Sequence record: NC_049340.1
DNA: 64,000 bases
Strand: one strand, 5' to 3'
Each line of letters begins with the position of its first letter. Positions within the stretch are counted from its first letter, which is position 1. Made by a program: the position numbers and the translations under genes. Of the stretch, positions 1-64,000 are shown piece after piece. Below the pieces are notes generated by a model, which had not been told where the DNA came from, made no database searches, and saw only the letters and a program-made list of their open reading frames with translations.

Positions 1-154
1 AACACATATAGTGTTTCCGATTTTTTATTTAATACACATTTAAGGCACTTTAAACTATATTTGATAACAATATACCATAATATTATAAAAGTTCATAAAA
101 TCACTATATATGAACTTAATTTAACAAACATAATACATATACAAAAGGAATATT

Positions 155-637
155 ATGTCGATAAAAAAACTAAAACCTAGAATGGGTAAAAAGTCTCATT
201 ATAAACAAGGGTATTATGATGTTAGAAAATCAAAAAAATATTATGGTGATACACCAGTTATTTATAGGAGTGGTTTAGAGTTTAAGTTTATGACGTGGTG
301 TGAACGTAGTCCTAGAGTATTAAAGTGGTCATCAGAACCAAACAAATCAATTAAATATACATGTCCACGAACAGGTAAGGAACGAAACTATTATATTGAT
401 TTTATAATAGAATTAGCATCAGGTGATAAATTTTTAGTTGAGGTTAAACCATTTAGTCAAATGAAAGATGCTGAGGCATTTTCAAAACATGCTAAAATGT
501 TAGGTAGATTACCAAATATTAACGAATCAAATAAAGTTGCATCAATGAATGATGCAAAGTGGAGGTATGCTAAGAAGTATGCCGAAAAACATAACATGAA
601 ATTCATAATAATAACGGAACGATTTAAATTCATATAA
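155..637 (+). CDS. gp4: Head completion nuclease (T4 gp4 / TnsA-like PD-(D/E)XK)
   Basis: YRSGLE...WSSEP...YYIDF...LVEVKP...AKWRYA...FIIITE motif series. Confidence 0.85.
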   Translation: MSIKKLKPRMGKKSHYKQGYYDVRKSKKYYGDTPVIYRSGLEFKFMTWCERSPRVLKWSSEPNKSIKYTCPRTGKERNYYIDFIIELASGDKFLVEVKPFSQMKDAEAFSKHAKMLGRLPNINESNKVASMNDAKWRYAKKYAEKHNMKFIIITERFKFI

Positions 638-646
638 TAACACAAC

Positions 647-1477
647 ATGGCAAAGCAAATAGGAAATAAAATAAAGTTTGAAAATCTAACACCTGATGAT
701 ATTGATTTTTTAAACATAATTAATGACAATGTAACATCATCAAATTCATTACCATTTGATGTACCTATTGACCAAGTATTAAGGATAACTATTCGTAGTT
801 TGAAATGGTTTTGGTATTGGTATGAAGATGCTACACAAGAATCAACCTTATACATTCCATTTACAGAAATTCAAGAAAAGCAGAAAGTTTCAAAGGCTGG
901 TAATGTAGATTTATTATTACCTGAGGGTATTGAGGGTGTTTTTGACGTAAAACCTGTTGGTGGTTCTAATTTTACATCTATTGCAAAGAGTTTAAGATAT
1001 CCTTTACTAAATGCATTAAGAAATACATATGCAAGTTCTTATGGTGGTGCTAATGGTGGTATGAGTGGATTCCGTTCACAGTATGGTCAAGGTTCATTTT
1101 CAACGGTTGATAGCACATTACAAATGTATGAATTATCACAATACAAAACTATGTCACAAAGAGGTTATAGATTCTCTTTCAATAAAAATTCAAGGATATT
1201 AAGATTGATGACAGGTAGTATTGGTGGTGGTATTGTTTGTCAAGCCTTTGAGCGGTTAGAACCGCAATTGATGTACGGTGACCAATTATTTGAGGATTAT
1301 GTTACCGCTAAGGTTGAAGAGGCGTTAGGTAAGATTGTAAGTACTTTCAATTTCGAATTACCTGGCGGTGTAACAATAAATTATGATGAGATTAAATCAA
1401 ATGGTAAGGAAAGGGCAGAAAAAATAGAAGAAGATATAAAGAACTCTAATAATACTGACCTTATGTTATCCATTTAA
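647..1477 (+). CDS. gp13: Neck protein (T4 gp13-like)
   Basis: C-terminal LPGGVTINYDEIKSNGKERAEKIEEDI motif; follows gp4. Confidence 0.75.
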   Translation: MAKQIGNKIKFENLTPDDIDFLNIINDNVTSSNSLPFDVPIDQVLRITIRSLKWFWYWYEDATQESTLYIPFTEIQEKQKVSKAGNVDLLLPEGIEGVFDVKPVGGSNFTSIAKSLRYPLLNALRNTYASSYGGANGGMSGFRSQYGQGSFSTVDSTLQMYELSQYKTMSQRGYRFSFNKNSRILRLMTGSIGGGIVCQAFERLEPQLMYGDQLFEDYVTAKVEEALGKIVSTFNFELPGGVTINYDEIKSNGKERAEKIEEDIKNSNNTDLMLSI

Positions 1478-1514
1478 ATAACATATACATATAGTATAAA
1501 TAAACACATATACA

Positions 1515-4500
1515 ATGTTTAAAAATTCAATAGAACAACAACTAGAAAGTACTGGCAGACAACATGAGAATGCTGTTGCTTTATCAAATGCATATTTAAA
1601 GGCTTTAACCACCCAAGAGGAAGAGGTTAGTGTTGATTTAAAAAATGCTGATGGAACAACATCTAATGTTAGGGTAAAAACAAACTCTAAGATTTGGGCA
1701 GAATTAGAGCGACTTAGAGCCACAGTATTAAATATAAGCGGTATTTCAAAGGACAGACAAAATACATTGGTATCTTTAGATGATAAAACATCTTTTAGAG
1801 AGATATTTGTACAGAATTTTGACCGTGCATACTCAAAACCTAAAGCATCTGAAATTACATTAGATAGTGGAATAAAGATTGAAACAAACGGTATTGTTGA
1901 ATCATTACTTTCACCATTAACTACTGTTGAGGCTAGTTTGGCACAAAGATTTTTAGAAGCTAATGAAGTTGTTGTGACAAAATTCATAATAACTGCTGGC
2001 GATTTCACTAAATTTACTGATGGTGAAACATATTCAAGTGTACGACAAAAATTATTAAATACTGCTAATGGTTATAAATATAAAACAGTTGAGTATCTTT
2101 TAGATACTGTAAAGAGAAACACTAGATTCTATGGTGAATTTAATGTGGTTTCACAAGTTTCTAATACGGATGGTACTGTTACAGCTGTTTTAAATACATT
2201 AAAGTATTCAGATAAGTTAAATTCTGTTGAGAACTCACGAGAGTTGGTTGTTGGTAATAAATTGGTTTCTACTGATGGTACTTCTAGATGGAATGTAACA
2301 GCAATTGATATACCTAATAATAAAATAACGATAAAGGTTGAGGCTGGTTATAGTCCTCTACAAACTGGTACAGGAACATTATCAATTTTATCTGTTGATA
2401 CTAACGAAACACGAAAGGTTCGTATACCAGTAAAGTTAAAGGAGAAGTCTATAATGTTTATTTCACCAGTAAATAAACACACGAATGCTGAGTCACCATA
2501 TTCAGAAGCAAAATTATTTGATTCTAGTAAATATACTGTTAGTGTTGGAAATAACACTTTCACATTTGATGAGTATTTTGCATCAAAGGTTGCAGACCTT
2601 GGAAGTTATTTTGAATCAATCGTTCGTGAATCAGCTATACCAGCATCATTAGGAGAGAAACCATTAAAGCCAACATTAGATGTAAATACATTTAATATTG
2701 TACAAATTAACCGACACTTAACAAATACACCCGAATCAGATAAATTAAAGAAATTAAATTCTGATTATAAAAGAACTGATAGTGAAATATCTGTTTTAAA
2801 CAATAAGATTTCTGAAATAAATGCTAGGATTGCAAAGGGTAATTATTCATCAAGTGCATTAAAGGCAAAAGATGAAGCAACACTATCAACATTAATAAAA
2901 CTAAGGTTGAGAAGTCTGCATATTTATCATCATTGGTAACTGATATTAATACAGCATTATCAAACACTACAGCACGAAACATAACACCAAAATATCGTGT
3001 TCGTGGTTTTTGGGATGTTCAAAGTGATATTGCATCTAGTGTTACGAATCCACAAAAGATTGTACAATATGAGGTAAGATATCGTTATGCATCAAATAAC
3101 AAGACAACGACTGATGCAGACCAAATGACATATACTGATAAAAATAGTAATACAGTAAATGCAATATTTAGTCCATGGTCTTATGTTAAGAGTGAACCAA
3201 GGAAAAAAGAAAAAACTACAACTGGTGAGTTTGTGTGGTCAAATAATGATGTAGCCAATGCGGATGAGGTTAATATGAACCAATTGGATATTCCTATTCA
3301 ATATGGTGAGAATGTTGAGTTACAAATTAGAGCAATATCAGAAGCTGGTTATCCAACTGCACCAATTACATCAGATTGGTCTGATTTAGTTAGTGTAAAA
3401 TTTCCACAGGAATTATTACAAGAATCAACAGTAGCTACAATTGCTAGGGAAAATTCTGAGGCTTTACGAAAAGTTGAGTTACAAGAGGAATTTAAGAACC
3501 AAGGTATCACCGAACATATTAGTACAGCAATTAGAGAGCGTGGTAATTATTATGCACACGACACCAAACAAATTGCATCAGGATTTAGAACAACTGAACA
3601 AACCATAATTTCATTATTTGATTTCTTAACAAGTCAAAAACGGAAATGGACAGATTACGTTCAATTGTTGATAGAAGATATGCTATTATCACACCACAAA
3701 TTGTAGATGGTTCTGATAAAGTATATGAAGTATCTAAATTCTCTAAGATTAAATTATTCGCTGGATATTATACGGATGCTGTTAATTTATCGGATGTATC
3801 AAATAATGGTACGATAGTAACAAAGGTATTTTATTTAAGATTTAATAATAAGAATGCACAGACTGTTGATATGTTAAGTATTAGTCCAGGTACTTTGACT
3901 GAGGCTACTGCTAATGTTAATTACTCGGATGTTCCTGTTTCGATTCTTGGGAATGATGGTAAATCATTTAAACAATTAAACGGACAAATATTCTATGCAC
4001 GTTCAAAGGATATAAGTGGTAGTACTGACTTTTTTGTAACAGATACAACACAATCAGTAACAACAATACCATCATCGGATATTGATAACACCGCAGTACA
4101 AGCATCTAAAGATGTTGTGCATTTACAAGGTGGTTCTTTTGAGGTTGTGAAGTTAACAAACAATGCATCATTAGATAATTATGTTGCAGTATCAACTTCA
4201 CATCCAGCATACATAGACTATACGAGGAATAATGCAAATACTGCAAATTTATTAGCTGAATTTGAAAGAGTGAAGCAATATAATGAAACATTAAAAAAGC
4301 CTACAGCACAAAATAAATTTGACACAAACAAAGCTGTTGAATATATACAAAATGATAAGTATTTAGTAGGTAAAAATAGTGTAGGTGCAAGGCTATTCAC
4401 ACAATTTAATCAAATGTCGAGTGTTCAAGTAAATGGAATTGATACATCAAGTGCATTACAAATACACACAGGCGATTCAAATTCTGTTATAGTACCTTTG

Positions 4501-4746
4501 GTATTTCAGTATAGAATGACTGATGCTGTTGGTCATGTTGATGGAACAACATCAAAAACCGTTAACTCGAATTTCGAATATACTAAGTCTATTGGTATTG
4601 ATTTAATTGTGCAGGGTGAGACATTTAAATTTGATGTTGAAGTTAGTGCTAAATTTAGACCGACATCAATTTCGAATAATAATTTAGGTATACAAACTAC
4701 CAAAAATATAGAAACCACAACACAAGCAACAACAAAGATTGATTAA
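1515..4746 (+). CDS. Large putative virion protein (~1077 aa if joined), split in three by two -1 indels; central FN3-like segment
   Basis: ORFs 1515-2939, 2933-3706 and 3646-4746 join by adding one A at the A4 run (2897-2900) and one at the A5 run (3636-3640); YEVRYRY...VELQIRAISEAG...SDWS resembles fibronectin type III. Confidence 0.6.
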
Positions 4747-4779
4747 TCCAATCTTTGTTGTTTATGTTAAAATAGATAT

Positions 4780-7700
4780 ATGAAAACACAAGGAACAGTA
4801 GAATCTACATCATCAATTAAGTACGGTAAACAGATTTTCCAAAATGCTCAGTTCAATAATACAGTATCAGCAAATGCTGTTACTGTTGATTTTGATAAGG
4901 GTAATATACAATCTATTGATTTATCTGCATCAACTGGTGATGTTACAATTAATTTCACAAATCAAAAGATAGGTACTTATATTTTATCTATCAAGCAACA
5001 CGCAACCACAGTACGAAATGTTATATTTTCGCCTACTGTTTCAACCTCATGGAATATGATGTCAATTGGTGTGTCTAATATTGTACCTATTGTAATACAT
5101 TATGATGGAAGTAATTTTATTTCTAATTCAACAACTGGTGAAATAAAACCATTTAATGCATTATCTAACTACGGTATAGGTGCTAATGTAATACACAATG
5201 GAAATTTATATACATCAACTGCACAAGTTAATTCAGGTGCATTTAATAATGCAAATTGGGCATCTTTAGGAACTGCTGTTGCAAGTCAAACAACATATAC
5301 AGATACACATTCAACAGGACAAACAAACACACAATCGGTTATTGATTATATTTTAACAAGACCTAACATTGTATTAAAGAAATATGCATCAATTGATGCA
5401 ATGCTTGTTGAACAGGGAACACATACAGACTCAACATTATGTTTGGTTAGTAATTCAACAACTGGAAACATAACTGATGAAACACGTGTTACTGGTGGGT
5501 ATGCATACTATATAAAAAATAGAACTGGTAGTGGAATTGATAAATACGATGTATTAGGTCAATTGAGCGCACCAGCAACTAGAACAACATTTGATAATAG
5601 TATCAGTACATTACCAAACAACCCAACAAACGTACAGGTTGCATTACAAGAATTAGCTAAGTTGATTGATGATGTTAGTGGTGGTCAGAAGTTAATTCAT
5701 ACATGGAACGCTGAAACAAATGATAGATTTGTTGCTAATAATGCATTTTATGATTCATTAACAAAAAATCCTATAATTAATGTTTGGGATGCTGGTACTA
5801 AGAAAGCAACAGTTACTGGAACTGAATTAGCAAATACTATTGTAGTTGGTATGAAAGTTCGTATACAACATCCAACCACAAACGCAAAGATATTAGATAC
5901 AACCATTACAGCAATTACTGTTAGTGGTGCTAATAAAGACATTACGTTGGCTGATGGTACAGGTGTTATACAAGGACATAGAATTGTAACGGCTGATAAA
6001 AAAGCTAATGTAGGTGATTATCTTTATGTAAATACAGTACATGCGACAACAAACACAACAGTAGATGGTAATAGTACATGGACAGTTGGTGATACGATAC
6101 AATCTAATGGTACAATATGGTTAAGAATTGCATATGTTAAACCAACATTAAACGCATCACAAGTAACTTATGATTCTAGTGGAAATAACTTAATATCTAC
6201 CAATACACAAACTGCAATTACTGAGGTTAATACTAAGGTTGATACTAAATTAGGTGATGCGCCAAGTGATGGTAAACAATATGCTAGAAAGAATGCATTA
6301 TGGCAGGAAATTGATACATCATTGCCAACATTATCACAAGTATTAACTGCTGGGAATACTGCTGGGAATAAAAGTATTTCACAATTAGCATCATTGGCTA
6401 CTCGTAATGTTAGTGGTAATTATATTGCAATGAATCCAACGGATATAACTGTATATAGTACTGGTAGAAATACTAGATACCGTAATGGAGAGATAATTTA
6501 TGCCACTAGTGGTACAGATACAGTAAAACTAGCATTTCCAACAGCAACCATGCAAGAAACACCAGCTGGTGCTAAAACAATATCATTTAAGTATGAAACT
6601 GGTACGGTTGCTCTTATAGCAGATTTGGATGCTCGTGTACCATATACAGGTGGTACAGGACATGTTGATTTAGGTGGTTATCATTTAAAATCAGGGTCAC
6701 AATTTACCACAACAAACAAAGCAAGACATAGAATATATTTTCAACAATCAGGTGGTGACCAAGCATATGTTCTAAAACGTCAAGAGGAATATTGGACTGG
6801 TGGTTCATGGAGTTCAAGTACTGATGGATATGGTGTTGGTGCTAGTGCTTTAGCAAGTAATACTGGTAGATATTCTAATGCCTTTGGTGCATATGCTTTA
6901 CAAAACAATACAGGACAATATGTTGATGCATTTGGTTATAATGCTGGTAAAAACAACACAGGTGTATATTCACAATTCGTTGGCACAGGTGCAGGAACAG
7001 GAAATAGTGGGTCGAATGTTGTTGCCATGGGTTATAATGCTGGGGCATCCAATACTGGGGTAACTACAACAATAGTTGGATATTCCGCTGGACAATCAAA
7101 TACTGGTTCTAGTTCTGTTATTATAGGGGGAGGTTCTGGCATAAATAACATGGGGAATAGTACCGTGTTAATTGGCACACTTGCTGGTATGAGTAATACC
7201 CAGCACAATGTTACAGTTATAGGCAATAACTCAGGACAATCAAATACTGGTTCAGCTTTAACTGCATTTGGTAGAAGTGCTGGTGCATCTAATTCAGGTA
7301 ACGAAGCAATTTCAATAGGTTACCAAGCTGGTATGAGTAATACTGGTAACTACGGAATTAGTATAGGTAAATCTGCTGGACAATCAAACTCAGGACAGTA
7401 TACAGTAATGGCTGGTCACCAAGCTGGTATGAGTAATACTGGTAACTACGGAATTGGTGTAGGTTCTAACGCATTGTCTAATAATACACAATCATATGTT
7501 ATTGGTTTTGGTCATTTCGCTATGGCACAAAATACTGGTAAACATTCAAGTGCATTTGGACACCAAGCTGGACTAAGAAATACTGGACATTACTCGCATG
7601 GTATTGGTAGTTATGCAATAACTGATAATACATCACCATATGTTATTGGTATAGGATATTATGCATTGGGTTATAGTAAGAATACTATTGGTATGTTAAC

Positions 7701-8724
7701 CGCAGTTGGTTATATGGCTGGTCAGCAGAATAAGGGTGCAGAATCTGTATTCTATGGACACGAAACAGGGTATTTAAACATTTCTACAGGTAACGTAGGT
7801 ATAGGTAACCAATCACTAAAGTTTGCATCACATGATACACAAACTGCGGTAGGTTTCCAAGCTGGTGCAACATTCCAAGATGATACACCAAACGCTAAAT
7901 CAACAGCACACACAAATGTAAATATAACAACAGACCATATTACAATAAATGGACACAGTTTCGGTGCTACTGGTGCATATATTATTTTAAAATATACTGT
8001 TGCTGGTTCACCAATAAGTGGTATGGTTAACAATATGCCATATCAGTTTGAGATACTTGATTCAAATACGATTAAACCAACATTTGTTAATATTGGTTCA
8101 CAAGGTTTGGGAACACACACATTCACACCACAAAAGAGTTTAATGAACTCTACATCTATTGGTGCAAATTCACAAGCAACTAAACCAAACCAAGTTGTTT
8201 TAGGTAGTAATACAGTTACCGAAGTTTATTCTAATGGTGTGTTTAAATCTGATATAGCACATACTGCCATAACAGATTTAAAGCATTTAGTTACAAAGGA
8301 ATGGATAGATAATAATGTTTCAATTACCGAGGGTTCATGGACACCAACTGTTACAGATGCAGGTGGTGGAGCAACATACACATTAGGTTATAATAACGGT
8401 AGATATGTTAAAGTTGGTAATACAATAATTGCACAATGTACGGTTACAGGTATAAACACAAGTGGTATACCTACTGGTAATTTACTACTTGGTGGATTCC
8501 CTGAGCAAATATGGGCGTATGGTTCTGCTAAAGTTACTAAATTTTACGGACAAGACCAAACATTCTATTTCATATCAGGTGAAGTTCACGCAGCCCCAAC
8601 AAACAGAATATCATTTTCAGTAACAACTGGATTGCAAAATAATATAGGACTTAACTTTTTAAGTGGTGTTACATTTGTGAATGGTGGATTCACAGTACAA
8701 ATTATTTATAAAGTAAGTGTATAA
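4780..8724 (+). CDS. Tail fibre / adhesin with ~20 tandem 16-aa G-x-x-A-G-x-x-N-T-G repeats
   Basis: 1314 aa, Thr/Asn/Gly-rich; beta-roll-like repeats at ~6830-7870; foldon-like DAPSDGKQYARKNALW. Confidence 0.75.
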   Translation: MKTQGTVESTSSIKYGKQIFQNAQFNNTVSANAVTVDFDKGNIQSIDLSASTGDVTINFTNQKIGTYILSIKQHATTVRNVIFSPTVSTSWNMMSIGVSNIVPIVIHYDGSNFISNSTTGEIKPFNALSNYGIGANVIHNGNLYTSTAQVNSGAFNNANWASLGTAVASQTTYTDTHSTGQTNTQSVIDYILTRPNIVLKKYASIDAMLVEQGTHTDSTLCLVSNSTTGNITDETRVTGGYAYYIKNRTGSGIDKYDVLGQLSAPATRTTFDNSISTLPNNPTNVQVALQELAKLIDDVSGGQKLIHTWNAETNDRFVANNAFYDSLTKNPIINVWDAGTKKATVTGTELANTIVVGMKVRIQHPTTNAKILDTTITAITVSGANKDITLADGTGVIQGHRIVTADKKANVGDYLYVNTVHATTNTTVDGNSTWTVGDTIQSNGTIWLRIAYVKPTLNASQVTYDSSGNNLISTNTQTAITEVNTKVDTKLGDAPSDGKQYARKNALWQEIDTSLPTLSQVLTAGNTAGNKSISQLASLATRNVSGNYIAMNPTDITVYSTGRNTRYRNGEIIYATSGTDTVKLAFPTATMQETPAGAKTISFKYETGTVALIADLDARVPYTGGTGHVDLGGYHLKSGSQFTTTNKARHRIYFQQSGGDQAYVLKRQEEYWTGGSWSSSTDGYGVGASALASNTGRYSNAFGAYALQNNTGQYVDAFGYNAGKNNTGVYSQFVGTGAGTGNSGSNVVAMGYNAGASNTGVTTTIVGYSAGQSNTGSSSVIIGGGSGINNMGNSTVLIGTLAGMSNTQHNVTVIGNNSGQSNTGSALTAFGRSAGASNSGNEAISIGYQAGMSNTGNYGISIGKSAGQSNSGQYTVMAGHQAGMSNTGNYGIGVGSNALSNNTQSYVIGFGHFAMAQNTGKHSSAFGHQAGLRNTGHYSHGIGSYAITDNTSPYVIGIGYYALGYSKNTIGMLTAVGYMAGQQNKGAESVFYGHETGYLNISTGNVGIGNQSLKFASHDTQTAVGFQAGATFQDDTPNAKSTAHTNVNITTDHITINGHSFGATGAYIILKYTVAGSPISGMVNNMPYQFEILDSNTIKPTFVNIGSQGLGTHTFTPQKSLMNSTSIGANSQATKPNQVVLGSNTVTEVYSNGVFKSDIAHTAITDLKHLVTKEWIDNNVSITEGSWTPTVTDAGGGATYTLGYNNGRYVKVGNTIIAQCTVTGINTSGIPTGNLLLGGFPEQIWAYGSAKVTKFYGQDQTFYFISGEVHAAPTNRISFSVTTGLQNNIGLNFLSGVTFVNGGFTVQIIYKVSV
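7322..7455 (+). repeat. Exact 38-nt direct repeat (ACCAAGCTGGTATGAGTAATACTGGTAACTACGGAATT), 96 nt apart, in the fibre repeat region
   Basis: Copies at 7322-7359 and 7418-7455, i.e. two 16-aa units apart. Confidence 0.9.
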
Positions 8725-8727
8725 AAT

Positions 8728-8761
8728 AAACAAACTGTGTGAATCAACACACAGTTTGTTT
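8728..8761. terminator. 14-bp inverted repeat after the fibre gene
   Basis: AAACAAACTGTGTG-aatcaa-CACACAGTTTGTTT. Confidence 0.65.
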
Positions 8762-8803
8762 TATACTAATTGAAAGGAAAGGAAATAATTAAATATAAAC
8801 AAG

Positions 8804-9307
8804 ATGACAAAATATGTAATTACTAACAAGGATGTTGATTATACATTCGATAACCAACCATGTAAACTTAGAAGAAGTATTACAGAGGTTTGTAAAATAA
8901 ATGGTGAAAAATTCATTAAAATTTTAACAGAGCGTGTAACATTTGTTGAAGAAACTGTTATTGTTGAAGAATATCCACCAATATTTGACCACGAAACTGG
9001 TGAAGTTACCTATAAAGAACCAAAAACAGAACAAAGAATATTTCTTAAAGTATTATCACAAAAAGATGAGGTTAGAACTAGGATTTTAACAAAGGCGGAG
9101 GTTGATGCTGTATATAATATGGTTAAATCTCAGGTATTATTTGGAGAGTCTTTTTATGACTTTGAAGATAATTTAGAAACTGCATCATTAATTGCACTAA
9201 CTAAATTGGATAAGCCATATAACACACTGCCATCTGATTGGGAAATATATTCAGAAACACCACAAGAAGACAATCAACCAAACTACAACGAAATGGAGTT
9301 TGGTTGA
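8804..9307 (+). CDS. Hypothetical protein (possibly fibre-associated)
   Basis: 167-aa ORF directly after the fibre gene. Confidence 0.6.
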   Translation: MTKYVITNKDVDYTFDNQPCKLRRSITEVCKINGEKFIKILTERVTFVEETVIVEEYPPIFDHETGEVTYKEPKTEQRIFLKVLSQKDEVRTRILTKAEVDAVYNMVKSQVLFGESFYDFEDNLETASLIALTKLDKPYNTLPSDWEIYSETPQEDNQPNYNEMEFG

Positions 9308-9332
9308 AGTGAAAAAAATAATAACGTATACT

Positions 9333-9361
9333 AAAAATCGAGGCGATGCCTCGGAATTTTT
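9333..9361 (+). terminator. Intrinsic terminator-like hairpin
   Basis: CGAGGC-gat-GCCTCG followed by a T run. Confidence 0.5.
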
Positions 9362-9392
9362 AGTGTTCATACATATTAAAAAGCTGAATTAT

Positions 9393-11561
9393 ATGTATGA
9401 TTTAAAGAATAGTGGACTTTCACTAAGAACAATAAAACCAAAGGATTTAGGTCAATTTGCAACTGACTTAAATCACAACTTTATGACCATACTGAATGTG
9501 GTTGGATTTAAAGGGATGCCTGGTCAGTCAATAAAAGGTGATACAGGTATTGGTACACGAGGAACTAAGTGGTTTTTCGTTTCAACTCGAATAACTCAAT
9601 TCACATCAAAATATGGATTAACAGGTGGTGGTCAAGTAACAATACCATTTTTAAACACCGCAATGAGTTCTAACCAAGTTCAATTTGCAGAGACTGTTGG
9701 GATACCTACTGGTGATTCATTCGTAAATGGTGATATGATTGTTTTAATTAGTGGTCAAGTAGCGCAACTTAATATTAGTGGAACAACACCAACATGGATA
9801 GATACTGGTGTTACATTCGAACAAGCAATAGGACTTACTGAGGATAGAGTTAGAGAAATTATAACATCAATGATTGGGTCACCATCTGATGCGGATTCCG
9901 TTTTCCGTAGATTTAGTGCGGTTGCTAAGAATCATACGGATGCCTCGCCAGGTGTTAATAATGCATTAAATTCTGATTCTTTATTAGATATTCCTACATC
10001 TGATAGTGGTATTGGTGTACCATTTGCAAATAATTATTTTGTTGCACCAAAAGAACAAACAATTGGATTAAATACACATTTATGTTTATTAGCTGGGTCA
10101 CCACAAAAATATCATAAATTAGTGCAACAAACCCAAGAGGCACTAACAAATCAATATGTACCTGGCGTAGATGATTTTACGGCTGGAATTTTTCTACAAA
10201 GTTCATACAAGAATGGTATTATAATGGGTCATCGTGATAGTGCTACAATGAAAGATTTTATGCGAATGTATCGCACAGCATCATCATTAATACTTACATC
10301 ACACTATTCACCAAATTTAGTAGACTATTCAGAATTACAAATGTCAAAATCTGACATACTATTAAGAGCAACAAATAAAGTTACTATTAATAGTTCTGAA
10401 TTAATATACCAAGGCGGTAAGTTAACCACAAACCATTTTGATTATCTTAATAATGTTGCAAATATTGGTGCTGGTAATGATTCATATTCTCTCAATATAT
10501 ACTCAAAGGCTGGTGTATATTTAAGAAATATTAAGAATGCTAATTTCCTATCAACTAATTCAGATGGTAAGATACAAGCATTATATACTTTGGTAACAAC
10601 TATAGCAACATCAGCTACAGATACACAAATACCAACGGCAAAGGCATTACGAACAATATATGATGAAATAAAAAAATCGTTAGCTAATCATAACAAACGT
10701 ATCTCTAGCCTTGAAAATGCAGATACATCAAACATATTCAAGGCTAGAGATTATTACCCACAAGCACAAACAGTAAGTTTAAATAGCATACACACAGAGG
10801 GTAATTATATTATTAGTGGAAATGATACAAATGTTAGTGCATTACCACCAACATTAAATAATGATATACCAAAGGATGAACAATTGGAGTATCATGTTAA
10901 TGTATATGGAATAAAAACACAACAAGTAAACAGTTTAAAGCAAGTACTATCTGTTAGAGTTGATACAGCTTCACAGAGAAACCACCCAACATATTTTAGG
11001 TTTGCAAATGGTTCTATTGGGTCTAATACATTTACATGGTCATCATGGCAACGACTATTAACACAGGTTGATGTTAGTCCAATAGACTCATTATTAACTA
11101 GAATTATTGAACTAGAAAGGAAGACCGCAGTATTTCAATTTGATGGTGGTATTGTATTATGGAACAAACCTGCAAATGAAATTCCTGACGGATGGCGCGA
11201 AGTTATTGATTGGCGTGGTAGAGTTCCTGTTGGATATGACTTCACACAAGCGGAATTTAATGAAATAGGGAAAAAAGGAGGAGAAAAAACGCATAAATTA
11301 ACAAATGATGAAACTCCTACCCATCAGCACGATATGCATTTAATGGAAGGTGCACACTACGATACGGACACAAAACAATATGCAGGGAGTGGCGCGGTAA
11401 CAAGTAACACAACTTTAACTAATAAACTTGATGTTAAAAAAACTGAAAATGCGGGAGGTGGTAAAGCTCATAATAATTTGCAGCCATATCGAGTTGTTAT
11501 GTTTATTGAATATGTTGGTGATAGTGGTGGTACACTAGCAATTGATAGAACAATATCATAA
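9393..11561 (+). CDS. Baseplate / short tail fibre protein with C-terminal tail-collar-like domain
   Basis: IVLWNKPANEIPDGW...WRGRVPVG...GGEKTHKLT...HQH...HNNLQPYRVVMFI collar motif; knob-like segment ending WSSWQRL; ATG 9393 preferred because it lies after a terminator and CATACATA. Confidence 0.65.
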   Translation: MYDLKNSGLSLRTIKPKDLGQFATDLNHNFMTILNVVGFKGMPGQSIKGDTGIGTRGTKWFFVSTRITQFTSKYGLTGGGQVTIPFLNTAMSSNQVQFAETVGIPTGDSFVNGDMIVLISGQVAQLNISGTTPTWIDTGVTFEQAIGLTEDRVREIITSMIGSPSDADSVFRRFSAVAKNHTDASPGVNNALNSDSLLDIPTSDSGIGVPFANNYFVAPKEQTIGLNTHLCLLAGSPQKYHKLVQQTQEALTNQYVPGVDDFTAGIFLQSSYKNGIIMGHRDSATMKDFMRMYRTASSLILTSHYSPNLVDYSELQMSKSDILLRATNKVTINSSELIYQGGKLTTNHFDYLNNVANIGAGNDSYSLNIYSKAGVYLRNIKNANFLSTNSDGKIQALYTLVTTIATSATDTQIPTAKALRTIYDEIKKSLANHNKRISSLENADTSNIFKARDYYPQAQTVSLNSIHTEGNYIISGNDTNVSALPPTLNNDIPKDEQLEYHVNVYGIKTQQVNSLKQVLSVRVDTASQRNHPTYFRFANGSIGSNTFTWSSWQRLLTQVDVSPIDSLLTRIIELERKTAVFQFDGGIVLWNKPANEIPDGWREVIDWRGRVPVGYDFTQAEFNEIGKKGGEKTHKLTNDETPTHQHDMHLMEGAHYDTDTKQYAGSGAVTSNTTLTNKLDVKKTENAGGGKAHNNLQPYRVVMFIEYVGDSGGTLAIDRTIS

Positions 11562-11591
11562 CAATGTGTGTAAATTTACACACACATTGTT
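11560..11591. terminator. 12-bp inverted repeat
   Basis: AACAATGTGTGT-aaatttac-ACACACATTGTT. Confidence 0.6.
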
Positions 11592-11627
11592 TAATATAAG
11601 TTGAGTAAATTATAAAATTATTAAAAA

Positions 11628-12251
11628 ATGACACAAGATTTTACAGGTAAATGGTATCAGGAAAAGGCAGATTCTGATGGCGATTTTAAAGAAATTGAAA
11701 TTATTGATGTAAATGGTGCAACAGCATATTCAAAATGTAGAAAGACTTTTTCAACATTAGATTTACAAAATAACTGGATGCGTGCAGAAGAAATTGCAGA
11801 CGACCCATACGCATCAGATGAATTGGTACAAATGGCAAGGTCTAGTATCGGTGAGGGTGTTGTTAGTGAAGATGAATTGGCTAAGTCACTTGCTGAGGAA
11901 GAATCTTTAATTAATAAACAACCTATACAAACACCACCATTTAACCCTAATGATTCAAATCAACAAATTTCCCAAAACACAGTTGCTAGAGTTTTAAGCA
12001 CAGAGGAACAAGCAATTCAATCAATCATTGATACTTCAAAAAAGAAATCAACGGTTAAGATTATGCTTGAAGTTGAATTACCAATTTCATTAAAGAAATT
12101 ATTAACTGTTGCGGAAACTTTAGATATTGATAAAGAAATAGCAACTTCGGTATTATCTGATAACATTGAATTGGGTAAGGAACAATTAAAAGACATTTTA
12201 ACAAAAGGTTTATCCAATGATAAGTATTTAGATGAAAAAGAATCTGAATAA
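11628..12251 (+). CDS. Hypothetical acidic protein
   Basis: 207-aa ORF with A-rich leader. Confidence 0.65.
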   Translation: MTQDFTGKWYQEKADSDGDFKEIEIIDVNGATAYSKCRKTFSTLDLQNNWMRAEEIADDPYASDELVQMARSSIGEGVVSEDELAKSLAEEESLINKQPIQTPPFNPNDSNQQISQNTVARVLSTEEQAIQSIIDTSKKKSTVKIMLEVELPISLKKLLTVAETLDIDKEIATSVLSDNIELGKEQLKDILTKGLSNDKYLDEKESE

Positions 12252-12254
12252 CAT

Positions 12255-12719
12255 ATGGATATACTACATAGAGAAATAATTGATATTGGGCAATCATGCT
12301 ATTGTATGATTGCCTCAGTCAATGAACCTCATGTATATTTGAGGTATAAAGGAAAAGTATTACATCGTTGGATAAATGATAATAACATTGGGTATTATGT
12401 TCATTTAACTGATGTTTTAGAAGATTTTGAAACGATACGTGACCAATTACATAGGTCAAAGCATCGTGTATTTAGTTTAAATTCTGATAGAGGTTTAGTT
12501 AAGAAGATTAATTGTTTTGACTTCACACTAGATATGAACAGATTTAACCAAAACTTCAAAGAGAGATATAAGAACTATACATGGTATTTACCAGCAGTTT
12601 TTGTATTTCCAACAAAAGGTGAATTAGAAAAATATTTAGATAGGTCTAATGAGATATTAACCGAACGATTGACAAATTCATTACACACACTAAATAAAAG
12701 AAATAATAGAACAAGATAA
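12255..12719 (+). CDS. Hypothetical protein
   Basis: 154-aa ORF, tightly spaced with neighbours. Confidence 0.6.
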   Translation: MDILHREIIDIGQSCYCMIASVNEPHVYLRYKGKVLHRWINDNNIGYYVHLTDVLEDFETIRDQLHRSKHRVFSLNSDRGLVKKINCFDFTLDMNRFNQNFKERYKNYTWYLPAVFVFPTKGELEKYLDRSNEILTERLTNSLHTLNKRNNRTR

Positions 12720-14293
12720 TGAGTACAAATGCATCTATAGAATCAAGAGATTATTTTCCTACAACATCTGAGAATGTATCACCAAATGAGGCTAATGGTG
12801 CAAAGGTTTCATTTGATGAAAAGGATTTACAAATTTTACCAAAGGGTGCGGACACCATTGAATTACCTGATGGTAGTATCAAAACAGTACAAGGTGAACA
12901 ATTACCACGGTCAATTGCATCTGAATATAACTTAGTTCGATTAAAAACAACAGATGGTAGAAGTTACCCAACAAAGGATGAACAAGTAAAGGATTATAAT
13001 TTCTTTGGTAAAGTATCCGCACAACAACTTATAGATAGTACTAAAAGTCGTGGAGCATCTGTATATAATGTAAAGGATTTTATTGCACTATCTAAGTACG
13101 GTAAAATCCCAAACAACAGACTTATAACACTAAGAAGATTTGCATACCCAGTTTTTGATGATATTTTTAATAAAGAATCACAAAGTGAACCTGATATTGC
13201 ACGAATGTTAACATATTCCGACCAAGAAACTAATAAACTTAGTGAAATACTTACTTTTAGTTGTGGTATGCGTTGGAAAGAACTAAAATCAGCAGTTGAA
13301 CAAAACTCGATGATTGGTTCTCAAAACGGTGTTAGTGGATTTGTTGGTGGTGCTTTAAAATTAATAGACCCAACATTTGGAAAACAGTCATTACAGGGTA
13401 GAAATAGATTAAATTATGACCCATTACATGACCAAAATAAGGTTTACGGCCCGGTGGATTCTATTGATTCTATGCATATTAGGGATGTTGGTCTTAACTT
13501 CGAACAAGAATTTTTATTAAAGTTTGAGTATGATTTAACTAGTGTTAATGGTGTAAATCAAAAGGCTTTAATGATGGATATCATGTCTAATGTAATGTTA
13601 ATGACCACAAATGATGCTAAATTTTGGGGAGGTGCAAGATATTGGGTAGGTACAAGACCATCCAAATATATGAATAACCTGAAATATTTAGCACCTGATA
13701 CATTTGAGGAATTTTTACATGGAGCAACCACACAATTTAAATCATTTATTGGTACATATGGTGGTTCAGGTGGTGCGCAAAGTGCTAAAGAAACACTTAA
13801 AAAGATAGCCACAAATGCATTTAATTTAGGTTTTGGTAAGTTATTAAACGCTATTGGTAGACCAGGTATACCTGTTGCTAATTCATTGCTTACAGGTAAT
13901 CCTATAGGTGAATGGCATTTAACGGTAGGTAATCCATTAAATCCAATCTTATGTGCTGGTGATTTGATTATGACAAACTCTAATGTAATGTTTAATGATG
14001 AATTAGGTTTTGATGATTTTCCAACAAAATTAACTGTAGAAATAACACTAAAACATAATAAACCTCGTGGACGTGCTGAAATAGAAAGCATGTTTAATGC
14101 AGGTAAAGGTAGAATATATTTCAAACCACAAAATATACAATCGAGTTCATCAAATAAAGATAAATCAACTACACAACAACCACATCTAATATCAGATATG
14201 TTTGGTAATGTTATTGATACGGCATTTGGTGATTATGACCATGCAAGCGTTAAGAGAAATTCTAAAGCAATTTGGTCATTTATAAAAGAATAA
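12719..14293 (+). CDS. Putative baseplate / tail-tube-initiator-type protein (function uncertain)
   Basis: 524-aa ORF in the structural block; GEWHLTVGNPLNPI...DDFPTKLTVEITL segment is reminiscent of gp48/gp54-like proteins. Confidence 0.35.
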   Translation: MSTNASIESRDYFPTTSENVSPNEANGAKVSFDEKDLQILPKGADTIELPDGSIKTVQGEQLPRSIASEYNLVRLKTTDGRSYPTKDEQVKDYNFFGKVSAQQLIDSTKSRGASVYNVKDFIALSKYGKIPNNRLITLRRFAYPVFDDIFNKESQSEPDIARMLTYSDQETNKLSEILTFSCGMRWKELKSAVEQNSMIGSQNGVSGFVGGALKLIDPTFGKQSLQGRNRLNYDPLHDQNKVYGPVDSIDSMHIRDVGLNFEQEFLLKFEYDLTSVNGVNQKALMMDIMSNVMLMTTNDAKFWGGARYWVGTRPSKYMNNLKYLAPDTFEEFLHGATTQFKSFIGTYGGSGGAQSAKETLKKIATNAFNLGFGKLLNAIGRPGIPVANSLLTGNPIGEWHLTVGNPLNPILCAGDLIMTNSNVMFNDELGFDDFPTKLTVEITLKHNKPRGRAEIESMFNAGKGRIYFKPQNIQSSSSNKDKSTTQQPHLISDMFGNVIDTAFGDYDHASVKRNSKAIWSFIKE

Positions 14294-14335
14294 AAAACAG
14301 CACCCATTTGGGTGCTGTTTTTTATTCTTTTATAA
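14280..14335. terminator. Bidirectional terminator, perfect 26-bp inverted repeat
   Basis: TTATAAAAGAATAAAAAACAGCACCC-attt-GGGTGCTGTTTTTTATTCTTTTATAA. Confidence 0.85.
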
Positions 14336-14490
14336 TTCTTACCATCTTTGGTACAAAATCTTAAAACTTCACCACGACTTAAATAACAGTCATAGGATTT
14401 ACCGTTATTATCAACACAAACAATACCACCTAAATTTTCTTTAACTTTAAAAATACCACTTAATAAATTTGTTTTAATTTATGCGTACAT
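14322..14490 (-). pseudogene. Small minus-strand gene with an in-frame TAA at codon 4 (lesion or sequencing error); end uncertain
   Basis: ATG TAC GCA TAA, then ~50 open codons (IKTNLLSGIFKVKENLGGIVCVDNNGKSYDCYL...); host-type promoter directly upstream. Confidence 0.4.
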
Positions 14491-14513
14491 ATTTTATCGT
14501 TTTAAATACAAGT

Positions 14514-14544
14514 CAAATATAATAAATAATTTTAATATACCAAA
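14514..14544 (-). promoter_or_regulatory. Bacteroidota primary-sigma promoter (TTTG-N19-TATATTTG)
   Basis: Minus-strand TTTG at 14544-14541 and TATATTTG at 14521-14514. Confidence 0.7.
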
Positions 14545-14699
14545 AATTATTTTCACCATATGTTTTTTAAAAGACTTTATATACAAAATATATAATCACA
14601 CCACACATATACAGAACGTCGCTTAAATCACACACCACATACCAAATAAAGCATATTTTAATATACACATACATACTATAAAGATAATACTATACACGT

Positions 14700-15449
14700 A
14701 TGAAATATATAGGAAATATTGACTTGGTTAAATTTGGACAATTACTTAATACAGTTATACACAAACTACCAAACAAAGCAGACATTACAACAAACAATAC
14801 ATCTGAGGCACAAATTGCATATTCAACTGCTGAGAAAAGAATAATGTATTTTGATGGCACAAAGATAAGGGAAATTGCCACACTACAGGATATTTCAGTT
14901 AAGGGTAATAAGATAGTTGTGTCAGAAACAGACCCATTCCCAATAACAACAGCACAAATTGTTGAGGGTGATGGTTGGTTTAAATCAAGTTCAAACACAC
15001 TACAAATACGAACTAATGTAGGTTGGAAACCAGTGTCTAGTACTGTTAATATTCCATCATGGACAGCTAATACTGATTATGGTGTTAACTCTTTAGTTAT
15101 ACACCAAACACAAATTTGGCGTAATGAAAGTGGTACAACAAATAATGATGCAACTTGGACACCAGCTAACTGGACACGAATTGGTGGTGTTACATTAACT
15201 AAAGTTACCATGAGTATAACACCATCCATATTACATGGACAAACTGTTAGTGGTGTTACTAGAACAAATAACGTATATAGATTAAACCACAATCTTGGTT
15301 CATCAACAGTATTAATTAAAATTACAGAATCTAATAATACTGTAATGACTGATGAAACTATTATAGATGCTAATAATATTGATTTAACTTTTAATACACC
15401 TGCACAAACAAGCGGAAAGACTTATACAATCACTATAGCATCAATTTAA
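14700..15449 (+). CDS. Putative virion protein with small carbohydrate-binding-like module
   Basis: WTANTDYGVNSLVIHQTQIWRN...W module; C-terminal LNHNLGSSTVLI motif. Confidence 0.5.
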   Translation: MKYIGNIDLVKFGQLLNTVIHKLPNKADITTNNTSEAQIAYSTAEKRIMYFDGTKIREIATLQDISVKGNKIVVSETDPFPITTAQIVEGDGWFKSSSNTLQIRTNVGWKPVSSTVNIPSWTANTDYGVNSLVIHQTQIWRNESGTTNNDATWTPANWTRIGGVTLTKVTMSITPSILHGQTVSGVTRTNNVYRLNHNLGSSTVLIKITESNNTVMTDETIIDANNIDLTFNTPAQTSGKTYTITIASI

Positions 15450-15470
15450 GTTTAAATTAAAAATGAAACT

Positions 15471-17315
15471 ATGAGTGAGATAAAAAATAAACCTCAACAC
15501 CAACACTATGACCCAAGGGTATCCGAAGAGGATTTAAGTAAAAAAGGTGGTGCGGTAGTTTGGTCAACTCAATCTGTAAATTGGGCAAAGGAAAGTATTG
15601 AAATGGGTGCGCCTTTAAAAAAGACATCACCATTCTATGAAAATAAGAATGTTGATATTAGAAAGGGTAAAATACCATTCCAATATTCGGATGAAGAAAT
15701 AAAAGAAATTGTAAGATGTTCTAGAGATATTGTTTATTTTATACAAACTTATTGTAAGGTTAAAAGACCTGATGGTAAGATGGGTGAAATAAAACTTCGA
15801 CCATACCAGTTAATACAAATTAGAGATTATTTGGAGAATGATAGAGTTATTCTAGGTTGGTCTAGACAGGCTGGAAAAACAATCGGTTCGGCATTGTTTA
15901 TTATTTGGGCAATGTTATTTAATGCAGATAAACAAACTGCAATATTAGCAAATAAGGGTGCAACATCTAAGGAAGTTCTTGATAAAATAAAGGATATTTA
16001 TAAAGGATTACCGTTCTTTTTACAGGCTGGTGTAGTTGGTTGGAATGATACTAGAATAACGTTTGATAATGGATGTTCTATTTATCGAGGCCCGACAACT
16101 GAGGATGCATTGAATGGTAAAACATGTAACATATTATACATGGATGAATTTGCATTCGTTGGTAAAGGTGCTGATAAGATTAGAACACAAAAATCGGTAC
16201 TATCAAATGCAATGCCTGTATTATCATCCCAAAAACATAGTGGGTTGTGTAAGTTAATTATCACATCAACACCTAATGGAAAGGATTACTACTATGAGTT
16301 ATTTGATAATGCATTAAAGGAGCAAAATTCATATAAGGCATCTAAGATATGTTGGTGGTCAATCCCTGGTCGTAACCAAGCATGGGCAAAGGAGGAAATA
16401 GGTACAATAGGACTTGCTGAATTTAGACAACAGTATGAAATGTCCTTTGATACTACAACAAAAACACTATTAAAAACAGAAACGCTAAGAAGATTATCAA
16501 TAAGTAAAGAGGAATATTCTAATGAGTTGTATGAAGTTTTATCGGTATACAACGAAAAGTTATATATGAACCCATTGGTTGATATTGACTTCGAAAATGA
16601 CGTTTTCTTATTAAGTGTTGATATTGCCGAGGGTCTGCGACAGGATTATTCGGTTTGTCAAATAATTAGATTGAATTTTGATGAGGAAGCGTATAAGTTC
16701 TATTATGAACAAGTTGGATACTTCAAAGCCAATGATATATCAATTGATGAATTTGCTGATGTGGTTGCTGAATTATTTAATGCATTTAACCCTGAATATT
16801 CAAAGTTATTAGTTGAGCAAAATACATATGGTGATTATTTCTTTAAGGTTCTTCAATTTAATGAAGATTATGAAATTGATTTAGCTAGTATATGTAAATT
16901 CAAACGTTCATCTGATTCTGAATATGTAACAAAAGGACTTAGACAAAATTCAGAACGTAAAAAGATTTCTGTTAAAGCATTTAAGTCTTTGGTTGATGCA
17001 AATGCAATGGTTGTAACATCAAGTGATACAATTGAAGAAATAGAAAACTTTCAAGAGAATCAAAAAGGTAACTATGAAGCATCAATTGGACATGATGATA
17101 CCGTTATGCCATTAGTTAATTTATCTTATTTTATACAATTAAATGAGGTTGAGTTTAAGAATTGGATTGAAGATTTCTGTGACTTAAATGAAATAATTGT
17201 TGACCCAAACGAAGCTGTTTTAGCATCTAAGACAAAATCATATGAAGACGTTAGAGAAGATTTAACAGAAGAATCATTATCACCTGAGGCTAGAGCCTTA
17301 TTAAATTCAGTATAA
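15471..17315 (+). CDS. gp17: Large terminase subunit (T4 gp17-like)
   Basis: LRPYQ, SRQAGKT (Walker A), LYMDEFAF (Walker B), IITSTPNG, VDIAEG..DYS, HDD nuclease motifs. Confidence 0.95.
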   Translation: MSEIKNKPQHQHYDPRVSEEDLSKKGGAVVWSTQSVNWAKESIEMGAPLKKTSPFYENKNVDIRKGKIPFQYSDEEIKEIVRCSRDIVYFIQTYCKVKRPDGKMGEIKLRPYQLIQIRDYLENDRVILGWSRQAGKTIGSALFIIWAMLFNADKQTAILANKGATSKEVLDKIKDIYKGLPFFLQAGVVGWNDTRITFDNGCSIYRGPTTEDALNGKTCNILYMDEFAFVGKGADKIRTQKSVLSNAMPVLSSQKHSGLCKLIITSTPNGKDYYYELFDNALKEQNSYKASKICWWSIPGRNQAWAKEEIGTIGLAEFRQQYEMSFDTTTKTLLKTETLRRLSISKEEYSNELYEVLSVYNEKLYMNPLVDIDFENDVFLLSVDIAEGLRQDYSVCQIIRLNFDEEAYKFYYEQVGYFKANDISIDEFADVVAELFNAFNPEYSKLLVEQNTYGDYFFKVLQFNEDYEIDLASICKFKRSSDSEYVTKGLRQNSERKKISVKAFKSLVDANAMVVTSSDTIEEIENFQENQKGNYEASIGHDDTVMPLVNLSYFIQLNEVEFKNWIEDFCDLNEIIVDPNEAVLASKTKSYEDVREDLTEESLSPEARALLNSV

Positions 17316-18807
17316 TGGGATTAATTACAACATACAAAGCAAATACAAAAACTATTAGTGCTGTTAGAAATAACGGCACTAGTATTGCGTATATAAATGA
17401 TACCTTATATTACGCAAAGGATTCAAAAAACTTAATGGAAATTACATTAGGTTCTGTTACTAATACAACACAACACACATTGGTTGATTATGGTAATTCT
17501 ATTGGTGGTATTTCATTCAAAAGTACTGATGAAATATTATTTACAGAATCATATTCAAATTTTTTGTATTAGGTATTAAAAATAACACATCAAATATATT
17601 AGTTTGTGTAATTGACACAAAAACAAATAGTGTATCGAAAACATTTAATATTTCTGACACAACCATACAAAAAGTTACTAAAAGTGAATCATCATTTATA
17701 GTACATGGTTCATCAAATATACACACATTTGATGTGATAGGTGATAGTGTATTAAAATCGTTTGGTAATGTACACACAGCAGTTATTTATGGTTATGAAA
17801 TGTACTTAACATTATCAAATGCAAAAACATCTATCAGAAAAATTAATTTAATAAATTTTTCAGGTGTTACAACATTATCAACATCGAACACAACTATATT
17901 TAAAACATTAACTGCTGATATAAATTTAATCACAATAAGTTCAAATAATATATTATCTGTTTTACCTGATAAATTCGAAATATATAAACTTAGTGATGCT
18001 ACACTAAAATCAACACACACAATTACATTAACACCACACACAAAACAAATATTATTAACTGATGAGTTTGGAAGAGTGTATACAAATACACAAACTAGTG
18101 TTATATATGATATGAATTTAGGTAAGGAGATATTACACACATCATTATCATTTATTTCACAAAATGATTTACTAAACATTAAATACTTGAATGTATTTAA
18201 TGGTGGTGTTGGTGTTGTGTTACAATCTGATACACAAATAAAGATTTTAACAAACTTAACACCATCAACAACAGAGCTAACAATACCAAAGTATAATGTA
18301 ACAGTATCCAACTCAACAAATGTAACAAGAATTGAATTGGGCAGAATGTTGAGTTATAAACTAGGTATCGGAACACATAATATTGAATTAAAGAATACTG
18401 ATAGTTTGAATTGGCAAAGTGGATTTGATTTAGCCTTTAATTTAAGTTCAGGGTTTGGTGAAGAGTTTACCGAATTGGATAATACTATTGAAATTTTATG
18501 TACACTTAAATTGGTTGTTAATGGTACTAAAACAACTAAGTCTGTAATATTAACAAACATCGTTAAGAATTTAGATATAATGTCAAACAGATATTCAATA
18601 CTTGGTTATAGGTTATCTGATGATAATACACAGACTTTTGAACAATGGATAAAAGGTAAAACAATTTCATTTGACACAACACAGAATAACATTTCATTCG
18701 ATATAAAAGTACCAAACACTATCCGAACTAAACGAAATTCTGTAGTGTATTTCAACACACTAAAAACGATACAATATTACACAGCAGGTAAATTAATTAT
18801 TTTATAA
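17315..18807 (+). CDS. Putative virion protein (~497 aa if joined), split by a -1 indel
   Basis: ORF 17315-17572 continues in the -1 frame (KFFVLGIKNNTSNIL...) into ORF 17734-18807 at AAATTTTTTG 17557-17566. Confidence 0.55.
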
Positions 18808-18829
18808 AAAAACCTTTCAATTTTAAATT

Positions 18830-18874
18830 AATCCAAACTATTTAAAAATTAAACTATTTTAAATGGTTTGGATT
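18830..18874 (+). terminator. Terminator hairpin before the sheath gene
   Basis: AATCCAAACTATTTAAAA / TTTTAAATGGTTTGGATT with one wobble, followed by a T run. Confidence 0.65.
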
Positions 18875-18930
18875 TTTTGGTATCAATACATACTTTATAA
18901 TAATATTTATAGATTTAAACACAAATAACT

Positions 18931-21900
18931 ATGGCATTAGACCCACAATTAGCTAAATTTCGTGCGCCAGGTACAAAAATCTTAACAACAGTACAAGAAC
19001 AAATTCCTATTATTTCTGCACCAAATGGTGCTAGATTATTAGTAATTAATTCTAGAAAAGGTGCAGTTAATAAAATTTTATATGTACAGACATGGACGGA
19101 ATTTAAGAGATACTTCGGAAACATTTCAATTGCCGAAGAGCGTAAAGGTTCGTTTGGACATCGTTCAGCATATTACATGTTACAAACAGCACCAATTTAC
19201 GTTTTAAATTTACGAAAATTTGATGACACAAAGGATAAGGCTGGTACAGTTGAATTATCTGTTGATTCATCAGTAAAGAATGCATCTATTGTTTTAGAGG
19301 CTTATTCAAAATTATTCAACAAGCAACAATTTTGGAACATCGACCCACGTAAATTAGTAAAGAGTACAAATACTGATAAACTATTAATGTTTGCGAATGT
19401 TGGTAGTGATAACTTATCAATTTTTGTTCGTAAATCAAGAAACGTAAGAACTAGTTTAACCTTTAGAGAATGGTATAAAAACTTAGGTCGTACAATGCCA
19501 TCGTTCGTATATCCTGAGGATAAAGTTGCGGATTGGTATGTTGATGTATTATTATTCGAAAACACTTTCGATAACACTTCAAGTGCAAATGCATCATATG
19601 GACATATTTTTGATATTAGTGGAAACGTAAAGAAAACGGTTGTTAATGAACTTGGACAAACAGTTGATGCATTAGGTCAATTAGCATCTATTCCTGAGAG
19701 TGGATATGTTGCAACAATAACTGGTAACTTAATTCAAGGTTTTATTAGTGAAACTGGTGAGAACCATGATGTAGTATCATTAATCAACAACAATGTTCAA
19801 CAATATGGATTAATCGCTAAGGTTAATGATAATATTTTTGATAATGCTGAGGTTTGGACAAAGGGTGCTAGTGTTGCAAGTAATGCACAAAAGCAATTAA
19901 TACCAGTTGATTTAGTTGGTCACCGTTTATTCGATATTAACGCTAACTCTACTTTTAATTCTAGTGCATATACAGCTAGAACAAACGTTAGAGCAGTTTC
20001 ATATACATTCCCATTAGCTATACAAACCATTGGTCAAACACTAAGAGAAACATATACTTCTAGTGCTACAGTATTTGGTTCAGTTAATAGTGGAACTACT
20101 TTGGTGAAGATTGATAATGTAATGACACCAGCTACATTAGCTGTTAGTGGAACAAACCACACATATACAAAATCTTCTACAAATCAAATTTATGTTTTTG
20201 AAAAGAATAAGGTTGGTGTTGGCGAAAAGTTCGTATCTGCTGATGGTAACTTAGCTACAGCAACAAAGGTAGAATATGTTGGTAAATTATCACAAATCGC
20301 TGATTATGGAACAATGAAAGCACCCGTTCAACCATATAATTTAGATGGTGGTATTGCAGGTTCAAATAACTGGGATGATGCTAGTGGTAACTTAGCTGGA
20401 TTTTCATACCCAGCAACAGCAAGTGGAACACCATTTCCAAAAGATGGTACAAACAGCTATTATGTATATCCAACAGGACACCCATTAGCAGGTTTACCGT
20501 TAGTATTCCGTTCAACAACTGGATTTGTTGTACACAACCCGGTACAATCAGAGGATACGGCATCACAATATATCTATCAAAAAGATGCTAGTGGTAATGA
20601 TATTAAACCAAACTTCGCAAGTTTACCTGGCGGTTACGCACCAAACGCAACACGTCAATACATCGAAGCAGTAGATATTCAACCATCAAGAGTAAAAGCA
20701 AATGATACTGCAAACTCAACAACTAAATGGACAGGTTTACTTAATGCATTTGCAGGTGGTGGACATAATACATACTTAGTTACATTTGATAAGCCATTAG
20801 TATTTAATAACTTTGATTCTGATACAACAACTGTTGATGCATCACCATATACTACGGTAAATTCTGATGCTGATTCTGTATTATATTTTGTAGATGGTAC
20901 AAATAGACCAGTATTTAATCCAGTTAGTAGAAAGGCACATTCTGTATATAAATCAATTAGTTTTGATGCAGTAACAACAGGTTATGCACCAGTTAATTTA
21001 AGTGCTTATGTTGCACGTAACGAGCAATTCGTTGATGGTACAGCAACAAGACAAAAGGAGATTTTAGATATGTTAACAGGTTCTAGTTTAAGAACAGCGT
21101 TAGCTAACAGAGAATTATCAACATTCTATTATATTGTAGATAGCTTTAAGTCATATATAGAACCTAACATTAAGGTGCAATTAAAGACTATTGCAAAGGA
21201 AAGACAATTATGTAGAGCTATTTATAACATGCCATCAATTAGAGATTTCCAAGATAGTACTAACCCATTCTTTAAGGAAACAACTGATGGTGAGTTCCAA
21301 GCTAGATTTATTCCTAGTGGTGGTAATTTACAGTTACCTTATACTAATACATTCTCTATTCCTAATGAGGATGGATGGTATGCTTATGGTTTTGGGCCAG
21401 ACCTTATGATTCAGGATGGTGGGCGTACAATTTACATACCACCAGCACCAGTTGTATCAAACAACTTCCAAAGAAAATATCAAAGTGGAAACCCTTATGA
21501 TATGGTTGCAGGAGCAGGAGCAGGAACAGTTAGTGGTACTGGTATTGTTGGTGTAGAATATACATTTAATGAAAAGAATGATGGTACTGGTGATAGAGAT
21601 TATTTAAATCCGTTTGGATTTAATATCATATTAAACAAACGTGCAACAGGATTACAGATTTACTCTAACGTAACATCTTTAAACACTATTGAAACACCAT
21701 TACGTTCTATACATACATCTGAATCATTAATGTACATTCAAGACCAAGTTAATAAGTTGTTAGAGCGTTATGTGTTTAAGTTTAATACTGCACAAAACAG
21801 ATTAACAATCAAAACTGAGGCTGATAAGATTTGTCAAAGATTGGTTGATGATGGGGTTATTTCAAACTTTGTTAACCAAATGGATGAAAAGAACAATACA

Positions 21901-22029
21901 AGTGAGGTAATCAATGCTCGTATTGGTATCTTAGATACTACATTATATGCTAATAATGGTATGGAAATTGCTATCCACAGAACTAAAGTTGATGGTGTTC
22001 AAAACACTACTTCTTTTGAATTATTATAA
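18931..22029 (+). CDS. gp18: Contractile tail sheath protein (T4 gp18-like)
   Basis: 1032 aa; N-terminal APGT; C-terminal RDYLNPFGFNII...FKFNTAQNRLTI...MDEKNNTSEVI sheath-type motifs; upstream of the tube gene. Confidence 0.9.
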   Translation: MALDPQLAKFRAPGTKILTTVQEQIPIISAPNGARLLVINSRKGAVNKILYVQTWTEFKRYFGNISIAEERKGSFGHRSAYYMLQTAPIYVLNLRKFDDTKDKAGTVELSVDSSVKNASIVLEAYSKLFNKQQFWNIDPRKLVKSTNTDKLLMFANVGSDNLSIFVRKSRNVRTSLTFREWYKNLGRTMPSFVYPEDKVADWYVDVLLFENTFDNTSSANASYGHIFDISGNVKKTVVNELGQTVDALGQLASIPESGYVATITGNLIQGFISETGENHDVVSLINNNVQQYGLIAKVNDNIFDNAEVWTKGASVASNAQKQLIPVDLVGHRLFDINANSTFNSSAYTARTNVRAVSYTFPLAIQTIGQTLRETYTSSATVFGSVNSGTTLVKIDNVMTPATLAVSGTNHTYTKSSTNQIYVFEKNKVGVGEKFVSADGNLATATKVEYVGKLSQIADYGTMKAPVQPYNLDGGIAGSNNWDDASGNLAGFSYPATASGTPFPKDGTNSYYVYPTGHPLAGLPLVFRSTTGFVVHNPVQSEDTASQYIYQKDASGNDIKPNFASLPGGYAPNATRQYIEAVDIQPSRVKANDTANSTTKWTGLLNAFAGGGHNTYLVTFDKPLVFNNFDSDTTTVDASPYTTVNSDADSVLYFVDGTNRPVFNPVSRKAHSVYKSISFDAVTTGYAPVNLSAYVARNEQFVDGTATRQKEILDMLTGSSLRTALANRELSTFYYIVDSFKSYIEPNIKVQLKTIAKERQLCRAIYNMPSIRDFQDSTNPFFKETTDGEFQARFIPSGGNLQLPYTNTFSIPNEDGWYAYGFGPDLMIQDGGRTIYIPPAPVVSNNFQRKYQSGNPYDMVAGAGAGTVSGTGIVGVEYTFNEKNDGTGDRDYLNPFGFNIILNKRATGLQIYSNVTSLNTIETPLRSIHTSESLMYIQDQVNKLLERYVFKFNTAQNRLTIKTEADKICQRLVDDGVISNFVNQMDEKNNTSEVINARIGILDTTLYANNGMEIAIHRTKVDGVQNTTSFELL

Positions 22030-22042
22030 ACATTAAAATAGC

Positions 22043-22066
22043 GCATGGTGGTTAACGCCACCATGC
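22043..22066 (+). other. GC-rich stem-loop after the sheath gene, without a U-tract
   Basis: GCATGGTGG-ttaacg-CCACCATGC. Confidence 0.6.
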
Positions 22067-22078
22067 AATTTAAATAAT

Positions 22079-22740
22079 ATGAGAAAATTTTCAAACATAC
22101 TAAAAAGAAATTCTGCAAAGAGAGAGAGTTCACAAATTGAAACTATTTCTGAGTTTAAGAATTTTGCACACAAACAACTTAGTGAAAATTCAACTTATGA
22201 TTTTGATGTGGTGGAACAACTACTAGAATCATTATTAGTGGATAATAAAAATGATATTAATAAATCATTAGATGGTTTAAAGGTATTTACTGAATCAGTT
22301 GAACAAGTTGATGAGGGTAGAAGAGAACCTTTAGAATTAACACCAAAAAATTCTTTGTTGTATTTGATTATATGAGTGTATTTGATGCACTTTATGACCT
22401 TTGGTTAGAGTATAATGATGAGACATGGTATTCATCACACATCGCAAATACATTAGATTGTACTAAGAGATATATTGACCAATATGCTAGTCTTATGAGT
22501 TATCATCATAAGAAGTATGCCAAAGCTGAATTAAATATACCTAATGCTGAATCTGTTTTAAAGAATAAGCAATTTGCGAATGTTGTGAAACGTTCGGTTG
22601 AATGGAAAGCATTAAGAGAATTTCTAAAAGGTTATAATGTTGATGAGGCTGTTAAGGTAGAAGAATCACAAGGAATTGCTATTGTTAAGTCAGTATTCAA
22701 AGAAGTTGAGAGATTCATTACAATAGTTTCATCTAAATAA
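22079..22740 (+). CDS. Hypothetical protein(s): ORFs 22079-22375 and 22372-22740, possibly one ~220-aa gene with a -1 indel at A6 22345-22350
   Basis: Adding one A gives ...ELTPKKFFVVFDYMSVFDALY... in frame; the ATGA overlap is also compatible with two genes. Confidence 0.45.
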
Positions 22741-22760
22741 TAATAAAATAAAATAAAAAT

Positions 22761-23303
22761 ATGTTAAATCACGTAAGAAATTCACAAGCTGGTCGAAGAA
22801 ATTACGAAATGGTTACAGATGCTTTATATAAGGTAACATTTATACCACCTGCTGGTGTAGCTGGTGCTGAAATATTAACCGAGCAATGTATATCAATTAC
22901 AGGATGGAAAAGACCTGGCCCTGAGGCAGTTCAACAACAATTCAACCAAGCACGTAGAAACTACGCATCTGTAGATGTGGATAATACTCAAACACTTTCT
23001 GCTACATTTGAAATGAACTTAAATGAGGCTAATCAAAACTATGTTTATAATACAATGGTTGATTGGGCGAATTTGATTTTTAATGACCAAACTGGTGAAA
23101 GAGGTTTAAAGAAAGACTATGTTGGTACAATCATTATTGAACAACATGACCCAAAGGGTAATATCTACTGGACACGTAAATTACAAAATGCTTGGGTTAG
23201 TGGTGAGTTTGCATCTATTGGACAAAATGATGTGGCTAGTGCAGACCCTGTAAAATTCGAATGTACCATAATTGCAGATTGGTACGATGAAGAAAGAAAA
23301 TAA
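22761..23303 (+). CDS. gp19: Tail tube protein (T4 gp19-like)
   Basis: 180 aa; W.NLIFNDQTG, DYVGTIIIEQHD..G...LQNAW. Confidence 0.85.
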   Translation: MLNHVRNSQAGRRNYEMVTDALYKVTFIPPAGVAGAEILTEQCISITGWKRPGPEAVQQQFNQARRNYASVDVDNTQTLSATFEMNLNEANQNYVYNTMVDWANLIFNDQTGERGLKKDYVGTIIIEQHDPKGNIYWTRKLQNAWVSGEFASIGQNDVASADPVKFECTIIADWYDEERK

Positions 23304-23342
23304 TTAGGCGTGGTAAAGGCTCTACTAAAGTATGTAACCACG

Positions 23343-23385
23343 TAATAGAAAAAACCGAGCGTTAACGCTCGGTTTTTTTCTATTA
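23343..23385. terminator. Bidirectional terminator palindrome between the tube gene and the antisense endonuclease gene
   Basis: TAATAG-A6-CCGAGCGTTAACGCTCGG-T7-CTATTA. Confidence 0.8.
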
Positions 23386-24475
23386 TATTATTTATTTCGT
23401 TTATTAAGTTTTCCATAAATTTAGAATCTTTAGATTCATAATCATAAACTTCAAAGTAATTTTTATGATTATAATGTTCTGTTGCTAACTTTCTTTTAAC
23501 TTCATCTTTTTGTTTTGCAACATCAGTATTATGCCAATATGAACCATGATACTCTATAATTATATCATATTTTTTACAGAAAAAGTCGTAATAAAATTTC
23601 TTGTTTGTTACAATATCCGTATAACCTATAGGCACATCTAAATTAATTTCATCAAATCCATAAAATGACCCCTTTAGTTTAGGAATAATTTCAATAATAT
23701 TATCAAAGAATTTTATTGATTCTTTTGATACTGTACCATTATTTGTATTATGTAATGTTATTGGGTGCATTGTACCATATCTATCAAGATTTGTAGCTAA
23801 TACTTTTTGTTTTATTAAATGATTATGTACAGTACAAGTAACACCATATCTATCAAGATTAGTTTGTTTTATTTTATCCTTTATCTTATCTAAATGCATA
23901 TGATGTCTAACACCATATTTTTCAAAACATGTTTGTTCTATACGATTCTTTATTATTGGACTCTGTGATGGGTGTTTAACACCATAATTCAAAAGACATG
24001 TTTCTGATTTCTTTTTCTTTATACTATCCAATTTAGATACATTATCAACACCATACTTATCAATAACGGTTTTCTGATAATTGTATACTTTTAATATATT
24101 TGAACATTTTCTACAACATGTCAAAGAATTTGACATTTGTATATATTCAGAAAAACTATATTTAGATTTATTAATATCAATAACAATATTACATCCACCG
24201 CACCTAAATTCTTTAATATTATGATAAACCAATAATCCCTTTATATTAAAATCTATTTTTCGAAAATCAATATTTCTATATGATAATATTAAATTAATTA
24301 CATTTTCATACTTTAGTAATACATTTTTTGTTAATCTTTTTCTTTTTGTTAGATATGAAGAAACATACTCAATAAATTCACCATATTCTTTTATTTCACT
24401 TTCATTAAGAACTTCCCTAATATCAAGTTCATCATCAAAAGGTATATACTGTTTATAAATTTTATTTTTCGCCAT
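23362..24475 (-). mobile_element. Putative free-standing homing endonuclease: repeated (K/R)YG helical units plus C-terminal Vsr/very-short-patch-type nuclease
   Basis: KYGVDNVSKLDSIK..., NYGVKHPSQSPII..., DRYG repeats; FYYDFFCKKYDIIIEYHGSYWH; antisense to the surrounding genes; start taken at ATG 24475; stop at 23362 assumes the T7 run is really T6. Confidence 0.65.
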
Positions 24476-24503
24476 ACAATATGTATAATACACAATATTT
24501 TTC

Positions 24504-24863
24504 TTGTTATACATATATTACAAAACTTATAATTATTCAGAATTATGGAAAAAAATGAAAATAAACAAAAAGAAAATAGTTGTTTCCAAAAGGTCAAAAC
24601 AAAGAAAGAAAGTTGTTAGACAACGAAAATCTAAGAGTGAAGACCCAAATGAAAATCCACTATTATCAAGACCACCAAAAAATAGCGTAGGGTTTAACTT
24701 CCTACAAAAACGAAACGAACAGGCAAAAATACAAGCAGAAATATCAGAACAGGTACATAACGAACACGGATTAATACCCGAAAGAGATTTCAGAAATATA
24801 GAGGAAACAGATAATGCTGTTCCTAGTTTTGTTAGAGGATTAATTAATAGATACAGAAAGTAA
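24504..24863 (+). CDS. Hypothetical basic protein (true start probably further downstream)
   Basis: Open frame in the dominant orientation; K/R-rich. Confidence 0.5.
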   Translation: MLYIYYKTYNYSELWKKMKINKKKIVVSKRSKQRKKVVRQRKSKSEDPNENPLLSRPPKNSVGFNFLQKRNEQAKIQAEISEQVHNEHGLIPERDFRNIEETDNAVPSFVRGLINRYRK

Positions 24864-24864
24864 T

Positions 24865-25164
24865 ATGGCAAGTAGTAAAGTTATCATAGTATCACAACCA
24901 TCATTGCATAGCATGGTTAAAGGTGTTTATACAAATAAACAAGATTTCGTTGATGCTATTCTAAACATACCTGATATTAGTTTAATACAATTTAAAGATG
25001 TATTAGGGTATGAACAGAAGAAATTCAATTATCATAATGTAAGAAACTTATTAAACATATCACATATAAATGATTGTTTTATGTTAAAAATATTTATGAA
25101 TGATGACACCGTAAGAGTTCTAGAGGTGGTAATAAAAATGACAAATACAAAATTAGATATATAA
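24865..25164 (+). CDS. Hypothetical protein
   Basis: 99-aa ORF, tightly spaced. Confidence 0.6.
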   Translation: MASSKVIIVSQPSLHSMVKGVYTNKQDFVDAILNIPDISLIQFKDVLGYEQKKFNYHNVRNLLNISHINDCFMLKIFMNDDTVRVLEVVIKMTNTKLDI

Positions 25165-25167
25165 AAA

Positions 25168-26061
25168 ATGGACAACAAAAATCAAGAAAAAAATATGTTG
25201 GATACACTAGCACAACGTGATGCTGGTATCAACACAAACAAGGTAGATACATTTATTGGATGGCATGATGTTAAGCGAGAGGATTTACCATACGGTGGTT
25301 TATTTTTTCCTAAATCATATAATTTTCAAGTACAACCAGCAAATGCTGAAACAGTTGCACACTACTCATCAATGGATGAAACTAACCCACTTAGTGTACA
25401 ATCTGCATTAACACACGTTATAAAAAAACATATTAGAATAACAGATAATGGTGAGGTTGTAAATTCATTGGATGTTATTCACGAATCAATGAGATTTTGG
25501 TTTGCTATGTTGGTTCACACATACACAGGTAATTCAACAAGTTTAGAAAATTCTGAAATGTGTCCAAAATGTAATCATAGTAATAAAGTGGTTATAACAC
25601 CATATGTTATTAAATTTATGGAGTTAGATGATTATGTTCGTGAAAGAGTTGATGTAAATACTGGTATGTTCATACAAAAAACAAAGTCTTACGGTGAATT
25701 GGAATACCAACCAATAACTTTAGGAATGCGTGCTGAGTTGATGGCTTACATGCAAGAAAAATACCAAAAGAAAGAATCATTTGATATGCAATTCTTATCA
25801 TATGCACCGTTGATTTATCCATTAAGAAAGAAAGGACAATCAATTGATGATTTATATAAGAATGTATATTATCCAATGACACAAGATATCAAGAAATTTT
25901 CAACATTCACTAAAATAATAAACAAAGTTGCGCTAGACCAGTTGTTGACCATCGACACTAACTGTTCTAAGTGTGACCATCGGTTTCAAGTTGATATTTC
26001 AAAGACCCAAGGACTCAGACATATTTTCCTTGATTCGAGTGCCGATGACGAACTATTATGA
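25168..26061 (+). CDS. gp26: Baseplate hub assembly protein (T4 gp26-like)
   Basis: DLPYGGLFFP N-terminal motif; CPKCNH and C..CDH Zn-ribbon. Confidence 0.6.
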   Translation: MDNKNQEKNMLDTLAQRDAGINTNKVDTFIGWHDVKREDLPYGGLFFPKSYNFQVQPANAETVAHYSSMDETNPLSVQSALTHVIKKHIRITDNGEVVNSLDVIHESMRFWFAMLVHTYTGNSTSLENSEMCPKCNHSNKVVITPYVIKFMELDDYVRERVDVNTGMFIQKTKSYGELEYQPITLGMRAELMAYMQEKYQKKESFDMQFLSYAPLIYPLRKKGQSIDDLYKNVYYPMTQDIKKFSTFTKIINKVALDQLLTIDTNCSKCDHRFQVDISKTQGLRHIFLDSSADDELL

Positions 26062-26275
26062 TGATAAATTTCATATGCTTGATAGGCTAAGTCTACAGCC
26101 TAGTGAAGTTAATAATTTACCATGGTATGAGTTCTTACACTACCGTAATAAGTTGGCTGAAAAAATAAAAGCTGAGAATGATGCAAACAAAAAGCAAATG
26201 CAAGACCAAGAACAATCAAGGTCTAAATCAGCAAGTTCTAGATTTAGAATGCCTAAAATGAAAAAGTTTTGGTAA
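26045..26275 (+). CDS. Baseplate hub assembly catalyst (gp51-like)
   Basis: MTNYYDDKFHML...SEVNNLPWYEFLHY...KIKAEN resembles the small chaperone that follows gp26. Confidence 0.5.
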   Translation: MTNYYDDKFHMLDRLSLQPSEVNNLPWYEFLHYRNKLAEKIKAENDANKKQMQDQEQSRSKSASSRFRMPKMKKFW

Positions 26276-26315
26276 CAAAAAATGCGAGAAATTAAAAGTT
26301 TCTCGCATTTTTGTT
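26274..26315 (+). terminator. Intrinsic terminator
   Basis: A6-TGCGAGAAA-ttaaaag-TTTCTCGCA-T5. Confidence 0.75.
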
Positions 26316-26349
26316 GGTTGTACTGGATATCCACATGAATTAAGTAAAT

Positions 26350-26625
26350 ATGAAAAATAATAATCATAGATGGTACTTACAAATTAGATTCAAAAATAAC
26401 GGTGACCCATTTTGGTATAGGTCATGGTGTATTAATGAACCTTATAAAACATTAACTGAATGTGAAGATATTGCAGAGGGTTTATTAGATGATACTGTTG
26501 ATGCAATGAGAATAGTTGATTCAGTAAAAAATGATTTACATAAACATATCGTTAATTTACCATACTACACACAAAATAAGCGTACTTTAGTACATTTTAA
26601 TGTTATCATACCACCAAGCACATAA
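26350..26625 (+). CDS. Hypothetical protein
   Basis: 91-aa ORF. Confidence 0.5.
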   Translation: MKNNNHRWYLQIRFKNNGDPFWYRSWCINEPYKTLTECEDIAEGLLDDTVDAMRIVDSVKNDLHKHIVNLPYYTQNKRTLVHFNVIIPPST

Positions 26626-26672
26626 AGTACGCTTATTTTCCATACCTATACATAAATAAAGGACATTAGACT

Positions 26673-26963
26673 ATGGATGAAAAACAAATAAATGCAATAT
26701 TCAAATCACAATTACATGCACGCATGATTAATTATGATTTATATTTCTTTGAGAGTGGTTCTGTATCGGTAATTATAAAAGTACGTTCAACAAAATTAAC
26801 AATACAATTACCGTATATAATTGAAAAGCATAATAACAATATTGTTGTTAGTTCACCTGAAAGGGTATGGAAACTTAATACAAATGATGAAAATATTGCG
26901 GTTCAATTAATAGTTAAGGATGTAAGAAAACAAGAAGTTAAATTCAACAAATTCTCGAAATAA
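26673..26963 (+). CDS. Hypothetical protein
   Basis: 96-aa ORF after TATACATA. Confidence 0.55.
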   Translation: MDEKQINAIFKSQLHARMINYDLYFFESGSVSVIIKVRSTKLTIQLPYIIEKHNNNIVVSSPERVWKLNTNDENIAVQLIVKDVRKQEVKFNKFSK

Positions 26964-27580
26964 TGGCAAGTATTAAACAATTTATAAATTTTATGAACTC
27001 AGCTACTAAATTTAAAGTAGATATACCTGAAAAGGCTGGGGTTGCACTAAGACCAATCATTGATGATATTATCTATGATATACATGAAGCAAATGAAATT
27101 GTAACAGAGCGAATATATGAGAATGTAAAAAATGCATTACATATGGAGTGTATTGATACAGCCAAGGCAATTGTTATGGATTATTCATTATGGTTAAAAT
27201 CAGATGAGCAAAACTTAAATGAGGAATTTACCGCTAATTTTGATGAGTTTTTAGTTGATGAAACTAGTATTAACGAAAGTGAAGAAATTTCAGAGGCTAG
27301 AGGACGTGTACAAACACTAAGGGGTATGGATTTAAAGAAGCGAAAAGCAAAGGCAGAAATTATGTCCAAATTAAATAAAGACCCACAGTACATACAAGCA
27401 AGTCAAAAACTTTTAATGATTGCTAATAGGGTTGCACGTAAATTAGCACGTGAGGCTGGAATTAAACCAAACCTAGTTGATGTTTCCAAAGTAATTGTTA
27501 GAAAATCAACAATAACAAAGGCACAAGAAACAAAACCGAAAAAAGAAGAACCAAAGGATAACAAAAAAGACACTCAATAA
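26963..27580 (+). CDS. Hypothetical protein, acidic middle and basic C-terminus (possible internal head protein)
   Basis: LNEE/INES/ISEA motifs, then a K/R-rich tail. Confidence 0.55.
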   Translation: MASIKQFINFMNSATKFKVDIPEKAGVALRPIIDDIIYDIHEANEIVTERIYENVKNALHMECIDTAKAIVMDYSLWLKSDEQNLNEEFTANFDEFLVDETSINESEEISEARGRVQTLRGMDLKKRKAKAEIMSKLNKDPQYIQASQKLLMIANRVARKLAREAGIKPNLVDVSKVIVRKSTITKAQETKPKKEEPKDNKKDTQ

Positions 27581-27595
27581 GAGTGTCTTTTTTGT
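27561..27595 (+). terminator. Intrinsic terminator, 15-bp stem
   Basis: ACAAAAAAGACACTC-aataa-GAGTGTCTTTTTTGT. Confidence 0.8.
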
Positions 27596-27669
27596 GTTTA
27601 TTATTACCTTTATACTATGTATGATGTTCCTAAATTACAAACATAGATACATACATAAAACACTTTTCC

Positions 27670-30320
27670 ATGGCAGAATTTGAGGGCGTTCACGGAAGTC
27701 CAAAGGATACTGGTGAATCAATGGGTATGGCAACAGGAAACCTATTATCAACAGCAGAATATCTAAAGGCATCACTTGAAGAGCAAAAAGAAATAAAAAA
27801 TAACATTGTAACATTAAATGAGGTTGTATCAGCAACACTTCCGAGTATTGGTGATAATGAAAGTGGGTTAAGTGCTAACACTAGTGCAATACTTTCATTA
27901 AAGGATACAATTGAAAATGCTAGTGTATCTATTGATGCTAAAAACTTCGATAGTAATTTTTTCACTAGTTTATTACATTTAATGTCTAATGAAAGAAGAA
28001 CAAATAAATTATATTCATTTGCTACTATGTTTGAGCGTTCTGCATCCATTATGGGTAGTGCGCAAAAATATGTTCCAGCGATTGAATCTGTTAGTTCAGC
28101 AATGATGAGTGCGGTAGCACCTATTTCATCATTAGCCAAAAGTGCTTTAATGTTTAGTGGTGGTTTAGCTTTACTTGGTTTAACCATGATTACATTTATT
28201 GAAGCAATTACATTTGAGGATATATTAAAATTTGGTTTAATTGTTGGCGCAATAGCAGGTATATCAAGACTCACCAAAGGTGCTGGATGGGATACTGCAA
28301 AATTATCTATGGGTATTGCCACCCTTGGGTTAGCTGTTTGGGGATTCAATGAACTAATAACACCATCGGTAGCTGGTGAGTTTGCATTAAGTACATTCTT
28401 AGTTATGGGAGGTATTGCAGGTGCTAGTAAGTTGGCTAATATGATTGGTGGTAAATCATTCTCTAATATAATTAAATCTAGTATTGCAATTGGTGCATTA
28501 TCCGCATCTGTTTATGTTTTTGGTAAAGCAATGACTGTAGCGAAAACTATTGATTTAGAAAAAGCTAGTGAATTAGGTATTGTAATTGCTGGGTATGGTA
28601 TTGGATTTAATATGTTAGGTTCAATGACAGGTTCTATACTAAAAGGTGCATTATCTGCTGGTGCAATTGGTGGTGGTTTATGGTTATTATCAAAAGGTCT
28701 TCAAGATTTATCACAAATTGACTTATCATTATCAAGAGCATTGGAACTTAGTGCAATTGTATTAGGTGCAACAGCAATACTTACATTATTGGTAACCCAG
28801 TTACAATTGGGTTTACTCTTGCTGGTGCTGGTGCTAGTGCATTGATTGGTGGAGGTCTTGCAATACTTGGTATGGGTATTAACACATTAGCTAATATTAA
28901 CATAAGCAAAGAACAAGCACATAATTTTAGAAGTGCGGTTAATACAATAACGGATACCTTTATTGATTTTGCGAATCCATTAAAATTACCAATCTTATTA
29001 TTAGGAATGGCACAAGCTGGATTGGTTGCAGGGTCAACATTAGCAATGAGTGGTGCAGTCGCATTAGTATCTAAATTGAATATTGCAGGTGAAGATAAGT
29101 TTAATGCATTCAAACATGGTGCAATTACTCTTAGTGATATTTTTGCCGACTTTGGTAGTCCTTGGAAATTAGCAAAGGTTACGTTAGGTGCTGGTATGGC
29201 AACCATGGTTGCAGGTGCAACACTTGCAACATCATTGAGTATTGGTGCAATGACCAAAGTTATTTCAAGTCCAAGTGATGTAACAAGAGCAACACAATCA
29301 TTGGATTTATTTATAGGTGGTGTTGAGGGTGCGTTAGTTGGTCGTGAAAAATCATTCCCAGCTATAAACAAAGGTATACACTCATTCATGGGGTTATCTA
29401 ATATGGTTCGTGAAGTTGCTGATTCTGCACAAGCTATAGGAAATTTAGAATTTATTGAAAAAGAAGTAAGGAATGGTAAAGTTGTTGTAAAGTCTGTTAG
29501 GAAGTTTACACAAGAGGATTTCGGTAGAATTGGTACTTCGGTTGGTATGATGTTAAGTGCATTAACAGAACCATTATCAGCAATAGGTGGTACAAAAGAT
29601 TCATTTTCTATAGGTGGTTTTACTGTAACAAATCCATTCTCAAATAAAGTACAAGCAGGAATACAAGCAGTTTCTGAAATTGGAAATGTATTTACACCAC
29701 TTGCAACAATATTAGATGTATTTAGCAGGAATAATATTGATGAGGCATATGTACAAAAGTTTAATAAGAATTTAGGATTTTTATTAAATGGGTTAACAAC
29801 TAATTTTATTGGGTTACAGTCGGTTGATGATGATTCTTTAAGAAAGTTGGGTATTGGTACAAAACATTTAAATGATTTATTATTTAATGTTTCAGCTGAT
29901 AAGATGAACCAAGGTACAGCAAACTTTGAGAGAATGGCAAGTTCTGTAACAGTAATTAAGAATGCTGTTAATGGAATGGATTTAGATAAACTTTCTAAAT
30001 TAAACGAGTTGGTATTTAATGTTAAGATGGCAGTTGAAACAAACGCACTTGAAGAGTTAGTTGGTACATTTGCTGAATTTATAGAAGATTTATCAAATAA
30101 ATTAGGTTCTATTGCAACAAATACACAACAAAGAGAAAGTAAGAATGCATCATCTGATATTAATACACCAAGTGATGTTAAGAAAACAATTAAAGAAGTT
30201 AGTGAAGAAGTTACAGAAAGTCAACAACTTGATTTGAGTGAGGTTGTTGATAGTATTGAAGAACTATCTAATATTTTAAGAACAGCAACATTAAAAGTTC
30301 GTAATGTTGATAATATTTAA
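27670..30320 (+). CDS. Probable tape measure protein (~883 aa if joined), split by a -1 indel near 28785-28790
   Basis: Ala/Gly/Ser/Leu-rich helical and hydrophobic repeats; the -1 frame reads IGNPVTIGFTLAGAGASALIGG into ORF 28842; tail-region context. Confidence 0.6.
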
Positions 30321-30348
30321 AAATAGGGTGCTATGCGCCCTATTTTTT
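30319..30348 (+). terminator. Intrinsic terminator
   Basis: AAAAATAGGGTG...CGCCCTATTTTTT. Confidence 0.7.
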
Positions 30349-30378
30349 GTTATGATACATAATTAAAAGAGATTACCT

Positions 30379-31098
30379 ATGTACGGAAATGTATTTTATG
30401 AACAATTAGAAATAAAAGCTGATAAACCAATAGACAAACGAATGTATATTGACAGTTTAACAGTAGCAAATTTAAAGTTATTATTTGAGGACGATGGTAA
30501 ATATAGTTTTCTAAATAATATAATCTTTAATAAGGCAGATAAAAAGTTTTATTACTTAGCTACTAGAGCAACACCAGCAGATGCGGTTGACCCAGCAAAG
30601 TGGACAGCTTTACAATCTTCTGCAAATGGTTTTGTTTTATATGCATCAGCGAACACGTATAATATTGGTGATTGTGTTTATCAAATTGATGGTGGTTCTA
30701 ATAAAAGATTTTTTATAGCAAAGGAGGCTATTGCAGTAAACGAAGCACCATTAACAACATCAGCAAAGTGGTTAGAGGTTAGTGGTAGTGGAAATAATTG
30801 GCAGAGGTATGAACATAGATTGAATCCAGCAGTACCAGCAGGTAATACAACTAGGACATTTGATGTTTCTGTTATTTCTGATTTATCGAATGGTCATAGT
30901 CCAATAGTTAAGTTTTATTGTGATAAGAATGTAAAAATTAGTGGTCAAGTTGCTTGGCAGGAAATTATACCATTCTATCAAATATTTACTGATGGTGGAG
31001 TTACAAAAATTAGAGTAACTTTTAGTGGTGATTTAACCGATATATACTATGATGGTGGTAACGCAACACAAAAAAACATAATAGCAGAAATTAGATAA
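30379..31098 (+). CDS. Putative virion protein with carbohydrate-binding-like module
   Basis: KPIDKR N-terminal motif; YASANTYNIGDCVYQ...W. Confidence 0.5.
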   Translation: MYGNVFYEQLEIKADKPIDKRMYIDSLTVANLKLLFEDDGKYSFLNNIIFNKADKKFYYLATRATPADAVDPAKWTALQSSANGFVLYASANTYNIGDCVYQIDGGSNKRFFIAKEAIAVNEAPLTTSAKWLEVSGSGNNWQRYEHRLNPAVPAGNTTRTFDVSVISDLSNGHSPIVKFYCDKNVKISGQVAWQEIIPFYQIFTDGGVTKIRVTFSGDLTDIYYDGGNATQKNIIAEIR

Positions 31099-31099
31099 T

Positions 31100-32104
31100 A
31101 TGGGAGATTTTGCAAAAGACGTGGATTTCCACGGAAATAAAATAAAAAGAGCAAAGGTAGATATACCTAATAGGAATAGTATTGCTAATGATGATGCAAT
31201 TGATAAACAATATGTTGATGATGTTGATAAGTATACAACAACAACCTCATCAAATACTGGTGTTCAGCCGACAAATATCGTTACTGATAGAACATTAATA
31301 CACAATAAACCATCACGTGAATTATTTGATTTAATATTTTATCCTATAATAAAGGCTAAATATATTAAACCAACATTTACTGCTACTACAAGATTTGTAC
31401 AAGTTGGAACAAACACAGCAGTAACCCCTGAGGTTGGTATGTTAGTTGATGTTAAGTTTGATATAACAACAACATTAAATGACTCACAAGGATTAGATGC
31501 TAATAAATATCAACTATCAGGTAGTGGTATAACAGGAACTATAAGTGGAATTGATGATGGTGTTGCTGGATATACTATATCAAATTATAGAATACAAGAA
31601 AACAACACTTGGCAGTTAACACAGAATTATAAACAAGCAAATGTTAAAAATGATTCTAGAGGTAATGCAGATGCAACTGGTGACCCAACAGCACCGTATT
31701 TTAATGCAAGTACACAAACACAAACAATAAATAATGTTGTTAAGTGGGTTTGGTATGGTGTTGCATTGAATGGTGATATTTCATCACCATCAAATACGAC
31801 AATAGGTACATTATTGTCTAGTGGTAAGAAGCATGGTGATGTACCAACAGAGGCAAAAGTTAGCGTACCTAGTGGTGGTACACAAACAATATATTTCGCT
31901 ATACCAATTAATGGTATATCAATACCACAATTAACAGCAACAAAGGATGGTTCTATGCCAGTAACAGCATCCTTTACTGGTACTTTATTAACTGATGTAC
32001 CTGATGCAACCAATAGCGGAAATACTAAAAACTATGCATTATATAGAGCAACAAATGGTAATGGATTTGCCCAAGTTGCTGAGTATGTATTCAAAACACA
32101 ATAA
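31100..32104 (+). CDS. Putative virion structural protein (Thr/Asn-rich, beta-rich)
   Basis: 334-aa ORF in an operon with 30379 and 32107. Confidence 0.5.
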   Translation: MGDFAKDVDFHGNKIKRAKVDIPNRNSIANDDAIDKQYVDDVDKYTTTTSSNTGVQPTNIVTDRTLIHNKPSRELFDLIFYPIIKAKYIKPTFTATTRFVQVGTNTAVTPEVGMLVDVKFDITTTLNDSQGLDANKYQLSGSGITGTISGIDDGVAGYTISNYRIQENNTWQLTQNYKQANVKNDSRGNADATGDPTAPYFNASTQTQTINNVVKWVWYGVALNGDISSPSNTTIGTLLSSGKKHGDVPTEAKVSVPSGGTQTIYFAIPINGISIPQLTATKDGSMPVTASFTGTLLTDVPDATNSGNTKNYALYRATNGNGFAQVAEYVFKTQ

Positions 32105-32106
32105 AC

Positions 32107-32589
32107 ATGGCAACAGGAAATTCAACGGTAGCTAGATTTGACTACCCATTAATATTTAATATAACACAACCAGCACCTATTGATTCAAGGTTCACCATTA
32201 GTTCTGTTTCAAATTTAGCAACAGAATTGCCTAGTGGTGTTCGATATAAGGGATTGATAGTATGGGTTGAGGATGTTAAGACATTCTATTACTTTAAAGA
32301 TGGTATTTTGGATACTAACTTTATTGTATTTACTTTAGGGTCTGCTGGGGTTACAAAATTCATTTATAACGCACCTGACCCTATAACAAATGGAGAATTA
32401 TTCAACCACGGATTAAACACAGAAGAATTTACCATAGGTTTTATTTTAAATAACAAACCAGTAATAATAGACTATGAGTTATTGCCGTATGATGCATCCA
32501 ATCCAACCCATCACTTGAATAATATCAAACTAATGCCACCTATAGGATACACTATTCCAATGGGATTAAAGATTATTATGATGTATTAA
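32107..32589 (+). CDS. Putative virion protein
   Basis: APIDSR...RYKGLIVWVED motif, related to the N-terminus of 30379. Confidence 0.5.
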   Translation: MATGNSTVARFDYPLIFNITQPAPIDSRFTISSVSNLATELPSGVRYKGLIVWVEDVKTFYYFKDGILDTNFIVFTLGSAGVTKFIYNAPDPITNGELFNHGLNTEEFTIGFILNNKPVIIDYELLPYDASNPTHHLNNIKLMPPIGYTIPMGLKIIMMY

Positions 32590-32623
32590 TATTGTTTTGC
32601 AATGATTCTATAAAAAACATTGC

Positions 32624-32926
32624 ATGAAGTATATTAAATTTTTAGAGTGCGAGGATTTCGCACATGACTTTGAAATGTTTTGTTATTGTGATGTAACAAT
32701 GATAAAAACATTCGACCAAGATGATTTTCATCAACCTTGTGAAGAACTTATAGATACACTAGTTGAGTTCTTCATAAAAAGTTGTGATATTAATATCACA
32801 ACAGTATTCAACTATCCATTATCATATATTGTTAATTTTGGTGATAAACAGGTTGAGTACTATAACACACAAACTATGTTTACTGATTTATTATTTTTTG
32901 TTTATGGACACACAACCAAATTTTAA
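32624..32926 (+). CDS. Hypothetical protein
   Basis: 100-aa ORF. Confidence 0.5.
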   Translation: MKYIKFLECEDFAHDFEMFCYCDVTMIKTFDQDDFHQPCEELIDTLVEFFIKSCDINITTVFNYPLSYIVNFGDKQVEYYNTQTMFTDLLFFVYGHTTKF

Positions 32927-33302
32927 AGTTGTTTTACCATCAAAAGACACATTACGACAACTAATTATGATGGTTGTCGTAATGTGTCTTTGTCTTTTCT
33001 TGTATGACAACTACTTCAACACAGATTCAAATATTGATGATACATATCAAAAAGCCAATGATATATTATCGGAAAGAATAAAGGAACTAGAGCGTGATAT
33101 AACCTCACGAAAGGAATTGGAACAGCAACACAGAGATAGTATTATAATATTGCAGAACCAATTAGAAATATCTAAGATAAAACAATACAAACTAAAAAAG
33201 CAATTACGTGATGCGAAACACAAAATTAAATATTCGAATGATTCTGTTAACGTTGTTCACTACATTAACTATATTAACCAGTATAGGACAAACAACAATT
33301 AA
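32904..33302 (+). CDS. Membrane-anchored coiled-coil protein (i-spanin-like architecture)
   Basis: N-terminal hydrophobic LIMMVVVMCLCLFLY, then heptad-rich helix. Confidence 0.45.
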   Translation: MDTQPNFKVVLPSKDTLRQLIMMVVVMCLCLFLYDNYFNTDSNIDDTYQKANDILSERIKELERDITSRKELEQQHRDSIIILQNQLEISKIKQYKLKKQLRDAKHKIKYSNDSVNVVHYINYINQYRTNNN

Positions 33303-33654
33303 ATTTCCACCACTTAAACAAATAACCGAGAGTACATACGAAATTCATATAAGTGATATTAGAACAGCTAATATGATTTTCTTGGAACATGATGCATATA
33401 GTAAAGAGCTTGTTGAGTCAAAAAAAGAAATTGACTTACATATATTAAAATTCAATAATTTAGTTGAGGTTAATAAGTCATTAGAAAGTGAGATAAAGGA
33501 TTTGAATGCAATCCTATTACTTAAAGATGATAAAATTAATCTAGACAATACATACTATACGTCTAAATTAAAAAGTATAAAACGTCAACGAAATAAAGCC
33601 TATATAATAGGTGGTGTTGGTGTAATACTTGGAATAATTCTAGCAGTTAATTAA
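33238..33654 (+). CDS. Signal-peptide + coiled-coil + C-terminal TM protein
   Basis: MILLTLFTTLTILTSIG...; C-terminal IIGGVGVILGIILAVN; overlaps the previous gene. Confidence 0.45.
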   Translation: MILLTLFTTLTILTSIGQTTIKFPPLKQITESTYEIHISDIRTANMIFLEHDAYSKELVESKKEIDLHILKFNNLVEVNKSLESEIKDLNAILLLKDDKINLDNTYYTSKLKSIKRQRNKAYIIGGVGVILGIILAVN

Positions 33655-33666
33655 AATACAATAATA

Positions 33667-34032
33667 TTGGATACAAAATTTATTAGTTTAAGACAATTCG
33701 CATATGAATCATTAGGTATGCAAATCAAACCAAATCAAACAGACTTTGAGGTTAATTTAAATCTATCTAGTGCATATGGTACAAGATTGGAGAAAATATT
33801 GAATGAGAAATTCAACATCATTGACTTTAACTGTAATAGTAATAATATAATTCGTTCGATACATTGCATTACTGAGAGTGGTTATGTTGATATTATTGTA
33901 TCTAATGATATTATGGAGTCTAAAAATGTATTAAAAATTGTTTCTAACGAAAACAATAAATTAACGGAAAGTGTTGTTAAATATAATACACTAAATACAT
34001 TTGATGAACAAATAAAGGAAATACTAAAGTAA
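33667..34032 (+). CDS. Hypothetical protein (TTG start)
   Basis: 121-aa ORF. Confidence 0.5.
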   Translation: MDTKFISLRQFAYESLGMQIKPNQTDFEVNLNLSSAYGTRLEKILNEKFNIIDFNCNSNNIIRSIHCITESGYVDIIVSNDIMESKNVLKIVSNENNKLTESVVKYNTLNTFDEQIKEILK

Positions 34033-34037
34033 ATAAA

Positions 34038-34565
34038 ATGAGTGATACTAACTTTGATTCTTACATATTCAGACAACTAGATTTTGATAGAGTGGATACG
34101 AATGTATATGATTATGATACTTTACTAAAAAGTACATTATTACACTATGCTAATGCGTATTCAGCTAATATAATTTCTGATGAATATATAAGTAATATAA
34201 ACAAAGTTAAATGGTATTGTTTTGAATGTAAAAAGGAAATTGATGTAGATGTATCAGGATTAGTGATTGATACAAAAACATTTAATTCGAGAAAATTATT
34301 TTGTGATGTACACAAACCACCAACCAAGTCAAATATCTTTAAGCAAAATTATCTATTTAATAGATATTTGATTTCTTTTCATTCGTACCTAAAGAAAATA
34401 ATTATTAATAATTCTAAAACAAAACATCTAAGTGCATGGAAAGAGTTGCAACAATTGGAATTGATGTCTCAATCAATTCAACAGGAATCACTATTATCAT
34501 ACCAAAAACGGAAGAATCCGAGAAAAAAACTCTTTACTTTCAAATCTGCCCTCAAAACAAAATAG
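34038..34565 (+). CDS. Hypothetical protein with CxxC...CxxH putative Zn finger
   Basis: CFECKK...FCDVH. Confidence 0.5.
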   Translation: MSDTNFDSYIFRQLDFDRVDTNVYDYDTLLKSTLLHYANAYSANIISDEYISNINKVKWYCFECKKEIDVDVSGLVIDTKTFNSRKLFCDVHKPPTKSNIFKQNYLFNRYLISFHSYLKKIIINNSKTKHLSAWKELQQLELMSQSIQQESLLSYQKRKNPRKKLFTFKSALKTK

Positions 34566-35092
34566 CAACAGTATCACCAAACGTAACACTTATAACATAC
34601 AAGAAAACATATTCAGACTATGATGAGTATACAGCTGTTGATTTACATAAAGTAATATCTGCTGAGAATTTAGCCAAGACAGTACATAAATTAATGGAGC
34701 GTGTTTCTAAACAATATAAAGTAGATTATTTTGATGCTAGGCAAGAGGGTTCTGTGATGAGTATGTCTTTTAAAAAGCAATTAAGTAAGATAAACGACCT
34801 AACAACATATAACGTTGCTGTAAAAAGGATGTTATTAGGTACTAAATTGGTTAAATCTATTTCAATAGTATCACCAAACTCATTAAAGAAATATGCAACA
34901 GGAAAGGGTAATTGCAAAAAAGAATTGGTATTAGAAACATTCCTAAAAGAACATCCTGAATATAAAGTTGTGATAAGTAAGAGAACTGGAAAACCATCTT
35001 CAAAGGATGATGATATTGCAGATTCACACTACTTAGCTAAGGCTGATATACCGAAAGATAACAAATTAATAAAATCAATACATAAAAAGTAA
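34436..35092 (+). CDS. ruvC: RuvC-like Holliday junction resolvase
   Basis: IGIDVSINSTG, QEG, GKGNCKKELV, DDIADS acidic tetrad pattern. Confidence 0.8.
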   Translation: MERVATIGIDVSINSTGITIIIPKTEESEKKTLYFQICPQNKIATVSPNVTLITYKKTYSDYDEYTAVDLHKVISAENLAKTVHKLMERVSKQYKVDYFDARQEGSVMSMSFKKQLSKINDLTTYNVAVKRMLLGTKLVKSISIVSPNSLKKYATGKGNCKKELVLETFLKEHPEYKVVISKRTGKPSSKDDDIADSHYLAKADIPKDNKLIKSIHKK

Positions 35093-35102
35093 ATAATAGA
35101 TT

Positions 35103-35801
35103 ATGACTGAAAATACAGAACCTAGAGAGGCAATTAACCAAAATGGTGAAATGATATTAGTATCACCAGCAGATATAAATTGTAAAAAATTATATGATGT
35201 TACTGATACAAAAAAACAATTACTTGAAGATGTTTCTGATAGTGAATCAAAAATTAAAGCATTAGAATCAAAAATTGGAAAAGCTGAACAAGGTTTAGTA
35301 GCATTGAAAGAATCATTGTCTACTGAAATGAAGACTATGGCTGATAAGAAGCAAGAAATATTAGACTTAAAACCTGTTGAGGATAAATTAAGTTTAGAAT
35401 TGGTTGATGTGGTATTCGCAAAAGATAAAATTTTACCATTAGTTAAAAAGTCTTATGAAGTTTCTAAGAAATTAAATGGTAGAGTAGCATCAATTACATA
35501 TAAAAAATTAAAAGAATTAGAAGAATTACTAGTAAGTGAGCCAACAAAGGAACAATTATTAGAGAAATCAACTGAAATTAGTGAATTAGTTGGTAAAATT
35601 CGTCTTGTTGGAACTATAGCACAAGCAGAAAGTGGTAAGGAATTAGTATCTGTTATCAAAGATATTCATGGTACATTCCTTAGAGATAATTATAAACCTG
35701 TTTTGTGGAAATCAAAAGTTGATTTAGATGTTGTACCTGTACCACCAAATGGTGATGGTTCAAATAGTGAAGTGGTAGACACACTAGTAACTAGTACATA
35801 A
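35103..35801 (+). CDS. Hypothetical coiled-coil protein
   Basis: 232-aa E/K/L-rich ORF. Confidence 0.6.
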   Translation: MTENTEPREAINQNGEMILVSPADINCKKLYDVTDTKKQLLEDVSDSESKIKALESKIGKAEQGLVALKESLSTEMKTMADKKQEILDLKPVEDKLSLELVDVVFAKDKILPLVKKSYEVSKKLNGRVASITYKKLKELEELLVSEPTKEQLLEKSTEISELVGKIRLVGTIAQAESGKELVSVIKDIHGTFLRDNYKPVLWKSKVDLDVVPVPPNGDGSNSEVVDTLVTST

Positions 35802-35810
35802 TAACAAATA

Positions 35811-35847
35811 AAAACAAGACTTACATCTAGTTTGTAAGTCTTGTTTT
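35811..35847 (+). terminator. Intrinsic terminator, 15-bp stem
   Basis: AAAACAAGACTTACA-tctagtt-TGTAAGTCTTGTTTT. Confidence 0.75.
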
Positions 35848-35936
35848 GTGAATTTAAAGTGAGTTTGTTTAATACTATAGAAATTAAAATAAGTAATAAT
35901 AAGTAAATTTAAAAAGTAAATTTAAAAAGTAAAATT

Positions 35937-36959
35937 ATGAGTACAGAAATGAATGTAATTGACAGTATGTTTGGAGTTTTCGGACAAAAAGTAGAAGACC
36001 AACAAAACCCAGCAGAGGAACAAGGTGGAGGTAGTAAAATCGCTAAATTTAAACCTGACCCAAAGAAAACACCTAAGAAAAAATGGTTAGGAGTTGTTAA
36101 GTTTTTACCAAATTTAGAAGACATTTCAAAACCTATGTTGAGTAAAACAACTTATTGGTTAACTGACCCAACTACTAACAAAGGAGTTCTTTATGAATCA
36201 CCAAAATCATTAGGTAAATATGAGGATTGCGTTGTTGCATCTAAATATTGGGACTGGACAAACAGTGGTGATGCTAGATTAGAAAAGTTAGCAAAAGACA
36301 AATTAAAGTACAACCGTCACAATTATGTTTTAATCCAAATCATTCGTGATTTCCAAGATGAGAAAAACAACGGAAAAATCATGTTATGGGATTTACCAGT
36401 AAAAATCCGTAAAATGATTGACAAAAAGCGTTTCCCAGCTGATGAGGATATTGACTTAGGTGAAGTTGCACACAACCCATTCGACCCATTTAATGGATTA
36501 ACAATGACATTAAAGATTGGTTTAAATGACTTCGGACGTGTTTGGGATGATTGTTCATGGTCTAAAGATAACATTCCTACAACAATGATTTTAGAGGGTG
36601 AACAAAAGCAAGTAATTTTAAGTTCTGATGCAAATGAATTAAGACAACAACAACAAAAAGCACTAGAAACAATTGTTAATAGTGGTGTTAAATTAAGTGA
36701 TGTTGCATATCAAGCACCAAGTGATGAAACAATCACAAAAGTACAAAACATCATGGCATTAGTTTCTGGTGAACCTGTAAATGCACAAGCCAGTCAACTT
36801 GTTGCTGAACAAAAACAACCTGTTGCTGAACAAAAACAACCTGTTGCTGAACAAAAACAACCTGTTGCTGAACAAAAACAACCTGTTGCTGAACAAGCAC
36901 AAACAAATCAAACATCTGATGATTTAGATGATGATTTTATGAAAGAAGTAATGGGTTAA
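35937..36959 (+). CDS. gp32: Single-stranded DNA-binding protein (T4 gp32-like)
   Basis: KFLP, NYVLIQIIRD...NNGKIMLW...KI, PFDPFNG...LKI; acidic tail DDLDDDF. Confidence 0.85.
   Translation: MSTEMNVIDSMFGVFGQKVEDQQNPAEEQGGGSKIAKFKPDPKKTPKKKWLGVVKFLPNLEDISKPMLSKTTYWLTDPTTNKGVLYESPKSLGKYEDCVVASKYWDWTNSGDARLEKLAKDKLKYNRHNYVLIQIIRDFQDEKNNGKIMLWDLPVKIRKMIDKKRFPADEDIDLGEVAHNPFDPFNGLTMTLKIGLNDFGRVWDDCSWSKDNIPTTMILEGEQKQVILSSDANELRQQQQKALETIVNSGVKLSDVAYQAPSDETITKVQNIMALVSGEPVNAQASQLVAEQKQPVAEQKQPVAEQKQPVAEQKQPVAEQAQTNQTSDDLDDDFMKEVMG
36800..36896 (+). repeat. Perfect 21-nt tandem repeat, 4.6 copies (encodes PVAEQKQ), in the SSB linker
   Basis: TGTTGCTGAACAAAAACAACC units start at 36800, 36821, 36842, 36863; partial unit at 36884. 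Confidence 0.95.
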
Positions 36960-36978
36960 AAACAACTGAATTACAAAC

Positions 36979-37012
36979 AAAAAATCCATCATTTTTAATG
37001 ATGGATTTTTTT
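36979..37012 (+). terminator. Intrinsic terminator
   Basis: AAAAAATCCATCATT-ttt-AATGATGGATTTTTT. Confidence 0.75.
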
Positions 37013-37028
37013 CTAATACATATTTAAG

Positions 37029-38525
37029 ATGAAATTACGTTTTATTGCGAATTTTAGAGTTCTTGAAATATTAGATGCTACACAAACCGAATTAGACCAA
37101 TTAGAAAAGTTATCAACTGCACATGGATATAATTGGCGAACAAAAGAAAAGTGGTCAAAATGTTTCATGCAGAACTACAAATACATACCAGCAGGGTTTT
37201 GGTTGGATATAATGGAATTAACCAAGGCTAAACGACCATGGAATGTTAATATCATAAACATGAAAGATTTATTTTATAACATAACACATGATGAGTTTAA
37301 TGAATGGTTAGATGAGCAACCATTAAAATTCCCACCTAGATGGTATCAAGCAAAGGGTGCATATTTAGCATTGAAATATAGAATTTCAAAAGGTCAATTT
37401 GCAACATCTGCTGGTAAATCATTCATTCAGTTTATTGTTTGTAGATATGGTTTACAGAAAATGGTATCACCTGATAAGAAAATTTTGGTTATTGTACCAA
37501 GTATTATGTTAGTGAATCAATTAGCTGAGGATTTTGATGATTATGCAACAGATGATTTAGTTGTATGTGATAGAATTTTTGGTGGTTCTAAACGAAATAA
37601 AGATGGTAATGTTGTTATATCAACAATTGATTCATTGGCAAATCGTGAAAAGGATTTCTTCACACAATTTGAAATGATATTAGTTGATGAGGCACATAAA
37701 CTAACAACAAAAACATACCAAGAAGTTATATCATGGATACCATACCAACAAATCAAATTGATTTATGCTGTTAGTGGTACATTCCATGATAAGGGTACAT
37801 ATGAAGCTATGATACAACAACAGTATGGAGGCCCGACACTTATTGATATAACGGCAAGTCAATTGATGGAAGAGGGTAGTGTAACACCATTAAAAATTAA
37901 AGTATTAAATCTTAGGTATGGTTATGATATATCTGAGGGATATTATAATTTTGATGGTATTAGTACCACCGATGGTAGAAACTTGGCAGAATTGAAGTAC
38001 ATACAATCACTTTCCAAAAGGTTTAAGATGATTAGTAATACTGTGGCTAAAATAGATGGTAACCAATTATTATTATTTAAATCAGTTGAGTATGCCGAAA
38101 TGATGGCTGAGTATTTAAAAAGACATAATCCAAATAAGGAAGTGTTTGTTATACATGGTGGTATCAAATCAAAGACACGTGATTATATAAGAAAGCGTAG
38201 TGAAGAGATTGATAATGGTATTATATGTGCTACATACGCAACGATGTCAACAGGTGTAAGTATTAAACGACTTACATACCTACATCTAATGGAAAGTGCA
38301 AAATCGTTTATTATGTTACGTCAATCTATTGGTAGAACATTGAGACTTCACCCAAGCAAAGACTACGCTATTGTAGTTGATTATGTTGATATATTTAAGC
38401 GATACGAAAAACATTGGTCACCACCAATGCATGGTAATATATCAGCAAGGCAAGCTAAATCACGACAGAAAATTTATAAAGAACAAAATTTTGAATTTAC
38501 TGTACATGATGTAAACATAAATTAA
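37029..38525 (+). CDS. uvsW: UvsW-like SF2 DNA helicase
   Basis: PRWYQ, ATSAGKS, LVDEAH, SGT, ATYATMSTGVSIKRL, QSIGRTLR. Confidence 0.9.
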   Translation: MKLRFIANFRVLEILDATQTELDQLEKLSTAHGYNWRTKEKWSKCFMQNYKYIPAGFWLDIMELTKAKRPWNVNIINMKDLFYNITHDEFNEWLDEQPLKFPPRWYQAKGAYLALKYRISKGQFATSAGKSFIQFIVCRYGLQKMVSPDKKILVIVPSIMLVNQLAEDFDDYATDDLVVCDRIFGGSKRNKDGNVVISTIDSLANREKDFFTQFEMILVDEAHKLTTKTYQEVISWIPYQQIKLIYAVSGTFHDKGTYEAMIQQQYGGPTLIDITASQLMEEGSVTPLKIKVLNLRYGYDISEGYYNFDGISTTDGRNLAELKYIQSLSKRFKMISNTVAKIDGNQLLLFKSVEYAEMMAEYLKRHNPNKEVFVIHGGIKSKTRDYIRKRSEEIDNGIICATYATMSTGVSIKRLTYLHLMESAKSFIMLRQSIGRTLRLHPSKDYAIVVDYVDIFKRYEKHWSPPMHGNISARQAKSRQKIYKEQNFEFTVHDVNIN

Positions 38526-38526
38526 T

Positions 38527-38557
38527 AACAATGTTGTGTATTTAACACAACATTGTT
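38527..38557. terminator. 13-bp inverted repeat
   Basis: AACAATGTTGTGT-attta-ACACAACATTGTT. Confidence 0.6.
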
Positions 38558-38594
38558 TTATACACACATAAATAAATATTAAAAATTACACAGA

Positions 38595-39056
38595 ATGGGC
38601 GTATCAAGTGGATTTGAGACACATAGATTTTATGAATCTGATAGGACTAGCGGAACGCTATCACATCAAAATTTTGCAAGAGAACAACAGTTTGAATACT
38701 TATCTGAAATTGATGATTTAAATAACTTCCTTTTAAGTAAAAATTGGGATGACTTCTTCACCCAATCCGGGCCGTATGCCATGAGACTTTGCGATACATC
38801 AATAGCAAATAAAATATTTAATGTAGTATTTGAAACATTTAAATATAGAATGGATACCGTTCAGATGTTTCATATTATAACAGATTTTTATGATATTGAT
38901 AGTACATGGTATTTTAATAAACTTGTACACAATAATAGAAGAAAATTACAAAGTGATTTAGAACACCGAATTGGAAAATTAAAGGGTAATAAACACGCTA
39001 ATCGAATTAGTTCGGATAAAATTAGATTAACATTCGAATCATTATTCACAAAATAA
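38595..39056 (+). CDS. Hypothetical helical protein
   Basis: 153-aa ORF. Confidence 0.6.
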   Translation: MGVSSGFETHRFYESDRTSGTLSHQNFAREQQFEYLSEIDDLNNFLLSKNWDDFFTQSGPYAMRLCDTSIANKIFNVVFETFKYRMDTVQMFHIITDFYDIDSTWYFNKLVHNNRRKLQSDLEHRIGKLKGNKHANRISSDKIRLTFESLFTK

Positions 39057-39061
39057 ATAAC

Positions 39062-39799
39062 ATGGCAACAGTAAAATTAAAACACGACTTTTTCCATATT
39101 GCACTAGCCTCATTTATTTCCGATTTTAGTAAAAATATACAACCATATAGAGAATTAATAAATGGTAAAGTACCAGTTTCCATAATAAATACTGGTGATG
39201 AGGTATTTTTATCTACAATGTTATTCAAAACAGATGAAGATAGAAAGAAATTATACTCACATAATCCAAGAATTTCATTTTCTGTTAATGGTATATCACC
39301 AAGATTTGATGAGGTTTCATCACCACATGTACTTGGTAGGGTAACAACAAAAAATGAAAGTACTGAAATGGATGTAAATTCTAGAGCAAATGTTAGAGGT
39401 ATTCCAGCAACAGTTGTAATGTCATATGAAATGATTATGAGTAACATTGACCAGTATTTTAAATTTGTTGATGTTATGTTAACAATATTTTCATACGACC
39501 AAGTATTTGAATTTGTTTATGGTGGTACGGTTCATAGAGGTTCTTACAGAATTAGTTCTGATGATTATACACCTGATGTGAATTTTTCACTAGGGCATGA
39601 TACAGAAAAGCGTAGACGTATATTAACTAATAGTTTAGATGTTAAACTGAAATTTCCATCATTTGATGTTTATTCAGCAAATGGTAACCCATCAGAAATA
39701 TTTGATGAGAACCAAAAAATGAATAAACTTGTACATAATGTTTATATCAATGGTAATGAGGATTTAGTATCTAGACGTTTCATAACTAAATCAAAATAA
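39062..39799 (+). CDS. gp15: Tail sheath stabiliser / tail terminator (T4 gp15-like)
   Basis: PRISFSVNGISPRFD and IPATVVMSYEMI...QYFKFVDVML pattern. Confidence 0.55.
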   Translation: MATVKLKHDFFHIALASFISDFSKNIQPYRELINGKVPVSIINTGDEVFLSTMLFKTDEDRKKLYSHNPRISFSVNGISPRFDEVSSPHVLGRVTTKNESTEMDVNSRANVRGIPATVVMSYEMIMSNIDQYFKFVDVMLTIFSYDQVFEFVYGGTVHRGSYRISSDDYTPDVNFSLGHDTEKRRRILTNSLDVKLKFPSFDVYSANGNPSEIFDENQKMNKLVHNVYINGNEDLVSRRFITKSK

Positions 39800-39800
39800 A

Positions 39801-40262
39801 ATGAGAAAAATATTAGAGAATAGTTTTTTGAGTATATTAATTTTACCATTATCACTTTTTTACTTCATATACACCGCATATAACTATTATATAGAACATA
39901 AGAGGTTCAAGAAAGTAATTAATAAGAATGAAGCATTCACCATGGCATTAATGACACTAGATTTTAAGGGTCATAAATACCTACCATCTTATTTTTATTG
40001 TGAAAAGGATGTTGATGAAAATCTTTCATTAGTAGAGGTTCAGGATATAGCGCAAAAACAAGTAATACAAGTTATTTTAAAATACTTAAAAACTGAGGAT
40101 ATGTTAAGTATATTAACTGTAGATACTGAGGTGCATGATGGTAAAGTTTTATTTAGCATCCAACCAGCATCACTTCAAATAACAATCCTAAATGCTTGGA
40201 ACTTAATAAAGTCTATAATGCTATATTTAATTTTGACTTTTTTATATTTCAAATTCATGTAA
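39801..40262 (+). CDS. Membrane protein (TM helices at both ends)
   Basis: Hydrophobic N- and C-termini. Confidence 0.55.
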   Translation: MRKILENSFLSILILPLSLFYFIYTAYNYYIEHKRFKKVINKNEAFTMALMTLDFKGHKYLPSYFYCEKDVDENLSLVEVQDIAQKQVIQVILKYLKTEDMLSILTVDTEVHDGKVLFSIQPASLQITILNAWNLIKSIMLYLILTFLYFKFM

Positions 40263-40330
40263 ATTCAAACTGACATTGTTTAATACAATAGAAATAATTA
40301 TTAATAATAAATTTTAACAAACGTAAAAAA

Positions 40331-40903
40331 ATGAGTAAATCTAAAATCGCAAGTATCGCAGAAATGAATAACTTTAGAGCAGAATGTGGAGACATCAAAT
40401 CTATTGAAGAAATCAGAGCATTACTTGACAAATTAACAAAGGAGTCTAAAGATTATTCTATTCCAGTAAAAGAAATTAAGTTAAAAAACATCACGTCAAT
40501 TATCAAGTTCTTTGAAAACGTTAAGAATGTACCATTCAATTTAACAGCACCATTCGTTGCATGTTACGACCAATTAAAAGGATTAACTACTGATGATTCA
40601 TTAAAATATGACCAAATCAAAGTTATCCAAACAATGTTAGTTGGTGCATCATGGGATGCTAAAGCTGGAACAAAAGACCCAGTTAAAGAGGGTAGAGAAT
40701 TATTAAATGCACTTAAATCATTAGAAAAAGCAAACATTGAATTAGGTCAATTAGAACAAAAAATTCAAATTGCTGGTGCAAGAGAAGTTGAAATCGAACA
40801 AGAAATAAAAACTGGTATGGAATTTAAACCAGCAAGTTCAGATGATACTTCAAAATTAGTTGCTGAGGTTGATGCTGAGGTAAAAGCTGAATCTAAGAAG
40901 TAA
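40331..40903 (+). CDS. Hypothetical protein
   Basis: 190-aa ORF with strongly biased codon usage. Confidence 0.65.
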   Translation: MSKSKIASIAEMNNFRAECGDIKSIEEIRALLDKLTKESKDYSIPVKEIKLKNITSIIKFFENVKNVPFNLTAPFVACYDQLKGLTTDDSLKYDQIKVIQTMLVGASWDAKAGTKDPVKEGRELLNALKSLEKANIELGQLEQKIQIAGAREVEIEQEIKTGMEFKPASSDDTSKLVAEVDAEVKAESKK

Positions 40904-40921
40904 TATACATATATAACAAGT

Positions 40922-40948
40922 AAAAATGGTGCTTTCGCACCATTTTTT
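40922..40948 (+). terminator. Intrinsic terminator
   Basis: AAAAATGGTGC-tttc-GCACCATTTTTT. Confidence 0.8.
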
Positions 40949-40967
40949 CACACTCAATAAGTAACTA

Positions 40968-41434
40968 ATGACACACTCAGAATTAATTGAAATAGGCTAT
41001 AAATGGTGTATGACTAAGTGTGGTTTTGCATTTAAAGATTTAAGAACACAAAACAGGGAAGTACCTGATGTTATAGGATTTAGGTCAGAATGCACATTTT
41101 TATTAGAAGCTAAAGCATCTAGAGCAGATTTCTTACAAGATAAAAATAAAATATTTAGACAAAACCCATGGATGGTATGGGTGATTTTAGATTTTTTATT
41201 GCACCAAAGGGTATGATAAAAGTTGATGAATTACCAAACAATTGGGGTTTGATTGAAGTTTCCGAAAATGGAAAATCTAGAATAAAACACAACCCATTTG
41301 GAAAGGGTAATATTTATTCATCTTGGAAAAGAAATGAAAAGAATATAATAGCCGAAAGACAAATGTTATATTCAGCACTAAGAAGACTTCAAATAAGAAA
41401 TAGAATAGACGAAATATATAACAAAAACTATTAG
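40968..41434 (+). CDS. MmcB-like PD-(D/E)XK nuclease-fold protein (~155 aa), split by a -1 indel near 41174
   Basis: PDVIGF...LLEAKASRADFLQD, then GDFRFFIAPKG...ELPNNWGLIE in the -1 frame. Confidence 0.65.
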
Positions 41435-41435
41435 A

Positions 41436-42311
41436 ATGGATAAGTTAAAAAAAGGTGTAAAAGCACCAAAACTACAAAGACAAACTGATAAGTACGTTGT
41501 GTTTGCACGTGAATTATCATCTAGAGGTATGTCATTTTGGATAGCATTATTAGGTGTTATTCTACAAACAGCACACACAACACTTTTATTATATGGTGTT
41601 TCTGCATTTACGCAAGAATGGCAAAAGATTTTAGTATCTTTTGGTATGGGGTTATTCCTATCAGCATCATTAATGATTTTTACACTAAAGCATAAAGAGG
41701 GTAATAAAGAATCCGAATTTACATTGAATTTATTCTTTTGGTTTGAAGTTTTCGTTGGTGTTTTCTATTACTTAAATAAATTAGTATTCTCAGTATTCCG
41801 TGATGGTAATGTACCACAATGGACAGATTACGTTTATTTATTAATTGGATTGGTATTTGCCTATATGTCACCATATGCAATTAAGCAATTTGCATACGTG
41901 ATTAAATCAGATGCAACATTAGAATATGGCTCTATTGATGATGTATTACCAAGTTCAGTTGATGTTAAAGTTAGTTCAGAAGAAAATGAAAAAATTATTT
42001 CTGAAAAAGTTGAACAAATTAAAGAGGAATTAACCAATTCTGTTTTATCAAAAGTTGATGAAAAGATTAATAGTATTGAATTACCAAGTTCAGTTGATGG
42101 TGATGTAAATAACGAAGAACTAAAAGTACTTAAAGAAGATTTCAGTAAACTAAAGAACACAACTGCAAAATTACTTAAAGATTTTAAAGATGATGTCGAT
42201 AAGGTTAAAGGTTTTAATCCGAATGATTATATCAAAAGAGGTTCTAAGATTACAATGAGAACAGCCGATGGTGTTCGTGATGTAGAGGTAAACACAACAG
42301 AAGATAAATAA
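41436..42311 (+). CDS. Multi-pass membrane protein with C-terminal coiled coil
   Basis: About four hydrophobic segments, then an E/K-rich tail; 20-nt internal repeat (LPSSVD) at 41945 and 42080. Confidence 0.6.
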   Translation: MDKLKKGVKAPKLQRQTDKYVVFARELSSRGMSFWIALLGVILQTAHTTLLLYGVSAFTQEWQKILVSFGMGLFLSASLMIFTLKHKEGNKESEFTLNLFFWFEVFVGVFYYLNKLVFSVFRDGNVPQWTDYVYLLIGLVFAYMSPYAIKQFAYVIKSDATLEYGSIDDVLPSSVDVKVSSEENEKIISEKVEQIKEELTNSVLSKVDEKINSIELPSSVDGDVNNEELKVLKEDFSKLKNTTAKLLKDFKDDVDKVKGFNPNDYIKRGSKITMRTADGVRDVEVNTTEDK

Positions 42312-42341
42312 TAAACAAAATACACAGAAATAAATTATTAA

Positions 42342-45300
42342 ATGAAAGTAACAAAACGAAACGGACTACAAGAGGAATTATCCGTAGATAAATTAAACGC
42401 AGTTGTAATGTCCGCATGTGAGGGTCTTGATGCAAATCCATCAGATGTATTAATGAATGCTAAATTACAATTATTTGATGGTATTAAAACATCTAAAATA
42501 CATGAATTATTAGTTAAATCTGCAATTGATTTAATATCAATTAAACAATCAGATTATCAATTCGTAGCATCTAAATTATTCTCATTCCTAACAAGAAAAC
42601 AGGTGTTTGGTGTTTATTATAAAGATGAATTACCAACAGTAAAGGATTTAGTTGTTACTAACATTGGAAGAGGTTTATACGACCCTAATATATTATCTAA
42701 GTGGACTGATGAAGATTTTGAAGAATTTCAAAAAACAATTAACCATGATAATGATGATAAATTAACAATTTCAGCATACATGAAAATGTATGATACATAT
42801 TTGGCTAAAGATAGAACAACTGGTTATGTTTATGAAACACCACAGTTCGCATTCATGGTACTTTCATTAGCGTTATATGATACTGTATATGATGTTATAG
42901 GACACTACAAACAATTGGTTAATCGTAAAATATCATTACCAACACCAATTATGGCAGGTATGAGAACACCAACACGTCAGTATGCCAGTTGTTTCCCATA
43001 TGACCAAGAGGTGTTTAATGCTGATGGAAGTTATGAACAAATATCTAATATCAAAAAAGGTGATAGAGTATTAACACATCTTGGAAACGAAAAGACAGTT
43101 TTAGCAACACAGGTTAAGCCATATACAGGTGATATTGTTAGTCTAAACACAACACTTAGTTTTAGAAATAGACTTAAACCAACAGCAGAACATTTATTTT
43201 ATACAATAAAGAAAGAAAATAAAAAAATAGGTATTGCTGAATGGGTTAAGGCATCTGAAATATCAATAGGAGATTATATAATAGCACCGTATAATAAACA
43301 CACACACAACACTACAGAATTGAGTTTGTATGATACCTTGGTTGATGAAGAAAATAATAAATATTTTATTCTTAATGAGAATGACGGTAAGGTATATAAA
43401 CCAACATCAGATAAAAGATGTAGGAGTGGTAAATACAATGACAGAGTATATCCAGTAACAAACAACATAAAACTAAACGGTGATATATTTAGATTAATTG
43501 GTTATTATTTAGCTGAGGGTTCTGCCCACGGAACATGTGTTGATTTCACATTTAACGTAAGTGATATGGATTATTTAGAAGATATTAAGAATATAATCCA
43601 TGATAATTTTGGTATCCCATCAAAAATAAGTGTATCAAATTTTGACAATTCAGCAAGGTTAGTTGTACATAGTAGATTATTTAAGTTATTTATGACTAAA
43701 ATGTGCGGAATACACTCAACATCAAAATTCCTAGATAATATTGTATTAAATGCCGATAAAAACTTACAAAAAGAATTATTAAGAGGTGTGTTGCGTGGTG
43801 ATGGTTGTATACATAAGAATGGGGTGGTATTAGCCTTAACAAACAAACCATTAATTATACAGTTGGGAAATATATTTTTAAGGAACGGGATTGGTATTTC
43901 ATACACGACAATTAAACAAAATGGCACATCAAAAGAATCTTATGGTATACATTTAGGTAGAGTTGGTAATATGGATTTTTTGAATATGTAGGTAAGAATT
44001 TTAATAAAGTTAATAAACCAAAACATACGGTATCTACCAATGGTATTTGGGTTGGTTCTGATTATTTCACAAGAGTTAAAGAACTATCAAAAACAAAAGT
44101 TACAGATATTGAAGTTTATGATTTACAGGTTAAAGATGATAAGAGTTTTGTTGTTAATGGTATTGGTGCGCATAACTGTACTCTTATCGAAACTAGAGAC
44201 ACAATCGACTCATTATACTCTAGTGGTCATGCATTAGGTAGGTTTGTTTCACGTAAAGCTGGTATTGGATTAAAGAACAATTTTAGAGCAATCGGTGACC
44301 CAATTAGAGGGGGTGAAGCAACACATACAGGTAATATTGGATTCCTTAAATTTCAACAAAACGCAACCAAGGCAGTATCACAAGGTGGTCTTAGAGAGGG
44401 TTCAAGTACTGTAACATATGACATATTCCATCCTGAGGTTTTAGATATAGCTGTATTAAAGAATAATAAAGGTACTGAGGATACTAGAGTAAAGCAATTA
44501 GATTATTGTTTCAGAATTTCTAAATTATTCATTCAAAGAATGATTAAGAATCAAAAAATATCCTTATTCTCTACACTATATGCACCACAGTTAGAAGAGA
44601 TTTTCGGAACACCTGAATTTGATACTGAATACTTACGTTTAGAGGCTGATAAATCAATTCCTAGAACAGAGATTGATGGTCAAGAACTATTAAGAGTTAT
44701 CCTAACTGAACGTATACAAACTGGTAGAATTTATTTCCAATTTGTTGATAATGTAAATGGTGATTATAACGCATTCTTAGAGAATATCAAGTTTTCTAAC
44801 TTATGTCAAGAAATCACTTTACCAACAGCACCATTTGATGATATTAATAGTGGTGAGGGTGAAATTGCACTTTGTATGTTAGGTGGATATAACTTAGAGC
44901 ATGCAGTAAAGGATTATTCATCAATTGAAAAAACTGCTAAGTATTTAGTTAAAGGTCTTGATAACATCATGGAAATCCAAGACTATCTAGTAAAGAACTC
45001 AGAGAAACAAAAGTTGCGTAGGTCAATTGGTATTGGTGTAACTAACTTTGCATATTGGATGGCTAAGAAAGGTTTTAGATATGATGACCCATCAGCATTA
45101 CCAGCTATTGATGAATTATTTGAAGCTATTCAGTTCTATACACTAAAGGCTAGTATGGAATTAGCTAAAGAGCGTGGAGCATGTGAATGGTTTCATAAAA
45201 CAAAATATTCTCAGGGATGGTTACCAATTGATAAGAAACATGACCTAGTTAGAGAAATTACAGGAAATAGAGAGTTTACATTTGATTGGGAATGGTTACG

Positions 45301-45754
45301 TGGTGAAATCGCTAAGTATGGTTTAAGAAACTCGGTAGTTACTGCACTAATGCCTGTAGAGAGTTCATCATTGGTTACTAACTCAACGAATGGTATTAAC
45401 CCACCATTGAATTTAATATCTTATAAGACTAGTAAAACTATGACAGCTAAATTTGTTGTCCCAGGTGTTAAGTCATTAGCTAATAAATATACATTAGCAT
45501 GGGATATTACAAATAATGATTGTATCAATAAGATGTGTGGTGTAATGCAATATTGGGTTGACCAAGCAATATCAATAAATCATTACTACAACCCATTACT
45601 ATATAAGGGAAATAAAATTCCTATCGAAGTTGTGGTTAAGGATATAATTTCAGCATACAAATACGGAAATAAAAACCTTTACTACGCAAATACCATGGAC
45701 AACATTGCACAAGATGATGTAAGTGGATGTGATGGTGGTGGATGTACACTATAA
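42342..45754 (+). CDS. nrdA: Class Ia ribonucleotide reductase alpha subunit with intein (~741 aa mature); -1 indel at T6 43976-43981
   Basis: ATP cone MKVTKRNG; SLPTPIMAGMRT; SNLCQEI; YYANT; C-terminal GCDGGGC; frames join into ORF 44540. Confidence 0.9.
42990..44176 (+). mobile_element. Intein with LAGLIDADG homing endonuclease in nrdA (~396 aa)
   Basis: YAS|CFPYDQ...AHN|CTLIE; LIGYYLAEGS and LLRGVLRGDG blocks; 1187 nt, one short of 396 codons. Confidence 0.9.
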
Positions 45755-45776
45755 TAATAAAAAATCGGAAACCCTT

Positions 45777-45805
45777 TTTGTGTTTCGATTTTTTGTTTAT
45801 ATTTG
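45777..45805 (+). promoter_or_regulatory. Bacteroidota-type promoter, overlapping a hairpin after nrdA
   Basis: TTTG 45777-45780, 17-nt spacer, TATATTTG 45798-45805; ATG at 45810. Confidence 0.55.
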
Positions 45806-45809
45806 TCGC

Positions 45810-46799
45810 ATGAAAAAATTACTATTAGTTGGATTAACAACAAATCACACATTTAACAAAAATTATCATACTGGTGGATATACTTACTGGTTATATGAAG
45901 TTCTTAGTAGAGAATTTGACGTAACAATAGTTAGAGATAATAATATTGATGATATATTATCATTAGATATTAATGATTATACGTTATTCGTATCTGAGGG
46001 TAGTTATTCATCCGATTCAAAAACACATAACTTTTATGGTGGTATTTCACTCACACAAGCTAAAAAGATAGAACTTATCACAAAATATGATATAGCATAC
46101 CAAGAGGATAGAAGTATCAAAGAATACACACACCATATAGTAAATAAAGCAAATAAAACACACAAACTAAACATACGAGAGAATATACCAACATTTAAGA
46201 AACTTAGTGAATTAATTCCAAAATCAAATAAATTAATACTAGGTGATTCACATGCACTATCTGTATTAGAACCATTTTATGACCTAAAAATGATTTATGG
46301 TAAAACACTATACTCATTCATTAAAGATGGCTTAAAATCACTCGTAGATAGTGAATATGATACACTACAATTCTATGCTGGTAACATAGATATAAGGTAT
46401 CATTTTCATAGACATAACGTAACATCAGAAGAACTAAAAACATACTATATTTCACTTCTAGAGCGAGAAATTAGCGCACTTAATTTAAAACAAGTAGAAA
46501 TAGTCCAACCATTACCAATAGAACCAAATAAATACAACCTCAATAAAAAATATCACTACTATGGACAGCCGTACCATGGAACATATAAGTATCGTTTCAG
46601 TATGTGGAAAGAATATTGCAGTTTATTACATGACATGTGCATAAATAATGGCTGGAAATATGTTGAGTGGTGTCCTAGTATCAAAAATAATAGAAGTGCG
46701 CTAAAAACGGATGTACTAGCATCAAAAAAGGATGTACACATGCGACCTAAGTATTACATGCATATAAATAAACTTAAAGATGACAGAGAATCAATTTAA
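45810..46799 (+). CDS. SGNH/GDSL-fold protein (putative hydrolase or acyltransferase)
   Basis: LILGDSHA (block I), AGNIDIR (block III), DVH (block V). Confidence 0.5.
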   Translation: MKKLLLVGLTTNHTFNKNYHTGGYTYWLYEVLSREFDVTIVRDNNIDDILSLDINDYTLFVSEGSYSSDSKTHNFYGGISLTQAKKIELITKYDIAYQEDRSIKEYTHHIVNKANKTHKLNIRENIPTFKKLSELIPKSNKLILGDSHALSVLEPFYDLKMIYGKTLYSFIKDGLKSLVDSEYDTLQFYAGNIDIRYHFHRHNVTSEELKTYYISLLEREISALNLKQVEIVQPLPIEPNKYNLNKKYHYYGQPYHGTYKYRFSMWKEYCSLLHDMCINNGWKYVEWCPSIKNNRSALKTDVLASKKDVHMRPKYYMHINKLKDDRESI

Positions 46800-46911
46800 C
46801 GAATGGTTACCAAATAATATTGATATTAATGATAAAGTTAATGTGTATGCTGGTATAGAGGTATTGATATATTAATAACAAAAACAGAAGCAAGAAAATA
46901 CACTAAGAATT

Positions 46912-47241
46912 ATGAGCAAATATCTGAATAAGTTAAATGAACTAGACCCAACAAGAATGTATATAATTTCTGTTGATGAATATCTAGAAAACGAAAAGTA
47001 TTATGATAGCTTATTAGAGGCTAGTGGTCGAGATAGATTATTTGTTAAGACAAAGATAAATGCTATTTTCAACGGAAATACCAAAAATAAATGGATATGT
47101 GCTTTATTCAATACATCAGAATACTATACTTGGTGGTTGGTTCAATCTTACAGAAAACCATCCGTTGATGAAGCATTTACGCAAATGCTGGATTATTTCA
47201 AAACATATTATGAACATTTATTAAAATATTTAAATTCATAA
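46912..47241 (+). CDS. Hypothetical protein
   Basis: 109-aa ORF. Confidence 0.55.
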   Translation: MSKYLNKLNELDPTRMYIISVDEYLENEKYYDSLLEASGRDRLFVKTKINAIFNGNTKNKWICALFNTSEYYTWWLVQSYRKPSVDEAFTQMLDYFKTYYEHLLKYLNS

Positions 47242-47242
47242 C

Positions 47243-47686
47243 ATGGAAAACACACAAACAAAATATTTAAACTTTTTAAAGGAACACGTAATTGGTACTG
47301 AGGGTGAACAAAAAGTACATATACCAATGCATGGTAAGATTTACAAAAAGTTAGACCGAATGCCATTCATCACCGTTAAATTTAAACACGTAGCAACATA
47401 CACAAGGTCATTACATTATGATATTATGTTTGGTGATGAGTGTGTGCGAGTTTTAATTTACATGTCACTAGATAGTTCACCATTAAAGAAAGGTAATGAA
47501 TTTACAAACAAGGTTAGAAAAGTTGGTATTAAGTTAGCTAGACATATTTATGGTGATGATACTATTACCGAAATGCAAAGAGTAATTGATAAGGATTTTT
47601 CTGATACAATTACAAAATTAGGCAAACAACATTTAACTGAACTAATAGATAAGGAATTTATTGGTGAAATTGTTAACCCTAAATAA
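47243..47686 (+). CDS. Hypothetical protein
   Basis: 147-aa ORF. Confidence 0.55.
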   Translation: MENTQTKYLNFLKEHVIGTEGEQKVHIPMHGKIYKKLDRMPFITVKFKHVATYTRSLHYDIMFGDECVRVLIYMSLDSSPLKKGNEFTNKVRKVGIKLARHIYGDDTITEMQRVIDKDFSDTITKLGKQHLTELIDKEFIGEIVNPK

Positions 47687-47687
47687 A

Positions 47688-48047
47688 ATGGATACGAAAA
47701 TTTCAAACAACACAGAGGTTTTAGAATTACTAAAACAAAGAGAAGATTTAGAAAACAGAATCAAAGAACTGGATTCTACTGCACTAATCAACTATGAGTT
47801 ACATAAGTTAGGAATGGATAATGAAGAGCCTAATGAACAGGGTTCGGTAAAGTTCACCATACTAACAAATGGTATACTAGCTGATTTATCATCATTTGAT
47901 GCTGGTGGTGAAACATACTTTGAAAATGTACATAAGTTGTTAAAATATTTAGCAGAGGATGTTTTAGACAGAACACAAGACGTAATAAAACACCATAATG
48001 TAGTTGGTGAAAAATATATATTAACATTTAAATTAGAAAAATATTAA
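47688..48047 (+). CDS. Hypothetical protein
   Basis: ORF with ATG at 47688 after an A-rich leader. Confidence 0.55.
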   Translation: MDTKISNNTEVLELLKQREDLENRIKELDSTALINYELHKLGMDNEEPNEQGSVKFTILTNGILADLSSFDAGGETYFENVHKLLKYLAEDVLDRTQDVIKHHNVVGEKYILTFKLEKY

Positions 48048-48442
48048 TGAACACAACATTCACAGCAGAGCAATTAAAGGTACACGGTGAAAAAATAATA
48101 GATTATTTGAATAATGGTACAAATTACCAAGTACTTAATACAAATGGTATTTGGGTTACTATTAAAAAGCCAATGTTTGATAAAAATCAAAAATACCGAA
48201 AACAAGAAGAGCCACTTTTTGTAAATGAATTAGGTGATATATTCACAAAACACGATAATGATACTGACGTATATTGGTTTGATTTCGATGACTTAAAGGT
48301 TTGTGATGAAAAGTTTGATAATCTATGTCCTGATGAAGAAATGAAAGGTGACCATACATTTACAGATATTTGTAGAACACCTAAACAGGCACTAGAATTA
48401 GGATTAAAACATTTTGATAAAAACTACAAAAACGAGGAATAA
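48047..48442 (+). CDS. Hypothetical protein
   Basis: 131-aa ORF, stop/start overlap. Confidence 0.55.
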   Translation: MNTTFTAEQLKVHGEKIIDYLNNGTNYQVLNTNGIWVTIKKPMFDKNQKYRKQEEPLFVNELGDIFTKHDNDTDVYWFDFDDLKVCDEKFDNLCPDEEMKGDHTFTDICRTPKQALELGLKHFDKNYKNEE

Positions 48443-48709
48443 ATGAAAGAAGATGCATTAAAATTAGTTGAAGACCTTAATGATGAGGTTCAAGATAGAA
48501 ATGGTTTAGAATACTATATGCCATTTGAATTTAAATCATATGGTTGGCAGAACTCAGGAATATATTTCATGGGTGTTATTTTATGGACTGATGAGAATGA
48601 TGAGCGTGAATATATTGGTGAAGATACAAAGGAAGATTTAAGAACATTCATTCTTAGAGAAGCTGATAAAATCTTAAAGGATTTGAACCTAAAGATGGGT
48701 GCATTTTAA
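48443..48709 (+). CDS. Hypothetical acidic protein
   Basis: 88-aa ORF. Confidence 0.55.
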   Translation: MKEDALKLVEDLNDEVQDRNGLEYYMPFEFKSYGWQNSGIYFMGVILWTDENDEREYIGEDTKEDLRTFILREADKILKDLNLKMGAF

Positions 48710-48751
48710 ACAACATTGTTAAATACACTAAATAATTATTAAATAAAACTT

Positions 48752-50806
48752 ATGCAGAAAAATAAAGAACATATCAAATCATTAATTTCAGAACTATCAG
48801 TTGATAACAGAGAAAATCCATTATTCTTTGGAAAGCCGTTAGGTATGCAAAGATTTGATACTACGAAATACAAACAGATTGAAAAGTTTTATGATGATTC
48901 ATTCCTATTATTATGGCGTGAGCATGAATTTAACTTAACAAAGGATAAAGAAGATTTCCGAAAATTAACCGAGAACGAGCAAAGAATTTTTACACAAAAC
49001 TTAGGGTATCAAATTCTATTAGATTCTGTACAGTCTAGAGGTATTAACAACCTATTAGAACATTGCACAAATGCAGAATTAGAAGCTGGTTTAGGTATTT
49101 GGGCAATGGTTGAGGGTATTCACTCTAAATCATACACACATATCATTAGAAACGTATATACTGACCCTACAGAAGTATTGGATAAGTTATCAACTGATGA
49201 AAAGATTTTAGCAAGAGCGCACGGTGTTACAAAGTACTATGATGACTTAATTAATTCTCTTAGTGATGAGGATGATTACTCTAGAAAGAAAAAATTATAC
49301 TTAACACTTGTTAGTATTCAAATTTTAGAGGCTGTTAGATTCTATGTAAGTTTTGCATGTTCTTATTATTTTGCTGAACGTGGTGTAATGACAGGTAATG
49401 CTAAGATTATTCAAAAGATTAACATTGATGAGAATTGTTTTTCAGGTGATACCGAAATACTTACATCAACAGGATGGAAAATGTTCAAGGATTTAGATGA
49501 AACTGAATTAGTTGGACAATATGATAAAGGTGTGTTATCATTTGTTAAACCATTAGCATACACAAACAAAGAATATAGTGGTGATATGATTAAAATAAGT
49601 AATCAATCACATGAATGTTTAGTGACACCTGACCATGATATTTTATTATTCCGAGAAGATAAAGGTTGGTTTAAAGAAAAGGCTGGTGATGTTAAGTTCT
49701 CTAGTACTAAGAAAATCCCACACTTTGCGAATGTTACCGATGATGGTGAAAGCAACTTAACAAATCTAGATAGATTGAAAATTGCTTTACAAGCAGATGG
49801 TTATAATTTATATGGTAATGTTAAGTTAGATGGTACAAAGAACAAGCGAGGTAATCTAGGTGGTTATACACATGGTATTTATGTAAAAAAGGAATCTAAG
49901 GTTAAAAGAATTGAAGAATTATTAAACTCAATTCCTGATTTAAAATACACAAAAGTAAATCCATCGAATGGTAAAACTGGTTATATTTACTCATTAAGAA
50001 TTGATAATTATGACTGCAAACAATTGAATTTCTTATATGATTTAGAATTAAATTATAAAACTTGTGTTGATATAATTGATGAGGTTTCGAAATGGGATAG
50101 TCACATAAGAAGTGAAAGTGCTTTTATGTATTGTTCAACTGATAAAAAATGTATTGATATTATACAAGATATAGCTATTAGATGTGGTTATGAATCACAC
50201 ATAACAGTTAGTGAGGATGATAGAAAAGAAACATATAAAACATATTATAGATTATCTTTACATCATAGAACAAAACTTGTGAATACATATTCATTAAAGA
50301 AAGAAACTATACAATATGATGGTAATGTTTACTGTGTTACAGTTCCTAGTGGTAATATAATTACTAGAAGAAATAACAAAACTTTCATTGCAGGTAATTG
50401 TCACGTAGGATTCACAAACTTCTTAATTAAAACACTTAGAAAGAATGAATCCGAGGGATTCCAAGAAGTTATCAAAGATTGTGAACCTTTGGTTGCTCAA
50501 ATGTGGCGTGATGCATCTGAGGAAGAAATTGCATGGGCAGAGTATTTATTTGAGGATGGTGATTTAGTTGGATTAAACGCTGATATTCTTAAACAATATA
50601 TGCACTTCCTTTGTAACCTTAGAATGAGAGCGTGTGGTTATGAAAGAATATTTCCAGTAACAAAAAACCCTATTTTATGGATTCAAAAGTATGTTGATTC
50701 TAGTGCAGTACAAAATGCACCCCAAGAATCTGAAAATACAGCATACTTAACAAACTCAGTAACGTCTGAAAATATGGACTTTAGTGGTGATGAATTTGAA
50801 CTATAA
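48752..50806 (+). CDS. nrdB: Class Ia ribonucleotide reductase beta subunit with intein (~363 aa mature)
   Basis: WREHE, QILLDSVQSR, EGIHSKSYTHI (ExxH plus radical Tyr), LEAVRFYVSF, IDEN|CH, PQESENTAY. Confidence 0.92.
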   Translation: MQKNKEHIKSLISELSVDNRENPLFFGKPLGMQRFDTTKYKQIEKFYDDSFLLLWREHEFNLTKDKEDFRKLTENEQRIFTQNLGYQILLDSVQSRGINNLLEHCTNAELEAGLGIWAMVEGIHSKSYTHIIRNVYTDPTEVLDKLSTDEKILARAHGVTKYYDDLINSLSDEDDYSRKKKLYLTLVSIQILEAVRFYVSFACSYYFAERGVMTGNAKIIQKINIDENCFSGDTEILTSTGWKMFKDLDETELVGQYDKGVLSFVKPLAYTNKEYSGDMIKISNQSHECLVTPDHDILLFREDKGWFKEKAGDVKFSSTKKIPHFANVTDDGESNLTNLDRLKIALQADGYNLYGNVKLDGTKNKRGNLGGYTHGIYVKKESKVKRIEELLNSIPDLKYTKVNPSNGKTGYIYSLRIDNYDCKQLNFLYDLELNYKTCVDIIDEVSKWDSHIRSESAFMYCSTDKKCIDIIQDIAIRCGYESHITVSEDDRKETYKTYYRLSLHHRTKLVNTYSLKKETIQYDGNVYCVTVPSGNIITRRNNKTFIAGNCHVGFTNFLIKTLRKNESEGFQEVIKDCEPLVAQMWRDASEEEIAWAEYLFEDGDLVGLNADILKQYMHFLCNLRMRACGYERIFPVTKNPILWIQKYVDSSAVQNAPQESENTAYLTNSVTSENMDFSGDEFEL
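49436..50398 (+). mobile_element. Intein in nrdB (321 aa) with a degenerate LAGLIDADG-like region
   Basis: DEN|CFSGDTEILT...VYCVTVPSGNIITRR...FIAGN|CHV; LKIALQADG block. Confidence 0.9.
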
Positions 50807-50828
50807 AATAAATACATAAATAATAATT

Positions 50829-50860
50829 AAAAACCTTGAACATTTTGTTCAAGGTTTTTT
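50829..50860 (+). terminator. Intrinsic terminator
   Basis: AAAAACCTTGAAC-atttt-GTTCAAGGTTTTTT. Confidence 0.8.
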
Positions 50861-50888
50861 GTTTTATAAGAATAAAGTGTTATATTTG
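50858..50888 (+). promoter_or_regulatory. Bacteroidota primary-sigma promoter
   Basis: TTTG 50858-50861, N19, TATATTTG 50881-50888. Confidence 0.7.
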
Positions 50889-50909
50889 TAGAGTAATAAT
50901 TTAAGAATT

Positions 50910-51518
50910 ATGAAATATACAAAACAAAGAAGACAAGTTAACAGATTGCTAAAAAATCAAACAAAGTCAACAATATTATGTTTGAAGAAGTATTGTAATA
51001 ACAGCAATAAAAAATTGTTAAAACAAATAAAAAGAGTTATGAAAAAATACATTTCACCGTATTATACCGTAGCTTTATTCTTGATAGTGTTGTATAATTT
51101 ACTTACACTACCTAATAAGTTACATAAGATGATTTACCCTACGTTAAATGTAGAAAAATCTATGGGTAGTGTACAATGTCCAAAGACAACTAATGTTGCG
51201 GATAATTTGGTTAAGAAAACAAATTTCACATACTTTAAGGGTAAAACGATAGAGGCTGGAAATAAATTTGAAGATGTATTTTCGTTTACTCCAAAATATC
51301 CTAGAGAATTTCAAGAAAATGGTTATCTTACACGATGTAAATCGGAACAGGGTGGAGCATACTTTATATGGTCAAATTTCAAACCAATTAAGGGTCATGC
51401 ATTAGATGGTTGGTTTTTAGCGGTAAATGGTGTTTTACAGCTAGAATATGGTAGTGATGAATATGTACCTTTATTAGTGCCAGTAGTAGAAAGAAAATAT
51501 AAAACAAAAATAAACTAA
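50910..51518 (+). CDS. Hypothetical protein with a TM segment
   Basis: 202-aa ORF; hydrophobic YYTVALFLIVLYNLLTL. Confidence 0.5.
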   Translation: MKYTKQRRQVNRLLKNQTKSTILCLKKYCNNSNKKLLKQIKRVMKKYISPYYTVALFLIVLYNLLTLPNKLHKMIYPTLNVEKSMGSVQCPKTTNVADNLVKKTNFTYFKGKTIEAGNKFEDVFSFTPKYPREFQENGYLTRCKSEQGGAYFIWSNFKPIKGHALDGWFLAVNGVLQLEYGSDEYVPLLVPVVERKYKTKIN

Positions 51519-51522
51519 AAAC

Positions 51523-52142
51523 ATGAAACTAATTAAATTACACGTATATAAAAAAGATAGGCAAGCACACCTACTACACTTCACACTAACGAAGTTATTA
51601 ACAGATTAAACACATATGGTAGTAGATTTATTCATGCTCTTGCTGGTGAGCAATGGATTACACTATCAGCAACAACAATTGGTAAAAGACTTTGGGAAAT
51701 ATCATACAAAGACAATTTTAGTAACTCAGAACCAAAGAAGTTTTTATTCCAAATATAGTTTAATACAGACTCACACAACTTCACAAAACGCATTCAAGAA
51801 AAATTAAAATCTTGTATAGAGTTTGAAGAAAAATTCTTAATACCAAGATTAGATATACAGAATGAAACATTCGATGAATATCAAGAATCATGCTTTACTG
51901 ATATTTTGGTTAAGGAATTTGATTTACCAAAAACTTTCAATACATTATCATTAGATAATACGGTTATTGATGTTCCAATTGATTATAATTTTCTGTTTGG
52001 AAAACCATGGAGTTATTTATCTTATAATAAAATTCATTCAGAAATACAAAAACAAAAGGATGAAGAACTTAAAGAAGTTGAGAAAATATTTAGAGAGCGT
52101 ATCAAGGCACACCAAGAACAATTTAATAAAGCAAAAAAGTAA
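51523..52142 (+). pseudogene. Disrupted ORF (frameshift near the start and an in-frame TAG at 51756-51758)
   Basis: The frame of ORF 51906 is open back to ~51561 except for one TAG; ATG 51523 is in another frame. Confidence 0.4.
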
Positions 52143-52296
52143 TAGAGAAATATGAAAACAATTAACAGTATCAAAGTCAAATGTAAATACAGAATATTAT
52201 GAAAAAGTTACTTAATGTAGTACACGTTAGAAGACCTAAGTACAACAACGCAACGAATATTAACAATAATACTAACTTAATATTAACATTATTATA

Positions 52297-53649
52297 ATGC
52301 AGGAAATACTAAATCAAATACCAACATATTCTGAGTTGATTCAATTTGTATCAACTCAGATGAAAACAAATCAATTCTTTCAAACTGCTGGATTCTTTGG
52401 AATGCTTACTGTAATAGCAACAAAGGGTAAGACAGTACTTAAATATATTTGGCAAAGAATTGAGCGTAAATTATTGTTTGTGGCAACTATTGAAGAGTCA
52501 GAACCAATCTATGAGTATCTAAATAAATTAATTTATGATAAACACAACAACAATTATAGAAAGATTTTAGTAAGGACTAAATACAGGAATCAATTCATGC
52601 GAAAAACTGAAAAGAATCAACCTGATTTAGGTTCGAAAGGGTCTGAAAAAATGGCTGGATATAACCGTGAGGAAACATTAGTATATGAACAAGATTCTGA
52701 CATGTTTTTTATTAGATATGGGTTACAATTATTAAAGGTTGCACATGGTCGAGAGAAGTTAGAATCTGCACAGGATATTGATAACATTTTTATGAACAGA
52801 TTTGTATTAAGTGGATTCTTTGTTAAGGGTATTATAACAAAACTATTAGATGAAGCGTTAGAACTTAAAAAGAAGCACAGAGAAAGTGAAAATAATGACC
52901 TTATTAGAGTATATACTAACTCATGTGATTATATTTGGGTAAAACAACCAAACATAAAACCAAAAACACTAGATAAAATAGTATCTAATAAAAAGGATTC
53001 TATACTTGAAGATATGAAGAAATTCATTGATAGTGAACAATGGTATGTTGATAGAGGTATTTTCTATAAACGTGGTTATATGTTCTATGGTAAAGCTGGA
53101 ACAGGAAAAACTGCATTGGCGTTAGCTATAGCATTGGAATTAAAAAGACCTATTTATTGTTTAAATCCTGCTGGATTAAATGATAATGACTTAAAGAGAT
53201 TATATCGTAGAATGGATAAGGATGCAATACTTTTATTTGAGGATGTTGATGCTGTATTCAATAAAGATAGGGATAAGCAAGACAAAAAGATAAAATTTAA
53301 TTTTAGTACATTGTTAAATTGTATTGATGGTACTTTTTATAAACACGGATTAATTACTATATTTACAACAAATCATATTGAACGATTGGATGATGCACTA
53401 AAACGTAAAGGTAGAATGGATGTTAAAGAAGAAATTAACCCACCATCAACAGAAAATATATTGGAATATTTAGATATATTTTATGGTAAGCAAACATACC
53501 AACCTATTGTTAAGGAACGTGGTTTGGTTATGGCAGATATTCAAGAAATGTGTATTGCTAATAGGGATAGTATATCAGATGCAATCCGTGCAATAAATGG
53601 CGATACATATATGAAAATAGAAGAATGTCATACGCAACAATCAGATTAA
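52297..53649 (+). CDS. BCS1-like AAA+ ATPase with N-terminal membrane anchor
   Basis: YKRGYMFYGKAGTGKT, LLFEDVD, FSTLLNCIDG, IFTTNHIERLDDALKRKGRMD. Confidence 0.8.
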   Translation: MQEILNQIPTYSELIQFVSTQMKTNQFFQTAGFFGMLTVIATKGKTVLKYIWQRIERKLLFVATIEESEPIYEYLNKLIYDKHNNNYRKILVRTKYRNQFMRKTEKNQPDLGSKGSEKMAGYNREETLVYEQDSDMFFIRYGLQLLKVAHGREKLESAQDIDNIFMNRFVLSGFFVKGIITKLLDEALELKKKHRESENNDLIRVYTNSCDYIWVKQPNIKPKTLDKIVSNKKDSILEDMKKFIDSEQWYVDRGIFYKRGYMFYGKAGTGKTALALAIALELKRPIYCLNPAGLNDNDLKRLYRRMDKDAILLFEDVDAVFNKDRDKQDKKIKFNFSTLLNCIDGTFYKHGLITIFTTNHIERLDDALKRKGRMDVKEEINPPSTENILEYLDIFYGKQTYQPIVKERGLVMADIQEMCIANRDSISDAIRAINGDTYMKIEECHTQQSD

Positions 53650-53786
53650 CAAAGGAGTTAGCAAAAAGGATAACAGATAGTCACCTAAATGTACTTAGAC
53701 ATCGTTATATACAAACACAAACAGTAATAACAGACAATTCAAAAGAAGCACAAGAATTATTTAAGAAAATTAAAAACAAATTATGA
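53625..53786 (+). CDS. Small hypothetical protein (53 aa, below the ORF-track cutoff)
   Basis: MSYATIRLTKELAKR...KNKL; stop overlaps the next ATG. Confidence 0.45.
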   Translation: MSYATIRLTKELAKRITDSHLNVLRHRYIQTQTVITDNSKEAQELFKKIKNKL

Positions 53787-54271
53787 CAACAATTTTTTAC
53801 ACAGTAGCATTATTTACCTTAGTAATTACAGTTTTGATACTAGGATATCAAAACTACACGAAGTCCTTTAAAATCAACTATATGAACACAAAAATGGACG
53901 ATTATAATAAAGAGCGTGATGATTTAAGAACAGAAGTAGTTAAAGCATTACAATTAAATGATTCCGTATTTAAGAAACTACATAAAATGTATGGCATGGC
54001 TTATGACTTACAGAAAGGTGGCACTACATTAATTGCAGAGGGATATGATGGAACAAACAAAGATGAAGTTATAAATTCTATAATTAATAAAGAATTAATA
54101 ACACCTTATGTTGGATTCAATTTACAGAAAGGTACAGCAAAATTGGTTATAGTTGATGGCGAAGATGTAAATAAATGGGTTAATCAGTTAAATGGAATAC
54201 AAAAGGAAATGATTGACCATAGCACAGCAACTCAAAGTTATGTACAAAGAACATTAACAGAAAATATTTAA
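53783..54271 (+). CDS. Hypothetical protein with N-terminal TM
   Basis: IFYTVALFTLVITVLILGY. Confidence 0.55.
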   Translation: MTTIFYTVALFTLVITVLILGYQNYTKSFKINYMNTKMDDYNKERDDLRTEVVKALQLNDSVFKKLHKMYGMAYDLQKGGTTLIAEGYDGTNKDEVINSIINKELITPYVGFNLQKGTAKLVIVDGEDVNKWVNQLNGIQKEMIDHSTATQSYVQRTLTENI

Positions 54272-54308
54272 CAACAAACCCCTTATAGAACATTTAACAT
54301 ATTAAATT

Positions 54309-54617
54309 ATGATGGAAAATAATACACCACATGCACCAGCAAGAATTTTCAATTCTACATACATATCTAAAGAGACACGTGAGCGATACGAAAAGCTAAG
54401 TAAGTATAGAAATGAATTTAATGAACAAAATCCAATAAAATACGAACTTGGATATGATTTGAATTTGGTTACCATGAAGACACCTGAACGTGGTGGATTC
54501 TCAGGAAATTCTATACCTTACGAACTTGATTTATCGGCACGAATTAACGGAATACCATTAAATTTAGAAGTTAGTAGAGTATGTGCAGACGTAATTATAC
54601 ATCACTTAGAGGATTAG
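54309..54617 (+). CDS. Hypothetical protein
   Basis: 102-aa ORF. Confidence 0.5.
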   Translation: MMENNTPHAPARIFNSTYISKETRERYEKLSKYRNEFNEQNPIKYELGYDLNLVTMKTPERGGFSGNSIPYELDLSARINGIPLNLEVSRVCADVIIHHLED

Positions 54618-54626
54618 CGGAAGCTA

Positions 54627-55395
54627 ATGAAAATATTCACCAAGAATTGGTTGTGATTGTTCACCAGTTTTACCAATTGTTGAACAATCACTTGAAAAAA
54701 TTGATAAGAAAAAGTTCAATCTTAGTAAGAGATTTGACCATTGGAATGAAAAGTTATTCGATAATCGTCTAAAACTTGATAAAGGTGTATCCTTTGGAAA
54801 AACCTCTAAGGGTTCATCAGGAATTTTTAAAGGTATGTACAAAAAGAAAGGTAAGTTAACAATTACCGAAATTTGGGATACGGAAATTGTTATTTCTGAT
54901 AAAAAAGACTATACCGAAGAAACGTTAGATATGATTCTATTACATGAAATGATTCATGCATATTTCGGAATTATTGAAAGTCGTGATGTTGGACATAATA
55001 TTGAATTTAAAGTAAAAGCCAAAGAAATTTCAAACACCGTTGGTTTTGAAGTACCATTAACGGATAATGTAACAGAAATTTCATCAGCAATAAAAGCTAA
55101 GAAAGTTGGTTGTATTTTATTCGAATTTGGGTCAAGAACCAATGTTATGTTTGCAAGTGAGAATACCTACAACAAACACATAGCAAAGTTTTTGATTGAT
55201 ACATTACCAAAGTATAGTTTTCCAGCAGACTTGAAAATAACCCACGGTATGTGCGAAACTAACTTAACTGCGGTTTATCCACTTGTTAGGAGTTTTAATA
55301 AAGTTAAGTTATACCGACTAGAAGAACAAAACGAAGACAAAATAAAGTGGCTTGAAGCCAAGGAATTTTATTTTGGTGATGAATATAATAGATAA
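54627..55395 (+). CDS. SprT-like zinc metalloprotease (~255 aa; one extra A at 54630-54633 hides the N-terminus)
   Basis: RFDHWNEKLFDNRL upstream in frame; ILLHEMIHAY...GHNIEF (HExxH plus H). Confidence 0.75.
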
Positions 55396-55397
55396 TC

Positions 55398-55880
55398 ATG
55401 TATAAAACTTTAAAATATATTGCGGAATCCGAATTAGATATTGTATCCGCATACATCAAAACAAATGATAAGAATCTAATACCTGATTTATTAAATCACA
55501 TCAAACGGAACAAAGAACTTTCATCTAGGTTAGATGAGTTTAAATCATCTACAACCACACTATATCGTGGTATACCATTAACCGAAATTTTCACAGATGA
55601 TGAGGTTTTATCATATGAACAAAGTCAAGATTTTGTTGCAACTTCACGTAGTGAGCAAATTGCACATGATTATGCCAAGGGAAAACCATCTTTACATGGT
55701 AAAGGTTCAGTAAACCCAGTAAGGTCTTTAATCCTAACATACGAAGTGAAATTTGATGATGTTATATTAGACTTAGGTATATTTGATAAACAAGACTATG
55801 GAACGCTGGAAACACTAATAAATCCAAAGACAGCCAAACTAATTAAGATTGAAGAAATCTACACAAAGGACACCAAATAA
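55398..55880 (+). CDS. Putative ADP-ribosyltransferase-fold protein (R-S-E clade)
   Basis: TLYRGI...FVATS...IAHDYA...GTLETLI. Confidence 0.55.
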   Translation: MYKTLKYIAESELDIVSAYIKTNDKNLIPDLLNHIKRNKELSSRLDEFKSSTTTLYRGIPLTEIFTDDEVLSYEQSQDFVATSRSEQIAHDYAKGKPSLHGKGSVNPVRSLILTYEVKFDDVILDLGIFDKQDYGTLETLINPKTAKLIKIEEIYTKDTK

Positions 55881-55892
55881 GGTGTCCTTTTT
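55865..55892 (+). terminator. Intrinsic terminator
   Basis: AAAGGACACC-aaataa-GGTGTCCTTTTT. Confidence 0.8.
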
Positions 55893-55967
55893 ATTTTTAT
55901 AAATATTTACTTTATTAAAAAATATTAATGATTTTTTATAAAAGTATTAGGATAAGTAAATAACGTT

Positions 55968-55979
55968 TCGTATATTTGA
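55968..55979 (+). promoter_or_regulatory. Bacteroidota-type -7 element
   Basis: TCGTATATTTGA, shared with the copies at ~56303 and ~57412. Confidence 0.6.
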
Positions 55980-56014
55980 ATAGTAAAACAGAAAAACTAC
56001 AAAAATTATTAATT

Positions 56015-56278
56015 ATGCTGTGTAATAAAAAATCTTTTGATACCGCAGATTCTGCGAATAACAGAGCCAACGAAATAAACAATAGTAATAAACACACAAC
56101 AAACAAAAAACTAAGACCATATAAATGTGATATTTGTTCAAAATACCATTTAACGAGTATGAATAAATATTCATATAAGTACAAAAAAGATAAAAAATAC
56201 AGAAACCAAGTTAGAGAAAATAACTTCATTCGTAGGGAAACTGAATATTGGAATAAAAAATTTGGGATAATTGAATAA
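56015..56278 (+). CDS. Small basic protein with a YxCxxCxxYHLTS Zn-ribbon motif
   Basis: PYKCDICSKYHLTS. Confidence 0.55.
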   Translation: MLCNKKSFDTADSANNRANEINNSNKHTTNKKLRPYKCDICSKYHLTSMNKYSYKYKKDKKYRNQVRENNFIRRETEYWNKKFGIIE

Positions 56279-56282
56279 TTTA

Positions 56283-56313
56283 TTTGTTGGTTAAAATAAT
56301 TTTCGTATATTTG
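56283..56313 (+). promoter_or_regulatory. Bacteroidota primary-sigma promoter
   Basis: TTTG 56283-56286, N19, TATATTTG 56306-56313. Confidence 0.75.
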
Positions 56314-56342
56314 ACTAGTCAAAGAGAAAAAACGTCAACAAG

Positions 56343-56762
56343 ATGAAAAAAGTAAACAATTTCGAGTCATTAAATTTAAAAGAAAAGTGGTGTTTAAAAC
56401 ACATTTTAAAGAATGGTGCATTTAATTCATTAGTTCGTATGGACTACAACTTGATGACAAGTTGGAATAATATTTTCAAACAAAATGACTTGAAAGGTTC
56501 AGAAACTTGGCATAGAATCCAAAAGGTTTTAAACAAGATGGTTGATAATGGTATCTTAGTTAGTGAGAAACATTATTTAAGAGCCGAAGTATCACCAACA
56601 CAGACAAACATTTATGTTAAGACTTATCAAATTAAACCGTACTGGCAAACAAAGAATAGAGTTGAGTTGAATGAGTTCCACGCAACATTCGCTAGTAAAT
56701 CAACAAGAGCTGAACAAAAATACAACGCAAAGAAACCATTATTAGAAAAAACATTAAAATAA
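56343..56762 (+). CDS. Hypothetical protein (possibly winged-helix-like)
   Basis: 139-aa basic ORF behind a host-type promoter. Confidence 0.55.
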   Translation: MKKVNNFESLNLKEKWCLKHILKNGAFNSLVRMDYNLMTSWNNIFKQNDLKGSETWHRIQKVLNKMVDNGILVSEKHYLRAEVSPTQTNIYVKTYQIKPYWQTKNRVELNEFHATFASKSTRAEQKYNAKKPLLEKTLK

Positions 56763-56831
56763 CATGGCAAACGAAATAGTACATATCAACAAAAAAGAGA
56801 ATACTAACGCATTTATATACATTTCAAGATA

Positions 56832-57146
56832 ATGAAAATAACATTCGAAGAATTATTAGCAGAAAAAGACTTTTTACACACAGAGTTGTTACAAAGTTTA
56901 CCACCAAAGGTAGTTGAAGATGCTGTAGAAAAAAGAGAATATGATATTAAATTGGTTGTTAATGGTGTTGATGTTGACCCAAAGTTATTAAATATAATTT
57001 TCGAAAAAACTGAAATTTTTGTTAACGAACGTTCCAAGGAAATAGTTAAAAATAAACTTGAAGAGTCTGAACAAGAAGCTGAAAAATTACTTGACCTAGT
57101 TCGAGAAGCAAAAGAATCAATTATTGATAAGTATAACTTAGATTAA
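56832..57146 (+). CDS. Hypothetical protein
   Basis: 104-aa ORF. Confidence 0.55.
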   Translation: MKITFEELLAEKDFLHTELLQSLPPKVVEDAVEKREYDIKLVVNGVDVDPKLLNIIFEKTEIFVNERSKEIVKNKLEESEQEAEKLLDLVREAKESIIDKYNLD

Positions 57147-57398
57147 TGAATCATATCAATATGGTATTGAAGATAAATATTATCATCCAAAATTAATTGT
57201 TCATTATGTTCCAAAAGGTAAACGAAAGAAAGTTGGTTATAAATTAGAAAAGCCTGTTATTGTTGATGGTTGGCAAGAAATTGATGTTGCGATAAACAAT
57301 AATGTAGCTGTGAGTGGTTGTCTTTTGATTATGAAAAATTCAATGAGATTGCAAGTAAGTTAAATAATGTTATAATTAAAAACTTTTAAATGGTATTA

Positions 57399-57423
57399 GT
57401 TAAAATATTATTCGTATATTTGA
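57399..57423 (+). promoter_or_regulatory. Bacteroidota-type promoter, near-identical to the 56290 copy
   Basis: GTTAAAATATTATTCGTATATTTGA vs GTTAAAATAATTTTCGTATATTTGA. Confidence 0.65.
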
Positions 57424-57483
57424 AACATAAAACAAAGAGATTATACACAACAAAGAAATTTTAAACGCATTAGCAGAGTAATT

Positions 57484-57777
57484 ATGTCAAAAATTAAAAC
57501 AATTTATATTAGCAAATATCTAAGTACACAAAATAATTTAATTACAGTAGATACTGTAGTTTGTATTAATGGTTCGGTTACTGTTGATGATAGAAAAGAA
57601 ATTTTCCGTAAATTTAATGAAAATGAAGTTGATGGTATTTCGGTGACAGTACCATTCATTAAAGTTGGTGGGTTTAGAATTATTGAAAATGGTAGACCTA
57701 TTAACATTGTATTTACTGATGATGTTCCTGAACAAACAAGACAAAAATTATTAACTAAAATAAATATCAAAAATTAA
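57484..57777 (+). CDS. Hypothetical protein
   Basis: 97-aa ORF. Confidence 0.5.
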   Translation: MSKIKTIYISKYLSTQNNLITVDTVVCINGSVTVDDRKEIFRKFNENEVDGISVTVPFIKVGGFRIIENGRPINIVFTDDVPEQTRQKLLTKINIKN

Positions 57778-57783
57778 AAAGAT

Positions 57784-58164
57784 ATGACAAAACAGACACG
57801 AGCCGATAGAATATTTATTGTAAATAAAATTATAGAAGAGATTTCAAATCGAGGTCGAAAGTTCTTTAGAGATAATACCGATATTGCATTCATATTTTAT
57901 TATAATGGTCGATTGTATATGCAATGTGAATATATGAAACAACATATATACCTACACACAAAATATGGATACCTACCAAAGAATTTTGCCCATGGTGGTA
58001 CGTTGTGGGGATTAGTAAAGGATTTTAAGGAATATATAATGACAGGTGAACAATGTAATGGTAAACATGGTTATGGTGGTTTATATTGTACACATTGGGG
58101 TTATCCTGAATCGGATATGAAAGAAATACAACGAGTTGCAAAAGAATTAGGATATTTAATGTAA
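57784..58164 (+). CDS. Hypothetical protein
   Basis: 126-aa ORF. Confidence 0.6.
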   Translation: MTKQTRADRIFIVNKIIEEISNRGRKFFRDNTDIAFIFYYNGRLYMQCEYMKQHIYLHTKYGYLPKNFAHGGTLWGLVKDFKEYIMTGEQCNGKHGYGGLYCTHWGYPESDMKEIQRVAKELGYLM

Positions 58165-58168
58165 TTTT

Positions 58169-58402
58169 ATGAAGAAGTTTCCAAAATTTAGATTATATTT
58201 GTACAACGGTCATGCGAACTTAGTTAAATCAAATCTCAGAAAATCAAAATTTGAATTTGATACTTTAGATTCAGCTACATTGGAAGCGGTTGCTAACGCA
58301 ACCGCAAAGAACAAACAAGTGGTAATCATTAAAGTACTATCAACAACAAAAGATGAGATCGTAGATTTTATTAACCCAAGTACAACAATTAAACGATTAT
58401 GA
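58169..58402 (+). CDS. Hypothetical protein
   Basis: 77-aa ORF. Confidence 0.5.
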   Translation: MKKFPKFRLYLYNGHANLVKSNLRKSKFEFDTLDSATLEAVANATAKNKQVVIIKVLSTTKDEIVDFINPSTTIKRL

Positions 58403-58767
58403 ATAAATTAAAAGCTATTAAAATGGACTTTTTAAAAAAACAGTTAGATGTTTTTTTAAAAACAAATGATTCTGATTTAAAAATTGGAGCGGAAGTATAT
58501 AATAATTCATATTTTATTTTTGAACAACTTTACCCTAGCATTCTTGAACATCTTTCCATTGAAGATGTTTATACTTCTAGCTATGGAACTTTAATTGTTG
58601 ACTGGGAAAAAGAAAATAATGATATTTTTTCATTAGAAATAGGTTCAAAACATTTAGGATATTTTATTGATGTTAATGGTAATTATCAAAAGCAGGTTGA
58701 TAAAATAGAAATAGAAGAATCCGTGAGCCATATACTAAAAGATTTATCAAATTTTTTAGTTGCTTAA
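58399..58767 (+). CDS. Hypothetical protein
   Basis: 122-aa ORF, ATGA overlap. Confidence 0.55.
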   Translation: MNKLKAIKMDFLKKQLDVFLKTNDSDLKIGAEVYNNSYFIFEQLYPSILEHLSIEDVYTSSYGTLIVDWEKENNDIFSLEIGSKHLGYFIDVNGNYQKQVDKIEIEESVSHILKDLSNFLVA

Positions 58768-58850
58768 ACTGTGGAAAAATTACCGAAGTTGATTTCATAT
58801 ATCACATATGATGAACACTTGGTTTCGTTAAACAACATGGTAATAACGAT

Positions 58851-59018
58851 ATGAGTAGTATTGTATATCCACCACATGAATTTGATGACTTAGTTCCAAG
58901 TAAACTACTAACAAACCACGAAGAACTAATTGTAGTGAGTACAATTCAATGGTTAGGTTCACCAGTTGGTAAGAACTTTTTAAGAGAATGTGGATTTATT
59001 GAACAAAGTGAGGATTAA
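58851..59018 (+). CDS. Small hypothetical protein (55 aa; possibly the tail of a broken longer gene)
   Basis: MSSIVYPP...STIQWLGSPVGKNFLRECGF. Confidence 0.4.
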   Translation: MSSIVYPPHEFDDLVPSKLLTNHEELIVVSTIQWLGSPVGKNFLRECGFIEQSED

Positions 59019-59064
59019 CAATCACTTTGTTTTATACTAGAAATATTATAAAACGTTATACTTT

Positions 59065-62000
59065 ATGAAGATAAAAATTGTACATGGTGCTGACATCCAA
59101 ATACAAATAACCAACCATGGTGCTGGTAGGGATAGGCATGATGAATATAAGCTTGGAATTGAAAGGTTTGTAACGGAATTAGCCAAAATTAGACCACACA
59201 TCCTAGTACTACCTGGCGACATGTTCGAGGAATGGAATGCTAATGGTGATGAGACTAAAATGTTTGCTAATATGCTACATTCGTGTTTACCACATTGTGA
59301 TAGAATAGTTGTAATAGATGGTAACCATGACCTTAAACAACGTAATTCATTGGTTGTTGAGCGTTCTGAAAAGCGTATGCAAACATCAGCAATTGAATCA
59401 CAAGTAGTAGCCATAAACAATCATAAGATTTCGTATTATTGTGATACAGGTTTTCATCAAGACCAAAAGTTTCCAATTACGTGGGCAGTATGGTCACATA
59501 AATGGAAGTTTAGTTCAACAGTAGAAAATCCGTTACCATATTCACCATATGAGAATGGTAATAAACCACCACAAAACGGTAATGCGGTTATTGAATTATT
59601 CCATGACCCTATTAGAAGTTGTAAAGGTTTTGATGGAAAGGCTAATCCAGTATTTGATGATTATAAAATATCATTGGAGAACTTTGGGTCAAATATTATT
59701 ATTGCTGGTGATATTCACTCACCTGATATTATTTGGTTTGGTTCTAATAAGGAAAAGTTATTTACATATAGTTCATCATTAGTTCAGCGTAATTATGGTG
59801 AGGGAGATGTTTATTATGGTGAGAAAATATCTATTAAAGGTAATGACCAACATGGATTCAATATTATTGAAGTAGATACGAAATTAAATAGAGCAACTTC
59901 ATGTACGTTCGTTAAGTTACCTAATCCAGTATCAAGACACACTATTCATTTAGGTAAAGACTTCAATTATGATAAGATTGAATTATTATCAATTAGAGCA
60001 ACTGCATTCAATAGAATTAAATTAGTTGTTGATGGTAATGTTCAACAATATATAGCAAATGAAGAGGCTATTATAACCCACCTAAAAAAGAATTACGAAT
60101 GTTTAGTTGAGGTTTCATATGAGTCTAGTGCATTTGATATAGATGTTGACGAATCGTTAATAGAATCTGTTGAAAGTATTGCAGATACCGATACCATATT
60201 AAAAATTGCTGATACTTATATTGAAGAAACTGTAAATAAATCTAAAAGCATCTTACCTGAACAAAAGAATGATGCTATACAGTATATCAAAAATTCTTTA
60301 CGTTCTGAGTTATCTAAGGTTGAAACATCATTGGTAAAAAATGAAATTAAGTTGGTTAAAGCTAAGATTTCAAACTTTATGTCATTCTCTACAAATGTTG
60401 AAATAAATTTTGGTGATATTTCCATAAATAAGATAAGTGGTACAAATGGTGTTGGTAAAACAACTATATTTAGTTTCATTCTTTGGATGATTACAGATTT
60501 AATTTCCGAGTTCCAATCAGCACGTAATAAGAATTATAATTACTCATTATACTTCAATGATAGTTCTGAATTAGATACTGTAGGTGATGAATTACAATTC
60601 TTAAAGAATGGTCAATTACATATATTAAAGAAGAAATTAACACGCACACGTAAAAAGAATGGTAGTGTAAATGGTTATGAGGTTTCATTATCTTTAGAAT
60701 CACCAAATATTACATCATCAGACCGTGAAGAGATTATGACTTATTTAATGGAAGAGGTTGCAACATTTGAGGAACTTAACCGTTCTATGTTCATTAACCA
60801 AACAACGTTAACAAAGTTGATAAAAACATCAACAGCAGACTTAAATAAGCGTATACTTAAAAACATTGGTGTTGATTTCTTTGAGGGTATGTTGAGTACT
60901 TATGATGAGTTACGTTCTAATGCAATGGAAGAGGTTGAAAAGCCACTAAAAACTATCGAAGAGTTAATCGAAGATAAAAATATGCGTGGTGAAGAGGTTA
61001 AAACTATTGGTGATAAAATATCAACATTAAAATCACAAGTATTACCTATAGAAACCGTAATTACTGAATATGATTCTGAGATTGAAAAAGACCTAGAATT
61101 ATTACATAATGTTCCTGAGGTATCTGTTGTAGAAGATAATATAACAAGAACTGAAAAGTTAATTACAGAAAAAGAAACGGAATTAACAAACAAATCAGAT
61201 GAAATAAAGCAAACAGAAGAATTAATAACTAAAACAGATGTAACATCTATTAATAATAGATTAAATGCACAACAAATAGTTATTAATGGTGTAGCTAATG
61301 ATATTAAACTTAAAGAAAGTTCAATAAACACATACAAGGATAGGGTAATAAGTCTTAAAAAAGATGCACAACAAACTGCAACAATTGTTAAGAATGAATT
61401 ATCGGTAATTGTAACCAACATAGAAAAGGAAATTTCTGAACTAGATTTAAAGAAGTCTTCTAGTGAGTCTAAAAAACAAACAGCACTTAACAATTATCAA
61501 TCATTATTAAATGGTAAGATATCAGAAAGGCAACAAACGTTAAATACACTTAATAAGAATAAGAGTGATATTGAATTATTGCTATCTAATAACGAAAATA
61601 AGCGAACTTCTATTAAAAATGGTGTTACAGTACTAGAGACTGAAATAAAAGGCTTAAAACGTGAATTAGAGTTGAAGAATGGTGAGGATAATTTCAAGTG
61701 TCCTACATGTTCACAACCATTACCTGAGGATAAACAAAAAGAAATTCAAAAAGGTGTTGAGTATTTAAATAAACAAATAGTTGATAAATCAAATTTAGTA
61801 AAAGACGAACAAACCAAAGTTGTTGACCTACAAAAAGAATATGATACTATAAAAGATGAACAATTAACACCTGTTATTGATTCTATAGATAAGTGTTCTA
61901 AAATAATTGAAAAGTTAGGTGAACTGAAACTAGAACACATAAACGAAAAGGTAGATAAAGCCTCATTCGATATGTACATGGAATCGGTTAATGAACTAAA

Positions 62001-63021
62001 GGATATTTCGACAAAAGCAACTGAATTAAATACTAAATTAGAAGAGGCTAAGAAAACTGTTATTGATGGTGTTAAGTCTAGTGAAAAGGTTAAGACTGCT
62101 GTTAATGCATTTAAAACCGAGCAGGAAAAGATACCAACATTAGAAAGTGAATTATCTGAGTTAAATACAAAGTTAACAACAGAGAATAGTGTACTAACTG
62201 GTATTCGTAATGAGTTAAGTGTTGCATCTGATATTGAGGATAAATTAACCAAACAGAAAGAAGACCTACAAGAAATTAAAGATGGTATTCAGAAACTAGA
62301 AAATACTTTGGAAAATCACAAAGGCGATTTAAAGAAGTCTAGATTTAATGTTGAACATAGAAAAGAAATTGATGATAAGCGTGAGTTAAGGAGGATTCAG
62401 AAAGAAGATTTAGATAAACTTAATAACCAAATTGAAGCTAGTGGTAGAGAGTTATTATTGGTTGAAAATAGTATTCAGAATACGGATAAGGCAATCAATT
62501 CCGCAAGAAATTATAAGTTGGTTGATGGTTCGTTGAAGCTATATAAGAGGATGCTTGGTACAAATGGATTACCACAGTACATTTTCGCACACATAATTCC
62601 TATATTTAACAAGAACCTAAATGAATTATTAGAGGATGTTGATTTTAGATTAGAATTTAATGTGGATGATTTAGTATTATATTTCCATGACCTAAAGAAA
62701 AAGAGTGTACGTCCTGTAATGTTTATTAGTGGTATGGAATCATCCTTTGCAGGTCTTGCATTAATTGATGTGATGAGGCGATTAAATAACGCTAAAACAA
62801 CAAAGGAAATATTCATTGATGAGATTAGTGGACAGATTAATAGCGGTAAGGATGTTACATATGAAGCCAAGAACTACCAACAACTATTAATAAAGTTCTT
62901 GAATAAGATTTCTAGACACTCGAATGTTTATATCATTGACCATGTATTAACATTTCCTAATGCTAGAATATTAGAAGTTCAACCAACATCAAAAGGTTCG
63001 GTAGTAAAAATCTTAGATTAG
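59065..63021 (+). CDS. Fused Mre11/SbcD nuclease - Rad50/SbcC ATPase (gp47-gp46 fusion)
   Basis: IVHGADIQ, LPGDMFE, IDGNHD, AGDIH; Walker A GTNGVGKT (60439); Zn hook CPTC (61699); signature SGMES; IFIDE; IIDH. Confidence 0.9.
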   Translation: MKIKIVHGADIQIQITNHGAGRDRHDEYKLGIERFVTELAKIRPHILVLPGDMFEEWNANGDETKMFANMLHSCLPHCDRIVVIDGNHDLKQRNSLVVERSEKRMQTSAIESQVVAINNHKISYYCDTGFHQDQKFPITWAVWSHKWKFSSTVENPLPYSPYENGNKPPQNGNAVIELFHDPIRSCKGFDGKANPVFDDYKISLENFGSNIIIAGDIHSPDIIWFGSNKEKLFTYSSSLVQRNYGEGDVYYGEKISIKGNDQHGFNIIEVDTKLNRATSCTFVKLPNPVSRHTIHLGKDFNYDKIELLSIRATAFNRIKLVVDGNVQQYIANEEAIITHLKKNYECLVEVSYESSAFDIDVDESLIESVESIADTDTILKIADTYIEETVNKSKSILPEQKNDAIQYIKNSLRSELSKVETSLVKNEIKLVKAKISNFMSFSTNVEINFGDISINKISGTNGVGKTTIFSFILWMITDLISEFQSARNKNYNYSLYFNDSSELDTVGDELQFLKNGQLHILKKKLTRTRKKNGSVNGYEVSLSLESPNITSSDREEIMTYLMEEVATFEELNRSMFINQTTLTKLIKTSTADLNKRILKNIGVDFFEGMLSTYDELRSNAMEEVEKPLKTIEELIEDKNMRGEEVKTIGDKISTLKSQVLPIETVITEYDSEIEKDLELLHNVPEVSVVEDNITRTEKLITEKETELTNKSDEIKQTEELITKTDVTSINNRLNAQQIVINGVANDIKLKESSINTYKDRVISLKKDAQQTATIVKNELSVIVTNIEKEISELDLKKSSSESKKQTALNNYQSLLNGKISERQQTLNTLNKNKSDIELLLSNNENKRTSIKNGVTVLETEIKGLKRELELKNGEDNFKCPTCSQPLPEDKQKEIQKGVEYLNKQIVDKSNLVKDEQTKVVDLQKEYDTIKDEQLTPVIDSIDKCSKIIEKLGELKLEHINEKVDKASFDMYMESVNELKDISTKATELNTKLEEAKKTVIDGVKSSEKVKTAVNAFKTEQEKIPTLESELSELNTKLTTENSVLTGIRNELSVASDIEDKLTKQKEDLQEIKDGIQKLENTLENHKGDLKKSRFNVEHRKEIDDKRELRRIQKEDLDKLNNQIEASGRELLLVENSIQNTDKAINSARNYKLVDGSLKLYKRMLGTNGLPQYIFAHIIPIFNKNLNELLEDVDFRLEFNVDDLVLYFHDLKKKSVRPVMFISGMESSFAGLALIDVMRRLNNAKTTKEIFIDEISGQINSGKDVTYEAKNYQQLLIKFLNKISRHSNVYIIDHVLTFPNARILEVQPTSKGSVVKILD

Positions 63022-63074
63022 TTTTGTATAAGTGCGCAAGGTTTTATATCTTGCGCACATTAAACAGCATTAAT

Positions 63075-63257
63075 ATGAAATTAAGTTATATAATAAATCT
63101 AGGTCGATACGAAAATAAAGAAACTGGTAAGGCTTATAACATCAAAAAAGGTAAGAATAAGTTACGTGGTACTGACCACATTTTCTATTTATATAGAGGT
63201 TCTAGGATTTTTATTAATGATTCCGATTTTTATACAAACTATAAAAAGTTAAATTAA
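63075..63257 (+). CDS. Small hypothetical protein
   Basis: ATG 63075 after a hairpin at ~63033-63057. Confidence 0.5.
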   Translation: MKLSYIINLGRYENKETGKAYNIKKGKNKLRGTDHIFYLYRGSRIFINDSDFYTNYKKLN

Positions 63258-63258
63258 T

Positions 63259-63516
63259 ATGGCACGTAGAAAGTGGATAGGAACAATAACAAGGGATTTA
63301 AGGTCTGCTGGTAATGCAATTAGTGACTTACCACCTGAATTTATTAAAGGACAAACAGTAACTGTTTGGAAGAAACGAAGATATGAAACTGACATACATG
63401 ATAAATTATCATGGACAGGTGGGTATGAATATCATTACTCGGATGAGAATGGTAAGGGTCTTGTGAGAACACGAGATTTTCTATTAGAAGAATTTGATGA
63501 ACCTAATTTAAGATAA
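63259..63516 (+). CDS. Hypothetical protein
   Basis: 85-aa ORF. Confidence 0.55.
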   Translation: MARRKWIGTITRDLRSAGNAISDLPPEFIKGQTVTVWKKRRYETDIHDKLSWTGGYEYHYSDENGKGLVRTRDFLLEEFDEPNLR

Positions 63517-63517
63517 T

Positions 63518-63994
63518 ATGGGATGTCACATATGGTTTAGTACACCGTTGGATAAACAACCAACATACGAAGAAGCAAAGGAGTTTGTTATTGGTGAATA
63601 TGCTACATTGATAGATTATACTAAGAACGAAATTGAACTATTTGGTGAAGATTTTAAACCTTATGGTATGCCTAATAGTGATGCAAAGTTTTTATTAAAA
63701 TTATTCGAACGCCAATTAAGAATGATAGAGGCTGGATACTGTAAAGAAGCTGTACTAAATAAATTTGCTGAATTTTCAGATGGTGTTTATAAGATAGAAA
63801 ATATATTATACAAAACATTAGATGGTATTCACGATGTATTTAGAGTTGGTGGATACCCATCAGATATTCTAAGAGATTATGAGCAAGTATTAACCTTTTG
63901 TAAAGGTCGTTCGGTTGACCTAACAGCAGAACAAAGAGAAACTTTAAAACAATTTTACAAAGATTACCCAAGTGGTATAATAACATTTGAATAA
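63518..63994 (+). CDS. Hypothetical protein
   Basis: 158-aa ORF. Confidence 0.6.
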   Translation: MGCHIWFSTPLDKQPTYEEAKEFVIGEYATLIDYTKNEIELFGEDFKPYGMPNSDAKFLLKLFERQLRMIEAGYCKEAVLNKFAEFSDGVYKIENILYKTLDGIHDVFRVGGYPSDILRDYEQVLTFCKGRSVDLTAEQRETLKQFYKDYPSGIITFE

Positions 63995-64000
63995 TATGAA

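Follow-up and report, generated by a model that had tools for sequence, protein, structure and literature searches.

Late genes of bacteriophage T4 are transcribed from promoters made of the box TATAAATA at -13 to -6, which is read by gp55 together with gp33 and the gp45 sliding clamp. The locus studied here raises the question of whether a related box, NATACATA, serves the late genes of Tenacibaculum phage PTm1, a T4-related jumbo phage (224,680 bp) with a Bacteroidota host, and which protein would read it. The window, that is, the whole stretch of DNA analysed, comprises bases 1-64000 of this genome. A preliminary description of the window had proposed that NATACATA is a variant late promoter upstream of the structural operons and that the phage has a late sigma factor of altered specificity, with C at position 5 of the box. 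In the literature searched, which comprised papers other than the one that first described PTm1 (Kawato et al., Arch Virol), the heptamer ATACATA is nowhere paired with a phage late promoter.

Placement and strand of ATACATA

Window-wide, 33 copies of ATACATA were counted against 38 ± 6 in dinucleotide shuffles, which means no overall enrichment; the signal is one of placement and strand, rather than of overall abundance in the window. Twelve of the 27 plus-strand copies in the window were located up to 60 nt upstream of a plus-strand start codon (7% expected, p = 1e-7). The same was true of 40 of the 80 plus-strand copies in the whole genome (8% expected, p = 7e-23), where ATACATA ranked first among all 7-mers for placement upstream of starts. 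In the non-coding DNA of the whole genome 42 copies were found, while 9.7 were expected from an order-2 Markov model trained on PTm1 non-coding DNA itself, and this excess was second only to that of the host -7 box ATATTTG. All 21 single-mismatch variants of the heptamer remained near expectation in the non-coding DNA, and its reverse complement was present there in 7 copies (5.2 expected). The enrichment is limited to the exact heptamer ATACATA, in gene orientation. Comparison of intergenic with coding DNA had been suggested as a check in the preliminary description, and it was the intergenic, gene-oriented positions that proved to be enriched in ATACATA. The canonical T4 box was not clearly enriched in PTm1, neither as ATAAATA (34 vs 21.4 expected) nor as TATAAAT (19 vs 18.2).

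ATACATA precedes approximately 45 PTm1 gene starts, and the distance from its end to the start codon ranges from 2 to 50 nt, with a median of 24. For four copies the distance to the called start is only 2-6 nt, which counts against a function as late promoter. Analysis of the flanking sequences revealed TT at -12/-11 from the first A of ATACATA in 17 of the 32 sites that have no upstream terminator (background 13%, p = 6e-8), and A at +11 and at +13 in 35 of 45 sites; around -35 no information content was seen. The fuller element consists of TT, 10 nt, ATACATA and an A-rich start region. A strict terminator hairpin followed by a T-run was present within 60 nt upstream in 13 of the 45 sites, compared with 7.8% of random intergenic positions, in agreement with the earlier remark that the motif often stands just after a terminator. 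Between such a terminator and the next start codon, ATACATA is often the sole conserved element.

Sites in the window and the genes behind them

All the NATACATA copies listed in the preliminary description were recovered, including the one on the minus strand, and most of them stand close to the start of a gene. On the plus strand, 15 nt separate AATACATA at 132-139 from the gp4-like head-completion gene (155), and TATACATA at 1484-1491 is placed directly 3' of the neck-protein gene, 23 nt before ORF-003 (1515). Positions 9368-9375 (CATACATA) follow a terminator hairpin and precede by 17 nt a gene annotated to start at 9393, whose product contains a Gp10_C baseplate domain, and a second CATACATA (14668-14675) is found 24 nt before ORF-012 (14700), at the head of the large-terminase operon. 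The tail-sheath gene (18931) is preceded at 38 nt by AATACATA (18885-18892). Two copies of TATACATA are arranged back to back: the one at 24508-24515 on the plus strand lies 39 nt before an ATG at 24555, and the one at 24480-24487 on the minus strand, which reads from 24487 to 24480, lies 4 nt before an in-frame ATG of an unannotated minus-strand ORF (23165-24514) encoding a DUF7487 protein. The deposited TTG start of ORF-020 (24504) overlaps the 24508 motif and is probably too far upstream.

Further downstream on the plus strand, TATACATA at 26647-26654 lies 18 nt before ORF-025 (26673), and an overlapping pair, GATACATA and CATACATA (27646-27657, starting at 27646 and 27650), lies 16 and 12 nt before ORF-027 (27670). 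Divergent from this pair there is a minus-strand copy at 27616-27623, unlisted in the preliminary description and without a downstream minus-strand gene. GATACATA at 30354-30361 is located 3' of a terminator hairpin and 17 nt before ORF-029 (30379), and AATACATA at 37015-37022 is directly 3' of a terminator T-run and 6 nt before the gene for a UvsW-like DNA helicase (37029); a start from the latter site would give a leaderless or near-leaderless helicase mRNA. Two more plus-strand copies that had not been listed are possible sites. One of them, AATACATA at 35077-35084, is contained in the last codons of ORF-037, 18 nt before ORF-038 (35103), and the other, GATACATA at 53602-53609, in the 3' end of an AAA-ATPase gene, 15 nt before ORF-061 (53625).

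Two plus-strand copies had been described as misfits that sit directly before terminators, and terminator-like hairpins are indeed present 3' of both. The first, TATACATA at 40904-40911, is placed between the stop codon of ORF-044 and the terminator hairpin of this ORF, and represents either a chance occurrence or an attenuated start. The second, AATACATA at 50811-50818, is followed by a terminator hairpin, then by a host-type TATATTTG promoter (50881) and then by ORF-057. A third copy followed by a terminator-like hairpin was found outside the window, at 85094, and the three together count against the late-promoter explanation. Chance alone should account for about 10 of the 42 non-coding copies, which makes a small number of misfit copies unsurprising.

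ATACATA is associated with genes of late type. It is the nearest upstream motif for all 14 annotated virion and lysis genes of PTm1, as the proposed position upstream of structural operons would have it, but for only 9 of 35 DNA-metabolism genes (Fisher p = 1.2e-6); these nine are a point against the late-promoter explanation. Correctly oriented minus-strand copies head minus-strand units at 165144 (the baseplate-hub operon), 209540, 151095 and 24480, which bears out the minus-strand use that had been claimed from the last of them.

Primary-sigma promoters of Bacteroidota carry TTTG at -33 and TAnnTTTG at -7. PTm1 contains a separate set of about 45 such host-type TTTG/TATATTTG promoters: 38 gene-oriented copies of TATATTTG were counted in intergenic DNA (3 expected), and TTTG is usually present approximately 19 nt upstream of them. 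They share with ATACATA the intergenic position and the gene orientation, but differ from it in sequence and geometry, and the ATACATA sites lack the -7/-33 pair. Downstream of the host-type promoters there are mostly short hypothetical genes, located at 55-124 and 134-157 kb, rather than virion genes. The distribution of ATACATA along the genome differs from that of the host-type promoters (chi-square p = 8e-4), and the first downstream gene is longer behind ATACATA (median 207 vs 89 aa). A third class, CATTGTTwwATACA, shares the ATACA core and precedes DNA-metabolism genes.

The motif is conserved in relatives of PTm1. A search of IMG/VR and JGI metagenomes with the portal protein yielded only relatives at about 34-36% identity. 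In five metagenomic relatives (L010, L030, L033, L034 and L035) ATACATA and the upstream T-tract are kept before the homologue of ORF-242, whereas the flanks diverge. On the contigs of these five, 8 of the 11 ATACATA copies are followed by a gene within 70 nt (p = 2e-7). The samples behind the metagenomic relatives are SRR28262571, DRR438457, ERR13731076, SRR29457774 and GCA_050043615.1. No motif was seen at promoter positions of L008, a locus obtained by the portal-based search. Tenacibaculum phage pT24 (30% portal identity) showed no enrichment of ATACATA, with 30 forward and 25 reverse copies, and the heptamer was absent from its enriched upstream words. The pT24 word ACAAATA was considered as a promoter and rejected, since its position, 1-15 nt from the start codon of many genes, is suggestive of a leader feature.

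ORF-243, a candidate late sigma factor

The preliminary description had called for a gp55 homologue, and one was found outside the window, encoded by the previously unannotated ORF-243 (172965-173327; 120 aa). A profile of the ORF-243 family had the T4 gp55 chain 7d7c_F as its top PDB match (E = 1.3e-7), 60 of 63 family members matched phrog_234 ('late sigma transcription factor'), and 534 relatives of ORF-243 were found in the protein library. Among the sequence searches, this link to gp55 appears only with the family profile: BLASTP of ORF-243 against T4 gp55 produced no alignment, direct searches of the genome with the T4 gp55 and gp45 proteins gave no match, and an enolase match in the PDB from the single-sequence search was spurious. 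The predicted structure is a four-helix domain (pLDDT 82) that superposes on gp55 at a TM-score of 0.69. Since the Foldseek E-values for this small helical model were all above 0.001, the argument from the fold rests on the TM-score and on which chains rank first; besides gp55, the top structural matches were sigma region-2 domains, with non-template -10 DNA in the best of them, as in ECF sigma factors. SigmaE region 2 with a -10 strand (PDB 5or5 and 4lup) exemplifies -10 recognition by base flipping. ORF-243 differs from ECF sigmas in having neither region 4 nor -35 recognition, and its sequence similarity to cellular sigmas is marginal (E 0.03 or weaker). Taken with the family profile, the model shows ORF-243 as a gp55-family sigma in its predicted fold.

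ORF-243 is the single gp55-family gene in the PTm1 genome. The genes beside the gp46/47-like exonuclease, which is where gene 55 is located in T4, had no sigma match, and the genome gave none with Sigma70_r2, Sigma70_r4 or phrog_12791. For a phage RNA polymerase, neither the T7-type RNA polymerase domain nor the Rpb2 domain was matched in PTm1; the T7-type model did not match any control genome either, which makes its blank uninformative. PTm1 has been placed among the jumbo phages with sigma factors but without RNA polymerase (Iyer et al., PMC7824862). Motif-keeping relatives all carry an ORF-243 homologue adjoining the motif-bearing gap, and in the five named above the gp55-like proteins are 62-37% identical to that of PTm1.

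With its 120 residues, ORF-243 is shorter than T4 gp55 (185 aa). The helices of the model extend only to residue 104 and are followed by an unstructured 16-residue tail, whose hydrophobic C-terminal motif D-F-S-Y-S-x-I-F is common to the close relatives and may be the counterpart of the hydrophobic motif by which the C-terminus of gp55 binds the sliding clamp. The helix-loop-helix motif of gp55, which includes T4 R114, is missing; T4 gp55 needs this motif for open-complex formation, and its absence counts against the late-promoter explanation.

In the T4 promoter complex the base at -9 is flipped and held by gp55 residues N13 and H95 (PMC7892883). This is the position that reads C in the PTm1 box and A in T4, and the two residues correspond to S16 and F85 of ORF-243. 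The genome annotation includes two thymidylate-synthase/hydroxymethylase-like genes, so PTm1 DNA may contain modified pyrimidines, and the C of the box may be one of them. For A-12 and A-8, the bases that PTm1 retains, the corresponding residues are of unchanged character (T4 Y97 to F87, T99 to T89). However, all 65 members of the ORF-243 family have F at the position of H95, even that of pT24, a phage lacking the motif, and the N13 position varies (S, N, E or P) among relatives that keep ATACATA. This rules out a simple residue-to-base code for the change from A to C, and the altered base is not assignable to particular residues.

Neither of the gp55 partners was detected. The phrog_254 profile for gp33 gave no match at E<=10 in the PTm1 genome, whose proteins are very divergent, although gp33 orthologues have been reported in this jumbo-phage group generally (Iyer et al., PMC7824862). 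The profiles phrog_223 and PF02916 for a gp45-type clamp did not match the genome, and PHROG scans of ten candidate genes revealed neither a clamp nor gp33. A clamp-loader subunit is annotated at 191071-192039, so a sliding clamp probably exists in PTm1 and goes unrecognised by these profiles. With no gp33 or gp45 homologue detected, activation in PTm1 may differ from that in T4, which counts against the late-promoter explanation.

The reader of the box and related systems

We consider it likely that NATACATA is the -10-like box of the PTm1 late promoters, serving virion, packaging and lysis genes, and that it is read by the gp55-family protein ORF-243. Every computationally testable prediction of a variant T4-type late promoter with an altered late sigma was positive, which supports this explanation. 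Early genes would be read from the host-type TTTG/TATATTTG promoters by the host main sigma, and the phage would then make ORF-243, a sigma region-2 domain with a short conserved hydrophobic tail. This protein would bind the host core RNA polymerase and recognise ATACATA on the non-template strand, where, by analogy with T4 numbering, the heptamer would occupy -12 to -6 and carry C for A at -9. Transcription late in infection would start about 6 nt downstream of it and proceed into the virion, packaging and lysis operons on both strands. Against this explanation it counts that the ORF-243 gene is itself inside an ATACATA-headed block, with no clear earlier-class promoter of its own.

The box might instead be a promoter element read by another factor, either a main or alternative sigma of the host with a phage activator (cf. 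T4 MotA/AsiA) or a phage factor too divergent to be recognised. The failure to detect gp33 and gp45, the upstream TT, which is foreign to T4 late promoters, and the pocket residues that do not track the motif across relatives all speak for such a reader, and the CATTGTTwwATACA class hints at ATACA-type boxes with different upstream partners. Nevertheless, ATACATA does not resemble TAnnTTTG, the Bacteroidota -7 element that PTm1 employs separately some 45 times, and it deviates from the box of T4 gp55 at a single position of the seven. No sigma-like gene other than ORF-243 was found, and the ORF-243 homologue adjoins the motif-bearing gap wherever relatives keep the motif. We regard another reader as rather improbable.

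Even less probable is a function of ATACATA in the RNA, as an endonuclease processing site or as a stability or translation-enhancing element of the 5'-UTR in polycistronic transcripts. The strand-specific position in 5' leaders, 2-50 nt before start codons, and the A-rich stretch on its 3' side would suit such a role, as would the leader-like ACAAATA of pT24; Bacteroidota are not known to make classical use of the Shine-Dalgarno sequence, which would also favour it. However, the broad spread of distances to the start codon is unlike that of a fixed ribosome-binding element, the copies just 3' of strong terminators stand at points that require a new promoter and offer no other conserved element, and recognition of DNA agrees both with the conserved TT at a distance of 10 nt and with the single base that separates ATACATA from the T4 late box. 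Moreover, ATACATA divides the genes by functional class. An artefact of composition, in which an AT-rich word is merely common in AT-rich intergenic DNA, would agree with the window count, which does not exceed the shuffles, and with the ten or so non-coding copies expected by chance. It deserves practically no credence, being refuted by the computed tests: the fourfold excess over a model trained on non-coding DNA, the lack of clear enrichment of any one-mismatch neighbour or of the reverse complement, the first rank upstream of starts and the conservation at orthologous gaps in relatives.

Returning to the reading of ATACATA as a late box for ORF-243, the system is most likely a natural variant of the well-known T4 late system and not a new kind. 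As in T4, there is a lone, short, A/T-rich -10-like box without a -35 element; it matches T4 ATAAATA at 6 of 7 bases, stands on either strand before virion, packaging and lysis genes and a uvsW-like helicase, and is accompanied by a sigma region-2 protein of the gp55 family. Like most relatives of T4 (PMC1524935), PTm1 has a degenerate position -13. In contrast to T4, the PTm1 box has C instead of A at the -9 equivalent and an additional conserved TT 10 nt upstream, the sigma has only 120 aa and no helix-loop-helix, gp33 and gp45 homologues are not detectable, and the host is a Bacteroidota species with very different promoters of its own. A comparable case is Aeromonas phage Aeh1 (Nolan et al. 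2006, PMC1524935), where in silico analysis revealed the variant late box CTAAATA before orthologues of late genes, and where gp55 is likewise diverged. In Aeh1 as in PTm1, both related to T4, a single strongly determining position of the late box deviates from the consensus of T4; this position is -12 in Aeh1 and -9 in PTm1, and Aeh1 is a much closer relative of T4, with a full-length gp55.

A broader proposal can be made only tentatively, and we think it is more probably wrong than right: a clade of Bacteroidota-infecting jumbo phages, made up of PTm1 and its metagenomic relatives, may direct late transcription by a minimal 120-aa gp55-type sigma without the helix-loop-helix, acting on a bipartite TT-N10-ATACATA element. 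Its late transcription may require neither gp33 nor a gp45-type clamp, and the ATACA core with the CATTGTT box may serve a second (middle) class. If true, such reading by a minimal sigma would represent a simpler or differently wired T4 late system with a specificity variant at the flipped-base pocket.

The three promoter classes and the candidate late sigma gene would provide the first in silico transcription map for a jumbo phage that infects the fish pathogen Tenacibaculum maritimum, and a view of a T4-type late switch operating on a Bacteroidota RNA polymerase. The variant at the base that is flipped into the T4 gp55 pocket makes the recognition code of the minimal sigma family testable among the 534 relatives. 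About 85% of the PTm1 genome is 'hypothetical' and would be better annotated, since ATACATA marks late genes among the unknown ORFs of a phage that has been proposed for phage therapy in aquaculture.

Placement and anatomy of the ATACATA element

The window covers bases 1-64000 of Tenacibaculum phage PTm1 (AP019524.1 / NC_049340.1; 224,680 bp; genus Shirahamavirus), which infects Tenacibaculum maritimum (Bacteroidota) and has nearly all of its genes on the plus strand. T4-type core genes are present for head completion, neck, sheath, baseplate wedge and hub, a gp2-like end protector, portal, prohead protease/scaffold, gp23-type capsid, UvsW-type helicase, clamp loader and RNase H. Relatives of the portal, at 26-36% identity, were found in pT24, Sphingomonas phage PAU, Lak megaphages and Chryseobacterium phages. 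Iyer et al. (PMC7824862) placed PTm1 in the jumbo-phage 'group 2.2', in which sigma factors are present and an own RNA polymerase is absent.

All the copies of the heptamer ATACATA listed in the preliminary description, where it was proposed as a variant T4-type late promoter, were present. The whole window holds 33 copies against 38 +/- 6 in shuffles, indicating that there is no over-representation and that the signal is purely one of placement and strand. Gene calls were made for the whole PTm1 genome and were the basis of three enrichment tests. In plus-strand non-coding DNA, ATACATA occurs 42 times where an order-2 Markov model of the same DNA predicts 9.7, whereas the coding fraction, about ten-fold larger, holds only 35 copies; the intergenic enrichment that had been anticipated was thus observed. 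Among non-coding 7-mers it ranks second, after ATATTTG. Genome-wide, 40/80 plus-strand copies precede a plus-strand start by no more than 60 nt (8% expected; p=7e-23), the highest value of any 7-mer for this placement, and the window alone gave 12/27 (p=1e-7). None of the 21 one-mismatch neighbours tested was clearly enriched, the reverse complement was at expectation (7 vs 5.2) and the T4 box ATAAATA showed no clear enrichment in PTm1 (34 vs 21.4 expected). The ATACATA observation is real and highly non-random, and the element is very probably a promoter.

Positions in the element are relative to the first A of ATACATA (position 0). The preceding base is unconstrained, as the 'N' of the preliminary description implied. 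TT is found at -12/-11 in 28/45 sites and, among sites without an upstream terminator, in 17/32 against a 13% background (p=6e-8). Position +8 is exclusively A or T, A occupies +11 and +13 in 35/45 sites each, and no information content was detected near the -35 position. Of the 45 sites, 13 have a strict terminator hairpin in the 60 nt before them, compared with 7.8% of random intergenic positions, and in several gaps (e.g. 37016 and 30355) ATACATA is the sole conserved feature between the terminator T-run and the start codon that follows. The spacing between element and start codon ranges from 2 to 50 nt (median 24), too variable for a ribosome-binding element, which is an unlikely alternative to the promoter. 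Four copies lie only 2-6 nt from the called start codon, two of them (69477 and 130450) with later deposited starts; for the uvsW-like gene (ATACATA at 37016) the mRNA would need to be leaderless or nearly so.

The copies at 40904 and 50811, previously noted as misfits ahead of terminators, do have terminator-like hairpins within ~20 nt downstream. The same was seen for ATACATA at 85094 and for another promoter-like motif, at 82115. Since chance alone would account for ~10 of the 42 non-coding copies, those at 40904, 50811 and 85094 may be non-functional; alternatively, they could be the source of short or attenuated transcripts. More generally, promoter-like motifs ahead of hairpins may be chance copies, attenuated starts or transcript 5' stem-loops.

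The few minus-strand transcription units served as an independent check of orientation. Minus-strand ATACATA was found at 165144, 15 nt before the unit containing the baseplate hub/lysozyme gene; at 209540, 22 nt before ORF-293; at 151095, 4 nt before ORF-205; and at 24480, followed after 4 nt by an in-frame ATG of a 449-codon ORF that lacks annotation (23165-24514, minus strand). This ORF matches Pfam DUF7487 (E=7e-22) and is absent from the GenBank record, where 23304-24503 is left empty; the ATG is its likely start. Divergent back-to-back pairs, ~20-25 nt apart, were also observed at 24480(-)/24509(+), 27616(-)/27647(+), 209540(-)/209566(+) and 183821(-)/183828(+). The copy at 27616 has no gene ahead and faces into the terminator of the preceding plus-strand gene. 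The promoter-like box also overlaps the TTG deposited as the start of ORF-020 (24504), for which the ATG at 24555 is a likelier start.

Gene classes served by ATACATA and by other motifs

Every informatively annotated gene was assigned to whichever motif of three intergenic classes lay closest upstream on its own strand. ATACATA served 14/14 virion and lysis genes, but only 9/35 DNA or nucleotide-metabolism genes (Fisher p=1.2e-6). The former encode the gp4-like, neck and gp10-like proteins, large terminase, sheath, baseplate subunit, wedge, hub, second neck protein, gp2-like protein, portal, protease/scaffold, major capsid and amidase.

The second class is of host type. The word TATATTTG is found 38 times in non-coding DNA (3 expected), and the looser TATNTTTG occurs at 45 intergenic sites, usually with TTTG ~19 nt upstream, matching the -33/-7 geometry of Bacteroidota. 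These sites, likely the early class, lie mainly ahead of short hypothetical genes in the 55-124 and 134-157 kb regions; they include 56, 50881, 55971, 56306 and 57415 in the window and, as further examples of the ~45 genome-wide, 64969, 67625, 69939, 151486 and 157206. Several are followed by a near-identical leader, GTCAAAC plus an A-rich run to GAGATA, ~13-25 nt before the start codon (64976, 69951, 70270, 148352, 151493, 154967 and 157218), a conserved 5' leader of these likely early genes and possibly a translational or regulatory target.

The third motif, CATTGTT-WW-ATACA (15 non-coding copies vs 3.2 expected), is a candidate middle class. It precedes the genes for RNR beta, clamp loader and PAPS reductase, the gene after DNA polymerase and others, and was located at 11585, 38551, 40274 and 48714 in the window and at 82115, 89449, 104209, 105671, 114789, 161521, 166679, 189287, 191031 and 201200 beyond it. 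This motif and the late box have the ATACA core in common, and the two occur together at three sites. A relative, the metagenomic contig L010, has an ATTGTT-WW-ATCA version. ATACATA and host-type sites differ in genome distribution (chi-square p=8e-4) and in the size of the first downstream gene (median 207 aa vs 89 aa), the pattern that would be expected of putative early, middle and late classes.

ORF-243 and conservation in relatives

The T4 late sigma model phrog_234 gave one weak match in PTm1 (173076-173246, E=0.006), which falls in ORF-243 (172965-173327; positions 1390-1752 of the extracted stretch L007), a 120-aa protein deposited as hypothetical. Single-sequence comparisons of T4 gp55 with PTm1 or ORF-243 gave no match. 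A profile search, however, placed ORF-243 in a family of at least 534 metagenome proteins of ~115-125 aa. The best PDB match of a 63-member family alignment was T4 gp55 (7d7c chain F, E=1.3e-7, gp55 residues 5-123), followed by SigK and ECF region-2 chains, and 60/63 members matched phrog_234 individually (best E=6e-21). The AlphaFold model of ORF-243 (pLDDT 82) shows four helices within residues 16-104 and, of known structures, most resembles sigma region-2 domains, with Foldseek E-values that are weak for so small a helical domain; T4 gp55 gave the highest TM-score (0.69; rmsd 3.3 A over 109 columns). The gp55 homologue whose existence had been foreseen is thus ORF-243, the only gp55-family gene in PTm1.

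Neither Sigma70_r2, Sigma70_r4 nor an RNA polymerase beta-type (Rpb2) domain was found in the PTm1 genome; a T7-type polymerase model gave no match there, nor in any control genome, so this blank is uninformative. ORF-243 lacks the helix-loop-helix found after region 2 in T4 gp55, where it is needed for open-complex formation. Its C-terminus is a conserved hydrophobic tail, possibly a clamp-binding motif; gp33 and a gp45-type clamp were not found in this very divergent genome. With its region-2 domain and tail, ORF-243 is predicted to be a gp55-family late sigma.

The phage PTm5 is 99.9% identical to PTm1 and thus uninformative about conservation of the motif. Metagenomic contigs of relatives were reached through ORF-243 homologues. 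In five of them (L010, L030, L033, L034 and L035), with gp55-like proteins 62-37% identical to that of PTm1, ATACATA with a T-tract 10-13 nt upstream stands in the gap ahead of the ORF-242 homologue, in otherwise diverged sequence; ORF-242 directly precedes ORF-243. L010 also keeps the motif ahead of the ORF-248 homologue, and 8/11 plus-strand copies in the relative contigs precede a gene by no more than 70 nt (p=2e-7). The motif is not shared by more remote relatives. Contig L008 (34% portal identity) has no ATACATA at promoter positions. The whole phage pT24 (LC168164.1) has 30 forward and 25 reverse copies with no enrichment upstream of genes, and its late box, if any, was not identified; it does have a gp55-family gene (e.g. 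148402-148761, E=6e-31 to the family profile) and TATATTTG promoters (28 vs 2.4 expected).

Recognition residues and known late promoters

The T4 late box spans -13 to -6 (PMC1524935). Three bases are flipped into pockets of gp55 in the T4 open complex: A-12 stacks on Y97, A-9 occupies a shallow pocket of N13 and H95, and A-8 is hydrogen-bonded to T99 (PMC7892883). When ATACATA is aligned to this box, A-12 and A-8 are kept and the sole change is at -9, to C. In the profile alignment, Y97 and T99 correspond to F87 and T89 of PTm1, keeping their character, and both -9 pocket residues are changed (N13 to S16, H95 to F85). The altered specificity attributed to the late sigma would be consistent with this coincidence, which nevertheless falls short of proof, since the residues do not track the motif: F is invariant at the H95 position in all 65 family members examined, pT24 included, and relatives that have all retained ATACATA carry S, N, E or P at the N13 position.

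ATACATA is probably a late promoter read by the gp55-family ORF-243. Placement, gene class, relatives and the gp55-family gene agree on the variant late promoter, which is the best explanation of the heptamer. The PTm1 promoter would be a variant of the known T4-type late system. T4 has ~50 late promoters that adhere tightly to TATAAATA, the commonest variant being A at -13 (PMC2988020), and KVP40, 44RR and S-PM2 have the T4 late box in common (PMC1524935). In contrast to T4, PTm1 has C at -9 and an added upstream TT, and its 120-aa sigma is without the helix-loop-helix, all three undescribed in the literature searched, whose scope did not extend to the original PTm1 description. Aeh1 also joins a variant late box, CTAAATA, to a diverged gp55 (PMC1524935), but in PTm1 it is position -9 that has changed instead.
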